Origin: Deltaproteobacteria bacterium
GTDB lineage: Bacteria; UBA10199; SBBF01
Direction of reading: 5' to 3'
Assembly (NCBI GenBank): GCA_016183175.1
Contig: JACPFC010000040.1
Coordinates: 1-60,869 of the forward strand
Length of the DNA stretch: 60,869 bases
The notes under the pieces are model-generated. The model was not told the DNA's origin. It worked only from the letters and a program-made list of their open reading frames with translations, and made no database searches. The first letter of the stretch is position 1, and every line of letters starts with the position of its first letter. Position numbers and translations under genes: made by a program. Shown here one piece after another: positions 1 to 60,869 of this stretch.

Positions 1-2
1 TA

Positions 3-425
3 GATGTAGAGATTTACCATACGCCAGCGTTGCTGAAGTACGGAACATGGAGTCATTATTCACCCCTTGGGGAAGTTGAGCCATTTCTTGTGCTTCCTGG
101 GTATGGCAAGGCGTTTGACGTTCGCTCTAATGCTGTTCTCTGGTACAAGCCAGAATTCGCATTTGCGACAACCCATGACGTCTACATAGTCGGACTAAGT
201 CTCGCACCTGATGATTTCTTCATTCGAAGTTTGTTCCTGTCGAACCTGTCTTTCATAGATTCTTACTCCGACGTCAAAGGTCGGAAAGTGTTTATCATTA
301 ATTCCGATCCAAGCTGCGAGAAAAACTACCAGTTTGTTTTATCGAACAAACATGCCAAGCTCCTAAATGAACAGTTCTCAATGAGGCACGTGCACTTCAT
401 GAAGGAGAGGGTCGGGAATGTCTAA
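3..425 (+). CDS. hypothetical protein, C-terminal part (ORF open to the left window edge); weak SIR2_2-like block
   Basis: The frame is open from nt 3 with no stop before the listed TTG at 30, so the gene probably starts outside the window. VYIVGLSLAPDDFFIRSLF resembles the hhhhGxSxxD block of SIR2-like domains. Visibly lower GC than the core genes. Confidence 0.35.
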   Translation, partial: DVEIYHTPALLKYGTWSHYSPLGEVEPFLVLPGYGKAFDVRSNAVLWYKPEFAFATTHDVYIVGLSLAPDDFFIRSLFLSNLSFIDSYSDVKGRKVFIINSDPSCEKNYQFVLSNKHAKLLNEQFSMRHVHFMKERVGNV

Positions 426-497
426 CAACCACTTCGAGTCCAACGTCTTATCCTTTCGCTACGCTCCAGGGCAAGCCACGGCTCGAGCAGAAGCATT

Positions 498-956
498 ATG
501 AATGTAGATGAGATAGCTTGGTGGTCGGTAATAATAACGGCAGGCGCTGGTTTTCTTGGTGCTACTATGGGTGCTATCGTACACCCGCTTATCAATCATC
601 AAACTCAAAAGTGGCAGCGTAAAACAGCATGGAAAAGAGAAGCCCTTCTGGAGCGACTGAATGAACTGTATCAACCACTGTATGTGGATTTTGTTGTCAT
701 GCCAGATAAAGATCCCGAACATTATTTTGTCGATTGGACCGCTGATGATTTCAATGAATGGCTAAACAATGTCTTAAAGATCATCATCCCAAAAATTCAT
801 TTAGTACCGGACGAAGTACGAGATAAGGTAAATTATTGTATAGAAATTGCATCAAGAAAAGATTATGACGCTGAATCTGAAGTAAGGCAATTATATGATC
901 ATATCAAAAAATATTTTATCATTCTGCGTAAAAAATTGGGTTTACATCATCAATAA
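498..956 (+). CDS. hypothetical membrane-anchored protein
   Basis: 152-aa ORF with one N-terminal TM helix (WWSVIITAGAGFLGATMGAIV) followed by a helical soluble part. AT-rich like its upstream neighbour. No family recognised. Confidence 0.45.
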   Translation: MNVDEIAWWSVIITAGAGFLGATMGAIVHPLINHQTQKWQRKTAWKREALLERLNELYQPLYVDFVVMPDKDPEHYFVDWTADDFNEWLNNVLKIIIPKIHLVPDEVRDKVNYCIEIASRKDYDAESEVRQLYDHIKKYFIILRKKLGLHHQ

Positions 957-1077
957 TCATGCCCAACATGCGCTACACCCGACCACTTACGGGGGAGAAG
1001 GGAATGAATCGAACGGGCGTTATGCGGGATTTTGAACGTTGACCCGAGCGGGTATAGTTGGTAGGATTATTTTTACG

Positions 1078-1302
1078 ATGGAACAGGTGCCGACAAAAGA
1101 ATATACGTGGCTGACTCAACACCCCGAAGTGGAAGAAAAGTATCTGGGTGAGTGGATTGCAATCCATGAGAGCCGGGTTATAGCCCACGGAAGAGATTTG
1201 CAGACAGTCCTCCAGCAAACGGCGCATCTAGACCCGCCGCCTCATGTAACTTATGTAGAGGAAGCTGGCCTTGCGGCTTATGCGCTATACCTTTTCTTAT
1301 AA
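1078..1302 (+). CDS. small DUF5678-like protein
   Basis: EKYLGEWIAIHESRVIAHGRDLQTVLQQ resembles the DUF5678 pattern (xKYxGKWVAIxxxxVVAxGxxLxEV), from memory. ATG 1078 is preferred over the listed upstream start. The 3' end overlaps the next gene. Confidence 0.45.
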   Translation: MEQVPTKEYTWLTQHPEVEEKYLGEWIAIHESRVIAHGRDLQTVLQQTAHLDPPPHVTYVEEAGLAAYALYLFL

Positions 1303-1687
1303 GTCAAAAAAATTAGGTCCTGAAAAAAGTACTCTTCGTCCCTATGCCGAAGTTCAGCTGAAAATTCAGGGGCGCCGGATCCCCTTTGATTTTTTGGTTG
1401 ATTCAGGGGCTGATCGTACAGTGATTAATCGCCCTTTGGGGTGTGTTTTGGGCTATGAAGTGAAACCGGGAGAAAAACCGATTAAGCTGGGTGGCATCGG
1501 TGGCACAACAAATGGTTACTTGCGCGGTTTGAGGCTTTGGATCGGAGATACCGAGATAGAAACGGAAGTCATCTGGGTACAGTCCGACACGGTCCCCCTT
1601 CTTTTGGGCCAAATGGACATCTTTGACCATTTTGATATTACCTTTTCGAAAGTGAATCAAAAAGTGTTTTTTGACTTGCTGAAATAG
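1280..1687 (+). CDS. retropepsin-like (clan AA) aspartic protease
   Basis: FLVDSGADRTVI contains the D-S/T-G-A catalytic motif, and a downstream LLLGQMDIFDHF block fits single-domain retroviral-type aspartyl proteases. Start is either TTG 1271 or ATG 1280. Confidence 0.65.
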   Translation: MRYTFSYKSKKLGPEKSTLRPYAEVQLKIQGRRIPFDFLVDSGADRTVINRPLGCVLGYEVKPGEKPIKLGGIGGTTNGYLRGLRLWIGDTEIETEVIWVQSDTVPLLLGQMDIFDHFDITFSKVNQKVFFDLLK

Positions 1688-1704
1688 ACATTACCTTCTC
1701 ATTC

Positions 1705-3246
1705 ATGAAACCTCTCCTTCTCATCATCCTCGACGGCTGGGGGCATCGCGCGGAAAAAAAGGACAACGGCATCGCCCTGGCCAAAACGCCCCACTTCGAT
1801 CATCTGTGGAAATCATATCCGCATACTCTCATCGACGGTTCGGGGAAGGCGGTGGGTCTGCCCGCCGGCATCATGGGAAATTCGGAGGTGGGGCACATGA
1901 ATCTGGGCGCGGGGCGGATTGTCTACTCCGGCCTCTCGCAAATCTATCACGCCATCGAAGACGGCAGTTTTTTTGACAATCCCGCGCTGTTGGGGGCAAC
2001 CCAGTCAGCCAAACTCAACCGGTCCGCTCTTCATCTGATGGGGCTTGTCTCCGACGGCGCGGTACACAGCCATCAGGACCACCTGTACGCCCTTTTGGAT
2101 CTCGCCAAACGACAGAGGATCGAAAAGGTTTTTGTCCACTGTTTTCTGGATGGGCGCGATACGGCGCCGCGTGACGGAATAAAATTCATCCGCCGACTGG
2201 AAGAACAAATCGGCAAAATTGGGGTTGGACGGATCGCCGGCATCCACGGCCGATACTACGCCATGGACCGCGACAAACGGTGGGAGCGGATCGAAAGGGC
2301 CTATGACGTTCTCACCGGCTGGAATCCCGGCGGCGTCCATTTGGCCGAGGAATATCTGGCCCGTGAATATCAACAGGGCAATGGCGACGAATTTATTCCT
2401 CCGGAGTCGGTGCTTGACGAGAAAGGGAGGCCGATTGGCCCCATCAGGGACGGCGATGCCGTGATCTTTTTTAATTTCCGGGCCGATCGCGCCCGCCAGA
2501 TCACGCAGGCGCTCACCGGTCCGTTTTTTATGGAATTCAACCGAAAGATCATTCCCAAAATATCCGCTTTTGTCTGCATGGCCCCCTACGACAATTTTTC
2601 CCTTCCTGTGGCCTTTTGGCCTTCTTATCCGCAACGGATTTTTGGCGAAATTGTCAGCGAAAACGGTTTGGCCCAACTGCGGATCGCCGAGACCGAAAAA
2701 TACGCCCATGTCACCTATTTTTTCAACGGCGGCCGGGATGTCGCGTTTCCCGGCGAGGAGAGGATTCTCATTCCCAGCCCCCGCGAGGTCCCCACCTACG
2801 ACCAAAAGCCGGAGATGAGTGCTCTTCTTGTTGCCGACGAGTTGATTAATCGAATCAACGAAGACAAATATGATGTCATCATTCTCAATTTTGCGAATGC
2901 CGACATGGTGGGGCATACCGCCAAGCCGGAGGCGATTGTCCGTGCGGTGGAGACGGTGGATGAGTGCGTCGGCCGGATTGTCGATCTGGTTTTGAAAATG
3001 AAGGGGATGGCGATTATTACCGCCGACCACGGCAACGCCGAACAGATGAAAGATGATGCGGGAGGGCCCCACACCGCCCACACGACGAATTTGGTTCCGT
3101 TCATGCTTGTCTCGGATGCCCACCGAAAAAATCATCTCAAAAAATCAGGGGGCCACCTGTGCGACGTGGCGCCGACGCTTTTGGAGCTTCTTCATATCCC
3201 GAAGCCAAGGGAGATGACGGGGGAGAATTTGATCGTCGCTGAGTAA
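1705..3246 (+). CDS. gpmI: 2,3-bisphosphoglycerate-independent phosphoglycerate mutase
   Basis: 513 aa. N-terminus MKPLLLIILDGWGHR plus SEVGHMNLGAGR and ITADHGNAE motifs of the cofactor-independent PGM family. Confidence 0.95.
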   Translation: MKPLLLIILDGWGHRAEKKDNGIALAKTPHFDHLWKSYPHTLIDGSGKAVGLPAGIMGNSEVGHMNLGAGRIVYSGLSQIYHAIEDGSFFDNPALLGATQSAKLNRSALHLMGLVSDGAVHSHQDHLYALLDLAKRQRIEKVFVHCFLDGRDTAPRDGIKFIRRLEEQIGKIGVGRIAGIHGRYYAMDRDKRWERIERAYDVLTGWNPGGVHLAEEYLAREYQQGNGDEFIPPESVLDEKGRPIGPIRDGDAVIFFNFRADRARQITQALTGPFFMEFNRKIIPKISAFVCMAPYDNFSLPVAFWPSYPQRIFGEIVSENGLAQLRIAETEKYAHVTYFFNGGRDVAFPGEERILIPSPREVPTYDQKPEMSALLVADELINRINEDKYDVIILNFANADMVGHTAKPEAIVRAVETVDECVGRIVDLVLKMKGMAIITADHGNAEQMKDDAGGPHTAHTTNLVPFMLVSDAHRKNHLKKSGGHLCDVAPTLLELLHIPKPREMTGENLIVAE

Positions 3247-3264
3247 TGGCAACTGCGAGAAAGC

Positions 3265-3339
3265 AGAAATCAGAGAGCCGATAGCGGAGAGCAGATGATA
3301 ATCTGATCTCGGCTTTCCGCTTTCTGCTATCTGATTTCT
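3265..3339 (+). other. structured spacer with interleaved complementary segments
   Basis: AGAAATCAGA (3265-3274) pairs with TCTGATTTCT (3330-3339). GAGCCGA (3275-3281) pairs with TCGGCTT (3309-3315). TAGCGGAGAGCAGA (3282-3295) pairs with TCCGCTTTCTGCTA (3316-3329, 13 of 14 including G-U). Confidence 0.4.
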
Positions 3340-3344
3340 CACTT

Positions 3345-4073
3345 TTGCAAAATTGCATGTTTCTTGGAAAACGCATTTTGTCTCTTCTCCTCCCCCAAAC
3401 CTGCCGCGTCTGCGGTTGTCTTCTCAAAGATTCCGCTAAACTCTGTTCCGATTGTTTTTCTAAAATCCGGTGGATTCGGGAACCCCTTTGCACCGTTTGC
3501 GGTCGGCCGTTCGAATCATCTGTTGCCGTCTCGCATCCCTGCCCCGATTGCCTCGAAAAAAAACCGGCGTTTGACCGGCACCGGTCGTGCGTTTTGTATG
3601 AAGAGCCGGTGAACCGACTTCTCCATCGCCTTAAATATTCAGCCGGCCTGGACGTTACGGGGGTGTTTGCCGGATGGTTTCAAAAAATCATCGCGGAGCA
3701 GGAGACGATACCCGACTATCTGATTCCCGTTCCCCTCTCGACCGGCCGTCTCCGGAGACGAAGCTACAATCAGAGCGTGGAGCTGGCCAGGCACATTTCC
3801 CGTCAGACCGGCATTCCTGTCTTGATCCATTCGCTCCAAAAAATCCGCGACACGGTGCCACAAACGGAACTCCCGCGCGAAGAGCGGATCAAAAACCTGA
3901 AGGGAGCGTTTGCGTGGAAAGACAAAAAAACTCTTCTTAAAGGCAAAAATGTTTTGCTCGTTGACGACGTGTTTACCACCGGAAGCACGTTAATGGCCTG
4001 TGCGTCAGTTCTCAAATCCCAAAAACCGGCCGACATTGGGGCGATGACGATCGCCTTTAATCTGCCCAAATAA
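3345..4073 (+). CDS. comF: ComF family protein (phosphoribosyltransferase-like)
   Basis: Two N-terminal zinc-ribbon-like CxxC pairs (CRVCG..CSDC, CTVCG..CPDC) and the C-terminal PRTase loop VLLVDDVFTTGST. Start could be 3345 or 3357. Confidence 0.85.
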   Translation: MQNCMFLGKRILSLLLPQTCRVCGCLLKDSAKLCSDCFSKIRWIREPLCTVCGRPFESSVAVSHPCPDCLEKKPAFDRHRSCVLYEEPVNRLLHRLKYSAGLDVTGVFAGWFQKIIAEQETIPDYLIPVPLSTGRLRRRSYNQSVELARHISRQTGIPVLIHSLQKIRDTVPQTELPREERIKNLKGAFAWKDKKTLLKGKNVLLVDDVFTTGSTLMACASVLKSQKPADIGAMTIAFNLPK

Positions 4074-4169
4074 TCGGCAGTTGACTCAAGTCGGGGCAGT
4101 CCCAAGGCCGTTTCCTGGGGATAAGTCAAATAACTATTTGTAATCATTAATTTTTAATCATTTTGTAGG

Positions 4170-4185
4170 TGGCATTTCTTTTGCT
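4170..4185 (+). promoter_or_regulatory. sigma54-type -24/-12 promoter
   Basis: TGGCATTTCTTTTGCT. GG (4171-4172) and GC (4183-4184) are separated by exactly 10 nt, as in TGGCAC-N5-TTGCW. The Shine-Dalgarno GAGGGAGG and ATG 4234 follow about 40 nt downstream. Confidence 0.55.
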
Positions 4186-4233
4186 GGGACCAAGAGATCT
4201 TGGAGATTTCATTTTTCAGAGGGAGGTAGGCCC

Positions 4234-4308
4234 ATGTTTTTTCGCATCAACAAGAAAAGGGTTGCGGAGGCCCTTGAAATTCTGCTAGCCATCCTCGGCC
4301 AGCGCTGA
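4234..4308 (+). CDS. possible 24-aa leader/small ORF
   Basis: The ATG lies a few nt after GAGGGAGG. It encodes MFFRINKKRVAEALEILLAILGQR. It is below the 60-aa ORF-track cutoff and too short to judge. Confidence 0.25.
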   Translation: MFFRINKKRVAEALEILLAILGQR

Positions 4309-4353
4309 TCTTAAGGGGGTCGGCAGTTCCACTAAGAGTCTTCTTATTCAATC

Positions 4354-5529
4354 ATGGGTGATTCGGTTTCCGCTTCTGCAGGGGCCGATGTCAGCGGCTC
4401 GGTGCATCTTCAAACCGAAGAAGATGCGCTACAGTTTCCGGTTTCCGGCATGGGATATGCGCACGTTGTTCTCCGCACCCCTCCGGACGATAATCGGGAG
4501 TTCGATCTTTCGGCCAACGCCAAAGTCATGGTGTGGGGGGGAACCGCGGATGATCCGTCGACCATTCTTGCCCTGGATGCCGAACGGTGGTACGTCTATG
4601 CGCTTCGTCTGAATGTTGTCCCCAATCATTTCGGCATCACCCACCTCAATGTGGCGGCCCGGTCAAAGACCCTTGACCTCGCGGTCTTGGCGGGAGTCAA
4701 GCCGCAGGAAGACGGCAGTCTTGGTGCTGTCGACGAGGACGGTTCCATTCCTTTTTTCCATGCCCCGCTTCCCTACAATTTCAATGGGACGACATTGACG
4801 CTGGGAGACTACACATGGGCGGCTCCGACGCTCCGTTACAGCGGCTTCGATAATTCCAGCTGGGCCAACATTTATACCGGGAAAATCGGTCCGATGGTTG
4901 GAGCCGAATGGGCCCCAAATTTTGGGCTGGTTATTTTGTTTCAGGCGGGTCCCGACGGAGGATTCCAGCCGTCCGGTTCGTGGGTTAAAACAGGTCATAT
5001 CAGCTACTCCCACGAATGGTCGGATGGTGTTGCCACTTCGGCCGCCGTCCATGCCAGTAGCCTGAATCCCGCAGAGGCAACCAATCAATTTGACGACACA
5101 GTAAGCCCCACCAATGGTGCCGGCGTGTTTATCGGACAAACGGCCGGCCCTTTAACTCTTGGGGGCGGATACTCCTTGAAAAAGCAGAGCCTTGAAGGGG
5201 AAGGGATTTCGAGTCTTTCCCGGTACGACAGCGCCAATTTTGGCGCCAGCTATCAATTTGAAGGCCCCATCCCGGTTGTTTGGACCGGTGCGGTCATGCT
5301 TCTTTATTTTAAAGAAGAGACCGATGCCTTTGTCGATACCCTGGAAAAGACGCACGAGGTTGCGGTGGAACCCGCCAATTTTACCATCGGATTCGCCCCG
5401 GGCTGGGCCCTCACCTTGGGCGGCGCCTTTGTCCGGACCGACCCCGACAGTCAGACAAGCACCGAGGTCTTCGGACCGGAAATGATTGTCTATGGGGTTT
5501 TAACCTTCAACGTTCCAACGAGAAATTAA
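4354..5529 (+). CDS. hypothetical protein
   Basis: 391-aa ORF with GC3-rich codon usage like the core genes. No family recognised and no signal peptide at the listed start. In-frame stops at 4306, 4312 and 4333 separate it from the small ORF. Confidence 0.6.
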   Translation: MGDSVSASAGADVSGSVHLQTEEDALQFPVSGMGYAHVVLRTPPDDNREFDLSANAKVMVWGGTADDPSTILALDAERWYVYALRLNVVPNHFGITHLNVAARSKTLDLAVLAGVKPQEDGSLGAVDEDGSIPFFHAPLPYNFNGTTLTLGDYTWAAPTLRYSGFDNSSWANIYTGKIGPMVGAEWAPNFGLVILFQAGPDGGFQPSGSWVKTGHISYSHEWSDGVATSAAVHASSLNPAEATNQFDDTVSPTNGAGVFIGQTAGPLTLGGGYSLKKQSLEGEGISSLSRYDSANFGASYQFEGPIPVVWTGAVMLLYFKEETDAFVDTLEKTHEVAVEPANFTIGFAPGWALTLGGAFVRTDPDSQTSTEVFGPEMIVYGVLTFNVPTRN

Positions 5530-5539
5530 GGCAGACAAA

Positions 5540-7054
5540 ATGGCCAATTTCCTTATGAGAAAAGTCGTGATTTTTTTTCTGGTTATCTCCCCTCTGGCCG
5601 GCTTTGTCTCCTGCGGCAACGATGCTACGGCCGAATCGGACCAGCAGGATCCGGACGAAGGAGAGGGGGATGGCGGAGGGGGAGGCTCCGATGAAGACCC
5701 GTCGATCGACGAAGAGGAGCCATCCGGTTCCGACACCGATGATGGAATCACCGGTGACGATGAAGATGTCGATATTGAAACGCCGGATATTGATGAAGGG
5801 GATGATGAGGGGGGGGAAGAAGAAGTGGTGACAGTCTCCCCTGAAATTGTCTCCTTTGAGGCCGGCGAAGAGTGCGTTAAGCCGAACACGCGGGTGACTT
5901 TAAGCTGGGAAACCGAGAATGCCGCGGAGGTCTATCTGGGGAATGAGGCCGTCGAGACGTCGGGGAGGAAGAAGGTCCGCCCCTTTTTTGAGACCACCTA
6001 CACCTTGACCGCCTTAAATGGCGACGAGACGGACAGTGCCACCGTCTCCATCTATTTTAAAGAGGCAAGCGTTGCCTATGAAACAGACGAGGAGTCATTT
6101 GGCGGCGGAGAAATCGATGCGGTCTCTTCGTCCGATGACGGCACTCTCCTTGTTCTTGCGGAGGGGAAGGTTTACAAGGGCAAATTCGGCGATGATTTTT
6201 CAAAATTGACTCCCAATTCGTCCGTCTCCAAATGGAGCGCCGTCAACATCGATCCGACCGACTCCGATATTCTCTATGCGGGCACCACCGGACGGATCTA
6301 CCGTTCGTCCAACGGCGGATCGAGCTGGCCGGATGTCGTCCCCGTTCGCCGCAACAATGTCGATCTTGACCTGAATGTAATTTACACATCGCCCGCAAAT
6401 CCCGATCTGGTCTATATCGGCTTTGAAGGGGGCGTCTTTGTTCTCGATACCGACCGCCAGACTCTCGAACTTGCATCGGATTTGAACACCGAAAGCATCC
6501 GTCACTTTGCGGCTGACCAGGACTGTGTCGTTGCGGCGACGAAATCCGGAATCTTCATGTCGTTTAACGAGGGGGACAGTTGGCGCGAAAAAGATGCGGC
6601 CGGCTGGGGCGAAATTCATTCACTCGATATTTTTAACGGTGTCCTCTACGTAAGCGCCGAAAAGGGGCTTTATTATGCCGAAACAGACACCCTCTCGAAT
6701 CCCTCATGGGAAAAAGAAGAGGGGCTTGATGGCCCTGTCTATCAGGCGCTTGCCCGTCAAGAGCCGATTTTTATGGGAGGAGTCGGGGGGCTGGTGCGAT
6801 TTGCGGCCTCGTCTTTTTTTGAACCGTGGGTGATTTATGCGGCGACCGAGGATGGCGTCTATCGCGGTTCGAACGGCGAATGGGAAGAGGTGAGCGCCGA
6901 TCCAGCCTATTGGATTATCGAGGACGAAGACCCCGTGTCCGTTTCTGATTCAGCCTTGACAAGTGTCGAACAGACGATTGTCTATTCGGACGAATGTCCC
7001 AATCAACCTTCCATCCATACAATTTCCGCTGATCCCGTAAAATTCCCGCTTTGA
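5540..7054 (+). CDS. lipoprotein with acidic linker and BNR/Asp-box-like beta-propeller repeats
   Basis: Signal plus lipobox (VISPLAGFVSC) and a D/E/G-rich linker, followed by repeated Asp-box-like turns (YRSSNGGSSW, SFNEGDSW, YRGSNGEW). Confidence 0.7.
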   Translation: MANFLMRKVVIFFLVISPLAGFVSCGNDATAESDQQDPDEGEGDGGGGGSDEDPSIDEEEPSGSDTDDGITGDDEDVDIETPDIDEGDDEGGEEEVVTVSPEIVSFEAGEECVKPNTRVTLSWETENAAEVYLGNEAVETSGRKKVRPFFETTYTLTALNGDETDSATVSIYFKEASVAYETDEESFGGGEIDAVSSSDDGTLLVLAEGKVYKGKFGDDFSKLTPNSSVSKWSAVNIDPTDSDILYAGTTGRIYRSSNGGSSWPDVVPVRRNNVDLDLNVIYTSPANPDLVYIGFEGGVFVLDTDRQTLELASDLNTESIRHFAADQDCVVAATKSGIFMSFNEGDSWREKDAAGWGEIHSLDIFNGVLYVSAEKGLYYAETDTLSNPSWEKEEGLDGPVYQALARQEPIFMGGVGGLVRFAASSFFEPWVIYAATEDGVYRGSNGEWEEVSADPAYWIIEDEDPVSVSDSALTSVEQTIVYSDECPNQPSIHTISADPVKFPL

Positions 7055-7086
7055 CAGCCGATTTTCTTTCTGTAATTCTTGTTTTT

Positions 7087-7866
7087 ATGCCCGACTTCCT
7101 CACACTGGCCTGCGAGGTTGCCAAAGAATCCGGGCGGATTCAGCGTTCAAACCTCGGCAAGGTCCGGCACATCGAGTATAAGGGTGAAATAAATCTCTTA
7201 ACCGAGGTGGACAAGGCCTGCGAAAAGATGGTCATCGAGCGTCTGCAGGGGGCCTTTCCCGACCATGATATCATGGCGGAAGAGGGGGGCGGCAAGCGGA
7301 AGGACTCCGATTACAAATGGATCATCGATCCGCTGGATGGCACCACCAATTTTGCCCACGGGTATCCCCTTTTTTGCACCTCCATCGCCCTCGAACACAA
7401 AGGAGAGATTGTCCTGGGGGTGGTCTACGAGCCGAATCACGACGAGCTGTTTTGCGCCGAAAAGGGAGGGGGGAGTTTTTTAAATGAAAAAAGAATCCAT
7501 GTCTCGCGCGAAAAGGAGATCGGCAAGAGCCTTCTTGCCACCGGCTTTGCCTACGACATCAAAAAAACAAGCAAAAACAATCTCGACCATTTCAAAAACA
7601 TGCTGATGGCCTCGCAGGCGGTGCGCCGCGACGGCGTGGCGGCAATCGATTTGTGTTATACCGCCTGCGGCCGGTATGACGGCTTCTGGGAGCTCAATCT
7701 CTTCCCCTGGGACGTGGCGGCAGGGATACTGGTGATCACCGAGGCGGGAGGGAAAGTGACCGATTTTTCGGGAAAGCCCTTCTCGGTCTATCTGAAGGAA
7801 ATTTTGGCGAGTAACGGACTGATTCATGAGCAGATGGCGAGTGTACTCAGAAAAAGCGATCGATGA
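7087..7866 (+). CDS. suhB: inositol monophosphatase family protein
   Basis: WIIDPLDGTTNFAHG and WDVAAG motifs. ATG 7087 is preferred over TTG 7051, which overlaps the upstream stop codon. Confidence 0.9.
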   Translation: MPDFLTLACEVAKESGRIQRSNLGKVRHIEYKGEINLLTEVDKACEKMVIERLQGAFPDHDIMAEEGGGKRKDSDYKWIIDPLDGTTNFAHGYPLFCTSIALEHKGEIVLGVVYEPNHDELFCAEKGGGSFLNEKRIHVSREKEIGKSLLATGFAYDIKKTSKNNLDHFKNMLMASQAVRRDGVAAIDLCYTACGRYDGFWELNLFPWDVAAGILVITEAGGKVTDFSGKPFSVYLKEILASNGLIHEQMASVLRKSDR

Positions 7867-7911
7867 AATCCCCCCTTCCCCCCCTTTGGCAAAGGGGGGC
7901 TGGGGGGATTT
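7866..7911. repeat. G6/C6 double-palindrome element, copy 1 (intergenic)
   Basis: AAAT-C6-TT-C7-TTTGGCAAA-G6-CT-G6-ATTT. It begins on the last base of the suhB stop codon. Confidence 0.9.
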
Positions 7912-7922
7912 AAAATACCGAC

Positions 7923-8564
7923 ATGCAAAAAATGAATGAACGCATCCAGTCGAAGGCAATTTATAAGGCCTTCGAGTTGATGCGGCAAAAAAAATTCGAC
8001 GAGTCCGAGGCGGTTCTGACGGAGGGGCTTAAAGAGGCCCAAACGGCGCGCGATCTGGTTTTAACCGCCCTGTTCTATTCCGCCTACGGGGTGCTTTTTA
8101 AGCTGAAAAAAGAATACCGCAAGGCCTGGAAGTACTACGAGCAGGCGGAGAAGCTTATTCCCGACGATCCCGCATTAAAGATCATCTCCTCACGTCTTTT
8201 GGTTGATTATTTTGGTCAACACGACACAGTCATCCGGAAAATGGAGAAAATTCTCCCCAAATTGGGCAATGACATGACCTTTCTCCATCAGGCCTATACG
8301 GTGCTGGGGCTGGCGTACCTCAAAAAAGGGAATAAAAAGAAGGCAGGCGAATGTCTGACAAAATCTGCGGGGAACGATTTTAAGGGATTGCAGTCGGGGG
8401 CCAATTTTGATTTTCGGCTGGTGGAGGAGATGATGAAAAAGAAAAACAATCCCGCCGCCTGCCGCGGTTTTTTGGAGAAGGCCCTTGCGTTTGTCAAAGA
8501 GACCAAGGAAATCCAGCATGAGAGGATATTGAAACGCCTGCTTGATCTGTTTCCTGCCGGGTAG
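7923..8564 (+). CDS. TPR-like helical repeat protein
   Basis: 213 aa, all-helical repeat pattern (YYEQAEKLIPDDPAL, AYTVLGLAYLKKGNKKKA). Confidence 0.55.
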   Translation: MQKMNERIQSKAIYKAFELMRQKKFDESEAVLTEGLKEAQTARDLVLTALFYSAYGVLFKLKKEYRKAWKYYEQAEKLIPDDPALKIISSRLLVDYFGQHDTVIRKMEKILPKLGNDMTFLHQAYTVLGLAYLKKGNKKKAGECLTKSAGNDFKGLQSGANFDFRLVEEMMKKKNNPAACRGFLEKALAFVKETKEIQHERILKRLLDLFPAG

Positions 8565-8694
8565 ATTAATCCACGAGACGAAGCTATTTTTAGCGCGTCC
8601 GCGATTTTTTCAAAAATAAAGCAACTTTGGGGGTTGCCCAGCCGAAAACCATTCCAGTTGGTTTTTAGGGGAAAATTTATCAGGAGGGGGGGGT

Positions 8695-9066
8695 ATGTCA
8701 GCTCAGGTTGCTCTTGTTGCAGAAGGTCAAATTGAACAAATAATTATTTTAATCCGAGGCCAAAAGGTCATGCTCGATGCCGATCTCGCCCGTGTTTACG
8801 GTGTTGAGGCCAGACGGGTCAGGGAGCAGTTAAAGCGCAATTTGGCCAAATTTCCCAATGATTTCATGTTCCGGTTGACCAAAGAAGAGCTAATCGAGGT
8901 CTCCGCAAATTGCGGACACCTCTCTTACCTGAAATTTTCACCCACGCTACCCTATGCCTTTACGGAGTACGGCGCCATCATGATGGCCAGTGTTCTCAAT
9001 AGTCCGGTAAAAATCATATCAGGTCTTGACATTGGATCAGATGAAAACAATGGGGTTGGGTCATAA
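8695..9066 (+). CDS. ORF6N domain protein (possibly truncated)
   Basis: KVMLDADLARVYGVEARRVREQLKRNLAKFPNDFMFRLTKEE fits the phage-associated ORF6N DNA-binding domain. The sequence after VLNSP does not look like the usual continuation. Confidence 0.6.
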   Translation: MSAQVALVAEGQIEQIIILIRGQKVMLDADLARVYGVEARRVREQLKRNLAKFPNDFMFRLTKEELIEVSANCGHLSYLKFSPTLPYAFTEYGAIMMASVLNSPVKIISGLDIGSDENNGVGS

Positions 9067-9282
9067 CCCTCCTTCGCCCCTCGACAGGCTCGGGACTACG
9101 GCCCCAACCCCAACGGGGCCTCTTCGAGGAGGGGCTCCTTTGGGGCAGTGGACAAAACGGATGTCTTGGAGAAAACTAGGGAAAAACTAGGGGACGTTGA
9201 CTTAACGGAATAACTTTTGAACAAGGCTTTTCGCCTGTGGAGATTGGGCCGGGTTATGGGGTTGTATGAAAAATCACTTCGT

Positions 9283-10302
9283 ATGAAACTCTCCGACTTC
9301 GATTATTCCTTTCCCCCCGAACTGGTCGCCCAGCATCCCCTTGAAGAACGGGACGCCTCACGCATGATGGTGCTCAATCGCGCAAGCGGTCTGACCGATC
9401 ATCATGTCTTCAAAAATTTTCCCGATTATTTCGAAGAAGGGGATGTCCTGGTTTTGAACAATTCAAAGGTCTTTCCGTGCCGTCTGGTCACCGAACGAAA
9501 AACGGGGGGACGAGTCGAGGTTTTTCTGCTCCGCGAGGTGAAGCCGAAAGTCTGGTCGTGTCTTGTCTCACCCAACAGGCGGATTAGCGCGGGAAGCCTC
9601 TTTCAGTTCTCAGACGATCTGGGAGGGAAGATCCTCGATGAATCCGACGACGTGCGCACAATTCGGTTGTCCTTCGAAAAACCGCTTTTCACCATTCTGG
9701 AAAAAATCGGGCATGTGCCGCTCCCCCCTTATATCGGGCGTCCCGATGATGGGAGCGATTTGACCCGATATCAAACCGTTTACGCCGGACCGACCGGATC
9801 GGTTGCCGCTCCGACAGCCGGGTTTCACTTCACCCCCCCGATCCTCGAGGCGTTAAAGGGGAGGGGGGTTCAAGTGGTCTCGGTCACGCTTCATGTGGGG
9901 ATCGGTACCTTCCTTCCGATCCGGACCGAAACGGTAGAAGAACATCGAATGCATGGTGAATTTTATGGAATATCTGAAGAAGTAACTGATATTATTAATG
10001 AAAATAAGTCACATGGGGGCCGGATATCGGTGGCTGGAACGACAGTTGTTCGGGCCTTGGAGTCAGCTTGGAGTGAGGGGGGAGTTCGACCGGAAGCCGG
10101 TTATACCGAAAAATTCATCCATTCTCCCTATCCTTTCAAAGTGGTTGACCGGCTGTTGACCAATTTTCACCAGCCGAGGTCAACCCTTTTGGTCCTGGTG
10201 TCGGCCTTTGCCGGGAGGGAGGCTGTTTTAAAGGCTTACGAGGAGGCGATCTTGGCGAAGTATCGTCTTTTCAGCTACGGCGATTGCATGTGGATCATTT
10301 AA
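9283..10302 (+). CDS. queA: S-adenosylmethionine:tRNA ribosyltransferase-isomerase
   Basis: Canonical N-terminus MKLSDFDYSFPPELVAQHPLEERDASRMMVL and GHVPLPPYI. 339 aa from ATG 9283. Confidence 0.93.
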   Translation: MKLSDFDYSFPPELVAQHPLEERDASRMMVLNRASGLTDHHVFKNFPDYFEEGDVLVLNNSKVFPCRLVTERKTGGRVEVFLLREVKPKVWSCLVSPNRRISAGSLFQFSDDLGGKILDESDDVRTIRLSFEKPLFTILEKIGHVPLPPYIGRPDDGSDLTRYQTVYAGPTGSVAAPTAGFHFTPPILEALKGRGVQVVSVTLHVGIGTFLPIRTETVEEHRMHGEFYGISEEVTDIINENKSHGGRISVAGTTVVRALESAWSEGGVRPEAGYTEKFIHSPYPFKVVDRLLTNFHQPRSTLLVLVSAFAGREAVLKAYEEAILAKYRLFSYGDCMWII

Positions 10303-10350
10303 ATTTGGGGCCCTTTCGGCCCGGTTGTTGCTACTCGCGTCATGGATTTC

Positions 10351-10374
10351 GCCCGCCAATACTTTGTGGCGGGC
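10351..10374. repeat. hairpin GCCCGCCA-N8-TGGCGGGC (same stem and loop as 11504-11528)
   Basis: Perfect 8-bp stem with loop ATACTTTG. It lies in the structured queA-spoIID spacer. Confidence 0.7.
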
Positions 10375-10550
10375 CAAACCCCGCGCAAATCACCGGCAAA
10401 GCCGGATGATTTGCTTCATTCGCCAAAACTTTGGCGCCCCGGCGGGGGGTTCGCCCCAAAGTTTTTTACTGTTTTTGCCGAATCCTTTTGCCTCCCCCCC
10501 TCCCGACAGGCTATAATTTTAGTTGTTGAGAGAACCGACAAATTGTCTGT

Positions 10551-11498
10551 ATGAAGCAACATCTGTTTCGCTTTCCTGTCTTTCTTTTTCTGATTATTGC
10601 CTCCGCATGCGCCACAACATCTAAAGAAGTAACGCTTCAATCGGGCGTAGAGGGTCCCGTCCTTCAGACGGAGCCGGTTGTGAAGGTTCTTGTCTCGCGC
10701 CGCAGGCGCCACGGGGTTTTGAAAATTCCGATGGAGGATTATCTGGCCGGCGTGATCGGGAGCGAGATGAGTTCGCGCTGGCCGAAAGAGGCGCTGAAGG
10801 CGCAGGCGGTGGCGGCCCGTTCCTATGCCCTCTACCGGATGCAGGAGAACCGGCGGGAAGGGAAAAAGTTCGATGTTGTTGCTACCCAGGCGGATCAGGT
10901 GTTTCGGCACGGCACGTCAAAGAATCCTTATCTTCAGGAAATTGTCGAATCCACCCGGGGGCAGGTTCTGATGAAAGACGGAAAGGTGGTGGAGGCCTTT
11001 TACAGCTCCACCTGCGGGGGACAGCTCCGCTCCGCCCTGATGGCGGGGCTTTCGGCCAGTTCCCCGCTTACCCGTTGTTTAACCGACAATTATTGCAAGG
11101 TCTCCCCCTTTAGGAACTGGATGGTCCGGACGCATGTTGCCGAGATTCAAAAGCGGCTGGGGCGAAAGGGAATTCGCGTGAAAAATCTTACCGAGGTGGA
11201 GGTCGTGGACCGCGACCCCGCCGGCTATGTGACGAAGGTTGCATTAATCGACGACCGCGGCAAACGGGTGGTTATTTCGGGCGAGCGGTTCCGCTACGCC
11301 TTCGGTTCGATGCAGGTCAAGAGCACCCTTTTTGCCTTCACCCATCACAGCCCCACGGTGGACATCACCGGGCACGGCTTTGGCCACGGGGTGGGGATGT
11401 GCCAGTACGGGGCCAAGACAATGGCGGAGCGCCACCGGGGCTACAAAGGGATCCTCTCCAAGTATTATCCGGGAATTTCGGTGGTGAAAATATACTAA
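10551..11498 (+). CDS. SpoIID/LytB domain protein
   Basis: Signal/lipobox (LIIASAC) and the motifs EALKAQAVAARSYALYR, SSTCGG and HGVGMCQYGA. Confidence 0.85.
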   Translation: MKQHLFRFPVFLFLIIASACATTSKEVTLQSGVEGPVLQTEPVVKVLVSRRRRHGVLKIPMEDYLAGVIGSEMSSRWPKEALKAQAVAARSYALYRMQENRREGKKFDVVATQADQVFRHGTSKNPYLQEIVESTRGQVLMKDGKVVEAFYSSTCGGQLRSALMAGLSASSPLTRCLTDNYCKVSPFRNWMVRTHVAEIQKRLGRKGIRVKNLTEVEVVDRDPAGYVTKVALIDDRGKRVVISGERFRYAFGSMQVKSTLFAFTHHSPTVDITGHGFGHGVGMCQYGAKTMAERHRGYKGILSKYYPGISVVKIY

Positions 11499-11503
11499 AA
11501 AAA

Positions 11504-11528
11504 GGCCCGCCATACTTTGTGGCGGGCC
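11504..11528. terminator. bidirectional rho-independent terminator between convergent genes
   Basis: AAAAAAA-GGCCCGCCA-TACTTTG-TGGCGGGCC-TTTG. 9-bp GC stem flanked by an A-run and a T-run. Confidence 0.75.
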
Positions 11529-11557
11529 TTTGTCATTCCATCGCATGCATTCCTGCT

Positions 11558-12304
11558 TTATTCTTCCGAGCAGATCGCATCAGCCGAGGAGACCTCCGTA
11601 TCTTCCAGCTCATCAAAGCTGAAAGAGGTTCCATCCACGCAAACCGTGTCGTCATCGCCAAAATCGGGTTCCGAGGCGTCGCTGGACATGGTGCCCGACA
11701 TGCTGAAGCCGAGGGTGTGTTCTTCGCCGTTGACGGTGAGGGTGATTCCCGAGCAATCCTCGTCGGTGGAGCAGTCAATGGTCATCTCCAGCGATGACTC
11801 GGTTCCCGAGCCTGAAATATCGCAGGTGGCCGTGCCGTCCATCACGACATCGAAGTCGCAAGTGGAACCATCATCCAGTGTCACGCTGGCCGATTCGGTG
11901 CATTCTTCAAAGGTAGCCGTTCCAGTCAGGTCGATCTCGAATGTGGTGTCGTTAACGGTAACCGTTCCGGTTGCGGCATTGGTGATGGTGCCGTCAACGG
12001 TGCAGGCGATTTCAAATTCTTCATCGATCTCGATCGTCTGTTGCTTGATTCTCCCCCGAATGACCGCTTTTACCGCCTCGGCAACGTTTTCGGAGCCGAC
12101 CGCCGAATCGCCGGTTCCACCGGCCAAGGTTCCAAGACCCGCCGAGGCCCCCGTTGCCGCCTCCGAATCACCCGCTTCCGGTGTGGCGCCACTGCCGCCA
12201 GTGCCGCTATCATCACCGCTGTCACTGCCTCCGCACTGAACGAAAGCAACCAGCGGCAGGATCACGAAAACTGCCAATCCCAAGTTTTTCAGAAAATCCT
12301 TCAT
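11558..12304 (-). CDS. acidic lipoprotein, function unknown
   Basis: MKDFLKNLGLAVFVILPLVAFVQCGG (lipobox), a G/S/D linker, then a Cys-containing T/D/E-rich body. Confidence 0.65.
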   Translation of the reverse strand: MKDFLKNLGLAVFVILPLVAFVQCGGSDSGDDSGTGGSGATPEAGDSEAATGASAGLGTLAGGTGDSAVGSENVAEAVKAVIRGRIKQQTIEIDEEFEIACTVDGTITNAATGTVTVNDTTFEIDLTGTATFEECTESASVTLDDGSTCDFDVVMDGTATCDISGSGTESSLEMTIDCSTDEDCSGITLTVNGEEHTLGFSMSGTMSSDASEPDFGDDDTVCVDGTSFSFDELEDTEVSSADAICSEE

Positions 12305-12498
12305 ATTTGTTTCTCCTTAATTTTAGTTTGACGTTTAATCAAATCACTACTTGCCTCTGCAAACTCCGCTCCCAAGCCGCTTCATCCGCCACTGGCGGCG
12401 CGGCTTGGGAACCCTCCTTAATTTTGTTAATTTCCTCCTTGACCCAAGGAGGAGGAAGCTTGCATATCATGAAACAGCATGGTAATCCATTGTAAAAA

Positions 12499-12819
12499 AT
12501 GACGTACGTTGTCACCGAACATTGTACCAAGTGCAAATATACCGACTGCGTGGAGGTCTGCCCTGTGGAGGCCTTTCACGAAGGGCCGGAGATGCTCTAT
12601 ATCAACCCCGACACCTGCATCGACTGCAACGCCTGTGTGCCGGTCTGTCCTGTGGAGGCCATCTATGCGGATGTTCAGGTGCCGGAACGGTACAAATCGT
12701 GGACGCAAATCAACGCCGATGAGTCTAAAATCCGCCCCATCATCGCGCAAAAAAAGGATTCGCTCCCCGGCGCCCTCACGCTGGAGCAATGGAAGGCGAA
12801 AGATGCAAGTGGAGGGTAA
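12499..12819 (+). CDS. fdxA: 7Fe-type ferredoxin
   Basis: CTKCKYTDCVEVCP plus CIDCNACVPVCP cluster-binding patterns at the N-terminus. 106 aa. Confidence 0.9.
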   Translation: MTYVVTEHCTKCKYTDCVEVCPVEAFHEGPEMLYINPDTCIDCNACVPVCPVEAIYADVQVPERYKSWTQINADESKIRPIIAQKKDSLPGALTLEQWKAKDASGG

Positions 12820-12954
12820 AAGTTAACCATAAAATCCAAGGAGGAGGGTTCCCGCCGAGCGCCGACCGAATAGGGAGGATAAAGCGAGACGGGAGCGGAG
12901 GTTGCAAACACAATTGAAGGTTCTAATCAACTCTTAATTAAGGAGGATCGCCAT

Positions 12955-13533
12955 ATGAGCCTGGTTCAAAAAAAGGCCCCCGAGTTCGCGGCCGATGCCG
13001 TGGTGGGGGGCGATTTTAAATCAATCAAACTGTCCGACTATAAGGGGAAGTGGGTGGTGCTTTATTTTTACCCGCTCGATTTCACCTTTGTCTGCCCGAC
13101 GGAAATCACCGCTTTTTCGGATCGCATTCAGGATTTCAGGAAATTAAACGCCGAGGTCATCGGCTGTTCGGTCGACTCCAAATTCACCCATCTGGCCTGG
13201 GTCAACACCCCGCGCAAGGAGGGGGGGCTGGGAAAGATTGAATATCCGCTGTTGGCCGATCTCTCCAAAAAAATCGCCGCCGATTACGGGGTGCTTCTGG
13301 ATGCCGGCATTGCGCTTCGCGGCCTGTTTATTGTCGACCCCGACGGAAACATCGCCTATGAGGTGGTCCACGATCTGGGCATCGGGCGGAATGTGGATGA
13401 GGTGCTTCGCGTGCTGGAGGCCATTCAGACGACAAAAAAGACCGGCGAGGTCTGCCCCGCCAACTGGCAGAAGGGCTCCAAAACCATGAAGCCCGATCCG
13501 CAGAAGTCCAAGGAGTATTTCAAATCGGTTTAA
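12955..13533 (+). CDS. typical 2-Cys peroxiredoxin (AhpC/Tsa type)
   Basis: Peroxidatic FTFVCPTEI and resolving EVCPANW motifs. Strong Shine-Dalgarno AAGGAGG upstream. Confidence 0.92.
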
Positions 13534-13534
13534 A

Positions 13535-13562
13535 TTGACAATTCCGGTATTTTTAATATATT
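13535..13562 (+). promoter_or_regulatory. sigma70-type promoter of the AbiE module
   Basis: TTGACA (13535-13540), N16, TATATT (13557-13562). Confidence 0.55.
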
Positions 13563-13597
13563 CTGATTTTACTATTTATTTAATAGTAAAATCAGAA
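13561..13597. promoter_or_regulatory. perfect 16-bp inverted repeat (candidate AbiEi operator)
   Basis: TTCTGATTTTACTATT-TATTT-AATAGTAAAATCAGAA. It ends on the A of the abiEi ATG. Confidence 0.6.
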
Positions 13598-14241
13598 TGA
13601 AAGAAAAAATACTTAAGGATTTAGAATCATTACCCTATTTTACAAAAAGAGCTTTGATGGTCATAGAAAACATCAAGGAAAGGGCTCTTTCTGAAAATAT
13701 TCAGCGTTGGATTCATCACGGATTTCTCATCCGTTTGAAAAATGGTCTTTATGTTACGAAAACCTACGTCGATCGTTCTCTTCATGACACGGGCTATCTG
13801 GAATTAATCGCCAATAAGCTTGTCATGCCTTCCTATTTAAGCCTCGATTATATTTTGCAAAAGAATGGTTTATTAACCGAGGCGACCTATTCCATCACTT
13901 CGGTGACAAGCAAATCAACAAGACAATATACCAATAAGCTGGGGACTTTTACTTATTCCACCCTTCATTCCAAACTGTATTTTGGTTTCAAGAAGGTCAG
14001 TTACGGCAAAAATGCAGTTTATGAAGCTGAAATTTTCAAAGCCCTTTTTGATTATTTTTATTTGCGCCTGGCCGGTACCAATTTGGAAAGTAAAGAGGCG
14101 ATCGAAGAGCTTCGAATTAATTGGGGGAATCTAAATTCGGGGGAGTTTGACAATTTTTGTAAAACAATTGAAAAAAATGGAACAAAAAAAATGGCGAGGA
14201 TAATTCCTTTTTTAAAGGAGGCCTATGAGCACCCTCATTGA
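13597..14241 (+). CDS. AbiEi-like antitoxin/transcriptional regulator
   Basis: GFLIRLKNGLYV and SYLSLDYILQKNGLLTE blocks are typical of AbiEi-type proteins. It overlaps the downstream NTase gene by 17 nt. Confidence 0.7.
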   Translation: MKEKILKDLESLPYFTKRALMVIENIKERALSENIQRWIHHGFLIRLKNGLYVTKTYVDRSLHDTGYLELIANKLVMPSYLSLDYILQKNGLLTEATYSITSVTSKSTRQYTNKLGTFTYSTLHSKLYFGFKKVSYGKNAVYEAEIFKALFDYFYLRLAGTNLESKEAIEELRINWGNLNSGEFDNFCKTIEKNGTKKMARIIPFLKEAYEHPH

Positions 14242-15055
14242 TGATTTGAAAAGTACATGTCAGGAGGGGAAGATTCTCGGCTTAAGGCCCGATGTTTTAC
14301 GAATCAAGCTCAAGGAAAAGTTGCAGTATTATGTTTTGGACTATATCTACAACAGCCAAGCTTACAGTCATCTGACAATGTACGGAGGAACATCCTTGAG
14401 GGTTTGTTTTAATTTGAACAGAATGTCGGAGGATATCGACTTTGAAACGACAAAACCGTTTGACAAAATGAAATTCGCCCAGGACATCAAACAATACTTT
14501 TCAAAAAAAATCCAATATCGCTCTTTGACAACCCATGTTCCAGGAAAAGGGGTGAGCCGTGTTGAATTAAGGTTTCCGCTTCTTCATGAACTTGGTTTAT
14601 CGGCCCACGATGGTGAGAATTTGATTGTCAAAGTCGAGGCGAATACGATCGACAAAAACTACCCCAGCGATTTCAAAACAATTACGGAAGGGCGATTTGG
14701 TTTTGTGGTGAGGCATTACATCCTCCCGGTCCTTATGGCGGGTAAAATACTGGCTTGTCTGGACCGAATTTGGGAAAAAAGCGGGGTAAAAATCAAAGGA
14801 CGGGATTATTACGATTTGATTTGGTACATGCAAAAGGGGGTGATCCCCGACCGGGATTATCTTGCCGATAAAGGGTACACCCGGGAGGAAGCTTTCAAGA
14901 AACTGGGGAAGAAAATAGAGTTAATAAAACCTGGGGATCTTTTGGCGGATTTGATTCCCTTATTTGAAAATCCCGATTTTCCAAAAAATTGGAGTGAGGT
15001 TTTCAAAAGACAATTTGTATCATTGCATGCGCAATATCATTGGTCACGTGATTAA
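14225..15055 (+). CDS. AbiEii/AbiGii-family nucleotidyltransferase toxin
   Basis: The YGGTSLRVCFNLNRMSEDIDFE NTase motif and the size (276 aa) fit type IV TA / abortive-infection AbiEii. Confidence 0.8.
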   Translation: MSTLIDDLKSTCQEGKILGLRPDVLRIKLKEKLQYYVLDYIYNSQAYSHLTMYGGTSLRVCFNLNRMSEDIDFETTKPFDKMKFAQDIKQYFSKKIQYRSLTTHVPGKGVSRVELRFPLLHELGLSAHDGENLIVKVEANTIDKNYPSDFKTITEGRFGFVVRHYILPVLMAGKILACLDRIWEKSGVKIKGRDYYDLIWYMQKGVIPDRDYLADKGYTREEAFKKLGKKIELIKPGDLLADLIPLFENPDFPKNWSEVFKRQFVSLHAQYHWSRD

Positions 15056-15099
15056 ATCCCCCCAACCCCCCTTTGACAAAGGGGGGCGAGGGGGGATTT
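15054..15099. repeat. G6/C6 double-palindrome element, copy 2 (between convergent genes)
   Basis: AAAT-C6-AA-C6-TTTGACAAA-G6-CGA-G6-ATTT followed by TTTATT. It overlaps the abiEii stop codon. Confidence 0.9.
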
Positions 15100-15107
15100 T
15101 TTATTGA

Positions 15108-15764
15108 TCAATTTTTTTCTTTCTCTTCTTCCTTTTTCGCCCACTCCTCGATCGGGCGGTTGAAGATTCCCGACAATTGTTCGTCCACCAGATAGATGTG
15201 GCCGTCCGTCTCGTCGCGGACAAAGGTTGAAAAGATATCAGGCCCCTGTTTTCCCACAAACAGACGGGCCAGTTTTTTCCCTTTCGCGTCGAAGAGGGCC
15301 ACATTCAGCGCCGCATTGGTCAGCTCCAGCGGCCCCTGTTTTTCCGGGTCGTCGGTGACCGGCGTCCCTTTTTTCAACTCCACCAGCGTCGTGATCAGCT
15401 CCTCCACTTTCGATGGCTCGGCCGGAAGTTTCTTCTGCGCTGTCTTTTCGGCTGTTGATTTTTCCTGCTTCCCTTTTTCAGCCGATTTGTTCTTTGCCTC
15501 TTTTTTGTCTGCCTCCTCAATTTTCTTTTGAATTGCGGTTTCCTTGAGCGACACCACCCATTTTCCATCCAGATCCTTTTCAAACCGGGTGCCGTTGACG
15601 AGATATTCAATTTCGATGGCCGCAATGTCCGCTTCTTTCAAATCGGGATAGAAAAGAGATCCCTCTCCCGTGTCAAACCGTTCGTGAAACGGTTTTTCCA
15701 CGATGACGACAACCGTTCCCAAAATAAACACCGCCGCCAGAAGGATGAGAATTTTTTTGGACAT
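15108..15764 (-). CDS. DUF4340-like protein (accessory to GldG-type ABC system)
   Basis: Real start MSKKILILLAAVFILGTVVVIV (ATG 15764, N-terminal TM anchor). It occupies the position downstream of the GldG-like gene that is typical for DUF4340. Confidence 0.6.
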   Translation of the reverse strand: MSKKILILLAAVFILGTVVVIVEKPFHERFDTGEGSLFYPDLKEADIAAIEIEYLVNGTRFEKDLDGKWVVSLKETAIQKKIEEADKKEAKNKSAEKGKQEKSTAEKTAQKKLPAEPSKVEELITTLVELKKGTPVTDDPEKQGPLELTNAALNVALFDAKGKKLARLFVGKQGPDIFSTFVRDETDGHIYLVDEQLSGIFNRPIEEWAKKEEEKEKN

Positions 15765-15768
15765 GTTC

Positions 15769-17316
15769 TTATATATAAATAATCGCCGCTTTCTCCCGTC
15801 TTTTTTTCCTGAGAAAAGCAAGGAGAATGCCGAAGCCGATGACCGCCAGCGGGATTCCCACCATATGCCCGAATTTGATCGCCGATGTCGCAGTGGGGGA
15901 GGGGAGGGCAATCGGCCGCGTTGTCTTGCCTCGCGAGCGGATGCCGATCAACTGATCCCCCAGCGTCAGTCCGTCGAGCAGATTCTGGACAAAGACAAGA
16001 TTCCCCGGATAGTCGGCCACAACGTGATCTTTGATAAACTGCGTATTTGCCGCCGCCACCAACAGCCGTTTTTTATCTTCCTGATTCGGTAGCGGAGCCT
16101 CCACCAGCACTGCGATGGTCTTTTTTCCCGCCTCCCCCTCCTGAAAATTCTCCAGCGCGCCCGGAACCACAATCGGTTCCCCCGCCTGCGTGAGCGCCGC
16201 CTCCGAACTTTGCGCCAGCGGCGTATATTTCCAGCCGGCATGGTCGTCGGGGAACATTTTGAGCGTGTTGGTCCATGGAAAGAGGATGTTTTCCAGCTTG
16301 GCGGTGGCCATGTTCTCGCTGTTTAGCCCCTCGCGCGTCACCTGGACAAAGAAAGGGTACGGGATGGAATATTGCATGATCCCAGAGGTGAAGGTGGCAT
16401 TGGTGTGATTGCGCGGATCGATGATGAGTTGGGCATCGATTTCGATCCCCCTCGTTTTAAGCCACTCCTCCAGCCCCGTCTTGACCCTTGAGGTCTGCAA
16501 ATCGTCTCCCACATTCACCGTTCCCGCCAGGACAACGATGGGAATTCCCTTCTCAAAAAGGTCGTCGAGATTTTTCTTTGCCTTGTCCGGAAAATCACGG
16601 GGATCGACAATAAGCAGGGCGCTGATTTCCGATCGGGCGAGATCGTCGGAGGCCGGATCGAGGCGATCGACGGCAAACCGCCCCTTTAACGCCTCCTCGA
16701 GGCGGGAATAGGGCCCCCGCCCCGGAAGGCCCAGCTGATCGTTTTCGGGGGGAGGAACCACAAGGCCGAGTTTGGGCTCTGCAGAACTGGTCAATTTCAA
16801 AACAGCCGAGGTGAGGTCATACTCCAGATTTTCAACCTTTACGGCCAGCGGGATGACCTCTTTTTTGTCGAGATAAAAAAGGGCCATGCCCATATAGACC
16901 TTCATCACCTCCTGCTTGTCGCGCCGGATGACGTTCAACTGAAGGGGGGGAATGCCGAGCATTTGCGCCTCCATTTCCCTTTCCTGCGATTCCTCCGGCG
17001 TCACCTGAACAATATTGATCTTTCGCCGGGAATAGACCCGGTATTCGTCCAGAAGATCGAAGATCCTCTGCTTTAACGGAGAGAGGCTCGGCGGGATCTC
17101 TTTGCTGAAATAAACCTTGAGTGTCACCGGGTCTTTTAAGTCTTTGAGGACGTTTCGGGTCGATTCGGAGAGGGTGTATTCCTTTTCCTCCGTGAGATCG
17201 GCGCGCAAAAAAAGGCGCGAGAAGAGCACGTTCGCCAGAAAAAGGGCGAGCGCGACAAGACCCACTGTCGCCAATGCCTGAACGCGGTTTCTTTTTTTAT
17301 TTTTTTGATCCATCAT
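15769..17316 (-). CDS. GldG-like ABC-transporter auxiliary protein
   Basis: N- and C-terminal TM anchors flank a large periplasmic domain. The ATGA overlap with the upstream permease stop (17313-17316) suggests translational coupling. Confidence 0.72.
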   Translation of the reverse strand: MMDQKNKKRNRVQALATVGLVALALFLANVLFSRLFLRADLTEEKEYTLSESTRNVLKDLKDPVTLKVYFSKEIPPSLSPLKQRIFDLLDEYRVYSRRKINIVQVTPEESQEREMEAQMLGIPPLQLNVIRRDKQEVMKVYMGMALFYLDKKEVIPLAVKVENLEYDLTSAVLKLTSSAEPKLGLVVPPPENDQLGLPGRGPYSRLEEALKGRFAVDRLDPASDDLARSEISALLIVDPRDFPDKAKKNLDDLFEKGIPIVVLAGTVNVGDDLQTSRVKTGLEEWLKTRGIEIDAQLIIDPRNHTNATFTSGIMQYSIPYPFFVQVTREGLNSENMATAKLENILFPWTNTLKMFPDDHAGWKYTPLAQSSEAALTQAGEPIVVPGALENFQEGEAGKKTIAVLVEAPLPNQEDKKRLLVAAANTQFIKDHVVADYPGNLVFVQNLLDGLTLGDQLIGIRSRGKTTRPIALPSPTATSAIKFGHMVGIPLAVIGFGILLAFLRKKRREKAAIIYI

Positions 17317-18032
17317 GCCTCCCATTTTCGGCTCTCCAGGCTCATGGTGTTAAGAAGAATAAAAAACCCAGCCACGCTCAAGTAATAGAGGATGTCGCGC
17401 AGGTCGATGACGCCGCGCGAAAGGCTTTCAAAATGGGCATAGATGCTGGCCATCGCGAAAAGGGGGCTTAAAAATTCCGGTACGTACATCAGGACGATTT
17501 CGGCCCCCAGAAAATAGAGGATGAAAAGGGCGATGACCGTCAGGATAAACGCCACGATCTGGTTTTCGGTGAGCGACGAAATAAAAAGCCCGATGGCCAG
17601 ATAGGCCCCCGCCGCCAGAAAGAGGCCGGCGTAGCTCCCGATCACCGGGCCCCAGTCGAGGTTTCCCAGAATGCCGACCGTGACGGCCAGCGGCAAGGTC
17701 AAAAGAATCGCCGTCGCCGAAAAGAAAAAAACAGCCAGGAATTTTCCCAGAACGACCTGCGGTTCGGTGATCGGCTGGGTCAAAAGGATTTCAATCGTTC
17801 CCGATTTTTTCTCCTCCGCCCACCTCCCCATGGTCACCGACGGCAGAAAGACGATAAAAAGCACCGGCACCCACGAAAAGAAGGACCGCAGACTCGCCTC
17901 CCCCTGGACAAAAAAGTTAGCGAAAAAGAGCCAGAAGCCCAGGAAAAGAAAAACGGAGATAAAGACATAGGCAATGGGAGAGTGGAAGGTGTCCCGGTAT
18001 TCTTTTTTGGCGATGGTGAGAATGGGGTTCAT
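17313..18032 (-). CDS. ABC-2 type transporter permease
   Basis: Six predicted TM segments and the N-terminus MNPILTIAKKEYRDTFHSPIAYV typical of ABC-2 permeases. ATG 18032 is preferred over TTG 18053, which lies inside the repeat. Confidence 0.8.
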   Translation of the reverse strand: MNPILTIAKKEYRDTFHSPIAYVFISVFLFLGFWLFFANFFVQGEASLRSFFSWVPVLFIVFLPSVTMGRWAEEKKSGTIEILLTQPITEPQVVLGKFLAVFFFSATAILLTLPLAVTVGILGNLDWGPVIGSYAGLFLAAGAYLAIGLFISSLTENQIVAFILTVIALFILYFLGAEIVLMYVPEFLSPLFAMASIYAHFESLSRGVIDLRDILYYLSVAGFFILLNTMSLESRKWEA

Positions 18033-18035
18033 TTG

Positions 18036-18149
18036 GGAAATGTCAAATGACAAAGTTCAAATGTCAAAGGAATGACAAAGTCCAAATGCAAAAAACAAAT
18101 TTGGCATTTGGCATTTGACATTGTTTTTTCCTTTGAAATTTGAAATTTG
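18036..18149. repeat. CAAAKTY-heptad palindromic element, copy A (fills the ATPase-permease spacer)
   Basis: ATGACAAAGTTCAAATGTCAAAGG pairs with CCTTTGAAATTTGAAATTTGTCAT. The inner arms AATGACAAAGTCCAAATGCAAA / TTTGGCATTTGGCATTTGACATT also pair. Confidence 0.85.
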
Positions 18150-19076
18150 TCATTGCGTTAATTTTTGAAACACGTCCTCCAGCGTGACCTTTTCGCGCCT
18201 TAATTCCGTGAGGCTCCATTTTTTGGCCACGGCCAGCTTGAAAATTTCCTCGCTTAAATTTTCCTTCGAATCGATGGCGATCCTTACATGGCTGATTCCG
18301 TCCTGGGCGGCGGTGAACTCCACCGACTGAAAATCGGGAAGCGTTCTCAACCCCTGTTCAATCTCCGCCCGGGCCCCCCGGATTCCGGCATGGTAGATGG
18401 AGGCCCCGCGCGTCTGATGAACCAGCTCATGCGGGCTCCCCTGTCCCACGATTTTCCCCTCGGAGATAATGATCACCCGTTTACAGGTCTGATCCACCTC
18501 CGGCAGAATGTGCGTGGAGAGCAGAATGGTTTTTTGTTTTCCGATTTCCTGGATCAACTGCCGGATTTCCACAATCTGGTTGGGGTCGAGGCCGACAGTC
18601 GGCTCGTCCAGAATCAGAATATCGGGATTATGCAGAAGGGCCTGCGCCAATCCCGCCCTCTGCCGGTACCCCTTGGAGAGGACCCCCATTTTTCGTCCCA
18701 GCGCCTTTTCCAGACCGCAGGTCTTGACCACCTCCTTGATCCGCCGGTGGATGGAGATTTTATCGAGACGGCGAAGGGTGCCAAGGTAAGCGAGATATTC
18801 CGTGACCTCCATGTCGCCGTAGAGGGCGGCCGATTCGGGGAGGTAGCCGATCTTCCGGCGGGCCTCAAGGCTCTGCGTGGCCACGTCAAGCCCCGCGATC
18901 CGGCAGGATCCCGACGTCGCCGACAAAAAGCCGGTCAGGATGCGCATGGCGGTTGTTTTTCCGGCGCCGTTGGGGCCCAAAAAGCCCACCACCTCCCCCT
19001 TTTGCATTTCAAAGGAGATGCCGTCCAGCGCCCTGACCGGGCCGAAGGTTTTGATGACGTTTTCGATGGAAATCAT
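18150..19076 (-). CDS. ABC transporter ATP-binding protein
   Basis: Walker A GPNGAGKTT, signature LSKGYRQR, Walker B ILILDEP. Confidence 0.93.
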   Translation of the reverse strand: MISIENVIKTFGPVRALDGISFEMQKGEVVGFLGPNGAGKTTAMRILTGFLSATSGSCRIAGLDVATQSLEARRKIGYLPESAALYGDMEVTEYLAYLGTLRRLDKISIHRRIKEVVKTCGLEKALGRKMGVLSKGYRQRAGLAQALLHNPDILILDEPTVGLDPNQIVEIRQLIQEIGKQKTILLSTHILPEVDQTCKRVIIISEGKIVGQGSPHELVHQTRGASIYHAGIRGARAEIEQGLRTLPDFQSVEFTAAQDGISHVRIAIDSKENLSEEIFKLAVAKKWSLTELRREKVTLEDVFQKLTQ

Positions 19077-19167
19077 TAGACTTGGGGCCCCGAAGGCCCC
19101 TTGTAGATTTTATTTTCGCATCAAAAAATGTCAAGTCGTGCACATTTTGCGTTCGTGCAACCGGTTT

Positions 19168-19881
19168 TTATTTTTTTCCCTTATGATCTTCGGAGAGCTT
19201 CAGATAGATTTTGACCAGCTGATGGCCCGGCTGTTTTTTGGTCAGTTTTTCCCACGTCTGCCGCGCCTCTTTTTTCCGGCCCATGCCGTAAAGGGTGATT
19301 CCCATCTGGATATGCGCCTCGGTGTAGTCCGGTTTTTCCCTGACGATCCGCTGGAATTCCTTGAGCGCCTGTTCTTTTTTCCCTTCCTCGCGGAGCGAGA
19401 CCGCCAACTTGGCCCGGATGTCGTGAAAATTGGGGCAGAGATCGAGGGCCCTGGTGAACTCATCCGCGGCGCGGGCGGGGAGTCCGAGGCCCCGGTAGAG
19501 CTCCCCCGTTTCGGCGTGTCGGTTGGCCAGCTTTCCCTTGATAAACGGATCGATCCGACTTTCCGACTTGCGGGCCTCTTTTTTGGAGCGGTCGAGGAGT
19601 TTTTTGGAAAGCTTGTACTCCCCCATGTCGTTGTACAGGACGCTTAAATTGAGCAGGGCCTCGGTGTAACGGGAGTTGATTTTCAGCGCTTTTTCAAACG
19701 AGGAAATGGCGTCCTCATACCTTCCGGTCTGGTGGTAGATGACCCCCAGCATGTTGTAGACATCGGCGAATTCGTGCTTGGAGCCGACAATCCGCAAAAG
19801 AAACCCCTCGGCGCGCCGGTAGGCCTGGTTTTTGAAGAATTCCTTGCCTTGTTCGAGCCAATATCGGAGATCAGGTTCCAC
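19168..19881 (-). CDS. tetratricopeptide repeat protein
   Basis: Several canonical TPR units (AYRRAEGFLLRIV, YNMLGVIYHQTGRYEDAISSFEKALKINSRY, and others). Confidence 0.75.
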   Translation of the reverse strand: MEPDLRYWLEQGKEFFKNQAYRRAEGFLLRIVGSKHEFADVYNMLGVIYHQTGRYEDAISSFEKALKINSRYTEALLNLSVLYNDMGEYKLSKKLLDRSKKEARKSESRIDPFIKGKLANRHAETGELYRGLGLPARAADEFTRALDLCPNFHDIRAKLAVSLREEGKKEQALKEFQRIVREKPDYTEAHIQMGITLYGMGRKKEARQTWEKLTKKQPGHQLVKIYLKLSEDHKGKK

Positions 19882-20608
19882 TAATCCTCCCCTTCGCCTT
19901 TTTCAGCCACGGGCTCTGCGGAAATCTCTGCTCAAACGCCTGCACCACCTGCCGGGCCTTGTCCATCTCGCTGGTTTTCACGCAGGCCACCGTGAGGTAG
20001 TAAAAACTTTTTTCGTCCAGTTCTCCTCCCGGATATTCGTCGATGATGGTGACAAACCGCGGGATCGAGGCCTTGTACTCACCGTATTTGTAATAAAAGC
20101 GGGCCACGTAAAAATGCCGCCGGGCTTGCTTTGTTCGCGCCTCGGCGTATTTTTGTTCGGCCAGCCGGGCGTAGGGGGAGCCGGGAAAGTATTTTGGCAC
20201 GATGGCGAAATTCTGCACCGCCGGATCGAGGTACTGCTGGTCGCGGTCGATGGCTTTGGGGGTGTCTTCCAGATAGGCCAGCCCCGCCTTGTAATAGGCG
20301 TAGTCGGCCTTGGGGTGCGACGGATACTTTTCGAGAAACTCCCGGTATGTTTCGGCCGCCAAGAGGTATTCTTTCTGGCGGAAGTAGCTGTCGGCGATCA
20401 GCAGATCGGCATCCGAGGCCCGGTTGTCCGCCCGGTGCCGGCTTTTGTAGATTTCCAGGCATTCCACCGCCTCCTCGTATTTTTTCTTCGCGGACAACTG
20501 CACGCAGTAGTTGAGCTCGGCGTCGGCGCCGGACGCAGGGGGGCGGAGCGCGCCGCCGCAGGAGGACAAGATCAAAAGGCAAAGAGTGAGAATTGATACG
20601 GATCTCAT
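19871..20608 (-). CDS. bamD: outer membrane protein assembly factor BamD-like lipoprotein
   Basis: Lipobox LILSSCGG, size 245 aa, and the blocks IDRDQQY, YPGSPYARLA and VARFYYKYGEYKASIPRF characteristic of BamD/YfiO. Confidence 0.75.
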   Translation of the reverse strand: MRSVSILTLCLLILSSCGGALRPPASGADAELNYCVQLSAKKKYEEAVECLEIYKSRHRADNRASDADLLIADSYFRQKEYLLAAETYREFLEKYPSHPKADYAYYKAGLAYLEDTPKAIDRDQQYLDPAVQNFAIVPKYFPGSPYARLAEQKYAEARTKQARRHFYVARFYYKYGEYKASIPRFVTIIDEYPGGELDEKSFYYLTVACVKTSEMDKARQVVQAFEQRFPQSPWLKKAKGRISGT

Positions 20609-20615
20609 TGATGAA

Positions 20616-20693
20616 TGGTCGGGATGACTGGATTTGAACCAGCGACCTTTCGGTCCCGAACCGAACGCTCTAGCCGGGCTGAGCTACATCCCG
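20616..20693 (-). tRNA. tRNA-Pro (anticodon CGG), CCA encoded
   Basis: The reverse complement CGGGATGTAGCTCAGCCCGGCTAGAGCGTTCGGTTCGGGACCGAAAGGTCGCTGGTTCAAATCCAGTCATCCCGACCA folds as a cloverleaf with anticodon loop TTCGGGA. Confidence 0.9.
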
Positions 20694-20776
20694 AATTTAT
20701 TGTCCCCCATTCTTTACCCATCCGGGAAATTTAACTCAAGGTGAAACTTTATGCCCCCCTCTCAAACCTTGCCTCT

Positions 20777-22874
20777 TCAATCATCCTCTCTCTCCCCGCC
20801 AAGAGATAGCACCTGATCCGCGCGCGAGAGGTTGCGGTAGACCGTAAGCCCCTTGCAACCGAGCTGATGGGCCAGCCAAAAGACCTTGGCCACATCCTCC
20901 TCGGTGGCGCTTTCTGGCAGATTCACCGTTTTTGAAACGCCGTTTTCAGTGTGCTTTTGAAACGCAGACTGCATCCGGACATGCCGGTCGGGGGGGATGT
21001 CGTAGGTGGTCGCATAGAGGCGCCGGATTTCCGGGGGGATCTCCTCGATGTCCGCGATCGATCCGCTCTCGGAAGCCTGCTGGAAAATATTTTCCGGAAA
21101 AGTGCCGTAGGCGCGCCGGGCCCACCCTTCAAAATCGGGGTTGGTGAAAAGGAGTTCTTTTCCGCCAAGGACCTTTTTCACAAAGACAACGCCGTAGAGC
21201 GGTTCGATGCCGCTTGAACAGTCGGCGATCATGCTGATGGTGCCGGTGGGGGCGATGGTCGTGACGGTGGCGTTCCGGCGCTTGATTCCCCGTTCCGCAT
21301 AGACGCTTTCGTGATAATTCGGAAAAACCCCGCGCTTTTTGGCCAGAACAATCGAGGACTGCTCCGCCTCTTTTTGGACAAACCCCATCACCCGCTCGGC
21401 CATGTCGAGCGCCTCGAAGGAATCGTACGGGATTCCCAGGCGGATCAGCATGTCGGCCCAACCCATCACCCCGAGGCCGATCTTCCGGTTTTTTTTGGCC
21501 GTCTCTTCAATCTGCGGAAGGGGGTAGCCGTTGATCTCGATGACATTGTCCAAAAAATGGACCGCCCGGTGGATGACGCCACGGAGCCTTTCCCAGTTGA
21601 TCTTTTCGTTTTCCACTATCACTCCCAGGTTGATCGACCCGAGGTTGCACGCCTCATAGGGCAAAAGCGGCTGTTCCCCGCACGGGTTGGTCGCCTCCAG
21701 AGGCCCACAGGCGGGGGTGGGATTGGCTGAATCGATGCGGTCGAGGAACAAAACCCCCGGCTCACCGTTTTTCCAGGCCTGATGGACGATCTTCCAGAAA
21801 AGCTCGCGGGCGGAAACCGTCCGCACCGGTTCGTCGGTGCGGGGATTGACAAGCGGCCAGGGCTGGTCCTCTTCCACCGCCTTCATGAACGAATCGGAAA
21901 CTCCCACCGAGATGTTGAAATTGGAAAGCTCGCCGGGGGTGTCTTTGGCCTCGACAAAATCGGGGATGTCGGGGTGGTTCACATTTAGAATGCCCATGTT
22001 GGCCCCTCGACGGGTTCCCCCCTGTTTGATCGCCCGCGTGGCGGCGTCGTAAACGCGCATGAACGTCGTTTTTGGGGCGGAGGTAGTTGAAGGTGAAGCC
22101 GGTGCCGCCGCCGGTTTTGTGGATGATGGCCGACTGCTTCATCGTATCGAAAATCGACTCCATGCTGTCGCGCACCGGCAGGACAAAACAGGCGGAGAGC
22201 TGGCCGTTCGGCCGGCCCGCGTTCATGAGGGTCGGCGAGTTGGGCAAAAAGGCCTTGAAGGCCATCAGATTATAAAAATCAGCTTCAACGAGCGCAAGGT
22301 CGGCCTGCGGATCGTAACGGAGATCGGCCTCCGCTATGGCCCGGGCCACGCGGGTAAAGAGCTCCTCGGGCGTTTCGACGGCCTCCCCCCGTTCGTTTTT
22401 GGCGAGATAGCGTGTTTTTAAAACTTCCAAGGCGTTGGGGGAAAAAGCGAGCGCCGTTTTTTGGGCCTGTTTTCGTTTTATCTCTTCTTCCGATTCGCGG
22501 GGGGCGGGGGCCATGATGTCGAGAATTTCGGGGGGGAGATAATCGTCCGCCCCAGGCGGCCGATCCGCTTCATTTTCCGCGAAATCGGCCGAATCGGGTT
22601 GCGCCAACCCCCCAGGGGCCAGCCCCCTGGGGGCGAGCCCCAGATCGACAAGCCTGTCGCGGATCATTTCATCCAAAACTTCGGAAGAGATATTCCGGAT
22701 CTTGCGGCGCAGAAGGTCTTTTTCAATCTCGTTGCCGATGAGGGTTGCCATCTGCGGCGTGATCTTCGGGTTGTTGAGAATTTTAAGCCGTTCGAGGAGC
22801 TGGTCCCGCCTGAAGGGCCTCCCCCGCAGGCTTTTTGCCGCTTCCGAAAGGATCGGTGTGACCATATCCGACAT
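20777..22874 (-). pseudogene. nrdJ: class II (B12-dependent) ribonucleotide reductase, disrupted by an internal deletion plus frameshift
   Basis: The N-terminal frame (22874 down to about 22062) ends homology at [17 protein letters not shown]. The C-terminal frame (22060-20777) starts [23 protein letters not shown] and carries NPCGEQPL. The conserved loop normally between them (..TGG.ASGPVSF) is absent and the frames differ by 1 nt. Confidence 0.8.
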
Positions 22875-22884
22875 CTCCCCGAAT

Positions 22885-24021
22885 CTAGATCATTCGGACA
22901 GGGTTTGTAAACAGCTTAGAGGCTAAGCTGTGTTTTAGTATTTTGCGCGTGATGGTGGTGAGGGGGAGCGCGCCCATGTCGGAAGGGGCGATCCATTTGC
23001 CCTTAAGTCCCCTTCCGGCAGGCGCCACAAAAGGGTGGATGGTCATCCGGCGGTTCATGATGGTGTGAGTCACCGGAAGCAAAGGAAGTCCCTTTGTCTT
23101 CGCAATTTTCGTAAGCCGCTCGGAGTTGGATTGTTGCGTCTGCAGATGTGACCGGCGGGAACGAAAATTGCTTCGCCAAAAGGACTCCCTTTGCTTTCTC
23201 CACGAAGACCGCGAATTTCTTAAGGGGTTGGCGGGAATTAAGGGAAATTCCCAGAGGCCGGCCATGATTTCATTTTTTTGCCTCTGCCGGAGGAATAATT
23301 TTCCCCGTTTGTGGTAAAGAAGACAGACCAGCTTTTCCTTCCGATAAAGCGTTTTCCTTCTTTTTTTGGGGAACAATTCCGGTTTCCCCTCCCGATATGC
23401 CTGACAATCGGCATTCAAGGGGCAGAGGGTGCAGGCCGGTTGGGTGGGCAGACAAAGGGTCGCCCCCAGATCCATGAGGGCCTGATTAAAGTCGCCCGGG
23501 CGGTCCGGATCGATGAGACGTTCGACCGCCTCATGGAAGAATTTTTTCCCTTCTGTTTTTAAGGGATCGGCTTTTGAGGCAAAAAGGCGTGACAGAACAC
23601 GAATGACATTCCCGTCAACGGCTGGCGTCGGCTCTCCAAAGGCGATGCTCGCGATCGCCCCCGCCGTGTAGTCGCCCAAGCCGGGGAGTTTTATCAATTC
23701 TTCTTTTGTTGAAGGAACGACGCCGCCATAATTTTCAAAAACCGTTTGCGCCGCCCGATGGAACTGCCGGATCCGGTTGTAGTAGCCGAGCCCCTGCCAG
23801 AGGAGAAGAAGGTCATCAAGGGGGGCCTCGGCCACGCTTTTCAGCGTCGGAAAATGGGAGAGGAATTTTCGATAATAGGGGATCACCGTCGGAACCAGAG
23901 TCTGCTGGAGCATGATTTCGGAGAGCCAGACGGCGTAGGGGTCTTTTGTTTCGCGCCAGGGGAGGGGGCGTTTGTTGCGGTCGTACCACCGAAGGAGTTT
24001 CTTGCGGACGGAGGCGGACAT
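22885..24021 (-). CDS. mutY: A/G-specific adenine DNA glycosylase
   Basis: [22 protein letters not shown], the HhH-GPD element [18 protein letters not shown], the Fe-S loop [17 protein letters not shown], and a C-terminal NUDIX-like domain. Confidence 0.9.
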
Positions 24022-24033
24022 CCCGCTACCCGA

Positions 24034-24225
24034 TTACAGATCCTGCGGTTTTACCGTGGAACGGCGGTTGGCCCTGGTCCGTGCAATCGCGGTGTCGAGC
24101 ATGCAACAGACCTTGTCGCTGATCGCCGCGATGGCATCGGACGAGGTCATGCACTTTTTCGACTTGATGTAGGCGCGCACCTTGCTGGCCACCACGAGGG
24201 CCTCTTTTTTGCTTCCTTTTGCCAT
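24034..24225 (-). CDS. 63-aa histone-fold-like protein (bacterial singlet histone candidate)
   Basis: ATG 24225 lies 6 nt after AGGAGG. MAKGSKKEALVVASKVRAYIKSKKCMTSSDAIAAISDKVCCMLDTAIARTRANRRSTVKPQDL follows the pattern LVVxSKVxxxIKxKxxMxTSxxxIxxxSxxx...AxxxxRxTVxxxD that I recall for Bdellovibrio histone Bd0055. Confidence 0.55.
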   Translation of the reverse strand: MAKGSKKEALVVASKVRAYIKSKKCMTSSDAIAAISDKVCCMLDTAIARTRANRRSTVKPQDL

Positions 24226-24349
24226 GATATTGTCCTCCTGTGTAGAGGGTTGCCCTAGCATTTTTGCGGGAAAGAGCAAATATAAAATGAATTTATTGTG
24301 GCTTTTTTCTTTCGAGAGTCATATAATCGCATTCAACAAGAGAGGGGTC

Positions 24350-24562
24350 ATGGAAAGAGGTTTGCGGGAAGAAATCATCGATTTTTTTCGGATTCGCGGC
24401 GAGCGGTGTTTGAGAATCAGCGAACTGCCGACGCATCAAAAAGGAATGACCGACTTCAATTGCCTCATCGTCACTCCCGCCGGCAGGAAAGAGAGTACCT
24501 TCATCCGTCTTCAGACCACGGATTACCCCCAAAAAACAGCCCATCCCGGTTGCGTGCTTTGA
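24350..24562 (+). CDS. hypothetical small protein (70 aa)
   Basis: Its third-position GC bias is better than that of the overlapping minus-strand ORF 24293-24679. GAGAGGGG lies upstream of the ATG. No family recognised. Confidence 0.3.
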   Translation: MERGLREEIIDFFRIRGERCLRISELPTHQKGMTDFNCLIVTPAGRKESTFIRLQTTDYPQKTAHPGCVL

Positions 24563-24686
24563 CAGGCTGTTGATAAAGTCCCATCTGCTTCGTTGCCCGC
24601 GGCGGCCGCAATCCTCACGTACTGGCGTGTACGCTCCGGTTGCGGCCTTGCGGGCGCCTTGCATCTGGAACTTTCTCAACAGCCTG
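24563..24686. other. 124-nt rod-like imperfect hairpin
   Basis: Nested helices: CAGGCTGTTGA/TCAACAGCCTG (11 bp), GCCCGC/GCGGGC, GGCCGCAA/TTGCGGCC, CGTAC/GTACG. The internal loops are of matching size. Confidence 0.6.
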
Positions 24687-24729
24687 GATAAAACCGAGCC
24701 GGTTATGTTATCCGTCAGCCAAACACGAG

Positions 24730-25416
24730 ATGCACATTTTTCTCTTCGATATTGATGGGACCCTTTTGCTCACCGGCGGCGCCGGCCTCAACGCCGTCAA
24801 CCGCACCTTTGCAAAGGTGTGTGGACCAAACGCCTCCGTTAAAATAATCAAGGCCGACGGCAAAACCGATCCGGTCATTTTGGAGGAACTTTTTGTGCAG
24901 GTATTAAATCGCCCTCCTTCCGACTCTGAACGGGCAACATTAGGCGCCGTTTACGAGGAGATGATGGCGGAGGAGCTCCCCCTTGCCCCCCATTTTCGGC
25001 TAATGCCGGGGGCCTTTGAGTTTGTGGCGGGGCTTTCGATCCGCCCCGATGTGGTTTTGGGGCTGGCCACCGGCAATTACGAGAAGACGGCGTGGCAGAA
25101 GCTGAAACGGGCGGGGCTGGACGGTTATTTCAAATTCGGGGGGTTCGGCTCGGACTCAAAAATCCGCCGCGAATTGACGGAAATGGCGCTGAAACGGGCC
25201 CTGGCTTACATCCGTCCCCGAAGCGCCGCGCAGATATATGTGGTGGGGGACACGGTGCACGACATCGACTGCGGAAAATTCATCGGCGCCAAAACCATCG
25301 CGGTGGCGACGGGGAATACGTCCGAGGCGGAACTTCTGGCCCACCGCCCCGATTTCTTTTTTCCCAGCCTTCTGGAGGCCCAAGGGGCGTTGGCAAGGCT
25401 TTTGTCTTTACCTTGA
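24730..25416 (+). CDS. HAD-superfamily hydrolase (phosphoglycolate phosphatase-like)
   Basis: Motif I FLFDIDGTLL at the N-terminus from ATG 24730, and VVGDTVHDIDCG near the C-terminus. Confidence 0.8.
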   Translation: MHIFLFDIDGTLLLTGGAGLNAVNRTFAKVCGPNASVKIIKADGKTDPVILEELFVQVLNRPPSDSERATLGAVYEEMMAEELPLAPHFRLMPGAFEFVAGLSIRPDVVLGLATGNYEKTAWQKLKRAGLDGYFKFGGFGSDSKIRRELTEMALKRALAYIRPRSAAQIYVVGDTVHDIDCGKFIGAKTIAVATGNTSEAELLAHRPDFFFPSLLEAQGALARLLSLP

Positions 25417-25535
25417 CAATACGGGGGTGATTTGTGAATTAACAGCCGCTCCCCTCATCCGTCCGCCACGACTGCTGGCGGACACCTTCTCCCTCAAGGG
25501 GAGAAGGGATAGGGAAATAAAGAGGTCTATTATAG

Positions 25536-25554
25536 GGGTGATTAGCTCAGTTGG
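25536..25554 (+). other. orphan 5' fragment of tRNA-Lys (19 nt)
   Basis: GGGTGATTAGCTCAGTTGG is identical to nt 1-19 of the complete gene at 25628. Confidence 0.85.
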
Positions 25555-25627
25555 GGGGACCCGCCGAGCGCCATTGGTCCGAGCGAGGCGGGGGCGGAGA
25601 TTGACGAAGTCTCGGATTATCTTAAGC

Positions 25628-25700
<73 letters not shown>

Positions 25701-25814
25701 CACCGAAAGAGTCAGCTACTCTACGCGAGCGGAGCGAGCCTTTAGTGAAAGGGGTGAGGAGCGTCTGGCTTTGCCAGCGCGACGAGGGGGAAAGCCTTCC
25801 CCCTTGTGGTAACC

Positions 25815-25865
25815 CAGCTGACTCTTAATCAGCGGGCCACAGGTTCGAATCCTGTATCACCCACA
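25815..25865 (+). other. orphan 3' fragment of tRNA-Lys (51 nt)
   Basis: Identical to 25652-25702 (anticodon arm, variable loop, T arm, 3' acceptor strand and 2 nt beyond). Upstream, TGGTA-ACC compares with TGGTA-GAG in the intact gene. Confidence 0.85.
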
Positions 25866-25920
25866 TTAAAGGCAGGGATCAGGGCATAGGGCTTAGGTTT
25901 TTAAAACCCCTAAACCCTAC

Positions 25921-25990
25921 GCCCTAGGCCCTACACCCTGCAGTCGATGGCGGCGGCCCTAGGCCCTACACCCTGCAGTCGATGGCGGCG
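25921..25990 (+). repeat. perfect 35-bp tandem duplication overlapping the tRNA-Leu 5' end
   Basis: GCCCTAGGCCCTACACCCTGCAGTCGATGGCGGCG occurs twice. The last 6 nt of unit 2 are nt 1-6 of tRNA-Leu. Confidence 0.9.
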
Positions 25991-26066
25991 ATGGCGGAAC
26001 TGGCAGACGCGCCAGGCTTAGAACCTGGTGGGTAACACCGTGGGGGTTCGACTCCCTCTCGCCGCA
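25985..26066 (+). tRNA. tRNA-Leu (anticodon TAG)
   Basis: GCGGCGA acceptor stem, anticodon arm CCAGG-CTTAGAA-CCTGG, a long variable arm, T loop TTCGACT, and 3' strand TCGCCGC-A. Confidence 0.9.
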
Positions 26067-26074
26067 CATAATTT

Positions 26075-27271
26075 ATGAAAACACACCTCAAAAACACCAC
26101 CTCCACCAAGAAGAAAATCAGGCTCGAGGTGCCGGTCTCGATGGTCAACGACGCGTTCGATGCGGCGTACAAGAAAATAAGGGCCAAGGCGGTCGTGAAG
26201 GGCTTTCGGCAGGGGAAAGTCCCCGACGCCATGCTCGACAAACACTACCTCTCCGATGTCGCCATGGAGAGCGTCAACGCCCTGGTCAACCGCACCTGGC
26301 CCGAGGCGCTCAAAGAGCATGGACTGGCGCCGGTTCTTCAGCCCCGTTTTGAAATCGGCGTTCCGCAAAAGGGAAAGGACTTCGTCTACGAGGTGGAGGT
26401 GGAGGTCAAACCGAAATTCGAGGTGAAGGACTACCGCGGCATCCCCATCGCAAAAAGAAACGCCGTTATCGAACCAAAGGAAATCGACGTGGAACTCAAG
26501 CGCCTGCAGGAATCGCGCGCCCAGCTGAAGCCGATTGAGATGGATGTCGCCCTTAAAAAAGGGCTGGTTGCCACCCTCGATTTTACGGGGACCGTTGACG
26601 GCAAACCCTTCGAGGGGGGGAGCGCCAAGGGGCATATTCTGGAATACGGCCAGGGGCGCTTTTTAAAATCATTCGAGGATCGGATTGAAGGGATGAAAAA
26701 AGGGGAGACGCGCGCGATCGATGTCAAATTTCCCGACGATTACCCGGAAGCAACCCTTAAGGGCAAAGAGGCAAAGTTCACTGTCACGCTCCACAACCTG
26801 ATGGAAAAACATCTTCCCCCCATCGATGACGAGCTGGCCAAAGACATCGGCAAAGAAAATCTCGAAACGGTCAAAAAGGAGATCGAACAGTTTCTCCTCA
26901 AAAAAAAGGAGCGGGAGTTCCGGAAATATTATGCGGAGGAGGCGATTGAATATCTGCTGAAGAAAAATTCCTTCGATCTTCCGGAAGGGCTTGTTACCCA
27001 CGGGGTGGAGCAGGGCAAAAGGAAAAAAGAAGAGGTGGAACGCCAGCTTCGCATCGACTTTATCCTCGACGCCATCGCCAAAAAAGAATCGATCGCCGTC
27101 CAAAACGCCGACATCGAAAACCGCTTCAAACAGCTCTCCGCCGTTTACCGGCAACCGGCAGAGGCGGTCAAAAAGCATTATCTCGAAAACCGCCTCATCC
27201 CGCAGTTGGTTTCCCAGCTGGCGCTGGAGAAAACCCTTGATTTTGTGATCGACAACGCTACATTGAAATAA
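26075..27271 (+). CDS. tig: trigger factor
   Basis: N-terminal ribosome-binding signature VKGFRQGKVP, a central FKBP-type block (DFTGTVDGKPFEGG) and a C-terminal helical arm. 398 aa. Confidence 0.9.
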   Translation: MKTHLKNTTSTKKKIRLEVPVSMVNDAFDAAYKKIRAKAVVKGFRQGKVPDAMLDKHYLSDVAMESVNALVNRTWPEALKEHGLAPVLQPRFEIGVPQKGKDFVYEVEVEVKPKFEVKDYRGIPIAKRNAVIEPKEIDVELKRLQESRAQLKPIEMDVALKKGLVATLDFTGTVDGKPFEGGSAKGHILEYGQGRFLKSFEDRIEGMKKGETRAIDVKFPDDYPEATLKGKEAKFTVTLHNLMEKHLPPIDDELAKDIGKENLETVKKEIEQFLLKKKEREFRKYYAEEAIEYLLKKNSFDLPEGLVTHGVEQGKRKKEEVERQLRIDFILDAIAKKESIAVQNADIENRFKQLSAVYRQPAEAVKKHYLENRLIPQLVSQLALEKTLDFVIDNATLK

Positions 27272-27400
27272 ATTTCAAAGTTCAAAGTTCAAAGTTCAAA
27301 AAAAGTTCAAAAATTCAATGAACAGGGATTGGACCTTTGGATTTGTCTTTTGGAGTTTGATTTGACATTTGACATTTGGAATTTGAAATTTGGAATTTTT
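27272..27400. repeat. CAAAKTY-heptad palindromic element, copy B (tig-clpP spacer)
   Basis: Left arm ATTTCAAAGTTCAAAGTTCAAAGTTCAAA. Right arm TTTGACATTTGACATTTGGAATTTGAAATTTGGAATTT. Confidence 0.85.
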
Positions 27401-27445
27401 TAGTCCTGTTTATTGGTTTAAACCTGCTATAATCGGAGGTCGTTT

Positions 27446-28078
27446 ATGAAAGAACCAATCGTTAATCAGCTGATCCCCATGGTCATCGAAAGCACCCACC
27501 GGGGCGAGCGGGCCTACGACATCTACTCGCGGCTTTTAAAGGACCGGATCATCTTTATCGGCACGACGGTGGACGACACGATGGCCAATCTTCTGATCGC
27601 CCAGCTTTTGTTTCTCGAATCGGACGACCCGGAAAAGGACATCTACATGTACATCAACTCCCCCGGCGGCTCGGTGACGGCCGGTTTGGCGATTTATGAC
27701 ACAATGCAGTATGTCCGCCCCGATGTCTCGACCTTTTGCATGGGGCAGGCCTCCAGCATGGGGGCGGTGCTGTTGGCCGCGGGGGCGCCGGGCAAGCGCT
27801 ATTGCCTGCCGCACGGGCGAATCCTCATCCACCAGCCCCTGGGGGGGGTCCAGGGGCAGGCGACCGATATCGACATCCAGGCGCGGGAAATTCTGCGCCT
27901 GCGGGAGGAGGTCAACCAGATTCTGGCCCGCCATACCAAACAAAGCCTCAAGAAAATCCAGACGGATACCGAGCGCGATTATTTTATGTCTGGACTGGAA
28001 GCGAAGCAGTATGGAATAATAGACGAGGTGGTTGAATTTCGCGCGAAGGAAAGAGATTTGAAAAAGGCGGCAAAGTAA
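27446..28078 (+). CDS. clpP: ATP-dependent Clp protease proteolytic subunit
   Basis: [19 protein letters not shown], the catalytic context GQASSMGA and ILIHQPLGG. Confidence 0.97.
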
Positions 28079-29328
28079 TGTCCAAAACCTTCACCGATCC
28101 GATGAACCTTTCCTGCTCCTTCTGCGGCAAGTCCCAGCGCGAGGTCAAAAAGCTGATTGCCGGGCCGACGGTCTACATCTGCGACGAGTGCATCGACCTC
28201 TGCAACGACATCATCGCCGAGGAGACGATCAAGCAGGAGCAGTTGCGGGTTCGCGCCACCATCCCCAAGCCCAAGGAGATAAAAACCATCCTCGACGAAT
28301 ATGTCATCGGCCAGGAGCACGCCAAAAAAATCCTCTCGGTGGCCGTGCACAACCACTACAAGAGGATCGACTCGCGCATCATCGCGCGCGACGTGGAGCT
28401 TCAAAAATCCAACATCCTTTTGATCGGCCCCACCGGTTCGGGAAAAACGCTTCTGGCCCAGACGCTGGCCAAAATTTTGAGCGTTCCCTTCACCATTGTG
28501 GATGCCACAACGTTGACCGAGGCCGGTTACGTGGGGGAGGATGTCGAAAACATCATTCTGAACCTTCTGCAGGCGGCCGATTTCGACAAGGCCAAGGCGG
28601 AGCGGGGGATTGTCTATATCGATGAAATCGACAAGATCTCGCGGAAATCCGAAAACCCCTCCATCACCCGCGATGTCTCCGGCGAGGGGGTTCAGCAGGC
28701 GCTTTTAAAAATCATCGAGGGGACGATGGCGAATGTCCCTCCCAAGGGGGGGAGGAAGCATCCCCAGCAGGATTTCATTCAGGTGGATACCACCAACATT
28801 CTTTTCATCTGCGGCGGGGCTTTCGTCGACCTGGAAAACATCATTGAAAAACGGATGAACCAGAAGAGCATGGGGTTCGGGGCCAACATCAAAAAGGCCA
28901 GTGAAAAGAAGATCGGCGAGATATTGAAAGAGGTCCAGACGGAGGACCTCCTCAAATTCGGGCTCATTCCCGAATTTATCGGCCGGCTTCCCGTGATTGC
29001 CACGCTGGAGGAACTGGACAAGTCGGCGCTCATCGACATCCTTGTCAAACCGCGCAATGCCCTGGTGAAACAGTATCAGCGGCTCTTCGAGTTCGAGAGG
29101 GTGAAGCTTAAATTCACCCAGCCGGCGCTCGAGGCGGTGGCGGAGCTGGCCATCAAAAAGAAATCGGGGGCGCGGGGATTGCGGGCCATTCTCGAAAGCA
29201 TCATGCTGGATATCATGTACGAAATGCCCTCACAGGAGGGGATTGAAGACGTTGTCATCAGCGACGACACGGTGCTAAGAAAGGCCCAGCCGATCATCGC
29301 CTACCAGAAAAAGGCCCAGTCGGCCTGA
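28078..29328 (+). CDS. clpX: ATP-dependent Clp protease ATP-binding subunit ClpX
   Basis: N-terminal zinc-binding CSFCGK..CDEC, Walker A GPTGSGKT, Walker [10 protein letters not shown]. 1-nt overlap with the clpP stop. Confidence 0.97.
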
Positions 29329-29350
29329 ACATGGAATAGAGGTAAATCCG

Positions 29351-31795
29351 ATGGATGAAAAAAAGAAACAGGTTCCCCTTCTCCCATTGCGCGACATCAT
29401 CATCTTTCCGCACATGGTGGTTCCCCTGTTTGTGGGCCGTGAAAAATCGATCAACGCCCTCGAAGAGGCGATGAACAGCGAAAAGGACATCCTTCTCGTC
29501 GCGCAGGTCAACGCCAAGACCAACGATCCCCGGCCCGACGACATTTTCAAGGTGGGGACGCTGGGGACGATCATCCAGCTCCTTCGCCTGCCGGACGGGA
29601 CGGTCAAGGTGCTGGTGGAAGGAAAGAGGCGGGCGCGGATTGTTCAATATCTTTCATTTGAGCGGACATTTTCCGTCGAGGTCGAGGAGATGGTCGAAGA
29701 CCGGGGGTTGAATCTGGAGATCGAGGCGCTGATGCGGTCGCTCAAGGCCACCTTCGAAACTTATGTGAAGCTCAACAAAAGAATCCCGCCGGAGATGCTT
29801 GCCTCCATCGCCGTCATCGACGACCCCGCGCGGCTGGCCGACACCATCGTGGCCCATTTGAACCTCAAACTCCCCGACAAGCAGAGGATTCTCGAAATCG
29901 ACTCCCCCAAAGAGCGGCTGGAAAAACTCTACGAGCACATGGAGGCGGAAATCGAAATCCTTCAGGTGGAAAAACGGATCCGCACACGGGTGAAAAAGCA
30001 GATGGAGAAGACGCAGAAGGAATATTATTTGAACGAACAAATGCAGGCGATCCAGAAGGAGCTGGGGGAGCGCGACGAGTTCAAGACCGAAGTCCAGGAG
30101 CTGGAGGAAAAGCTCAAAAAGAAAAAGTTGAGCGAGGAGGCGACGCAAAAGGTCAAAAAAGAGATCAAAAAGTTGAAGATGATGTCCCCCATGTCGGCCG
30201 AGGCCACGGTGGTGCGCAACTACATCGACTGGGTCCTGTCGCTCCCGTGGGCCGAGGTGACCCAGGACAAGAACGACATCATTGAGGCCGAAAAAATCCT
30301 CGAGGAGGACCACTACGGGCTGGAAAAAGCCAAGGAGCGCATTGTGGAGTACCTCTCCGTGCAAAAGCTGGTGGGGAAGATGAAGGGGCCGATTCTCTGT
30401 TTTGTGGGGCCTCCGGGGGTGGGGAAGACCTCGCTCGCCAAATCGATTGCCCGCTCGACCAGCCGGAAGTTTGTTCGCCTCTCGCTGGGAGGGGTGCGCG
30501 ACGAGGCGGAAATCCGCGGCCACCGGCGCACCTACATCGGCGCCCTTCCCGGAAAGGTCATCCAGTCTCTTAAAAAAGCGACCACCAACAATCCCGTTTT
30601 TCTCCTGGATGAAGTGGACAAGATGAGCATGGATTTTCGGGGCGATCCGTCGGCGGCCCTTCTGGAGGTTCTCGATCCGGAGCAGAACAACACCTTTAAC
30701 GACCATTACCTCGACATGGACTACGACCTTTCCAATGTCATGTTCATCACGACGGCCAACACCCTGCAGGCCATTCCGCTCCCGCTTCAGGACCGGATGG
30801 AGATCATCCGCCTGCCGGGCTACACCGAATACGAAAAGCTGGCCATCGCCAAAAAATATCTGATCAAAAAGCAGATGGAGGCCAACGGCCTTAAATCCGA
30901 AAACATCGAATTCAAGGATGCCGCCCTCCGGCTGATCATCCGCCGGTACACCAGGGAGGCGGGGGTGAGGAACATGGAGCGCGAGATTGCCGCCATCTGC
31001 CGGAAGGTGGCCCGAAAAATCGCCGAGAATCCCAATCCCGAAAGTGCAAAAAAAATAACGGTGACGGCCCAGTCAATTGCCAAATATCTGGGGGTCCCCA
31101 AGTTCCGGTTCGGGCTTATGGAGGAAACCGACGAGGTGGGGATTGCCACCGGGCTGGCATGGACGGAGTTCGGCGGGGAGCTTCTTTCAACCGAGGTGAG
31201 TGTCATGCCGGGGAAGGGGAAGCTCATCATCACCGGAAAGCTGGGGGATGTCATGCAGGAATCGGCGCAGGCGGCGATGAGTTATGTCCGCTCGCGCGCC
31301 ATTCAGTTCGGCCTCGACCGCGAATTCTACCAGAAGGTGGACATCCACATCCATGTCCCCGAAGGGGCCATCCCCAAGGATGGGCCGTCGGCGGGGATCA
31401 CCATGGCCACCTCGATCGCCTCAGCCCTTCTGCGCGTGCCGGTCAAAAGGGACATCGCCATGACCGGCGAAATCACCCTTCGCGGCAAGGTCCTGCCGAT
31501 CGGCGGGTTGAAGGAAAAACTCCTGGCGGCCCACCGGGGGCAGATTCGGAACGTGATTATTCCCAAAGAGAACGAAAAGGATTTGAAAGAGGTGCCGAAA
31601 AATATTCTCGACGATCTTCACATCTGGTGCGTCGAGCACATGGACGAGGTGCTCACCCATGCCTTGAACGCAAAGGACCCTTCCGACATCTTCAAGAACA
31701 AGGACTTCAACCTGGTGATGGAGGAGATTTATCCCAAAAAAGTCCTTCCGCCGGTGCCCGAGGTAAAAGAGGGGCCAGGGGTGATGGCGCACTGA
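29351..31795 (+). CDS. lon: endopeptidase La (Lon protease)
   Basis: LON N-domain, Walker [10 protein letters not shown], and the protease motif [14 protein letters not shown]. Confidence 0.97.
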
Positions 31796-31969
31796 CAATC
31801 TTGCTCTGATCAGCATCGCCGTCGCCCGTCGCCGTTGCCTACGCCATCGGCATCCTCGCCAACCGATTTTTCGGCATTTCATAATCCCCCCGACCTCTCC
31901 GAGGCAGTTTTTATTTATATACATATTTATTCTGTACGATTTTGTTTAAATTGTATACACTATCATTTT

Positions 31970-34900
31970 ATGAACAAACCCCGGCTGGTGGACAACCGGT
32001 ACAAAATTATCAGGGAGCTTGGAAGCGGGCTCTCTGGCGAGGTTCTGCTGGTGGAGGATGCCGGTGGGCAAAAGGCGCTCAAGTTTCTCAAGCGGATTCA
32101 GATGGGGGTTTCGCGCGAGGAGGCGCTGGCGAATTTTAAAAACGAGTTCTCCATTTTATCGGAGCTGAACCACCCCGGCATCGCCCGCATCCTCGACTTC
32201 GGTTTCGACCCCCTTTTGATGAAATACTATTTCACCTCCGAGCTGGTGGAGGGGGCCGATTTTCTCAAGGCCACCGAGGGGAAATCGATCGATGAAATCG
32301 AACTGCTTGCCGTGCAGGTATTCAGGGCGCTTAATTATCTGCACAGTCGCGGCATCTACCATCTGGATATCAAACCGCAGAATATTCTCGTGCAAAATCC
32401 CCCCCAACCCCCCTTTGACAAAGGGGGGGGAGGGGGGATTTCAAAACTCATCGACTTCGGCCTTTCGGCCCTGTCCAGACGGGAAAAGGTTGGCGGGACC
32501 CCCGCCTATATGGCCCCCGAGGTTCCCGCCGGCGGCAACCTCGACGGGCGAACCGACCTTTATTCCTTCGGCGTCGTTCTCTACAAGGTCCTCACGCGAA
32601 ACAACCCGTTTGCCGCCTCAAAACCACAGGACACAATCAAGAACCATCAGACACTCACACCCCCGCCCCCCTCCGAGGTGAATCCACAGGTTCCCAAATA
32701 CTGGGACCTGATTCTCATGCGCCTTTTGGAAAAAAACCCGTCCGACCGGTATCCGGAGGCCTCGGTGGTCATCCGCGACCTGAATTTTCTCGCGGGGAAA
32801 AAATACGAGTTCGAAACCGCCGAGACCCGCCTCTCCTATGTGCCGGAGAAGGGGGCGCTGGTGGGAAGGCGCCCGGAAATGCTGAAATTCCGCGCCCTGT
32901 TCGAGACCGTTTTTTCGCCTTCGAGTCCCACCCTTCCCCGCCTTTTGATTGTCGAGGGGGAAGTTGGGAGCGGCAAGTCGCGGCTTTTGACCGAATTCAA
33001 ATATTACTCCCAGCTTCACAATGTGCCGACTCTTTCTTTGAAGGAAGAAGAGGAGGGGAGCCATCCGCCCCCCTATATGGTTCTGATCGACGAACCGGAA
33101 AATATCCCGGCCGAACGGGTCGGGGCGCTTCTCGCGCATTCGGTCAACAAGAAAGTTCTCATCGTGTGGGCGGCGCCGACGGCCCCTTCCGCCTTAAGCC
33201 ATTGCGAAAAAATACGGCTGAACCCCTTCGATGCCGTCGAACTGGCCGCCTATCTGACCGCCGTCACGGGGCTTGCCGACCCGCCACCCGGGCTGGTGGA
33301 CGAAATTTTCCGGCGCACCGGCGGAAATCCGCTGTTTGTCACCGAGCTTCTCAAAACGCTTCTGCGCCATGATCTTCTCCTCGACGCCTCGGGCCGATGG
33401 GCCGGTCCCACACTCGAGGACATGAAAATCGACTTTGAAAAAATAAAGGCCCCAAAGACCGTCTCCGAGCTTCTTCTCCGGCGCCTGGAAAAACTTGACG
33501 CCGAGGAAAGAAAAATCGTCGAATGGATGGCCGTCTTCCGTGAGGCCTTAAGCCCTTCCACCCTCGAACTTCTTGCCGAAATCAGGCGCCCCCAAACACA
33601 TCTTTTAAATCTGGCCCGCGAAGACATCCTTTCGCGCCAGGTCGTCGAGGGAGGCTATTTTTTCAAGAATATCCTGATGGGTGACGTGATCTACGAAGGG
33701 CTCCCCCTCGAGGCGCGGCGCAAAATGCACGACGCGGCGGCCCGGTACCTCGAAAAAACAAAGGGGTCCGAAGAGAAAATTCTCCTTCATCGCGGCAAGG
33801 GGACAGGCGACAAAGAGGCGGTTTCGGCACTCTGCGAGCTGGCCGGTCTGCAGACCAAAAAGGGGGGGTTTGGCGAGGCAGAAAAAATTCTGGAAACCGC
33901 ATGGGGCCGCGCGCAGAAAATGGACCCAAAGACCCAGATTGCCGTGGAGATTCAGCTGGCCGAAAGCCAGGTTAAGGTACGCAGGTACACCGAGGCGATC
34001 AACCACTATCTTCATCTGAAAGGGCTTTTGGACCGTAGCCTCCCCGCCGGGGGCGCCGGGAAGGAAAGAATTGCCGTCTACGAAAAACTGGGGGACCTCT
34101 ACGCCCGGCTCGACCAGTATCCAAAGGCCCTCGAACTCTTTGACGCCGCCATCGGGTGGCTTGATCCCGTCGGGGTCGGCCCCCCCGGGGCTGGCCCCCC
34201 CGGGGCTGGCCCCCCCGGGCTCAAACCGGGCGACCGGACGGCCCGGATGATCCTGGAAAACCACCGGGCCAACATTTTCATGAAATCGGGAAAACTGGAT
34301 GAGGCGGAGGCCCTTTTCCGGAAAAATCAGCTCCTCTGGGAAAAGGGGTTCACGGCGGAAGAAAAAACCGGGGTGGCCAACAACCACCTTGCCTATGTTT
34401 TGATTCTGCAAAAAAAATACGGCGAGGCGAAGGTCGAAATCGACAAACAGATCGCCTTTTTCCGGAAAAACGAAAACCCCTACTGGCTGGCCCGCGCCCA
34501 TTACCTGTACGGCGATCTCTACTACCAGCAGATGATCATGGTTCACACGGGGAAAGAGCGCGAGAGGGACAAGGCCGAATCGATTTCGGCCTTCGAGGAG
34601 TGCCACCGGATCGCCAAAGGCATCGACAGCTTCGACACGATGCTCCGTGCCTACAACGGAATCGCCAATCTTTATTTTCACGAAAAGGAGTACGTCCAAT
34701 CGCGCGAATACTACGAGCGCGCCCTGGCGTTGGCCCGCAGGCAGGAGGATTACGAGGCGGCGGCGGCCATTTCGCTCAACCTGGGCAACATCTTCCGCCT
34801 CCAAAAGCAGTACGCCGACGCCTATTCCTACCTTGTCTACACCGTCAACACGCTGGAGGGGGCCGACCCCAAAAATTACCAGATCTGGTTTTTTCTGCTG

Positions 34901-37012
34901 AATGCCTGCGATTTTCTGGCCGAGGTCCACCGCGAAACCGGCGAGTTCGAGAAGGCGCTCGCTTTGCTTTCCAGGGCGGAAAAAATTTTGGGCGAACAAC
35001 CGCCGCTGGCCCCCTACCGCTTTTACATCCACCTCGATTTTTCCAAGACGTACGCCCAGCAGGGGAAAAGAGAGGAGGCCGTCAGGCACTACGAAAAGGC
35101 GGTACAAATGGCCAAAACCGACACCGAAAAAGAGGAATTGAAGGAATTTCGAAAAACCTATTTACACCAGGAGGCAACCATGAACACCGACGCCGGGAGC
35201 ACCGAGGCCAAAAAAGAAACATCGGAGTTTGAAACCATCCTGCACATCAATCAGATGATCAACGCCGAACACAACCTTGAGGCGCTGATGAAGATAGTCC
35301 TTCGCTACGCCCTGGAACTCTCGAAGGCGGAGGCCGGGCTGATTCTTTTGTTGACGAGCGAGGGGGAACTTTCGGTTGCGGCCTCGCTGAACACCACGAT
35401 GAGCGAGGAGCTGTCGCGCTTTTCCACAAGCGTCGCCCGCAGAGTGGTGGAAACGGGCGAGGAGGTGGTTTTGGCCGACGCCATCGTGGACGAACAGTTC
35501 AAGTCGTCCGACTCGATCATTTTAAACGAGATGAAATCGATTCTCTGCCTCCCCATCCGCTCGCGCAACCGGATTGTCGGCGTCTTCTATCTGGACAACC
35601 GCTATCAGGCCGGCGCCTTCGCCGGCGTCAACCGGAAGGTCCTGTCGGCCTTTTGCGACCAGGTGGGGATTTCCATCGAGAACGCGCGGCTGATTGAGGG
35701 CTACCGCGAGGCCAACGAGGGGCTGGAAAAACAGCTGGAGCAGACAAACGTCGAGCTTTCGGAGGTCAAAGAGCGGCTCAAAAAAGAGACCTCCCTCTAT
35801 CTGACCCGATATTCCTACAGCCAGATCATCTCCAAGAGCAAGGCGATGCAGGAGACTTTCAAGATTCTGGACAAGATCACCGAGACGAACCTCTCGGTCT
35901 ATCTCTTTGGCGCCTCGGGCACGGGGAAGGAGCTCATCGCCCGGGCCCTGCATTACAACAATCCGCAGAGGGCCGCGCGGCCCTTCGTGGCCATCAACTG
36001 CGGCGCCATTCCGCAAAACCTGATCGAGAGCGAACTCTTCGGCTACAAGGCGGGGAGCTTTACCGGCGCAACGCGGGACAAAAAGGGGCTCATTGCCGAG
36101 GCCGACGGCGGGACCCTCTTTTTGGACGAGATCGGCGAGCTGGAGACGTCTTTGCAGGTGAAACTTCTCCGCGTTTTGCAGGAGAGCGAGGTGCGGCCGA
36201 TCGGCGACACCGCCTCTTTCAAGGTGGATGTGCGGGTCGTTTCGGCCTCCCACCGCGATATTCAGGCCGCCATCGGCGAGGGAAAATTCCGCGAGGATCT
36301 TTTTTACCGCCTCTGCCAGATCACCCTTTCGATCCCTCCGCTTTCAGAGCGGAAGGAGGACATCCCCGTTTTGGCCGAGCATTTCGTGGAAAAATTCCGG
36401 AAGGAGAACAAAATCAAAAAACCGGTCCGCATCGCCCCTCCGTTCCTGAAAATCCTTTTGAACTACGACTGGCCGGGTAACGTCAGGGAGCTGGAAAATC
36501 TGATCTCGGTCGCCTGCGCCCTCCGTGAGGGGGACAGTCTGGCCGCCTCCTCCATCCCCCCCAACCATCCCGCGGTTCGGGCCGGCGGGCCGACAACCGG
36601 CGTCTCTTCATCGTCTCTGCAGTCGTCGAAGATGACAGCTGTTGAAGGGGTCGCGATTGATCCCCACAACACATTCGACCCGCAGAAGACATGGGCCGAT
36701 TATGAAAAGGTGATTCTGGCCAAATGCTACCAGACCAATGAATTTAAAAAAACGGCCTCTGCCGAGATGATCGGGATTTCACCTTCAACTCTGTACAAGA
36801 AAATCGACGAATCCGGTCTGGACGACCGGAACAACCCGGTCTACCAGGATCCCTTCGTCTACGAAAAGGGAAAGTCTCTGAAGGATTACATCCCGCTTGT
36901 CTTTCAGGCGGCGCTCAAGGCGGCGGGCGACAAACCCTACACCGCGATCCGACAGTTGGGGGTTTCGCAGGGATATTTTTATAAAATCATCAAGACCGCA
37001 AAGGCGGCGTAA
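31970..37012 (+). CDS. 1680-aa fusion: Ser/Thr protein kinase - STAND/AAA_16 P-loop - TPR array - GAF - sigma54-interaction AAA+ domain - HTH
   Basis: Kinase motifs GSGLSGEV, ALKFLK, HLDIKPQN, DFG and YMAPE. P-loop GEVGSGKSRL plus MVLIDEP. Many TPR-like units. GAF domain around 35230-35700. bEBP core GASGTGKE, GSFTGA (GAFTGA variant) and FLDEIGEL. Fis-type HTH IGISPSTLYKKI plus a second HTH-like tail. ATG 31970 follows an AT-rich promoter-like tract. Confidence 0.85.
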   Translation: MNKPRLVDNRYKIIRELGSGLSGEVLLVEDAGGQKALKFLKRIQMGVSREEALANFKNEFSILSELNHPGIARILDFGFDPLLMKYYFTSELVEGADFLKATEGKSIDEIELLAVQVFRALNYLHSRGIYHLDIKPQNILVQNPPQPPFDKGGGGGISKLIDFGLSALSRREKVGGTPAYMAPEVPAGGNLDGRTDLYSFGVVLYKVLTRNNPFAASKPQDTIKNHQTLTPPPPSEVNPQVPKYWDLILMRLLEKNPSDRYPEASVVIRDLNFLAGKKYEFETAETRLSYVPEKGALVGRRPEMLKFRALFETVFSPSSPTLPRLLIVEGEVGSGKSRLLTEFKYYSQLHNVPTLSLKEEEEGSHPPPYMVLIDEPENIPAERVGALLAHSVNKKVLIVWAAPTAPSALSHCEKIRLNPFDAVELAAYLTAVTGLADPPPGLVDEIFRRTGGNPLFVTELLKTLLRHDLLLDASGRWAGPTLEDMKIDFEKIKAPKTVSELLLRRLEKLDAEERKIVEWMAVFREALSPSTLELLAEIRRPQTHLLNLAREDILSRQVVEGGYFFKNILMGDVIYEGLPLEARRKMHDAAARYLEKTKGSEEKILLHRGKGTGDKEAVSALCELAGLQTKKGGFGEAEKILETAWGRAQKMDPKTQIAVEIQLAESQVKVRRYTEAINHYLHLKGLLDRSLPAGGAGKERIAVYEKLGDLYARLDQYPKALELFDAAIGWLDPVGVGPPGAGPPGAGPPGLKPGDRTARMILENHRANIFMKSGKLDEAEALFRKNQLLWEKGFTAEEKTGVANNHLAYVLILQKKYGEAKVEIDKQIAFFRKNENPYWLARAHYLYGDLYYQQMIMVHTGKERERDKAESISAFEECHRIAKGIDSFDTMLRAYNGIANLYFHEKEYVQSREYYERALALARRQEDYEAAAAISLNLGNIFRLQKQYADAYSYLVYTVNTLEGADPKNYQIWFFLLNACDFLAEVHRETGEFEKALALLSRAEKILGEQPPLAPYRFYIHLDFSKTYAQQGKREEAVRHYEKAVQMAKTDTEKEELKEFRKTYLHQEATMNTDAGSTEAKKETSEFETILHINQMINAEHNLEALMKIVLRYALELSKAEAGLILLLTSEGELSVAASLNTTMSEELSRFSTSVARRVVETGEEVVLADAIVDEQFKSSDSIILNEMKSILCLPIRSRNRIVGVFYLDNRYQAGAFAGVNRKVLSAFCDQVGISIENARLIEGYREANEGLEKQLEQTNVELSEVKERLKKETSLYLTRYSYSQIISKSKAMQETFKILDKITETNLSVYLFGASGTGKELIARALHYNNPQRAARPFVAINCGAIPQNLIESELFGYKAGSFTGATRDKKGLIAEADGGTLFLDEIGELETSLQVKLLRVLQESEVRPIGDTASFKVDVRVVSASHRDIQAAIGEGKFREDLFYRLCQITLSIPPLSERKEDIPVLAEHFVEKFRKENKIKKPVRIAPPFLKILLNYDWPGNVRELENLISVACALREGDSLAASSIPPNHPAVRAGGPTTGVSSSSLQSSKMTAVEGVAIDPHNTFDPQKTWADYEKVILAKCYQTNEFKKTASAEMIGISPSTLYKKIDESGLDDRNNPVYQDPFVYEKGKSLKDYIPLVFQAALKAAGDKPYTAIRQLGVSQGYFYKIIKTAKAA
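32395..32441. repeat. G6/C6 double-palindrome element, copy 3 (in frame inside the kinase domain)
   Basis: AAAT-C7-AA-C6-TTTGACAAA-G8-A-G6-ATTT. It translates as NPPQPPFDKGGGGGI between ILVQ and KLIDFG. Confidence 0.9.
34178..34221 (+). repeat. 15-nt tandem repeat GGCCCCCCCGGGGCT (2 full units plus a shortened third) inside the TPR region
   Basis: It encodes GPPGAGPPGAGPPGL. Each unit contains the CCCCGGGG palindrome. Confidence 0.85.
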
Positions 37013-37114
37013 CAAGGGAGAGTTATTCTTTCCATTTTATAGACATATGCTGATTGAAGGGGCTCACGGCCTCTTCTGAATCGGTTAATTTTTCAAGTAA
37101 TTTCAAGGTGTTAA

Positions 37115-38938
37115 ATGGATACCAAAAAGGCTTTTAGCTGGCATTTTTCTTGCAACACTTATTTTATGATGGGATCAAGGCGAAAATTTCTGTCTTGCCT
37201 GTTGGCGGCCTATGGCCTAACAGCCCTTTGTTTTGGTTTCACCGCCGGGTGCGGGAGCGCTCTGCCGCAGGTCTCGATCCCTCCGCCGTCGGAGGGTTGC
37301 GACGAGGGGGACGGTTGTGTTGTCGGTTCTTCCCCCGACGCCGGCGGTTTTGTGGTGGTTGAAGGAGATGCGGGAGCGGTCCCAGGGGGAGCCCTGGTTC
37401 AGGCGGAGGTGGGAGAGTCGTCCGCTTTCTTCAATCCGCTCGATCTCCTTTGCTCCAAGGCCTATGCCGCCGTCGGGAGGGACTTGCTCCCCGCCGGGGG
37501 CGCCGAATGCAGTTCTGATCTGCCGCTTTGTGAGGAGGGCGGTTCGACCGAGGATTGTTATGTCGTTGCCGATGACGACGGATCGTTTGTCCTCCGCATC
37601 GCGGCGGAGATCGGCGATACCATTCAAATCACCTATCTCGATCCCGACACCTGCGAGGAATCGCCTGCCTTTGATATTACCGTTACGGGCGATCTCAACC
37701 CCCTCGATATCGAGGGGGTTGCCCTGACTTCGGATAATAGAGCCACCGCCTACGTTTTCGGCGAAGACAGCGACGGTATGATCGGGATCATTGCCTTTAA
37801 CGTGGACGACGCCTCAACGGGAACCTATTCGACAGCATTGATCGGAACCCCTCTTTCAATCGGCGCAATCCCCAACAACGACAAAAGGGTGGCGGCCGTC
37901 ACGGATGAGCAGACGGCGATACTGGATCTTTCCCCCGATGCGCCGACGGTAACCATCCTGACCGACAGCGCCGGCGCTTCGCTTACTGCCGGACAGGTGG
38001 TGGTTCAGAGAAGTTTTGACTATCCGGCGAGTTTTTCGCCCTCAAGCGGTGAAGATTTCACCTGTGTCGATTCCATCCTGGAGGGCCGGTCGGATATCGA
38101 CCGCATCTTTTTTGTTCTCGATGACGAAAAATTGGCCTCCGATCCGGACACTCCCCTCGCGCTGATCGACAACGGAAACGAGGCAATGAGCGGCACAACA
38201 ATGGCGGTGGAAAAAACCATCGGGTATGATTTTGGAACGCTCGATTCGGACCTGATCGGCGCCCGGCTGACAAACGTCAAGGATTTCTTTATCTCGCAAA
38301 AGGGGGATGAGGGATTTTTTCTGGGAAGATTCCTTCTTGGCTCGGGGGAGGAGCGCTTTTATCTGGTTGAGGTGCCGGTGAAAGACGGCCTCTGCAACCG
38401 CATTGATTCCTCGAATTATCCCAACCTGCGTGCAATCGAGATGCACTCTTCCATGACCGATCCGGGGAAAAGTTTCTGGTTCGGCACATTCGGTTTCGAA
38501 GCCGGCGCGCAAACGGAGGGGATGATTGTCATACCGGACACGGCGGCGGAAACGGGGGGCTTCGCGGTTGACGTGATTGAGGGAATAACCGGCGGCTTTG
38601 GCGAACTCGAAGCCCTCGATCCCACGCGCGTCTCGGGGGTAACCCGAATCATGCCGGTTGCCTTTCCTTCGTCCCGCATAAAACTGGGAGGTATCGGCGA
38701 TTCCATCCATCTGGTCCGGGTGGACATGGAGGGGGACGGAGAATCTTTCGTGAACACTGAAATTGAAAGCGATATAATCGTGGGGGTTCGTCCGGTGGAC
38801 ATGGCAATGCTTTTGACCACCGATTTATCGTCCGTCACCGAGGCCCCGACCCTCTCCGGAAAACTTCTCATCTTAAGCCGGGGGCTCGAAGGGGACGGCG
38901 CCGGTTTCTTAAGGACGATCGATCTGGAAGATTTATAG
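37115..38938 (+). CDS. putative Tat-exported lipoprotein, function unknown
   Basis: GSRRKFLSCLL fits the twin-arginine S-R-R-x-F-L consensus, followed by an h-region and lipobox FTAGC. Start is ATG 37115 (AAGGTG Shine-Dalgarno) or ATG 37166. Confidence 0.6.
   Translation: MDTKKAFSWHFSCNTYFMMGSRRKFLSCLLAAYGLTALCFGFTAGCGSALPQVSIPPPSEGCDEGDGCVVGSSPDAGGFVVVEGDAGAVPGGALVQAEVGESSAFFNPLDLLCSKAYAAVGRDLLPAGGAECSSDLPLCEEGGSTEDCYVVADDDGSFVLRIAAEIGDTIQITYLDPDTCEESPAFDITVTGDLNPLDIEGVALTSDNRATAYVFGEDSDGMIGIIAFNVDDASTGTYSTALIGTPLSIGAIPNNDKRVAAVTDEQTAILDLSPDAPTVTILTDSAGASLTAGQVVVQRSFDYPASFSPSSGEDFTCVDSILEGRSDIDRIFFVLDDEKLASDPDTPLALIDNGNEAMSGTTMAVEKTIGYDFGTLDSDLIGARLTNVKDFFISQKGDEGFFLGRFLLGSGEERFYLVEVPVKDGLCNRIDSSNYPNLRAIEMHSSMTDPGKSFWFGTFGFEAGAQTEGMIVIPDTAAETGGFAVDVIEGITGGFGELEALDPTRVSGVTRIMPVAFPSSRIKLGGIGDSIHLVRVDMEGDGESFVNTEIESDIIVGVRPVDMAMLLTTDLSSVTEAPTLSGKLLILSRGLEGDGAGFLRTIDLEDL
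37139..37154 (+). promoter_or_regulatory. sigma54-type -24/-12 motif
   Basis: TGGCATTTTTCTTGCA with GG/GC spacing of 10 nt, nearly identical to the motif at 4170. It lies only about 12 nt before ATG 37166 and inside the longer ORF version, so its function is uncertain. Confidence 0.4.
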
Positions 38939-41197
38939 CCCGGCCACTTTTTTGCCCGATGCGGACGGGGCGGTGGCGTGGATTTTGATCTTCTGGTTTA
39001 AAAACAGCGTATCGCGCGTGAGGCCGTTCCACTTCTTGATTTGGGAGACGCTGACGCGGTATTTTCTGGCGAGGCCGGAAAGCGTCTCCCCCCGGCGCAC
39101 CCGGTGGATGATGACCCCTGCCTTTTCCACAGCCGGTACCGCGGACGTGACGGCGACCTTTGACCCTTTCTTTGCCGCGGTTTTCACCGCGACCTTTTCC
39201 GGTTCCATCTCTTCCGTCAGGCGGAGTTTCTGATGCGGCTTGATGGTCTCGCCGTCGGCCAATGCCGGGTTAAAGCGGACCAGATCGGAGACCGTGACTC
39301 CCGAGGCCTGCGCGATGCTCCAGAGCGAATCCCCCTCTTGGACGACATAGCGGCTTGGGATATCGCTTTTCTCCTGTTTTATCCCGTAAGCCTCCTGTTC
39401 GGCCACCAGGGACGTGGCCACCAGTGGCCTAGCCAACAGCTCCGTAGCGCTCGGCAGTTCTTTCTCCAGGACAGGCCCTTCGTCCGTGGCCAGTGAAGCA
39501 ACCGTTGTATCTTTATCCGGCTCCCATATCTTTAAGGTCTGCCCATACTTGATGATCCCTTTTTTCCCCAGACCGTTTAAGGCCCTAAGCTGGAAAACAG
39601 TGACGCCGTATTTTCGCGCAATCGCCCCGAGCGTTTCCCCTTTTTTTACGCGGTGGGTTTTGGCCACGCCACTGGTGGCTATGTCCCCGGTGGCCACGCC
39701 ACTGGTGGTCGTTTCAACAGCCGGTTTTTCCTCCGCCTCGGGCGAGAGGGTTGCAATCACCGACTCAACACTATCAGTCGGCACCGATGCCACCAGTGGC
39801 GTGGCCACCAGTGGCGTGGCAGTGAGTACCGGCTCTTCCTGCGGCGCCGGCTTCAGTTTGAAGGCCGCCCCCTTCTTGGGAATCATCAGGGTGGCGCCGC
39901 TCCGAAGAGTGCCGGCCCGCGCCGAAAGGCCGTTCCACTGGGCCAGTTGCGTCTTCGAAACACCGTAGCGCCGCGCAATGCCCGCCAGCGTCTCCCTCTT
40001 TTTCACCCGGTGATAGACAAAACGGACGCGCTGATCCTTGGGAACCTGTGCGTAATTCTTCCGGAAGGCATCGGCGGCGCCACGGGGGACATTAACGGTG
40101 AACTTCTGCCCCGGCGGGGTGATCCCCATGACCAGAGAGGGGTTCAGCTCCTTGATTTCTTCATGCGAAACCTCGGCGCATTCGGCGATCACCGTGAGGT
40201 CGGTGGCATCGGGAACGGTGACTGTTTCCGATTCGAGACCCGGCTCGAACAGGGAGCTGGAAAAACCGAATTTTTTGTAATTTTTGGAAATATAGGCGGC
40301 GGCCAGAATCCGGGGGACGTAATCTTTTGTCTCCTGGCGGAAGATGCGTTTTTTCCCTTTGGTGTTTGCGAGTTTCCAGAAATCGTTCGTTCCGGCGTTG
40401 CGAATGGCGCGGTTGACCGCCCCGGCGCCGGCGTTGTAGGCGGCAAAGGCAAGGTACCAGTCGTCGTACATCTTGTACAAATCCTTGAGATGCTCCGCCG
40501 CCGCGCGCGTGGCCTTTTCCAAGTCGCGGCGTTCATCGACATAAGCGCCTGCATCCAGCCCGTAGAGCTTCCCTGTGGAACGGATAAACTGCCACGGCCC
40601 GGCCGCATGGGCCCGCGAATAGGCATTGAGGTTGAATCCGGATTCGATCATGGCGAGATAGATAAGATCGCGGGGAAGACGATACTCGCGCAAAATATCC
40701 TCGATCATCGGGCCATACCGGCTGGCGCGCTTGAGCCAGCGGGAAAAATTTTTGCGCAACGGACCGGTAAAGGCCTTCACCCAGCGGTCGACCTGCGCGT
40801 TGTGGACCATCGGGATGTCGTTTGACTTCCGCGGCCGCCAGACGCCGGAAGATCCGGCAGAGGAGGATGATTCAAGAATCGACCGGATTTTGGGGATTTC
40901 CCGATCTTCCCGCTCGATTCCATGAAGGGCAAGATCCTGGCCGATCAGATATTCAACGCCGTCCATCCGCCCCGTTGATTTTGCCCCCTTCGAGCGGCCG
41001 CCAAAGACCTCGCCCAAGGTTCCGGCATCGGACTCGTCGGACCGGTCCGACTCGTCAGAGGCGCCTTCATAGTTACGCGAGGTGGAAGTCGAGACTTGGC
41101 CGGCCGAACAGGCAAAAAAGAGGAAGGAGAAAAAAAAGAAAATCCCCCCGGTTTTCAAGAATGCCGCGAATTTCAAGTTCAACCTCCGCCCGGACAA
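38933..41197 (-). CDS. mltD: membrane-bound lytic murein transglycosylase D-like lipoprotein with four LysM domains
   Basis: Lipobox FFACS, SLT catalytic block AMIESGFNLNAYSRAHAAGPWQF, and four LysM units (HRVKKRETLAGIARRYGVS.. and similar). Confidence 0.85.
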   Translation of the reverse strand: MSGRRLNLKFAAFLKTGGIFFFFSFLFFACSAGQVSTSTSRNYEGASDESDRSDESDAGTLGEVFGGRSKGAKSTGRMDGVEYLIGQDLALHGIEREDREIPKIRSILESSSSAGSSGVWRPRKSNDIPMVHNAQVDRWVKAFTGPLRKNFSRWLKRASRYGPMIEDILREYRLPRDLIYLAMIESGFNLNAYSRAHAAGPWQFIRSTGKLYGLDAGAYVDERRDLEKATRAAAEHLKDLYKMYDDWYLAFAAYNAGAGAVNRAIRNAGTNDFWKLANTKGKKRIFRQETKDYVPRILAAAYISKNYKKFGFSSSLFEPGLESETVTVPDATDLTVIAECAEVSHEEIKELNPSLVMGITPPGQKFTVNVPRGAADAFRKNYAQVPKDQRVRFVYHRVKKRETLAGIARRYGVSKTQLAQWNGLSARAGTLRSGATLMIPKKGAAFKLKPAPQEEPVLTATPLVATPLVASVPTDSVESVIATLSPEAEEKPAVETTTSGVATGDIATSGVAKTHRVKKGETLGAIARKYGVTVFQLRALNGLGKKGIIKYGQTLKIWEPDKDTTVASLATDEGPVLEKELPSATELLARPLVATSLVAEQEAYGIKQEKSDIPSRYVVQEGDSLWSIAQASGVTVSDLVRFNPALADGETIKPHQKLRLTEEMEPEKVAVKTAAKKGSKVAVTSAVPAVEKAGVIIHRVRRGETLSGLARKYRVSVSQIKKWNGLTRDTLFLNQKIKIHATAPSASGKKVAGL
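39411..39820. repeat. GGCCACGCCACTGGTGGC motif in both orientations inside mltD linkers
   Basis: Forward copies at 39662-39679 and 39692-39708. Reverse-complement copies at 39789-39806 and 39804-39820. A related copy at 39411-39439. Confidence 0.85.
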
Positions 41198-41342
41198 CAG
41201 GTTTAAGGGTCTAAGACTTCTTGAAAACCTTCTTACCGAAACAGTAATATGGATGATCCAATTTTCTTTATTAATTGAGAGTATAGCCTAAAGGGCTTTA
41301 ACGATTCAACGTTTTTTATTGGGGGATGGTTTATGGAGGGGG

Positions 41343-42722
41343 TTAAAAAATGGCCCGAAAAACAACATACCCGGCAATGATTGCCAGGATTGTCCCGATG
41401 GAATAGACAAAAAAAGTCCAAAAACGGGGGCGCCCGGGGCGTTTTTCCCTCTCCTGACGGGGATCGTAACCGGGCCATCCGCCCAAGGCGGACCAGCCTC
41501 CAGTCCACGGGGTTCCTTCTGTTAAGCGTTTCCGCTGGCGTTCTTCCTCGGCGCTTCGTCCTTTTAAGAGCATCTGCTCAAACCTCCCCAAAGTCTGCGG
41601 GTTGGAGGGGCTTCGCAGTTGTTGCAGGGCCGCCTCGCGAGCGGCGGCCCGCGCCTCGGTGGACATCCCTTCGGCCAGATGGGTGAGCTGGAGGTAGTTG
41701 ATATCGGCGCCAAGCAACGCCAAAAGTTCCGCGGGAATCGGGTCGCCGGGGGACATTTGTGCAAGCCTTGCAAGAAGATCCGGATGATCAACCATCAGTC
41801 GCGCAAATTTGTCCGAAACCACCTTGTCTCCCAAAAGAAAGCGAAGATCCGAAACGAGGATCAATCCCTTCTGCCCGCTTGCTGACTGATAGGTCCCGCG
41901 AAACATCGCCTCCGCCAGTTCGCTTAAGTTTTTGGTAATGGAGGTTTCTTTGCTCCCCAGTTTGAGGGCATTGGCAAAAAAGGTTTTCCATCCCGCCTGA
42001 TTTTTTGCCGAGACGACCGATTTGCCCGCAGACTGCTCGGGGACCACCCTGCCCCCTTGCAGGATTTTTTGAAGGATCTTTTCAAACGGGGTTTCGGCCG
42101 GTCCCCTGGAGAGACGATTCAGAAATTGGCCGGCCCTCTGAAGAAGAGGGGCCGTCGCTTCCCCGGCGCCCCGCGGCATGTCGGCCCGCAATCCTTTGCG
42201 GGAAGAGGATTCATGGCGGCGGTGCAGATCGATTTCGTGGCGAATCACCCGCCGCATATTGGCCCGGTCGGCGGTCTGTTGGCGCAGTTGGATCAACCGG
42301 GACAACTCCTGCCGGTTGAGCGGGTCCCCCTGCCGTGGCGACAAAGACCTCTGCTCCATCCTCTGATGGAGGGGGGATTGGCGCAGAGGCCGGAAGACCG
42401 CCTCCTGAAGGAGGCGCCGGTAGTTTTGCGGTTCGGGGGGGGGCTTATGCCTTGGCGCCTGCCTCGTCGCATCCGGCCTGGGGCCTTCTCTCACCGGCGG
42501 CCGGAAGCTCCGGTCGTATTTTTTCCCCAACTCGGGAGGGGTTTGAACCATTCGATGCGCACGCAGAATCTCGTCTTTAAGCGCATCCTTGAATTGATCG
42601 GGGCGAAGGGGCTCCTGTCTTGCCGCCTCTTCTTTTTTTCTTTCCTCAACCTTCGACTCGGCGGGGGCCGCTGTTTCGGGGGGAACGCCCGGTTTTGCAA
42701 TCGGCAGATCTCCATTCGACAT
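41343..42722 (-). CDS. hypothetical R/Q/P-rich protein with C-terminal TM anchor
   Basis: 459-aa ORF upstream of mltD on the same strand, with a C-terminal FWTFFVYSIGTILAIIAGYVVF helix. No family recognised. Confidence 0.55.
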   Translation of the reverse strand: MSNGDLPIAKPGVPPETAAPAESKVEERKKEEAARQEPLRPDQFKDALKDEILRAHRMVQTPPELGKKYDRSFRPPVREGPRPDATRQAPRHKPPPEPQNYRRLLQEAVFRPLRQSPLHQRMEQRSLSPRQGDPLNRQELSRLIQLRQQTADRANMRRVIRHEIDLHRRHESSSRKGLRADMPRGAGEATAPLLQRAGQFLNRLSRGPAETPFEKILQKILQGGRVVPEQSAGKSVVSAKNQAGWKTFFANALKLGSKETSITKNLSELAEAMFRGTYQSASGQKGLILVSDLRFLLGDKVVSDKFARLMVDHPDLLARLAQMSPGDPIPAELLALLGADINYLQLTHLAEGMSTEARAAAREAALQQLRSPSNPQTLGRFEQMLLKGRSAEEERQRKRLTEGTPWTGGWSALGGWPGYDPRQEREKRPGRPRFWTFFVYSIGTILAIIAGYVVFRAIF

Positions 42723-42767
42723 ACCTGATCATGATACCATCGATAAGGCCCGGAGAGATAGACAAAA

Positions 42768-45700
42768 TTGGGAAAGTGCCTTAAGCTGTCGCGGTTTATC
42801 GTGCAGAATTTGTTTGATGCACTTGTTGACCGTCTGAAAATTGCGGGGCAAAAAACGGGTCTGGCCGGCGCCGTCGGCGCCTCAAAGGCGCTGATTCTGA
42901 AACGCCTGATCGACCGCATTCAGCGGCCGATCGTCGCGGTCACCCGCGACGCAAAAGAGGCCGCCCGGCTGGTACAGAACCTCCGGTTTTTCGCCTCCGC
43001 CGATGTACAGGTGCGCCTTTTTCCACCGCTGGACATCCTCCCTTACTACAATCTTTCCCCCCAACCCGATGTCATCATGGAGCGGCTGAATCTTCTTTGG
43101 GAACTCACGCGCCGAAGAGATCCCTTTTTCACCGTTGTTCCCCTGCATGCCCTCACGCGACGAACAATCCCCCGCAAGATCCTTCTGGAGCGCACAAAAA
43201 CGCTGGCGGCTGGTGAAGAAATTTCCCGCGACTCCCTGATTGAAACCCTGGCAGGCCTTGCCTATCAGCGCGTCCCGCTGGTTGAAGACCGGGGAACCTT
43301 TGCCGTCCGCGGGGGCATTGTTGATATTTTTTCTCCGGCGCACCCTCTCCCCTTAAGGCTCGAGTTTTTTGGCGACACGATCGAGTCGATCAGGTTTTTT
43401 GATCCGGTCAGCCAGAAATCACAAGACAAAACGGAAGCCATGGCGCTCCTCCCCGCCCGTGAAATTCTTTTGAGCGAACTGGGGGAGAACTGGAAGAGCG
43501 GCTTAAAGAAACTCGCCGATGACCATGATATTCCCAAGCCGGAACGCGACTGGGTCGCGGAAAAAATGGCCCACCGGCTCTCGTTTAACGGCATCGAAAC
43601 ATTTCTCCCCTTCTTTTATCCCGGGGGAGCCAGTGGCCCGGGCGGGACCCTCTTCGACTATCTCCCCTCGGAAGCCATTGTCTGTCTTGTGGGTGGGGAG
43701 GAATTGGTGAGCCGGTGGGAAAAGGAGCTTGAAGAACATCGCGAACACCAAGAAAAATCGACGAGTATCGAGAGAATGTTCGCGCCGGAGGAAATTTTTT
43801 TGACGACGGGGGAGATCGACGAAGGTCTTGGCTATTTTTCGAGGATGGATTTTGCGGAAACAGGAAAAGAGGTTCTTCAGTTGACGATGGAATCAAACGC
43901 CCTCCTCAAGACAAAACTCGCCCTTGGTCATGTCAGCGAACAGGGGTTAAAGCCCCTTGCGGATATTTTGAATCAGCGCCGGATCGAGGGATGCCGTCTC
44001 TTTCTCGTCTCCGGTTCGCCTGCCCAACAGGAACGGTTGAGCGATCTTCTGGCCCGCTACGAAATCCCCCTTTTAAAATTGACCGACGGGCATGAAAGCA
44101 GACGGGCCGTTCAGAGCGCCCTCGAAGGGAATGATCCATCCCCCTTTATCCAGATCGTTCCCGGCCCGATCTCGGAGGGTTTTTACTGGGCTATTTCAGG
44201 GGCTCGCGTCGCCCCCTCCGCCGGCAAAGCCGGCGGAGCCTCCCCCTCACCGCCGCTGTGCGGCTGGTTAGGTGATCAGTGGTGGATCACCGACGAGGAG
44301 ATTTTCGGGCAAAAGGGGAGAACGCTTTCAAAAAAACCGACCGGTGAGCCGATCTTTTCCTTTTCTGAACTTGCACCGGGCGATTTTATCGTCCATCGCG
44401 ACCACGGCATCGCCGTTTACAAAGAACTGGTCTCGCTGAAGCTCGACTCCGTGCAGAACGATTTTCTTCTGCTGGAATATCTTGGCGGAGACAGACTTTA
44501 TGTTCCGGTCGACAAACTGAACCTCATCACCCGATATGCCGCAAAAGAAGGGCATCCCCCAATGCTCGACAAGATGGGGGGAACGTCGTGGAAGCGGGCC
44601 AGGGAAAAGGTCAAACGGGCGACAAGAAGGCTGGCCCGGGAACTTTTGGAACTGCAGGCGGTCCGTCAGGCCCAGAAAGGGTATGCCTTCTCTCCGCGCG
44701 ATGAACTCTTCGAGGAATTTGAGGCGACCTTTTCGTTTGAAGAAACGTCCGATCAGCTTCAGGCCATCGACGATGTCATTTCCGACATGACGGAAACAAG
44801 GCCGATGGACCGGCTTGTCTGCGGCGACGTGGGATACGGCAAAACCGAAATCGCCATCCGGGCCGCCTTCAAGGCGGTGGAAGACAAAAAACAGGCGGCG
44901 GTTCTGGTTCCCACCACCATATTGGCCTTTCAGCATTTTGAGACCTTCAAAAAACGGCTCGAAAATTTTCCGGTGACCGTGGAACTTCTCTCCCGCTTTC
45001 AGACCGCCGCCGAACAGAAAAAAATCGTCCAAAAACTGGCAAAGGGAGAAACCGACATCGTCATCGCCACCCACCGGCTTCTTTCGACGGACGTGCGGTT
45101 TGGCGATCTGGGGCTTTTGGTGATCGACGAGGAGCACCGCTTTGGCGTGGCGCAAAAGGAAAAGATCAAAAAACTCAAAAAATTGGTGGATGTGCTCACC
45201 CTTTCGGCAACCCCCATTCCCCGAACGCTCAACTTCGCGCTCGTCGGCATCCGCGACCTCTCGGTGATCAACACCCCGCCGGCCGACCGGCTTTCCATCC
45301 GCACCTATGTGACGCGGTGGGATTCGGGGGCCGTTCGCGAGGCGATTTTGCACGAAATGGGGCGCGGGGGGCAGGTCTTTTTTGTCCACAACCGGATCCA
45401 GACGATCGAAAAGATGCGGGACCAGCTCCGAAAAACGGTCCCCGAGATCCGAATAGAAATCGCCCATGGCCGGATGAACGAGGACGATCTGGAAGAGGTG
45501 ATGATCGGATTCATGGAAAAAAAATTCGAGGTCCTCCTTTGTACCGCCATCATCGAATCGGGGCTGGACATCCCTTCCGCCAACACCATCATCATCAACC
45601 GCGCCGATCACTTCGGCCTCGCCCAGCTCTACCAGTTGCGGGGGCGGGTCGGCCGGTCGTCGCACCGGGCCTACGCCTATCTTCTGGTGCCGGACGACGA

Positions 45701-46412
45701 GCTGATCACGGAGGATGCCAAAAAGAGATTGAGCGTGATTCAGCGTTTTACGGAACTGGGGTCGGGATTTAAAATCGCGGAGTACGATCTGGAAATCCGC
45801 GGCGCCGGCAATATCCTCGGCCCCGAACAATCGGGGATGATCCATGCTGTGGGGTACGATCTTTATGTTTCGCTCTTGAAACAGGCGGTGGCGGAGTTGA
45901 AGGGGGAAGAGACGGAGGAGGAAATCGATCCGGAGTTGAAGCTCAACATCTCGGCCTACCTGCCGGAGGATTATATCGCCGACACCTCGCTCCGTCTTCA
46001 GCTCTACAAACAGTTGGCGATGGTGGAGGACGAACTTCTCTGCCTGAACTTGGCGGAAGAATGGGCCGACCGTTTTGGCCCCCTCCCCGAACCCTCAAAA
46101 AATCTCATTGCCCTGATGCGGATCAAGATTTTGGCCAAAAAACTCCGGCTCAACTCGGTTGCCTTCAAGGACCAACTCCTGACCGTGCAGGTGGACCCCT
46201 CCAGCCGGATCCCGACCGAATACTTTTTGGAAAAGGTCAAAAAGGAACCGAAGAAATACCGGGTTCAGCCGAATGGGAAGTTTGTGATTGATACGGGGAA
46301 AAAATTGGAGGGGGAGGTTTTTGAGGCGGTGAGGGAAAACCTTTCGGAGATGCTCATCCACATCCCCCCCTTTGAAAAAGGGGGGCCAGGAGGGATTCAG
46401 GGCGCCGCATGA
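42768..46412 (+). CDS. mfd: transcription-repair coupling factor
   Basis: Full-length architecture with CarD-like RNAP-interacting domain and SF2 motifs GDVGYGKTE, DEEHRFG and LSATPIPRT. The listed start is TTG. Confidence 0.93.
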   Translation: MGKCLKLSRFIVQNLFDALVDRLKIAGQKTGLAGAVGASKALILKRLIDRIQRPIVAVTRDAKEAARLVQNLRFFASADVQVRLFPPLDILPYYNLSPQPDVIMERLNLLWELTRRRDPFFTVVPLHALTRRTIPRKILLERTKTLAAGEEISRDSLIETLAGLAYQRVPLVEDRGTFAVRGGIVDIFSPAHPLPLRLEFFGDTIESIRFFDPVSQKSQDKTEAMALLPAREILLSELGENWKSGLKKLADDHDIPKPERDWVAEKMAHRLSFNGIETFLPFFYPGGASGPGGTLFDYLPSEAIVCLVGGEELVSRWEKELEEHREHQEKSTSIERMFAPEEIFLTTGEIDEGLGYFSRMDFAETGKEVLQLTMESNALLKTKLALGHVSEQGLKPLADILNQRRIEGCRLFLVSGSPAQQERLSDLLARYEIPLLKLTDGHESRRAVQSALEGNDPSPFIQIVPGPISEGFYWAISGARVAPSAGKAGGASPSPPLCGWLGDQWWITDEEIFGQKGRTLSKKPTGEPIFSFSELAPGDFIVHRDHGIAVYKELVSLKLDSVQNDFLLLEYLGGDRLYVPVDKLNLITRYAAKEGHPPMLDKMGGTSWKRAREKVKRATRRLARELLELQAVRQAQKGYAFSPRDELFEEFEATFSFEETSDQLQAIDDVISDMTETRPMDRLVCGDVGYGKTEIAIRAAFKAVEDKKQAAVLVPTTILAFQHFETFKKRLENFPVTVELLSRFQTAAEQKKIVQKLAKGETDIVIATHRLLSTDVRFGDLGLLVIDEEHRFGVAQKEKIKKLKKLVDVLTLSATPIPRTLNFALVGIRDLSVINTPPADRLSIRTYVTRWDSGAVREAILHEMGRGGQVFFVHNRIQTIEKMRDQLRKTVPEIRIEIAHGRMNEDDLEEVMIGFMEKKFEVLLCTAIIESGLDIPSANTIIINRADHFGLAQLYQLRGRVGRSSHRAYAYLLVPDDELITEDAKKRLSVIQRFTELGSGFKIAEYDLEIRGAGNILGPEQSGMIHAVGYDLYVSLLKQAVAELKGEETEEEIDPELKLNISAYLPEDYIADTSLRLQLYKQLAMVEDELLCLNLAEEWADRFGPLPEPSKNLIALMRIKILAKKLRLNSVAFKDQLLTVQVDPSSRIPTEYFLEKVKKEPKKYRVQPNGKFVIDTGKKLEGEVFEAVRENLSEMLIHIPPFEKGGPGGIQGAA
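46362..46397. repeat. G6/C6 palindrome element, degenerate copy 4 (forms the Mfd C-terminal tail)
   Basis: ATCCCCCCCTTTGAAAAAGGGGGGCCAGGAGGGATT encodes IPPFEKGGPGGI just before the mfd stop. Confidence 0.7.
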
Positions 46413-46819
46413 CGGGCTTCGTACTGAACTGGAAAAAGCTTGTCGAGACTTACGCGCCGGGAGGCATTGACAATTTCAATGCCGACGATTCTGTCCTTTT
46501 CGCCCATATCGAGAACAACATCATCTGAAACACGGCGATTGATCACGGCCTGCTTCTTGTCGTCGAGACGAATGTAGAGGAGATCGTTCTTATCGTTGTA
46601 GGAAATATTCATTTTTATGACGTAGTATACCTCAATTTTCTTTTGTTCGTAATATTTATTTTGACGTTTTTTCCGGTACGGAAAAATTTTTGCTTTTCCC
46701 TGCCTGTCATATTTGGCGGCAATAGGCAATCCCGTTTGAATCACATCAATGATTTCATCCTCAGTTGTGCCACGTTCCTCGGCCCTTTCCAGTGTATGTG
46801 GATCGATGATCACTTTCAT
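46397..46819 (-). CDS. fused DUF4258-like / DUF2283-like protein
   Basis: The N-terminal half MKVIIDPHTLERAEERGTTEDEIIDVIQ is DUF4258-toxin-like. The C-terminal half MNISYNDKNDLLYIRLDD..IVGIEIVNAS is DUF2283-like. There is no stop between the halves. AT-rich. Confidence 0.6.
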   Translation of the reverse strand: MKVIIDPHTLERAEERGTTEDEIIDVIQTGLPIAAKYDRQGKAKIFPYRKKRQNKYYEQKKIEVYYVIKMNISYNDKNDLLYIRLDDKKQAVINRRVSDDVVLDMGEKDRIVGIEIVNASRRVSLDKLFPVQYEARHAAP

Positions 46820-48384
46820 ATGACCTGAATCCTGGGAAAAAGATTGAGTTTCAGTTCCGTCAATTTATGAGGCATCTTGCTCAGGGGAGAATCAAACTGA
46901 TCGGGAGCCCGAATGTCGGAAAAATTTTTCCATTTGTCAAATCCATAAGCTCTCCAGATTTTTTTTGAGGCGTCGGGAACAAAAATACCGCAAAAAATGG
47001 AAAGCCGCCGGACGCATTCAACTAAAAGAGTCAGTATTTGTGACAAATCGTCCACTTTCTTATCCTTGGCCAACTGCCAGGGAGCCCGCCTGTCTATGTA
47101 TTGATCAATAGCGCTAATAAATCTCCAGATCGCCTCCAAGGCACGATGAGGCCGAATATCTGTGGGGTCCTTCTCGTCGATTGATAAATCAATCTTGAGA
47201 TATTCCCAAACCTCATTGGCTTTAAAAATTAAATCTTCCTGGCTTTCCTCAAATGGGCGGGGAGAAACACTCCCCCCCTGATACCTCCACACCATCCCCA
47301 AAATCCGCGAAGCAAGATTTCCGATTCCATTCGCCAAATCCGCATTGTACCGTTCAATGAAACCATCCCAGGTGAAATCGCCGTCGTCGCCAAAGCTGGA
47401 GCCGCGCATGAGATAATAGCGAAGCGCATCGGCCCCGAAGTCGGGGTATTTTTCCAGAATATCGAGCGGTGTCACGACGTTTCCCAAAGACTTGGACATC
47501 TTTTCACCGCGCAGATAGACAAAGCCATGACCGAACACTGTTTTTGGAAGGGGAAGACCGGCCGACATCAGCATCGCCGGCCAGATGATGCAGTGAAAGC
47601 GGGTGATATCTTTTCCCACGATGTGCATGACATTTTTCCAGTACTCGTTGTCTTTCAGGTCATCCAGCGATTTAAGTCCCAGCCACGAAAGATAATTGAT
47701 GAGGGCGTCAAACCAGACATAGAAAACGTGCGTCTTGTCGAGCGGCACCGGGATGCCCCATGTAAAAGTACTGCGGGAGATGCTGAAATCCTCCAATCCC
47801 TGTTTGATGAAACTCGCCACCTCATTTTTTCGCTTGGCCGGGAGGATAAAGCCAGGATTGGCCTCGATGTGATTTAAAAGGGCCTTTTCATATTTTTTCA
47901 ATTTGAAGAAATAATTCTTCTCCTTGATCCACGCCGGTTTTTTTTGGTGATTTTTGCAGAGGCCGTTCTCCAGATCTTTTTCGGTGTAAAAAGCCTCGCA
48001 TGATTCGCAATACCACCCTTCGTAATCCTTCTGATAGATATCGCCCGCCTTGTTGACCCGATCAAAAAACTCATAGACGGTCGGATAATGTTTATTTTGA
48101 TCGCTTGTCTGAATAAACCGGTCATACGAGATATGGAGCTTTTTCCAGATCGCCTCGAACTTTGGCCGCATCTCGTCGCAGTATTTTTTTGGGGGGAGCC
48201 CGGCCGCTTCAGCCGCTTTTTGAACATTGGCGCTGTGTTCGTCGTTTCCCATCTGGAAGAGGACCTCATCGCCGCAAAGCCGGCGAAAGCGGGCGATGAC
48301 ATCGGCGCCGATTTTTTCGTACGCGGTGCCGATGTGGGGGAGGCTGTTGACGTAGTCGATGGCGGTGGTGAGAAAGATTTTCAT
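46816..48384 (-). CDS. metG: methionine--tRNA ligase
   Basis: A class I HIGH-type motif (LPHIGTAYE) and KMSKS (EKMSKSLGN). 522 aa. Confidence 0.95.
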   Translation of the reverse strand: MKIFLTTAIDYVNSLPHIGTAYEKIGADVIARFRRLCGDEVLFQMGNDEHSANVQKAAEAAGLPPKKYCDEMRPKFEAIWKKLHISYDRFIQTSDQNKHYPTVYEFFDRVNKAGDIYQKDYEGWYCESCEAFYTEKDLENGLCKNHQKKPAWIKEKNYFFKLKKYEKALLNHIEANPGFILPAKRKNEVASFIKQGLEDFSISRSTFTWGIPVPLDKTHVFYVWFDALINYLSWLGLKSLDDLKDNEYWKNVMHIVGKDITRFHCIIWPAMLMSAGLPLPKTVFGHGFVYLRGEKMSKSLGNVVTPLDILEKYPDFGADALRYYLMRGSSFGDDGDFTWDGFIERYNADLANGIGNLASRILGMVWRYQGGSVSPRPFEESQEDLIFKANEVWEYLKIDLSIDEKDPTDIRPHRALEAIWRFISAIDQYIDRRAPWQLAKDKKVDDLSQILTLLVECVRRLSIFCGIFVPDASKKIWRAYGFDKWKNFSDIRAPDQFDSPLSKMPHKLTELKLNLFPRIQVI

Positions 48385-49235
48385 AACTCCATCATCAAAT
48401 TTTCCAAAACAAGCGCCTTGTTTACATTTCCGTCCAAATCCCGCTGGGCCTGGGAAATCCGGTCGATCTTGGCGAGGTCGGATAATTTATTTTCCACAGC
48501 CATTTCACGAAAGAGGCGTTTCTTCAACACCTCCAGAAGGAGGTTCATATTTATCTCCCTGTTTTTTGCCAGTTCGTCTCCCCATTGGACAATGTCGGTA
48601 AATGAACGGGACGCATTCGTCAACAGGCGCCCGGAGTTTTCAATCGCCCCGGCCATCTCGCTTCCAGCCAATTCGCACATAAGACCGGCCGAGCCATCGA
48701 CATACTGGAGCATTTCACGGATCTTTTCCCTGGGCCAATTCAGCGAGACAGCCAGTGTTTCGGCCATTTCTTCCACCGGCGGCGTCGAAAAGAAAAGGCG
48801 CCGGCAACGCGAACGGATCGTCGGCAAAATCCGGAAGAGGGAGGAGGTGATCAGGATAAAAAGGGTGCTATGGGGGGGCTCTTCCAGGATTTTTAACAGG
48901 CTGTTGGCGGCTTGGCGGGTGAGAGAGTCGGCTTCGTCGATGAGAACAACCTTGAGCGGGGCCTCCAGAGGGGCAAGCTTAAGCCTTTCCTGACAGGCCC
49001 GGATCGCCTCGATTTTGATAGTGTTCCCGTCCGGCTGGATGAATTGCAGATCGGGGTGGGTATTTTCCCCCGCCTCCCGGCCAAAGAGCCGACAAACAAG
49101 AGCCAGAGCCGCCTTTTTTTTGCCGATGCCTGGCGCCCCATAGAACAGATAAGCCGGTGGGAGGCGGTTTTGGGCGGCGTCCTTAAGGAGCAGTTCCCAG
49201 TTTTTTTGGTGGCCAATGAAGGGCATTTGAAACAT
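48381..49235 (-). CDS. holB: DNA polymerase III subunit delta'
   Basis: YLFYGAPGIGKKKAAL, VVLIDEADSL and the TIRSRC sensor motif. Start is 49235 or 49226. Confidence 0.75.
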   Translation of the reverse strand: MFQMPFIGHQKNWELLLKDAAQNRLPPAYLFYGAPGIGKKKAALALVCRLFGREAGENTHPDLQFIQPDGNTIKIEAIRACQERLKLAPLEAPLKVVLIDEADSLTRQAANSLLKILEEPPHSTLFILITSSLFRILPTIRSRCRRLFFSTPPVEEMAETLAVSLNWPREKIREMLQYVDGSAGLMCELAGSEMAGAIENSGRLLTNASRSFTDIVQWGDELAKNREINMNLLLEVLKKRLFREMAVENKLSDLAKIDRISQAQRDLDGNVNKALVLENLMMEL

Positions 49236-49851
49236 TTTTTACAATCTCCTGATGCACCGCCTCCACATCGGGGTTGGCGTTGACGATAATCACCCGTTCC
49301 GGCTCGGCACGGGCGATGGCCAAATAGCCCTCCCGCACCCTTTCGTGAAAAGGGAACGCCTCATTTTCGAAACGGTCTTCGCTTGATTTTTGCACCTGCG
49401 TGGCGATCCGCTCACGGGCCCGCCTCAATCCGATTTCGGGATCGCAATCCATCAGGAAGGTGAGCCCGGGTTTCAGCTTTCCCACCGCCAGATGGTTGAT
49501 GGCGGAAATCATCTCCAGCGAAAAATCCCTTCCATAGCCCTGATAGGCTAAAGTCGCGTCGGTAAAGCGGTCACAAAGGACAATCTTTTTGGCGGCCAAC
49601 GCCGGTTCGATGACCTGCTGGACATGCTGGGCCCTTGCGGAGGCATACAAAAACAGCTCGCAGAGCGGCAGAATCCCGGTGTTTTCGGAGTCGAGGAGGA
49701 TTGTTCGGATCTGGTCGCCGATGGCGGTTCCCCCCGGCTCGCGCGTCAACACCGTCTCATAGCCGCGGAGCTTGAGGATATCATCAAGGATCTTGATTTG
49801 GGTTGTTTTGCCCGAACCCTCGATGCCTTCGAATGTGATGAAGAGAGACAT
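49183..49851 (-). CDS. tmk: dTMP kinase
   Basis: P-loop FITFEGIEGSGKTTQ and the DRF motif LCDRFTDATLAYQG. Confidence 0.93.
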   Translation of the reverse strand: MSLFITFEGIEGSGKTTQIKILDDILKLRGYETVLTREPGGTAIGDQIRTILLDSENTGILPLCELFLYASARAQHVQQVIEPALAAKKIVLCDRFTDATLAYQGYGRDFSLEMISAINHLAVGKLKPGLTFLMDCDPEIGLRRARERIATQVQKSSEDRFENEAFPFHERVREGYLAIARAEPERVIIVNANPDVEAVHQEIVKNVSNALHWPPKKLGTAP

Positions 49852-49892
49852 TGCCCCTACATAACATTAACAAGGGGCGTGACAAACAAAAA

Positions 49893-49923
49893 AACCCCGA
49901 TCCGCCACAGGCGGACCGGGGTT
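49893..49923 (-). terminator. rho-independent terminator of porin copy 1
   Basis: Read on the minus strand: AACCCCGGTCCGC-CTGT-GGCGGATCGGGGTT followed by TTTTTTGTTTG. Confidence 0.75.
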
Positions 49924-49956
49924 CTTTTGCAAATCTTCTTTACCCTTGGAGCCGAA

Positions 49957-51135
49957 TTAGAAGCTGTAATCAAACTCGGCCAATAACGAATGATAGTCCG
50001 AGTTGGCCGCAGGGCCCGCAACCGCCGCAAAGTCGAAGCGGTATTCCAGCTTCATCTTCGCGCCGTCGGCAATCTGATAACCCGCGCCCAGCGTGCCGCT
50101 GTAGGTGTTGCCTTCGTGACCCGTCGCCGCGGTCCCGTTCCAGAAACCGCCCGTGGTGGAGGCGCCCGAGCCGGTGATAGGGTTGATTTCCCACATCCAC
50201 CCGCCGCGGAAGCTCACATCCCACACGTCGCTGGCCTCATAATTCAGGCCGATCCAGCCGGCAATCGCCTTCTGGTTTTTGCTGGCGGCAACGATATTGT
50301 CGCTCTGACGATAGACCCCTTCCATCGCAACCGTCACGGTGTCGGAGGCGGCGATCATCAGGTCGAGGTCGCCGAAGAAATCCCAGTGGGCGTTCTGCGA
50401 AGCGCCGCCGGCAACCCCGGCATCGCTTTCAGGGCTGAAACCGCCCGAAATGCCGATGGTCGATTCGTTCCCTTCGTCGCCCCAGTTGAAGCCCAACCGG
50501 AACAAGCTGGCGGGAATGGCCGAATCGCCAAAGCCATTGGCGTTCAAGTCATTGACCACGCCGAAATGGAAATCGACCAGGTCGCTGAAGGCATAGTACA
50601 GCTTTGCGCCGATCACCTGACGCGGGATGAGATGCCGGTACGGAAACATGTATGAAATGAGCCAGTTGTCCGCCCGATCAACCGATTCCACCCCCACCGG
50701 GGCATTAAACTTGCCGATCAGGAATTCGATGCCGTTGCCGGCCGCCAGGTTGGCGGTGACATAGCCCTGTTCCAGATCGTACGCGTCGGCTACCCGGGTG
50801 TTGGTGTTGGCAAAGTCGACAAAGTCCACATCAGCGCGCAGGCGGATATTCTCCCCAAAGCTCTTTTGGAGATCCAACTCCACCTGATCGACGATGAAGC
50901 GAAAATGGTCGGCATTGGCCGCGGTGGCGAAGGTGACATCACCCATGCCTCCCAAGGCGCCGCCGGTGGCATCTTGGTCGTCATGCTGATAGCCGGTGAC
51001 AACCGTCACATTGCCGGACAGCTCCAACCCCCCCGCCGCCGCCTCCGGCGCCGGAGTTCCATTGGCCCATGCGCTTATACTGACCGCAAACAGGAAGGTA
51101 CCTGTTAGCGCGCCTGCCATTATCCTTTTTATCAT
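49957..51135 (-). CDS. outer-membrane beta-barrel porin-like protein, paralog 1
   Basis: Signal peptide ending SAWANG, alternating beta-strand pattern, and the C-terminal AEFDYSF aromatic terminus. Confidence 0.7.
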   Translation of the reverse strand: MIKRIMAGALTGTFLFAVSISAWANGTPAPEAAAGGLELSGNVTVVTGYQHDDQDATGGALGGMGDVTFATAANADHFRFIVDQVELDLQKSFGENIRLRADVDFVDFANTNTRVADAYDLEQGYVTANLAAGNGIEFLIGKFNAPVGVESVDRADNWLISYMFPYRHLIPRQVIGAKLYYAFSDLVDFHFGVVNDLNANGFGDSAIPASLFRLGFNWGDEGNESTIGISGGFSPESDAGVAGGASQNAHWDFFGDLDLMIAASDTVTVAMEGVYRQSDNIVAASKNQKAIAGWIGLNYEASDVWDVSFRGGWMWEINPITGSGASTTGGFWNGTAATGHEGNTYSGTLGAGYQIADGAKMKLEYRFDFAAVAGPAANSDYHSLLAEFDYSF

Positions 51136-51284
51136 ATAGGTCTCTCCTTTATTGATGGTTTTAAAACCAACTCACTCCTTCTCTACCAAATATAAATATA
51201 ATGTAATAATATTGGTCGATTAGGAACTGTTACAAAATTAAGTGGAATTAAGTTTAATTATATTAAATTATATGTCAAGGAAAT

Positions 51285-51332
51285 AAATCCCCCCTTGCCC
51301 CCCTTTGACAAAGGGGGGGGTTGGGGGGATTT
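51285..51332. repeat. G6/C6 double-palindrome element, copy 5 (between the two porin genes)
   Basis: AAAT-C6-TTG-C6-TTTGACAAA-G8-TT-G6-ATTT. Confidence 0.9.
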
Positions 51333-51340
51333 TAACAAAA

Positions 51341-51378
51341 AAAACCCCGATTCCGCCTAAAGCGGGTCGGGGTTTTTT
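51341..51378 (-). terminator. rho-independent (bidirectional-looking) terminator of porin copy 2
   Basis: AAAAAAAA-CCCCGATTCCGC-CTAAA-GCGGGTCGGGG-TTTTTTG. Confidence 0.75.
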
Positions 51379-51418
51379 GTTAAATCTAATAATATCGAGT
51401 AGTTAGCCTAACTTCCGG

Positions 51419-52591
51419 TTAGAAGCTATAATCAAACTCGGCCATCAAAGAATGATAGTCCGAATTAGCCGCTGGGCCAGCCACCGCCGCAAAGTCGAAG
51501 CGATATTCCAGCTTCATCTTTGCTCCATCGGTGATCATATATCCGGTACCCAACTGACCGCTGTAGGTATTCCCTTCGTGGCCCGTCGCCGCGGTCCCGT
51601 TCCAGAACCCGCCTGTGGTGGAGGCGCCACTGCCGGTAATGGGGTTGATTTCCCACATCCAGCCGCCGCGCATGCTGAAATCCCAGGCATCGTTGATCTG
51701 CCAGTTCGTTCCGATCCAGCCGGCAATCGCCTTCTGGTTCTTGGAGGCGGCGACAATGTTGTCGCTCTGGCGGTAAACGCCTTCGAAGGCCACGGTCCAG
51801 GTATCGCTCACGGCGATCAAGGCATCGAGGTCGCCGAAGAAATCCCAGTGGGCGTTCTGCGAGGCGCCGCCGGCAATCGCCGCATCGCTTTCAGGGCTGA
51901 AACCGCCCGAAATGCCGACGGTCGATTCATGCCCTTCTTCGCCCCAGTTGAAGCCCAACCGGAACAAGCTGGCGGGAATGGCGGAATCGCCGAAGCCGTT
52001 GGCGTTGAGATCGTTGGTCACCGCGTAGTGCAGATCGATCAGGTCGCTAAACGCATAATAGAGTTTGGCACCGATCAACGCAGTGGGGGTGAGGAAACGA
52101 TACGGAAACTGGTACGAAATGAACCAGTTGTCCGCCCGGTCGGCCGATTCCACCCCGACAGGGGCGTTGAACTTGCCGATCAGGAATTCGATGCCGTTGC
52201 CGGCCGCCAGGTTGGCGGTGACATAGGCCTGTTCCAGATCGTAGGCATCCGCGACCCGTGTGTTGGTATTGGCAAAATCGACGAAATCGATATCAGCGCG
52301 CAGGCGGATATTCTCTCCAAAACTTTTTTGGAGATCGATTTCCACCTGATCGACGATGAAACGAAAATGGTCAGCATTGGCCGCGGTGGCGAAGGTGACA
52401 TCACCCATCCCGCCCAAGGCGCCGCCCGTGGCGTCCTGATCGTCATGCTGATAGCCGCTGACAATCGTCACATTGCCGCTGATTTCAAGACCGCCGGCAA
52501 CCGGCTCGGGAGCCGGAGTACCGTTGGCCCATACGGTGCCCGACGCAACCAGCGAGGCCGCGAAAAGGGCACGATAAAGATGTTTCTTCAT
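51419..52591 (-). CDS. outer-membrane beta-barrel porin-like protein, paralog 2
   Basis: Collinear with 49957-51135 and highly similar by eye along its whole length. Same C-terminus AEFDYSF. Confidence 0.7.
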   Translation of the reverse strand: MKKHLYRALFAASLVASGTVWANGTPAPEPVAGGLEISGNVTIVSGYQHDDQDATGGALGGMGDVTFATAANADHFRFIVDQVEIDLQKSFGENIRLRADIDFVDFANTNTRVADAYDLEQAYVTANLAAGNGIEFLIGKFNAPVGVESADRADNWFISYQFPYRFLTPTALIGAKLYYAFSDLIDLHYAVTNDLNANGFGDSAIPASLFRLGFNWGEEGHESTVGISGGFSPESDAAIAGGASQNAHWDFFGDLDALIAVSDTWTVAFEGVYRQSDNIVAASKNQKAIAGWIGTNWQINDAWDFSMRGGWMWEINPITGSGASTTGGFWNGTAATGHEGNTYSGQLGTGYMITDGAKMKLEYRFDFAAVAGPAANSDYHSLMAEFDYSF

Positions 52592-52821
52592 TTGGTTCTC
52601 TCCTTGATTGATGGTTTGACTGCTTTAAATCAACAATCTGAATGGATACGAAAGGTTGACTACGGGTACTGCCTATTGTTGCCCGCCTTTTTATGGGAAG
52701 TTGACCGGTTCGTCAAGAAGAAAATAACGCGACGCGCAAAGGGTGGCTTTCGCGGTTTGACGAGGTGTTCCGCCAGCTCGTCGGCGCCGATGAACCCTGA
52801 AAACCGGCGGGGTTTCCCTCT

Positions 52822-52899
52822 TCTCCGCACATTATGCGGAGAATAATCTTGCCCATGCGGTGAATAGGGTTTATAATCTCCGCGTAATATGCGGAGATT
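52822..52899 (+). promoter_or_regulatory. fic promoter flanked by two copies of a TCTCCGC..GCGGAGA palindrome
   Basis: IR1 is TCTCCGCA-CATTA-TGCGGAGA (52822-52842). TTGCCC (52849-52854), N17, TATAAT (52872-52877). IR2 is AATCTCCGC-GTAATAT-GCGGAGATT (52875-52899) and covers the ATG. Confidence 0.55.
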
Positions 52900-54001
52900 A
52901 ATTCGTTGCATCCATCAGCGCCCCGGCTGGCCCAATTTTACCTGGGATCAGGAAAAATTATCCGGCCTTTTGGCCTCCGTCCGCCATCGTCAGGGCAAAT
53001 TGTTGGGGCGCATGGAGGCGCTCGGTTTCAACCTGCAAACCGAGGCCTCGTTAAACATTCTCACGCTGGATGTCTTGAAGTCGAGTGAAATCGAGGGGGA
53101 AATTTTAAATCCGGATCAGATTCGTTCTTCCATCGCGCGCCGTCTGGGGTTGGATATCGCCGGTTTGGTCCCTGCCGATCGTCACGTCGACGGCGTTGTC
53201 GAAATGATGCTGAACGCGACGCAAAATTTCAGCGAGGCGCTTGCCAAAAAACGCCTGTGGGGGTGGCATGCCGCCCTGTTTCCCACGGGCTTTAGCGGTA
53301 TGCACAAAATAACCGTGGGCGCCTGGCGCGGGGACGAGAGGGGGCCGATGCAGGTTGTTTCGGGGCCGATGGGCCGTGAGCGCGTTCATTTTGAGGCGCC
53401 GGAGGCATCGCGGCTTGATGCCGAAATGGCCCGCTTCCTTGCCTGGTTTAACCGCAAGATTCCCATTGACGATGTCGTCAAGGCCGCGGTGGCCCATTTG
53501 TGGTTTGTGACCATCCATCCGTTCGATGACGGCAACGGCCGCATCGCGCGGGCCATAGCCGACATGCAGTTGGCGCGGTCCGAGGGGAGCCGGCGCCGTT
53601 TTTACAGCTTGTCGGCGCAAATCAGGCAGGAGCGCAGGGCCTATTACGACATGCTGGAGAAAACGCAGAAAGGGGGGCTGGATATTACAATGTGGCTTGC
53701 CTGGTTTTTGAACTGTCTGGATCATGCCTTGGCTGAAACGGAAAACACGCTCAAATCCACGCTCAACAAGGCGCAGTTTTGGGAATCTCACCGCGCAACG
53801 CCGTTAAATGCGCGCCAGCAGATCATGCTTAACAGGCTTCTGGACGGGTTTGTCGGCAGACTCACCTCATCCAAGTGGGCCAAAATCACGAAGTGTTCGC
53901 AGGACACCGCACTGCGCGACATCCAGGATTTGCTCGATCGGAAAATTCTGGTCAAAGACTTGGGCGGAGGCCGAAGCACGGGTTATTTGCTCAAGCAATG
54001 A
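52889..54001 (+). CDS. fic: Fic family protein (class II, DUF4172-type N-terminus)
   Basis: Canonical HPFDDGNGRIARA (HxFx[DE]GNGRxxR). SSEIEG matches the (S/T)xxxE(G/N) inhibitory helix and lies N-terminal to the Fic motif. WPNFTW at the N-terminus. Confidence 0.9.
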   Translation: MRRLIRCIHQRPGWPNFTWDQEKLSGLLASVRHRQGKLLGRMEALGFNLQTEASLNILTLDVLKSSEIEGEILNPDQIRSSIARRLGLDIAGLVPADRHVDGVVEMMLNATQNFSEALAKKRLWGWHAALFPTGFSGMHKITVGAWRGDERGPMQVVSGPMGRERVHFEAPEASRLDAEMARFLAWFNRKIPIDDVVKAAVAHLWFVTIHPFDDGNGRIARAIADMQLARSEGSRRRFYSLSAQIRQERRAYYDMLEKTQKGGLDITMWLAWFLNCLDHALAETENTLKSTLNKAQFWESHRATPLNARQQIMLNRLLDGFVGRLTSSKWAKITKCSQDTALRDIQDLLDRKILVKDLGGGRSTGYLLKQ

Positions 54002-54032
54002 GACGACCTCAACCGCGGTGAGATTGAATTTT

Positions 54033-56099
54033 TTACAAATTCATCGAAAAAAAGGGTTTCTTGAATGTCGGCTCGTCAAACAGAAGTCCGTAGATCTGCA
54101 TCGAGCGCAGAACCCGCTTGACATACCCCCGTGTTTCCGAAAAAGGAATTTCTTCCACAAACTCATCCAGCGGAAGGTTTCCCATCCGGGCGCGCCACTT
54201 GTTCACATTCCCCGGTCCGGCATTGTAGGCCATCACCGCCAGCGGCACATGGCCCTCGTAACGGTCCACCAGTTTGGCAAAAAAGGAGGAGCCAAGGAGA
54301 ATATTGGTCCGCGGATCGGTCAAACTGTCCATGGAAAAATTTTCAACGACGGTCGATCGGGCCTGAATGGAGGCGGTGCCGGGCATCAACTGCATCACCC
54401 CCACGGCGCCGGCCGACGAGCGGACCTCCGGCAGAAAAAGCGATTCCTCGCGCATGATCCCCTCAATCATCCCGCGCGGCAGTTGTAACCGGCGATTGGC
54501 CGCTTCCACCTCTTTGGCGTAGGCCTCGGGATAGAAGGCAAAAAGCATCGGATCATTTTTGCGCTTGACCCCCTCGGTGACACCGTGACCGAAATGCTCT
54601 GAGGCCATCGCCAGCGCCTTATTGTAATCGCCCGATTCGATCCATTTTACCGCCATGAGCGGCTTCATCTGCCCCGCCAGATCGGCCTCCTGCTGGGAAA
54701 AATAGTCGAGAAGGTCCAAGGCCTCCCTGTGTAAACCCAGCTCGTTCAGCAGATTGACGGTTACGATCGTCTCTTGCGCCTTGGCCTCCACCGGAACCTC
54801 GGTATGCGGGCGCGGGATCTGCGGAATGTTGGGCGTCGTGCCAAAACGGTTGGCCGCGATAACGGCGTAGTAGGAAAAGGGGAAATCATCGATGAGGCGC
54901 TGATAATAAGAAGAGGACGCCTCCCCCATCTTTTCCAGCGTCCGTCCTTTCCAGTAGAGGGCGCGCGGATAGGACTCATCGTCCCGTGGCGGCGATGCGA
55001 GTATCCGGTCGAAAAGTTCGAGCGCCTCCCTGTATTTCTTTTTTTTGTACGCCGGCCAGGCGGTCTCCCAGAGCGCCTCAAGCCGCATATCCCCTTCGGG
55101 GAGGGCGATCAACTGACGGATGGCCTTTTTGGCCCGTCCTTCCTGCTTTTGTTCCTCGTAAATTTTCCAAAGGCCGTACCAGGCATCGTCGGTGTAGCGC
55201 CCCGACGGAAATTTTTCGATCAAATATTCATAAGTCTCGATCGCCCGATCGGGTTTTTTAAAGGCAAGCTCCAGCTTGCCCTTCCAGTAGAGGGAGCGGA
55301 CGAGGTATTCGCCGTCGCATTTTTGCGAAACCGCCCCGGAAAATCCATCCAGCGCCTCGGCCGGTTTTTTCAGATTGCGAAGGGAGTTGCCCCATTCGAA
55401 AAGGGCGCGGCATTTTTCGGCCAGCGGGAGATGACTGACGGCAATTTCGTCCGGGCGAACGATCACCGGTATGGTATCGTACAACTTTTTGGTGTGCAGG
55501 ACATGGAGGCGGGTTATCTTGTCGCTTGTTGTTGCGGCCGGATGAATGTCGGGGGAGATCCGCGGGGTTTCCCTCACGTTTGCAGAGTTGCCGTCGATAT
55601 CCGGAAACAGCGCCCAGATACGGGCGGAAACGGCATCGGCATTTTTTCCCATTTGTCTTAAGGCCTGCTCTTTGGTCCAAAGGGCGTCGCGGTAGATCTG
55701 CCGATAAAAAATCTGCGTCGGGTTGATCTGCACATCGGGTTCGGGGGGGAGGGCCTCGAGTTCCTGAAGGACCTGGCGCGGTTGATTCATGCCGAGCCAG
55801 GCCTTGGCAAGCGCTGTTTTTTTCCAGAAATCCCAGATGCCTCCGACAGGAATTTTTTCCAGAAGGTTCAGCGCCTCGGGATATTTTTCACTTCTAAGGT
55901 AAAGCTCGCTCAACCGAAGCGAAAGCCAGGGGGAGAGGGGGCCCTCTTTTTTGATCGCCTCATTTAACGACGCCTCGGAGGCGGAATCGATGGCGCCATA
56001 GCGCTGGGCCCAATCGACCGGCGGTGATGGGGGATTTTCGGCGCCGAAGGCGGTGATTGAAAAAGCGAGAATAGAAAGGAGAGCGGCATACTTCATCAC
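54033..56099 (-). CDS. slt: soluble lytic murein transglycosylase (Slt70-like)
   Basis: Signal peptide, a long helical superhelix domain, and the C-terminal SLT block MREESLFLPEVRSSAGAVGVMQLMPGTA ... AYNAGPGNV. Confidence 0.88.
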   Translation of the reverse strand: MMKYAALLSILAFSITAFGAENPPSPPVDWAQRYGAIDSASEASLNEAIKKEGPLSPWLSLRLSELYLRSEKYPEALNLLEKIPVGGIWDFWKKTALAKAWLGMNQPRQVLQELEALPPEPDVQINPTQIFYRQIYRDALWTKEQALRQMGKNADAVSARIWALFPDIDGNSANVRETPRISPDIHPAATTSDKITRLHVLHTKKLYDTIPVIVRPDEIAVSHLPLAEKCRALFEWGNSLRNLKKPAEALDGFSGAVSQKCDGEYLVRSLYWKGKLELAFKKPDRAIETYEYLIEKFPSGRYTDDAWYGLWKIYEEQKQEGRAKKAIRQLIALPEGDMRLEALWETAWPAYKKKKYREALELFDRILASPPRDDESYPRALYWKGRTLEKMGEASSSYYQRLIDDFPFSYYAVIAANRFGTTPNIPQIPRPHTEVPVEAKAQETIVTVNLLNELGLHREALDLLDYFSQQEADLAGQMKPLMAVKWIESGDYNKALAMASEHFGHGVTEGVKRKNDPMLFAFYPEAYAKEVEAANRRLQLPRGMIEGIMREESLFLPEVRSSAGAVGVMQLMPGTASIQARSTVVENFSMDSLTDPRTNILLGSSFFAKLVDRYEGHVPLAVMAYNAGPGNVNKWRARMGNLPLDEFVEEIPFSETRGYVKRVLRSMQIYGLLFDEPTFKKPFFSMNL

Positions 56100-56295
56100 G
56101 CGTTATTTTTGCCTGAATCGGGCGTCAAATTCAATTGGTTAGATTTGAAGTAAGGTTTTTTCACCACCACCCAAAAAAATTTAACCTTTTACGCAACTTT
56201 GCCCCCTGCACCTGCCGATAATGTTTTCGATCCTTGGGGGGGAGTGTCTATCAATTGTTTGACACAGATTGTCCCCCCGCCGAATTATTTTTGAC

Positions 56296-56316
56296 ATATA
56301 TCAAAATTTGATATAT
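56296..56316. promoter_or_regulatory. perfect palindrome upstream of the HigB-like gene
   Basis: ATATATCAAA-A-TTTGATATAT, preceded by TTGACA (56291-56296) and ending 1 nt before ATG 56318. Confidence 0.5.
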
Positions 56317-56317
56317 T

Positions 56318-56605
56318 ATGTGGCATGTAACGGTAACATCGAAAGCGGCACGGCAAGCGGAACGCTTGCCGCGGCATATTCAACAGCGCTTCGACCTTTT
56401 GACCAAAGAACTTGAGGTGGCTGGGCCGATTCGAGCCGACTGGAAGAACTTTGGCCGGCTTAAGACGCCAAAAAATATTATCCGGTATCACTGTCATATC
56501 AAGTTAGGCCGTCCGACTTACGTGGCTTGTTGGGATGTGTTGGATGAAGAAATAAGGCTTTTGGAGATCAACTATGTCGGCACTCACGAAAATGCCCCTT
56601 ACTGA
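56318..56605 (+). CDS. RelE/HigB-like toxin
   Basis: 95 aa. MWHVTVTSKAARQAERLP... with the C-terminal YVGTHENAPY typical of RelE-superfamily toxins. Toxin-first order, overlapping the downstream HTH gene. Confidence 0.6.
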   Translation: MWHVTVTSKAARQAERLPRHIQQRFDLLTKELEVAGPIRADWKNFGRLKTPKNIIRYHCHIKLGRPTYVACWDVLDEEIRLLEINYVGTHENAPY

Positions 56606-56942
56606 GGTTCAGGTTTGGCTGGGCAAAAACACTCGGCGCTATACCCGGGTCCCCGCCGGCCGGATAAAGCCCATCCTTATCTGGCTCAAGCATTATGAAG
56701 AAAAGCCTGTCTCTTGGCGCGAACTTGCCGGACCACGTATCAAAGCGGCCGGAGGGGAGGCGGCGTATATGTTGAAGGCCGCTCGAAAAAGGGCCGGGAT
56801 GACGCAGATGCAACTGGCCAAATCATTGGAAATGCCGCAGGGAAATATTTCACAGATCGAATCGGGAAAGCGGCCCATCGGCAAGGCATTGGCAAAGCGG
56901 TTGGCCAAAATTTTCAACTTGGATTACCGGGTCTTTTTATAA
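56574..56942 (+). CDS. XRE-family HTH antitoxin (HigA-like)
   Basis: C-terminal HTH_3 signature RKRAGMTQMQLAKSLEMPQGNISQIESGKRPI. Confidence 0.72.
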   Translation: MSALTKMPLTEVQVWLGKNTRRYTRVPAGRIKPILIWLKHYEEKPVSWRELAGPRIKAAGGEAAYMLKAARKRAGMTQMQLAKSLEMPQGNISQIESGKRPIGKALAKRLAKIFNLDYRVFL

Positions 56943-57050
56943 AATTCAGCCAAGTAGCCGCCCTTGGTCGCTTGAAATCGAAGTTTCCGTAAACGCCCGC
57001 TCAAAATGAGAAAAACGTCAAAAGATTGGCATCATTTTTTGGGTTGATTT

Positions 57051-57079
57051 ATGACTGAATTATATCATAATTCAGTCAT
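57051..57079. promoter_or_regulatory. perfect 12-bp-arm palindrome
   Basis: ATGACTGAATTA-TATCA-TAATTCAGTCAT, ending 8 nt before ATG 57087. Confidence 0.55.
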
Positions 57080-57086
57080 TAAAGGC

Positions 57087-57293
57087 ATGGCCCGTTATAC
57101 CGTCCATTTGAAGCCGCATGCAGTAGCCGATCTGGACGGCATGCGAAGGTACGATGCCACCAAGGTGCTCGACGGCATTGAAAAATATTTGAGTTTTGAA
57201 CCGGCAAAAGAAAGCCGCTCGCGTATCAAGCGACTTAAGGGAAAAGTACCCGCGGATTACCGGTTAAGAATCGACGAGTGGCTCAATTTATGA
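57087..57293 (+). pseudogene. RelE/ParE-family toxin, apparently 3'-truncated
   Basis: MARYTVHLKPHAVADLDGM...IKRLKGKVPADYRLRI matches the N-terminal two thirds of RelE/ParE toxins, then ends (DEWLNL*) before the usual C-terminal strands. Confidence 0.45.
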
Positions 57294-57487
57294 AGATGGC
57301 GAAAAAAGAGCCGGTTTTTATCACCAAAAACGGCAAGATCGAGGCTGTTATGGAAGCCATCAGCGACGATGATATCGAAGACTATCTTTTAGAGCGGAGT
57401 CCCCGCTTTCGTTTACTGCTGAAGCATTCGGCCGCCAAAGAAGGGGGAATGTCGCTTTCGGCTTATCGCCGGTCTCGAAAAATGTGA
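57278..57487 (+). CDS. Phd/YefM-like antitoxin fragment
   Basis: KEPVFITKNGKIEAVMEAISDDDIEDYLLERSPRF resembles the core and C-terminal part of Phd/YefM antitoxins. The usual N-terminal approx. 15-20 residues are missing. GTG start; overlaps the preceding ORF. Confidence 0.45.
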   Translation: MAQFMKMAKKEPVFITKNGKIEAVMEAISDDDIEDYLLERSPRFRLLLKHSAAKEGGMSLSAYRRSRKM

Positions 57488-57499
57488 CCTCAAAATAAA

Positions 57500-57784
57500 T
57501 TACCACTCCTGCTGTTCCTGGCGCGCCTTGTATTTTTCTTCCTTGATCAACAGCTTTCCCCCTTCCGAATCGGCGGAGGTTGACTGAATCTTGTTTAATG
57601 TCCGGTCGATGTCGTTCATTTGTTTGATCAGTGCCGGGCTTGGGTTGGACTGGTAGGCGTCTTGAAGGATTCCCCTGGCCTGGGAGAGAAAATTGTTGGC
57701 GCCGAAGGTGTTGCCGCCCGCATAACTCTTCATCGCCTCTTCAATCTGACGGCTGGAGGCGATTTTCACCGATTCCACAATCAC
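57500..57784 (-). CDS. hypothetical helical protein (94 aa)
   Basis: 4-nt ATGA overlap with the upstream VWA gene stop, i.e. translationally coupled. No family recognised. Confidence 0.5.
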   Translation of the reverse strand: MIVESVKIASSRQIEEAMKSYAGGNTFGANNFLSQARGILQDAYQSNPSPALIKQMNDIDRTLNKIQSTSADSEGGKLLIKEEKYKARQEQQEW

Positions 57785-58809
57785 ATCGGGGTTGGCCGAT
57801 CGCGCAGTTCCTTCCGGACCAGATTTTGAGCGGTGGAGGTGTACTCCAAAGTCACCGTGGCCGCCACCAACTCGCGCGCCTCTTTGATTTTGGGTTTGAA
57901 GCGTAAAAGAATTTTTCGGTTCTGGCCGGAAAAGAGATCGGGAATATCGACGACGATTTTATTTCCGCTTTTTTTTGTCTGATAACCGAAGGCATCCATA
58001 AATTCGATTTCCCGCTCCGGCTCGACAACGAGCTTTGCCTTTTTTCCCACCACGGTCGAAAGAGCATGGCGTTCCTTTTCAAAGATGCCGGCGATCTGCG
58101 GGCCGCTTTCGATGAAATAGTAGTTTCCCCCCGCAGAATCGGCGATGCGGGTCATCATCTCTTCGTCAAAATCGGAACCGAGGCCGAAGGTGGTCACCTG
58201 AATCCCTTTTCGGCTCAAACCTTCCGCCAGATTGGCCACCGCCGGAATCTGAACCACCCCGGTGTTTGCGAGGCCGTCCGAGAGGAGAAGGACGCGGTTG
58301 ATCCGGTTTTCGTCAAAAAATCTCTCCGCCTGTTTTCCCCCTTCCACCATTCCCCCGGCCAGGTCGGTGGACCCGCGCGGCTCCAAAAGGTCGATTTTTT
58401 TAAGGAGGACGCCGCGATCTGTTCCGACCAGCGTCGGCTCGGCCAAAACGGTGATCTGCTCATCATACTCCACCAGCGAAACGCGGTCTTCGTTGCCCAA
58501 CTTGTTGATGAATTCTTTGGCCGCCTGTTTGGCGAAATTGAGTTTGCCGTTATCGGCCATCGAGCCGCTCCGGTCGATGACAATGGTGATATTGAGCGGG
58601 AGTTTTTTGGCCGATTCGTTTTTGGCGGTTTTTGTCGTCACCAGAATATAAAAATCCTCGTCGCCCGATCGCAGAATTGTGCCGTGGGAGCTTTTGGCCT
58701 CCAAGGTCACTTCGGCGTTGGATGAAGGAGGGGGTGGGGGTTTGGTGAGATAGGCATACGCAGGTGACGCGATCAACAGCAAAAAAACGATGAGCGATCT
58801 CGATATCAT
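57781..58809 (-). CDS. secreted von Willebrand factor type A domain protein
   Basis: Signal peptide MISRSLIVFLLLIASPAYA and MIDAS DRSGSM (DxSxS) with a downstream Rossmann-like VWA pattern. Confidence 0.85.
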   Translation of the reverse strand: MISRSLIVFLLLIASPAYAYLTKPPPPPSSNAEVTLEAKSSHGTILRSGDEDFYILVTTKTAKNESAKKLPLNITIVIDRSGSMADNGKLNFAKQAAKEFINKLGNEDRVSLVEYDEQITVLAEPTLVGTDRGVLLKKIDLLEPRGSTDLAGGMVEGGKQAERFFDENRINRVLLLSDGLANTGVVQIPAVANLAEGLSRKGIQVTTFGLGSDFDEEMMTRIADSAGGNYYFIESGPQIAGIFEKERHALSTVVGKKAKLVVEPEREIEFMDAFGYQTKKSGNKIVVDIPDLFSGQNRKILLRFKPKIKEARELVAATVTLEYTSTAQNLVRKELRDRPTPM

Positions 58810-58821
58810 TTTGTTTCCTTT

Positions 58822-59754
58822 CTATTTCTCCATCAGTCTCCCTTTTGCCTCCAAGAGGCCGGGATACGAGGGATTCATTTGTTCCAGCTGGTTTAATTTT
58901 TTCCGGGCCTCATCGGCACACCCCAGCCTTTCAAGGCAGACAGCCCAGTTGAACAGAACGTCCGGCAGACGAACAAAGTTTGGATATTTCTTGACGATGG
59001 CCTCATAGGCGCCGCACGCAGTCGGACACGAGACACCCCCCGTTTGTTTTTCCGGTTGTTTTTCCAGCGCTTCATCAAGCAGTCTGTCCGCTTCGGTGAT
59101 CGGGGGAACGGCTGTCAGCGACGGGACCAAACCTTTTGCCGGCCCCCCGCCGACATCTCTTTTTTCCTCGGCTGTACCGGACGGCGAAGGGGTGGCCTCT
59201 GCCGCTTCAAACTCCTGATAGGCCCCTTCGATATCGTAATCCACCGGTGCGATTTTCTCTTTTTTGGCCGCTATCGGGCGAGCAGTCTCCGCCTCCCTCT
59301 TCTCGAGGCCGGTTGGGGGCGAGACGACAGGAACGGCTACTGGAGGCGGTTTGACCGGTCTCGGCTCGGCGGGAAGGACAGATGTTGCCGGCGGCTGTTC
59401 ATCCGAAATTTTTTCGTGAAATCCGGTGCGATAAAGAATGCCGATGCCGACAGCCATCACCGCCACAACGGCAAAACCGACGGCGCGGTCCCATCTTAAA
59501 AAAGCCCAGAGAAGCCGCTCGCGCGGCTTTTCGGTCGATTTACGGGCCTTGAGCCGGATGGCTTCCAACACCCGCGGCGAAGGGGTTTCCAGCGGCTGTT
59601 GGACAAAGCTCTCCTCCAGTTTTTGGTAGTCCAGAAGAACCTGCCGACATTCGGAACACTCCTGCAAATGTGCGTGGATTTCGCGCGCACGCGCGCCCGT
59701 TATCTGCTTGATATGGGCCTCGTAGAGTTCTTCGGTTGTTGGATGAGATGTCAC
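58822..59754 (-). CDS. anti-sigma factor (zf-HC2) with TM helix and periplasmic TPR-like tail
   Basis: HAHLQECSECRQ is the H-x3-C-x2-C zinc motif. TM segment AVGFAVVAVMAVGIGIL. 4-nt overlap with the sigma factor gene. Confidence 0.7.
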   Translation of the reverse strand: MTSHPTTEELYEAHIKQITGARAREIHAHLQECSECRQVLLDYQKLEESFVQQPLETPSPRVLEAIRLKARKSTEKPRERLLWAFLRWDRAVGFAVVAVMAVGIGILYRTGFHEKISDEQPPATSVLPAEPRPVKPPPVAVPVVSPPTGLEKREAETARPIAAKKEKIAPVDYDIEGAYQEFEAAEATPSPSGTAEEKRDVGGGPAKGLVPSLTAVPPITEADRLLDEALEKQPEKQTGGVSCPTACGAYEAIVKKYPNFVRLPDVLFNWAVCLERLGCADEARKKLNQLEQMNPSYPGLLEAKGRLMEK

Positions 59755-60356
59755 TTCAAATATCCCCTCTTCCCAAATATCCCCCTCAATGTTTCCGCCG
59801 CGTACCGCAGGCGGCTTTTGGCGGTGTTAACGGAGCATTTCATCACGGCGCCGATTTCTTCAAACGTCATTTCCCCCTTCACCTTCAGATAAAACGTCTC
59901 GCGCTGTTGAGGGGGGAGTTCACGAAGGGCCTCTTCGAGGAACGAATCGAGCTGGGCGCCGGCGGCTCCTTCCAGAGGGCCAGGGTTGTTGCCCGCCTGC
60001 CTGATCTCCAGCGGTTTCTCCTCGTCGACAAAAATCGAGTCGATCCCCGGCGCCCTCTTGTTTTTTCGCGCGGTGTCGATACAGGTATTTCTGCAAACGG
60101 TGAAAAGCCAGGCGCGGAACGAAACATCGGTCCGAAATGAATCCCTCTTTTCAATGATCTTGAAAAAGACATCCTGAAAAAGCTCTTCGGCGCTTTGACG
60201 GTTTCCAACCGACTTGAGGATCAGCGAAAAAATCGGCGCCTGGTAGCGTTTGAGGAGGAGGTCGAAGGCGGAATGGTCCCCTCCCTTAAAACGCGCAAAA
60301 AGGGCCTCGTCGTCGGCCGATTCGTTGTTGATTACCGATAATTCCTTTTCACTCAT
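59751..60356 (-). CDS. ECF (group 4) RNA polymerase sigma factor
   Basis: From ATG 60356: region 2 (FDLLLKRYQAPIFSLI, AEELFQDVFFKI, WLFTVCRNTCID) and region 4 (LPPQQRETFYLKVKGEMTFEEIGAVMKCSVNTAKSRLRYA). The listed longer ORF is antisense to the ACT gene. Confidence 0.88.
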   Translation of the reverse strand: MSEKELSVINNESADDEALFARFKGGDHSAFDLLLKRYQAPIFSLILKSVGNRQSAEELFQDVFFKIIEKRDSFRTDVSFRAWLFTVCRNTCIDTARKNKRAPGIDSIFVDEEKPLEIRQAGNNPGPLEGAAGAQLDSFLEEALRELPPQQRETFYLKVKGEMTFEEIGAVMKCSVNTAKSRLRYAAETLRGIFGKRGYLK

Positions 60357-60497
60357 GAGAAAACGCCGGATTCTAAAAAATAGGTTTAAATTCAGGTTCT
60401 TTTGCATTATTAAGGCGACAAGATTCAAAATTGCAATCTCTTTTGTCCGGCGTATAATAAACGCCGGTTGCGCCCAAGCTAACCCAAGGAGGTTCCC

Positions 60498-60869
60498 ATG
60501 AGAGTCGTTTCCCAACTTTCCATATTCCTCGAAAACAGGCCGGGCGCCTTTGCCCGTGTCTGCGCCGAATTTGCCAAAAGAGGGGTGAATATGCAGGCAG
60601 TGATGGTGGAGGACGCCGTCGATCATGCCGTGATCCGAATGGTGGTCGACAAGGTGAAAAAGGCAAAGGATATTCTGGAAGATCACGGCGCCATTTCGAT
60701 GGAAAACGAAATTCTGGCCGTCGATATGTCCAACCGTCCCGGCGAATTTGTCAAGGTGGCGCAAAAACTGGCCAAGGCGATGATCAACATGGACTATGCC
60801 TACGGCTCCGCCCCCGCCGGCGCCAAGGGAAAGGTGACCCTTTTTGTCCGGGTGCCCGACCCCAACGCG
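60498..60869 (+). CDS. ACT domain protein, 5' part (runs off the right window edge)
   Basis: AAGGAGG lies 5 nt before ATG 60498. MRVVSQLSIFLENRPGAFARVCAEFAKRGVNMQAV... and a second ILAVDMSNRPGEFVKVAQKLA unit fit a tandem ACT fold. No stop before the window end, so it is absent from the ORF track. Confidence 0.75.
   Translation, partial: MRVVSQLSIFLENRPGAFARVCAEFAKRGVNMQAVMVEDAVDHAVIRMVVDKVKKAKDILEDHGAISMENEILAVDMSNRPGEFVKVAQKLAKAMINMDYAYGSAPAGAKGKVTLFVRVPDPNA

What the first reader, a model, noticed from the sequence alone, without database searches (positions are those of the whole stretch)
7866..51332. Dispersed 46-nt G6/C6 double-palindrome element found in intergenic and coding DNA
Five copies of one element sit in 61 kb: 7866-7911, 15054-15099, 32395-32441, 51285-51332, and a degenerate copy at 46362-46397. 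The consensus is AAAT-C6-(2-3 nt)-C6-TTTGACAAA-G6to8-(1-3 nt)-G6-ATTT. This gives two stacked GC stems around a TTTGACAAA centre, with a small variable mismatch between the stems and A/T-rich ends. Intergenic copies abut stop codons (suhB, abiEii) or sit next to terminators, so they could act as bidirectional terminators or mRNA-stabilising hairpins. Two copies are translated. Because the element is palindromic, either orientation can be read as PPxPPF(D/E/A)KGGxGGI. This behaviour recalls REP elements and the Rickettsia palindromic elements that insert in frame into genes. I do not recognise this particular sequence family.
Basis: partly seen in the sequence, partly recalled or inferred. Interest (0 to 1): 0.7.

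Follow-up and report, generated by a model that had tools for sequence, protein, structure and literature searches.

The report
Widespread REP-like G/C hairpin repeat
A 46-base palindromic DNA repeat occurs five times in this window, twice inside genes without breaking them. Near-identical copies occur in about a dozen bacterial phyla and in Mu-like phages, so it looks like a tiny, largely uncharacterised selfish repeat of the REP kind.

Summary
There are five copies at the stated coordinates, against about 0.02 expected by chance, and each full copy folds at -34 to -38 kcal/mol on either strand.

The element is not a protein motif. The kinase copy is an in-frame insertion that homologues lack, and the Mfd copy adds about 15 residues to the C-terminus.

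Scans of public genomes and viral contigs show that the 46-nt form is a special case of a much wider family. The basic unit is a polar monomer: a hairpin C5-6 TTT NNN AAA G5-6 plus one unpaired tag, AAATC5-6 (or G5-6ATTT on the other strand). Monomers pair almost only in inverted orientation (56 of 58 pairs). They sit next to housekeeping genes, show compensatory stem changes and have no target-site duplication. No transposase lies nearby.

This is the architecture of tagged REP/BIME elements, but the tag is new and the nucleotide sequence is conserved across about 12 phyla, which is unusual. Mu-like phages carry the element repeatedly at one linker of the portal gene.

A half-form relative was listed, unnamed, in the Geobacter bemidjiensis genome paper. 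How the element moves is unknown. A role as terminator or mRNA stabiliser is possible for intergenic copies but is untested.

The parts
7866..7911 (.). Copy 1, the full double-tagged form (46 nt). It is intergenic, between the suhB-like gene (7051-7866, +) and a TPR gene (7923-8564, +). The suhB stop codon TGA (7864-7866) shares its A with the element's AAAT.
   Evidence: Sequence. Pattern hits. Fold of -34.6 (+) and -37.4 (-) kcal/mol. Pfam Inositol_P and TPR.
15054..15099 (.). Copy 2, the full form (46 nt). It lies between convergent genes: AbiEii (14225-15055, +) and a DUF4340 protein (15108-15911, -). The AbiEii stop codon TAA (15053-15055) overlaps AAAT. A run of T follows the element (ATTTTTTATT).
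   Evidence: Sequence. Fold of -33.7 (+) and -37.1 (-) kcal/mol, z -4.5 and -5.8. Pfam. It is 96-98% identical to copies in Nitrospinota and Nitrospirota MAGs.
32395..32441 (+). Copy 3, the full form (47 nt). It is translated in frame as NPPQPPFDKGGGGGI inside a Ser/Thr protein kinase gene (ORF 31835-37012). The insert lies between the catalytic loop HLDIKPQN and the DFG motif.
   Evidence: Sequence and translation. Fourteen homologues at up to 67% identity have about 9-16 residues in this loop against the window's 19 (the three closest have 11-12) and none of the P/G motif.
46364..46397 (+). Copy 4, the single-tag (half) form: hairpin C7 TTTGAAAAA G6, then CCA, then the tag GGAGGG ATT. It is translated as PPFEKGGPGGI in the last 16 codons of mfd (42768-46412). 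The stop of the convergent DUF2283 gene (46397-46819, -) overlaps the last base of the tag.
   Evidence: After the last residue aligned to E. coli Mfd, the window protein has 36 more residues where E. coli has 21.
51285..51332 (.). Copy 5, the full form (48 nt). It is intergenic, between two tandem minus-strand BBP2 porin genes (51419-52591 and 49957-51135). It lies 8 nt from a separate canonical A-run/stem/U-run hairpin at 51341-51378.
   Evidence: Sequence. Fold of -37.6 (+) and -34.1 (-) kcal/mol. Flagged as terminator-like on the minus strand. The neighbouring hairpin folds at -25 to -27 kcal/mol, z about -5.5. Pfam BBP2.

Best explanation
The five copies belong to a very widespread family of small, non-autonomous, REP/BIME-like palindromic repeats.

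The family's unit is a polar monomer. It has a G/C-clamped hairpin (C5-6 TTT NNN AAA G5-6) and, 2-4 nt away, one unpaired tag. The tag reads AAATC5-6 on one strand and G5-6ATTT on the other. Monomers usually occur singly or as inverted pairs. The window's 46-nt 'double palindrome' is the compact form, in which one hairpin carries a tag on both sides, so the two tags pair as an outer stem.

What is shown: copies spread to unrelated sites, mostly just downstream of genes. Because at least five of the six reading frames are free of stop codons, copies also survive inside tolerant protein loops and tails. In this window those are the kinase loop and the Mfd C-terminus.

What is inferred: copies are most likely made in trans by an enzyme that recognises a hairpin plus a single-stranded tag on single-stranded DNA, as RAYT/IS200-type HUH transposases do for REPs. 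No such enzyme was identified. Intergenic copies may secondarily act as transcript 3'-end hairpins.
For: Repeat, not chance and not a protein motif:
- Five sites against 0.02 expected.
- Nucleotide identity of 90-98% to copies in other phyla, while nothing else in the window matches those loci.
- Kinase homologues lack the insert. The Mfd tail is about 15 residues longer than the E. coli comparison predicts.

Family anatomy:
- The 3' tag is present in most of these although the search pattern did not require it.
- Conservation stops right after ATTT.
- Of 303 hairpins, 227 have one tag, 28 have two and 48 have none.

REP/BIME-like organisation:
- Neighbouring monomers are inverted in 56 of 58 pairs: 29 with tags inside and 27 with tags outside.
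- Compound forms exist with two hairpins inside one outer stem.
- Two hairpin subtypes alternate.

Selection for pairing: 18 of 37 doubly substituted hairpins changed both sides of one base pair and kept it complementary.

Dispersed among housekeeping genes with no linked gene. There is no transposase domain among the 43 window ORFs scanned with Pfam.

No target-site duplication in 50 double-tagged elements. This fits single-strand (HUH-type) mobility rather than DDE-type mobility.

Repeated in-frame insertion elsewhere: at least nine Mu-like phage portal genes that are only 24-41% identical to each other carry the element at one linker. They differ in reading frame, tag side and centre base. 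Sister portals at 48-59% identity lack it.

Position: in the window, none of the three intergenic copies lies between divergent genes. In G. bemidjiensis, six of six relatives lie 3' of a gene.

Reading frames: at least five of the six are open in every copy.
Against: - No mobilising enzyme was found. The REP-defining GTAG/CGTC tag is absent.
- No filled-versus-empty site pair was available at the nucleotide level, so the exact inserted unit and the act of insertion are inferred from protein alignments only.
- REP families are normally specific to a species or genus. Conservation of a 30-46-nt sequence across about 12 phyla is not what a simple selfish REP predicts. It may point to a conserved host or phage function, or to an unusual way of spreading.
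- The genome-wide copy number in the window's organism is unknown. Its exact ClpX protein is not in the public collection.
- All five window copies have the same centre-base orientation, which I cannot explain. With five copies this is weak evidence (probability 1/16).
Confidence: 0.6

Rival explanations
1. The element is mainly a functional RNA hairpin: a bidirectional intrinsic terminator or a 3' mRNA-stabilising stem-loop. On this view it is kept by selection at gene ends, and its spread is secondary.
For: All three intergenic window copies lie downstream of a gene, and two abut the stop codon. Copy 2 is followed by a run of T. Copy 5 is flagged as terminator-like on the strand of its upstream gene. 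The folds are strong on both strands. Six of six G. bemidjiensis relatives are 3' of genes, five of them between tandem genes. Stem changes are compensatory.
Against: Copies inside the kinase gene, the Mu-like portal gene and GemA cannot be terminators. The commonest form, with one tag, has no U-tract after its hairpin. Copies 1 and 2 were not flagged by the terminator scan. Copy 5 sits beside a canonical terminator-like hairpin, so it is redundant there. G.U-type mismatches are split 17 to 19 between the two strands, so there is no sign of selection on one transcript. A terminator role does not explain conservation of the loop and tag sequence across phyla.
Confidence: 0.15
2. The element is a double-stranded or cruciform DNA site bound by a conserved protein. 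E. coli BIMEs bind DNA gyrase and IHF in this way. In Mu-like phages it could serve as a central strong-gyrase-site analogue.
For: The sequence is a near-perfect DNA palindrome with an odd centre, and pairing is maintained equally on both strands. Portal-linker copies lie at about 0.41-0.48 of the length of near-complete Mu-like contigs. In cultured Mu-like Pseudomonas phages the portal gene lies at about 17-19 kb of about 39 kb. From my own knowledge, not tested here: BIME-gyrase binding (Espeli and Boccard 1997) and the central Mu strong gyrase site (Pato et al. 1990, 1994).
Against: There is no binding data. Mu-like contigs also carry copies in GemA, in an unknown early ORF and near gp36, so the location is not only central. 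Contig ends may include host DNA, so relative positions are rough. This view does not explain the polar single-tag monomer.
Confidence: 0.1
3. The element is a classical MITE. The tags AAATC6 and G6ATTT would be terminal inverted repeats recognised by a DDE transposase of an unidentified insertion sequence.
For: The full form has inverted termini around a short core. Composite elements of 80-150 nt exist. The family has many copies in many genomes.
Against: Direct repeats at the flanks of 50 double-tagged elements are no commoner than in shuffled pairings, for k = 2-8. Most copies have only one 'terminus'. Pairs occur equally often with the tags inside and outside, which makes no sense for terminal repeats. 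No transposase lies near any copy.
Confidence: 0.08
4. The copies are one conserved peptide motif (PPxPPFxKGGxGG), and the intergenic copies are remnants of coding sequence.
For: Two window copies are translated in the same frame.
Against: Conservation is at the nucleotide level, with no synonymous divergence. Three copies are intergenic. Phage portals read the element in two frames and with all four centre bases. The host proteins are unrelated (kinase, Mfd, portal, GemA). Homologues lack the motif.
Confidence: 0.02

Closest known systems
REP / BIME / REPIN elements of Proteobacteria (GTAG- and CGTC-tagged palindromic repeats; Di Nocera et al. 2013, PMC3733652)
   Same: A short G/C-rich imperfect palindrome with a conserved unpaired tag at one end. 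Monomers occur alongside head-to-head and tail-to-tail inverted dimers. Copies lie mostly downstream of genes, sometimes supply or abut the stop codon, and occasionally sit inside ORFs. There is no target-site duplication.
   Different: The tag is AAATC5-6, not GTAG or CGTC. No RAYT gene was found. The whole 30-46-nt sequence, not just a tetranucleotide, is conserved across about 12 phyla and in phages. The window's form has a tag on both sides of a single hairpin.
Unnamed 'conserved sequence' AAGTCCCCCTTTGCGAAGGGGGATTAGGGGGATTTC of Geobacter bemidjiensis (Gbem_R5001-R5006; Aklujkar et al. 2010, PMC2996986, Table S6)
   Same: It is a close relative of the single-tag form: C5 TTTG..AA G5, a 4-nt spacer, then G5 ATTT. 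The subtype AAGT-C5-TTTGRCAAA-G5-ATTTA-G5-ATTT recurs in Geobacter and deltaproteobacterial loci. All six copies are 3' of genes.
   Different: It was only listed there. No structure, distribution or mechanism was given. There are six copies in that genome and none is the double-tagged 46-nt form.
Rickettsia palindromic elements (RPE; Ogata et al. 2000, from my own knowledge)
   Same: Palindromic repeats inserted in frame into unrelated protein-coding genes at tolerant positions, adding a peptide segment.
   Different: RPEs are 100-150 bp, are restricted to Rickettsia and have an unrelated sequence. The present element is 32-48 nt and is found across many phyla.
Small dispersed repeats of heterocystous cyanobacteria (Elhai et al. 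2008, from my own knowledge)
   Same: Very small (about 20-30 nt) hairpin-forming mobile repeats. They nest in one another and are found in coding and RNA genes, with no known transposase.
   Different: The sequence and lineage differ. No tag-plus-hairpin polarity or inverted-dimer rule has been described for them, as far as I recall.

Membership tests
REP / BIME (tagged repetitive extragenic palindromes) | Short (about 20-40 bp) imperfect G/C-rich palindrome able to form a stem-loop | tested here: met
   The inner hairpin is 19-23 nt plus the tag. The full form is 46-48 nt and folds at -34 to -38 kcal/mol. Base-pair changes are compensatory.
REP / BIME (tagged repetitive extragenic palindromes) | Conserved unpaired GTAG or CGTC tetranucleotide at one end | tested here: not met
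   The tag is AAATC5-6 (G5-6ATTT on the other strand). No GTAG or CGTC is adjacent.
REP / BIME (tagged repetitive extragenic palindromes) | Many dispersed copies, mostly extragenic and downstream of genes | tested here: inconclusive
   There are five copies in 61 kb, three of them intergenic and all of those 3' of a gene. Up to seven hairpins occur per 8-kb locus in other genomes. The genome-wide count could not be obtained.
REP / BIME (tagged repetitive extragenic palindromes) | Monomers combined as inverted (head-to-head or tail-to-tail) dimers | tested here: met
   56 of 58 neighbouring pairs within 150 nt are inverted. The window itself has only the merged double-tag form and one monomer.
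REP / BIME (tagged repetitive extragenic palindromes) | Genome encodes a RAYT (Y1/HUH transposase) gene flanked by the repeats | not testable with these tools
   No Y1_Tnp domain was found among the 43 window ORFs scanned. No shared neighbouring gene was found in 169 loci. A single-copy gene elsewhere in the genome would be missed.
MITE (miniature inverted-repeat transposable element) | Terminal inverted repeats flanked by a target-site duplication | tested here: not met
   Inverted tags are present in the full form. Flanking direct repeats are no commoner than in shuffled pairings for k = 2-8 in 50 elements. Most copies have one tag only.
Rickettsia palindromic elements (RPE) | In-frame insertion into protein-coding genes | tested here: met
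   Kinase loop, Mfd tail and Mu-like portal linker.
Rickettsia palindromic elements (RPE) | 100-150-bp consensus sequence of the RPE families, found in Rickettsia | tested here: not met
   The element is 32-48 nt with a different sequence, and its hosts span many phyla.
Any curated RNA family (Rfam 15) | Score at or above a family's gathering threshold | tested here: not met
   Only tRNAs pass in the window. Permissive scans give only generic hairpin noise far below the thresholds.

The most novel reading that the evidence does not exclude
The element represents a previously unrecognised REP-like superfamily, defined by a hairpin plus an AAATC5-6 tag, that spans many bacterial phyla. Its nucleotide sequence is held nearly constant across about 12 phyla and in transposable (Mu-like) phages. 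That constancy would arise either because a single widespread, still unidentified hairpin-plus-tag enzyme copies it, or because it provides a conserved DNA-level service that phages also exploit, such as a gyrase or nucleoid-protein site at the centre of Mu-like genomes. Phages would act as vehicles between lineages.
Probability: 0.25. Interest if true: 0.8.

Novelty: new variant of a known kind. Interest (0 to 1): 0.62.

Why it matters
REP-type repeats are thought to be lineage-specific. Their known mobilising enzymes (RAYTs) are best documented in Gammaproteobacteria.

Here, a REP-like repeat keeps its 30-46-nt sequence in Nitrospirota, Nitrospinota, Methylomirabilota, Desulfobacterota, several classes of Pseudomonadota, Chloroflexota, Bacteroidota and candidate phyla. 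It has also entered the same linker of highly diverged Mu-like portal genes many times.

That pattern would mean one of two things. Either there is an unknown, very widespread mobilisation system, or there is strong DNA-level selection on a tiny sequence.

There are also practical consequences:
- The element creates spurious P/G-rich peptides in gene calls and lengthens real proteins.
- Its G6-G8 runs are likely hotspots for frameshifts and assembly errors.
- It can serve as a marker for gene transfer between phage and host.

Tried and rejected
- Rfam at gathering thresholds and at permissive thresholds gave no family.
- Full-text literature searches with the DNA words and with the encoded peptides found nothing relevant. 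Only a supplement table of the G. bemidjiensis paper lists a relative.
- blastn against PLSDB plasmids and INPHARED phages gave no match. The low-complexity filter may have masked the query, so this is not evidence of absence.
- The exact window ClpX protein is not on record, so the source genome and close relatives could not be fetched. This ruled out a genome-wide census and any comparison of filled and empty sites.
- Clustering all ORFs of 169 loci to find a linked gene yielded only common families (histidine kinase, ABC ATPase), Mu phage structural genes, and housekeeping enzymes in the small clusters. No transposase appeared.
- Stop-codon distances in other genomes showed only a weak pile-up at the element's edge, and ORF calls in GC-rich DNA are noisy. 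I therefore make no claim of a general stop-codon rule.
- G.U versus A.C mismatch asymmetry, tested as a signal of RNA-level selection, was 17 to 19, so there is none.
- The TTGACA in the loop as a -35 promoter box: the promoter scans flagged no site in copies 1, 2 or 5. The centre base varies freely. Rejected as a general function.
- A G-quadruplex reading of G6-N-G6 was considered and dropped. The C-runs pair with the G-runs far more stably, and half forms have only two G-runs.

Full report
**1. The observation**

Reading the five places shows the element as described. Four copies have the full plan: AAAT, C6-7, 2-3 variable bases, C6-7, TTTG(A/G)CAAA, G6-8, 1-3 variable bases, G6, ATTT. These are at 7866-7911, 15054-15099, 32395-32441 and 51285-51332. 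The fifth, at 46364-46397, has the inner hairpin and the 3' G-run with ATT, but no 5' arm.

The core with up to two mismatches hits exactly these five sites, against 0.02 expected. The arm pattern gives 15 matches against 0.77 expected. The full copies fold as two stacked stems on either strand, at -34 to -38 kcal/mol and z-scores of -2.9 to -5.8. The fifth copy forms only the inner hairpin. Rfam recognises nothing here except tRNAs.

**2. Context in the window**

The window is ordinary chromosomal DNA. Pfam identifies, among others, iPGM, a SuhB-like phosphatase, QueA, SpoIID, a peroxiredoxin, an AbiEii toxin, an ABC transporter set, BamD, ribonucleotide reductase, MutY, MetG, HolB, Tmk, two BBP2 porins and a Fic protein, and a PDB sequence search identifies Mfd. 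The ORFs at 26075-31795 look like tig-clpP-clpX-lon from their order and sizes, but I did not test this. None of the 43 ORFs scanned has a transposase domain.

- Copy 1 lies between tandem genes and shares an A with the suhB stop codon.
- Copy 2 lies between convergent genes, overlaps the AbiEii stop codon and is followed by a run of T.
- Copy 5 lies between tandem minus-strand porin genes. It is flagged as terminator-like on that strand, but it sits 8 nt from a separate canonical A-run/stem/U-run hairpin.
- Copy 3 lies inside a 1725-residue Ser/Thr kinase ORF, between HLDIKPQN and DFG. Fourteen homologues at up to 67% identity have about 9-16 residues in this loop (11-12 in the three closest), against 19 in the window, and none has the P/G motif. 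This copy is therefore an in-frame insertion.
- Copy 4 supplies the last residues of Mfd. After the last residue aligned to E. coli Mfd, the window protein has 36 more residues where E. coli has 21. The stop codon of the convergent DUF2283 gene overlaps the end of the tag.

At least five of the six reading frames are free of stop codons in every copy. The only stop arises from TTTGA when the centre base is A.

**3. The element outside the window**

My own estimate of the chance expectation, for 596 Gb and assuming equal base frequencies, is about nine.

Most hits also carry N2-4 G5-6 ATTT on one side, although the pattern did not ask for it. Conservation stops immediately after ATTT.

Hosts with clear tags include:
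- Nitrospirota, Nitrospinota and Methylomirabilota;
- Desulfobacterota and other 'delta' lineages;
- Beta-, Gamma- and Zetaproteobacteria;
- Chloroflexota;
- Bacteroidota (an Alistipes/Tidjanibacter variant, and Kapaibacteria);
- Glassbacteria, Omnitrophota, Gemmatimonadota, Binatota and Dependentiae.

Cultured isolates are among them: Geotalea toluenoxydans, Formivibrio citricus, Desulforhabdus sp. TSK, Iodobacter arcticus and Pseudoxanthomonas sacheonensis.

Full 46-nt copies that are 90-98% identical to the window's occur in Nitrospinota, Nitrospirota, Methylomirabilota and deltaproteobacterial MAGs. Nothing else in the window matches those loci at the nucleotide level.

**4. Anatomy of the family**

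A tolerant search of all 170 sequences found 303 hairpins and none in shuffled controls. Of these, 227 carry one tag, 28 carry both and 48 carry none. When the hairpin is written with the G-run tag on the 3' side, the centre base is a purine in about three quarters of monomers. The unit is therefore polar.

Neighbouring monomers within 150 nt are inverted relative to each other in 56 of 58 pairs. In 29 pairs the tags face inward and in 27 they face outward. Two hairpin subtypes often alternate, a 5-mer type with an ATTTA spacer and a 6-7-mer type. Compound forms hold two hairpins inside one outer stem. In one Nitrospirae MAG the monomer is part of a 150-nt composite repeat.

Of 37 hairpins with two substitutions, 18 changed both partners of one base pair and kept it complementary, against roughly 2% expected by my own estimate. 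Eleven of those 18 are the same C:G to T:A change at one position, so they may partly reflect one inherited subfamily. Single mismatches are G.U-compatible on either strand equally often, 17 against 19. Fifty double-tagged elements show no target-site duplication.

No gene family is linked to the copies. Shared neighbours are histidine kinases, ABC ATPases and housekeeping enzymes.

**5. Phages**

Forty-nine IMG/VR viral contigs carry the core, and most also carry tags. About half are Mu-like, with Pfam hits to Portal_Mu, Mu F, the Mu G-like morphogenesis protein, Gp36 and GemA. The portal matches Mup29/H of cultured Mu-like phages.

In at least nine of these contigs the element lies inside the portal gene, at one homologous linker about 100 residues before the C-terminus. 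The portals are only 24-41% identical to each other. The element is read in two frames, as PPF[ADGV]KGG or PPLTKGG. The tag is on the 5' side, the 3' side or both sides. Sister portals at 48-59% identity lack the element.

This patchiness is best explained by repeated gain at a tolerant, proline-rich linker. Continual homogenisation of an old insertion cannot be excluded. Other phage copies lie in GemA, in an unknown 265-residue ORF family and near gp36.

**6. Interpretation**

The following features together are the architecture of tagged REP/BIME elements, as surveyed by Di Nocera et al. (PMC3733652):
- a hairpin plus a single-stranded tag;
- inverted dimers in both arrangements, with alternating subtypes;
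- positions downstream of genes;
- occasional in-frame genic copies;
- no target-site duplication and no linked transposase.

The window's double palindrome is the merged form, with two tags around one hairpin.

I therefore file the element as working like a REP, but not as a member of the GTAG or CGTC superfamilies, because the tag test fails. Mobilisation by a hairpin-plus-tag (HUH/RAYT-like) enzyme acting on single-stranded DNA is inferred from this analogy and from the lack of duplications. No such enzyme was seen.

A terminator or stabiliser role is plausible for intergenic full copies but is unproven. It cannot apply to genic copies or explain sequence conservation across phyla. A DNA-level protein site is a minority reading. 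It rests on the location of the portal copies at roughly 0.41-0.48 of near-complete Mu-like contigs, and on the known gyrase binding of BIMEs and the central gyrase site of Mu, both from my own knowledge.

**7. Novelty**

The only prior record I found is an unnamed 'conserved sequence' in Table S6 of the G. bemidjiensis genome paper: AAGTCCCCCTTTGCGAAGGGGGATTAGGGGGATTTC. It has six copies, all 3' of genes, and no interpretation was offered. Sequence-word and peptide-word searches of the paper library found nothing else.

The kind of element (REP-like, tolerated in frame like an RPE) is known. Three things appear to be new: the tag, the double-tag form, and above all the nucleotide-level conservation across about a dozen phyla together with recurrent capture by Mu-like phages.

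**8. Limits**

- The source genome and its near relatives were not retrievable. Genome-wide copy number, replication-strand polarity and nucleotide-level empty sites are therefore missing.
- ORF calls in GC-rich loci are noisy.
- Negative blastn results for plasmids and phages may reflect low-complexity masking.

Noticed in passing
L121, L130, L144, L146, L149, L156, L158, L159, L162, L165 (viral loci); e.g. L121:8216-8234, L130:860-878: Mu-like phage portal genes that are only 24-41% identical to each other carry the element in frame at the same C-terminal linker. They differ in reading frame and in which side carries the tag. Sister portals lack it (L143, L122, L132, L131, L169). In near-complete contigs the site lies at about 0.41-0.48 of the contig length.
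   Followed up: partly
window 20777-22874 (- strand), break near 22060: The ribonucleotide reductase large-subunit gene is split into two overlapping ORFs. Between LRPKNDV and [15 protein letters not shown], about 14 codons are missing, and from my own recollection of class II RNR sequences they include a conserved GG.ASGPVSF-type stretch; the reading frame also shifts. This is either a pseudogene or an assembly error.
   Followed up: partly
L041:7820-8000, L117:5513-5662, L109:2623-2806: In one Nitrospirae MAG the single-tag monomer is embedded in a composite repeat of about 150 nt. The repeat also holds an ACCCCACAG...CTGTGGGGT hairpin and a CCCCTCTTT..AAAGAGGGG variant hairpin.
   Followed up: partly
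window 32399-32437 and 51313-51320: The kinase-borne copy contains C7 and G8 homopolymer runs, and copy 5 contains a G8 run. Run lengths differ between copies, so slippage could frameshift the kinase gene (possible phase variation) or cause sequencing errors.
   Followed up: no
window 25786-25863 (+): Rfam reports a fourth tRNA at 29.9 bits, just above the 29-bit threshold, between tRNA-Lys and tRNA-Leu. ARAGORN does not call it. It may be a degenerate tRNA or a tRNA-like remnant.
   Followed up: no
window 13597-15055 (+): An AbiEii-family nucleotidyltransferase toxin gene (14225-15055) overlaps the end of an upstream 214-residue ORF with no Pfam match, which is probably the AbiEi-like antitoxin. 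Copy 2 abuts the 3' end of this toxin-antitoxin pair.
   Followed up: no
window 49957-52591 (-) and 52889-54001 (+): Two tandem paralogous BBP2 (OmpL-like) porin genes are separated by copy 5 and a canonical terminator-like hairpin. A DUF4172-Fic gene lies next to them.
   Followed up: no
P0005 (kinase homologue), C-terminal end: A homologue of the window kinase from another metagenome ends in ...SQSPYPKGGRLIFQN. This may be the translation of a related hairpin repeat at a different position in the gene.
   Followed up: no
L027, L032, L034, L038, L039, L093, L100 (Alistipes / Tidjanibacter): Gut Bacteroidota carry a distinct variant, ACATTCCCCCTAAATCCCCCTTTGRCAAAGGGGGATTTAGGGGGAATGT. Its outer arm ends in AAT/ATT plus GT/AC, which suggests a separate subfamily in an ecologically distant group.
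   Followed up: no
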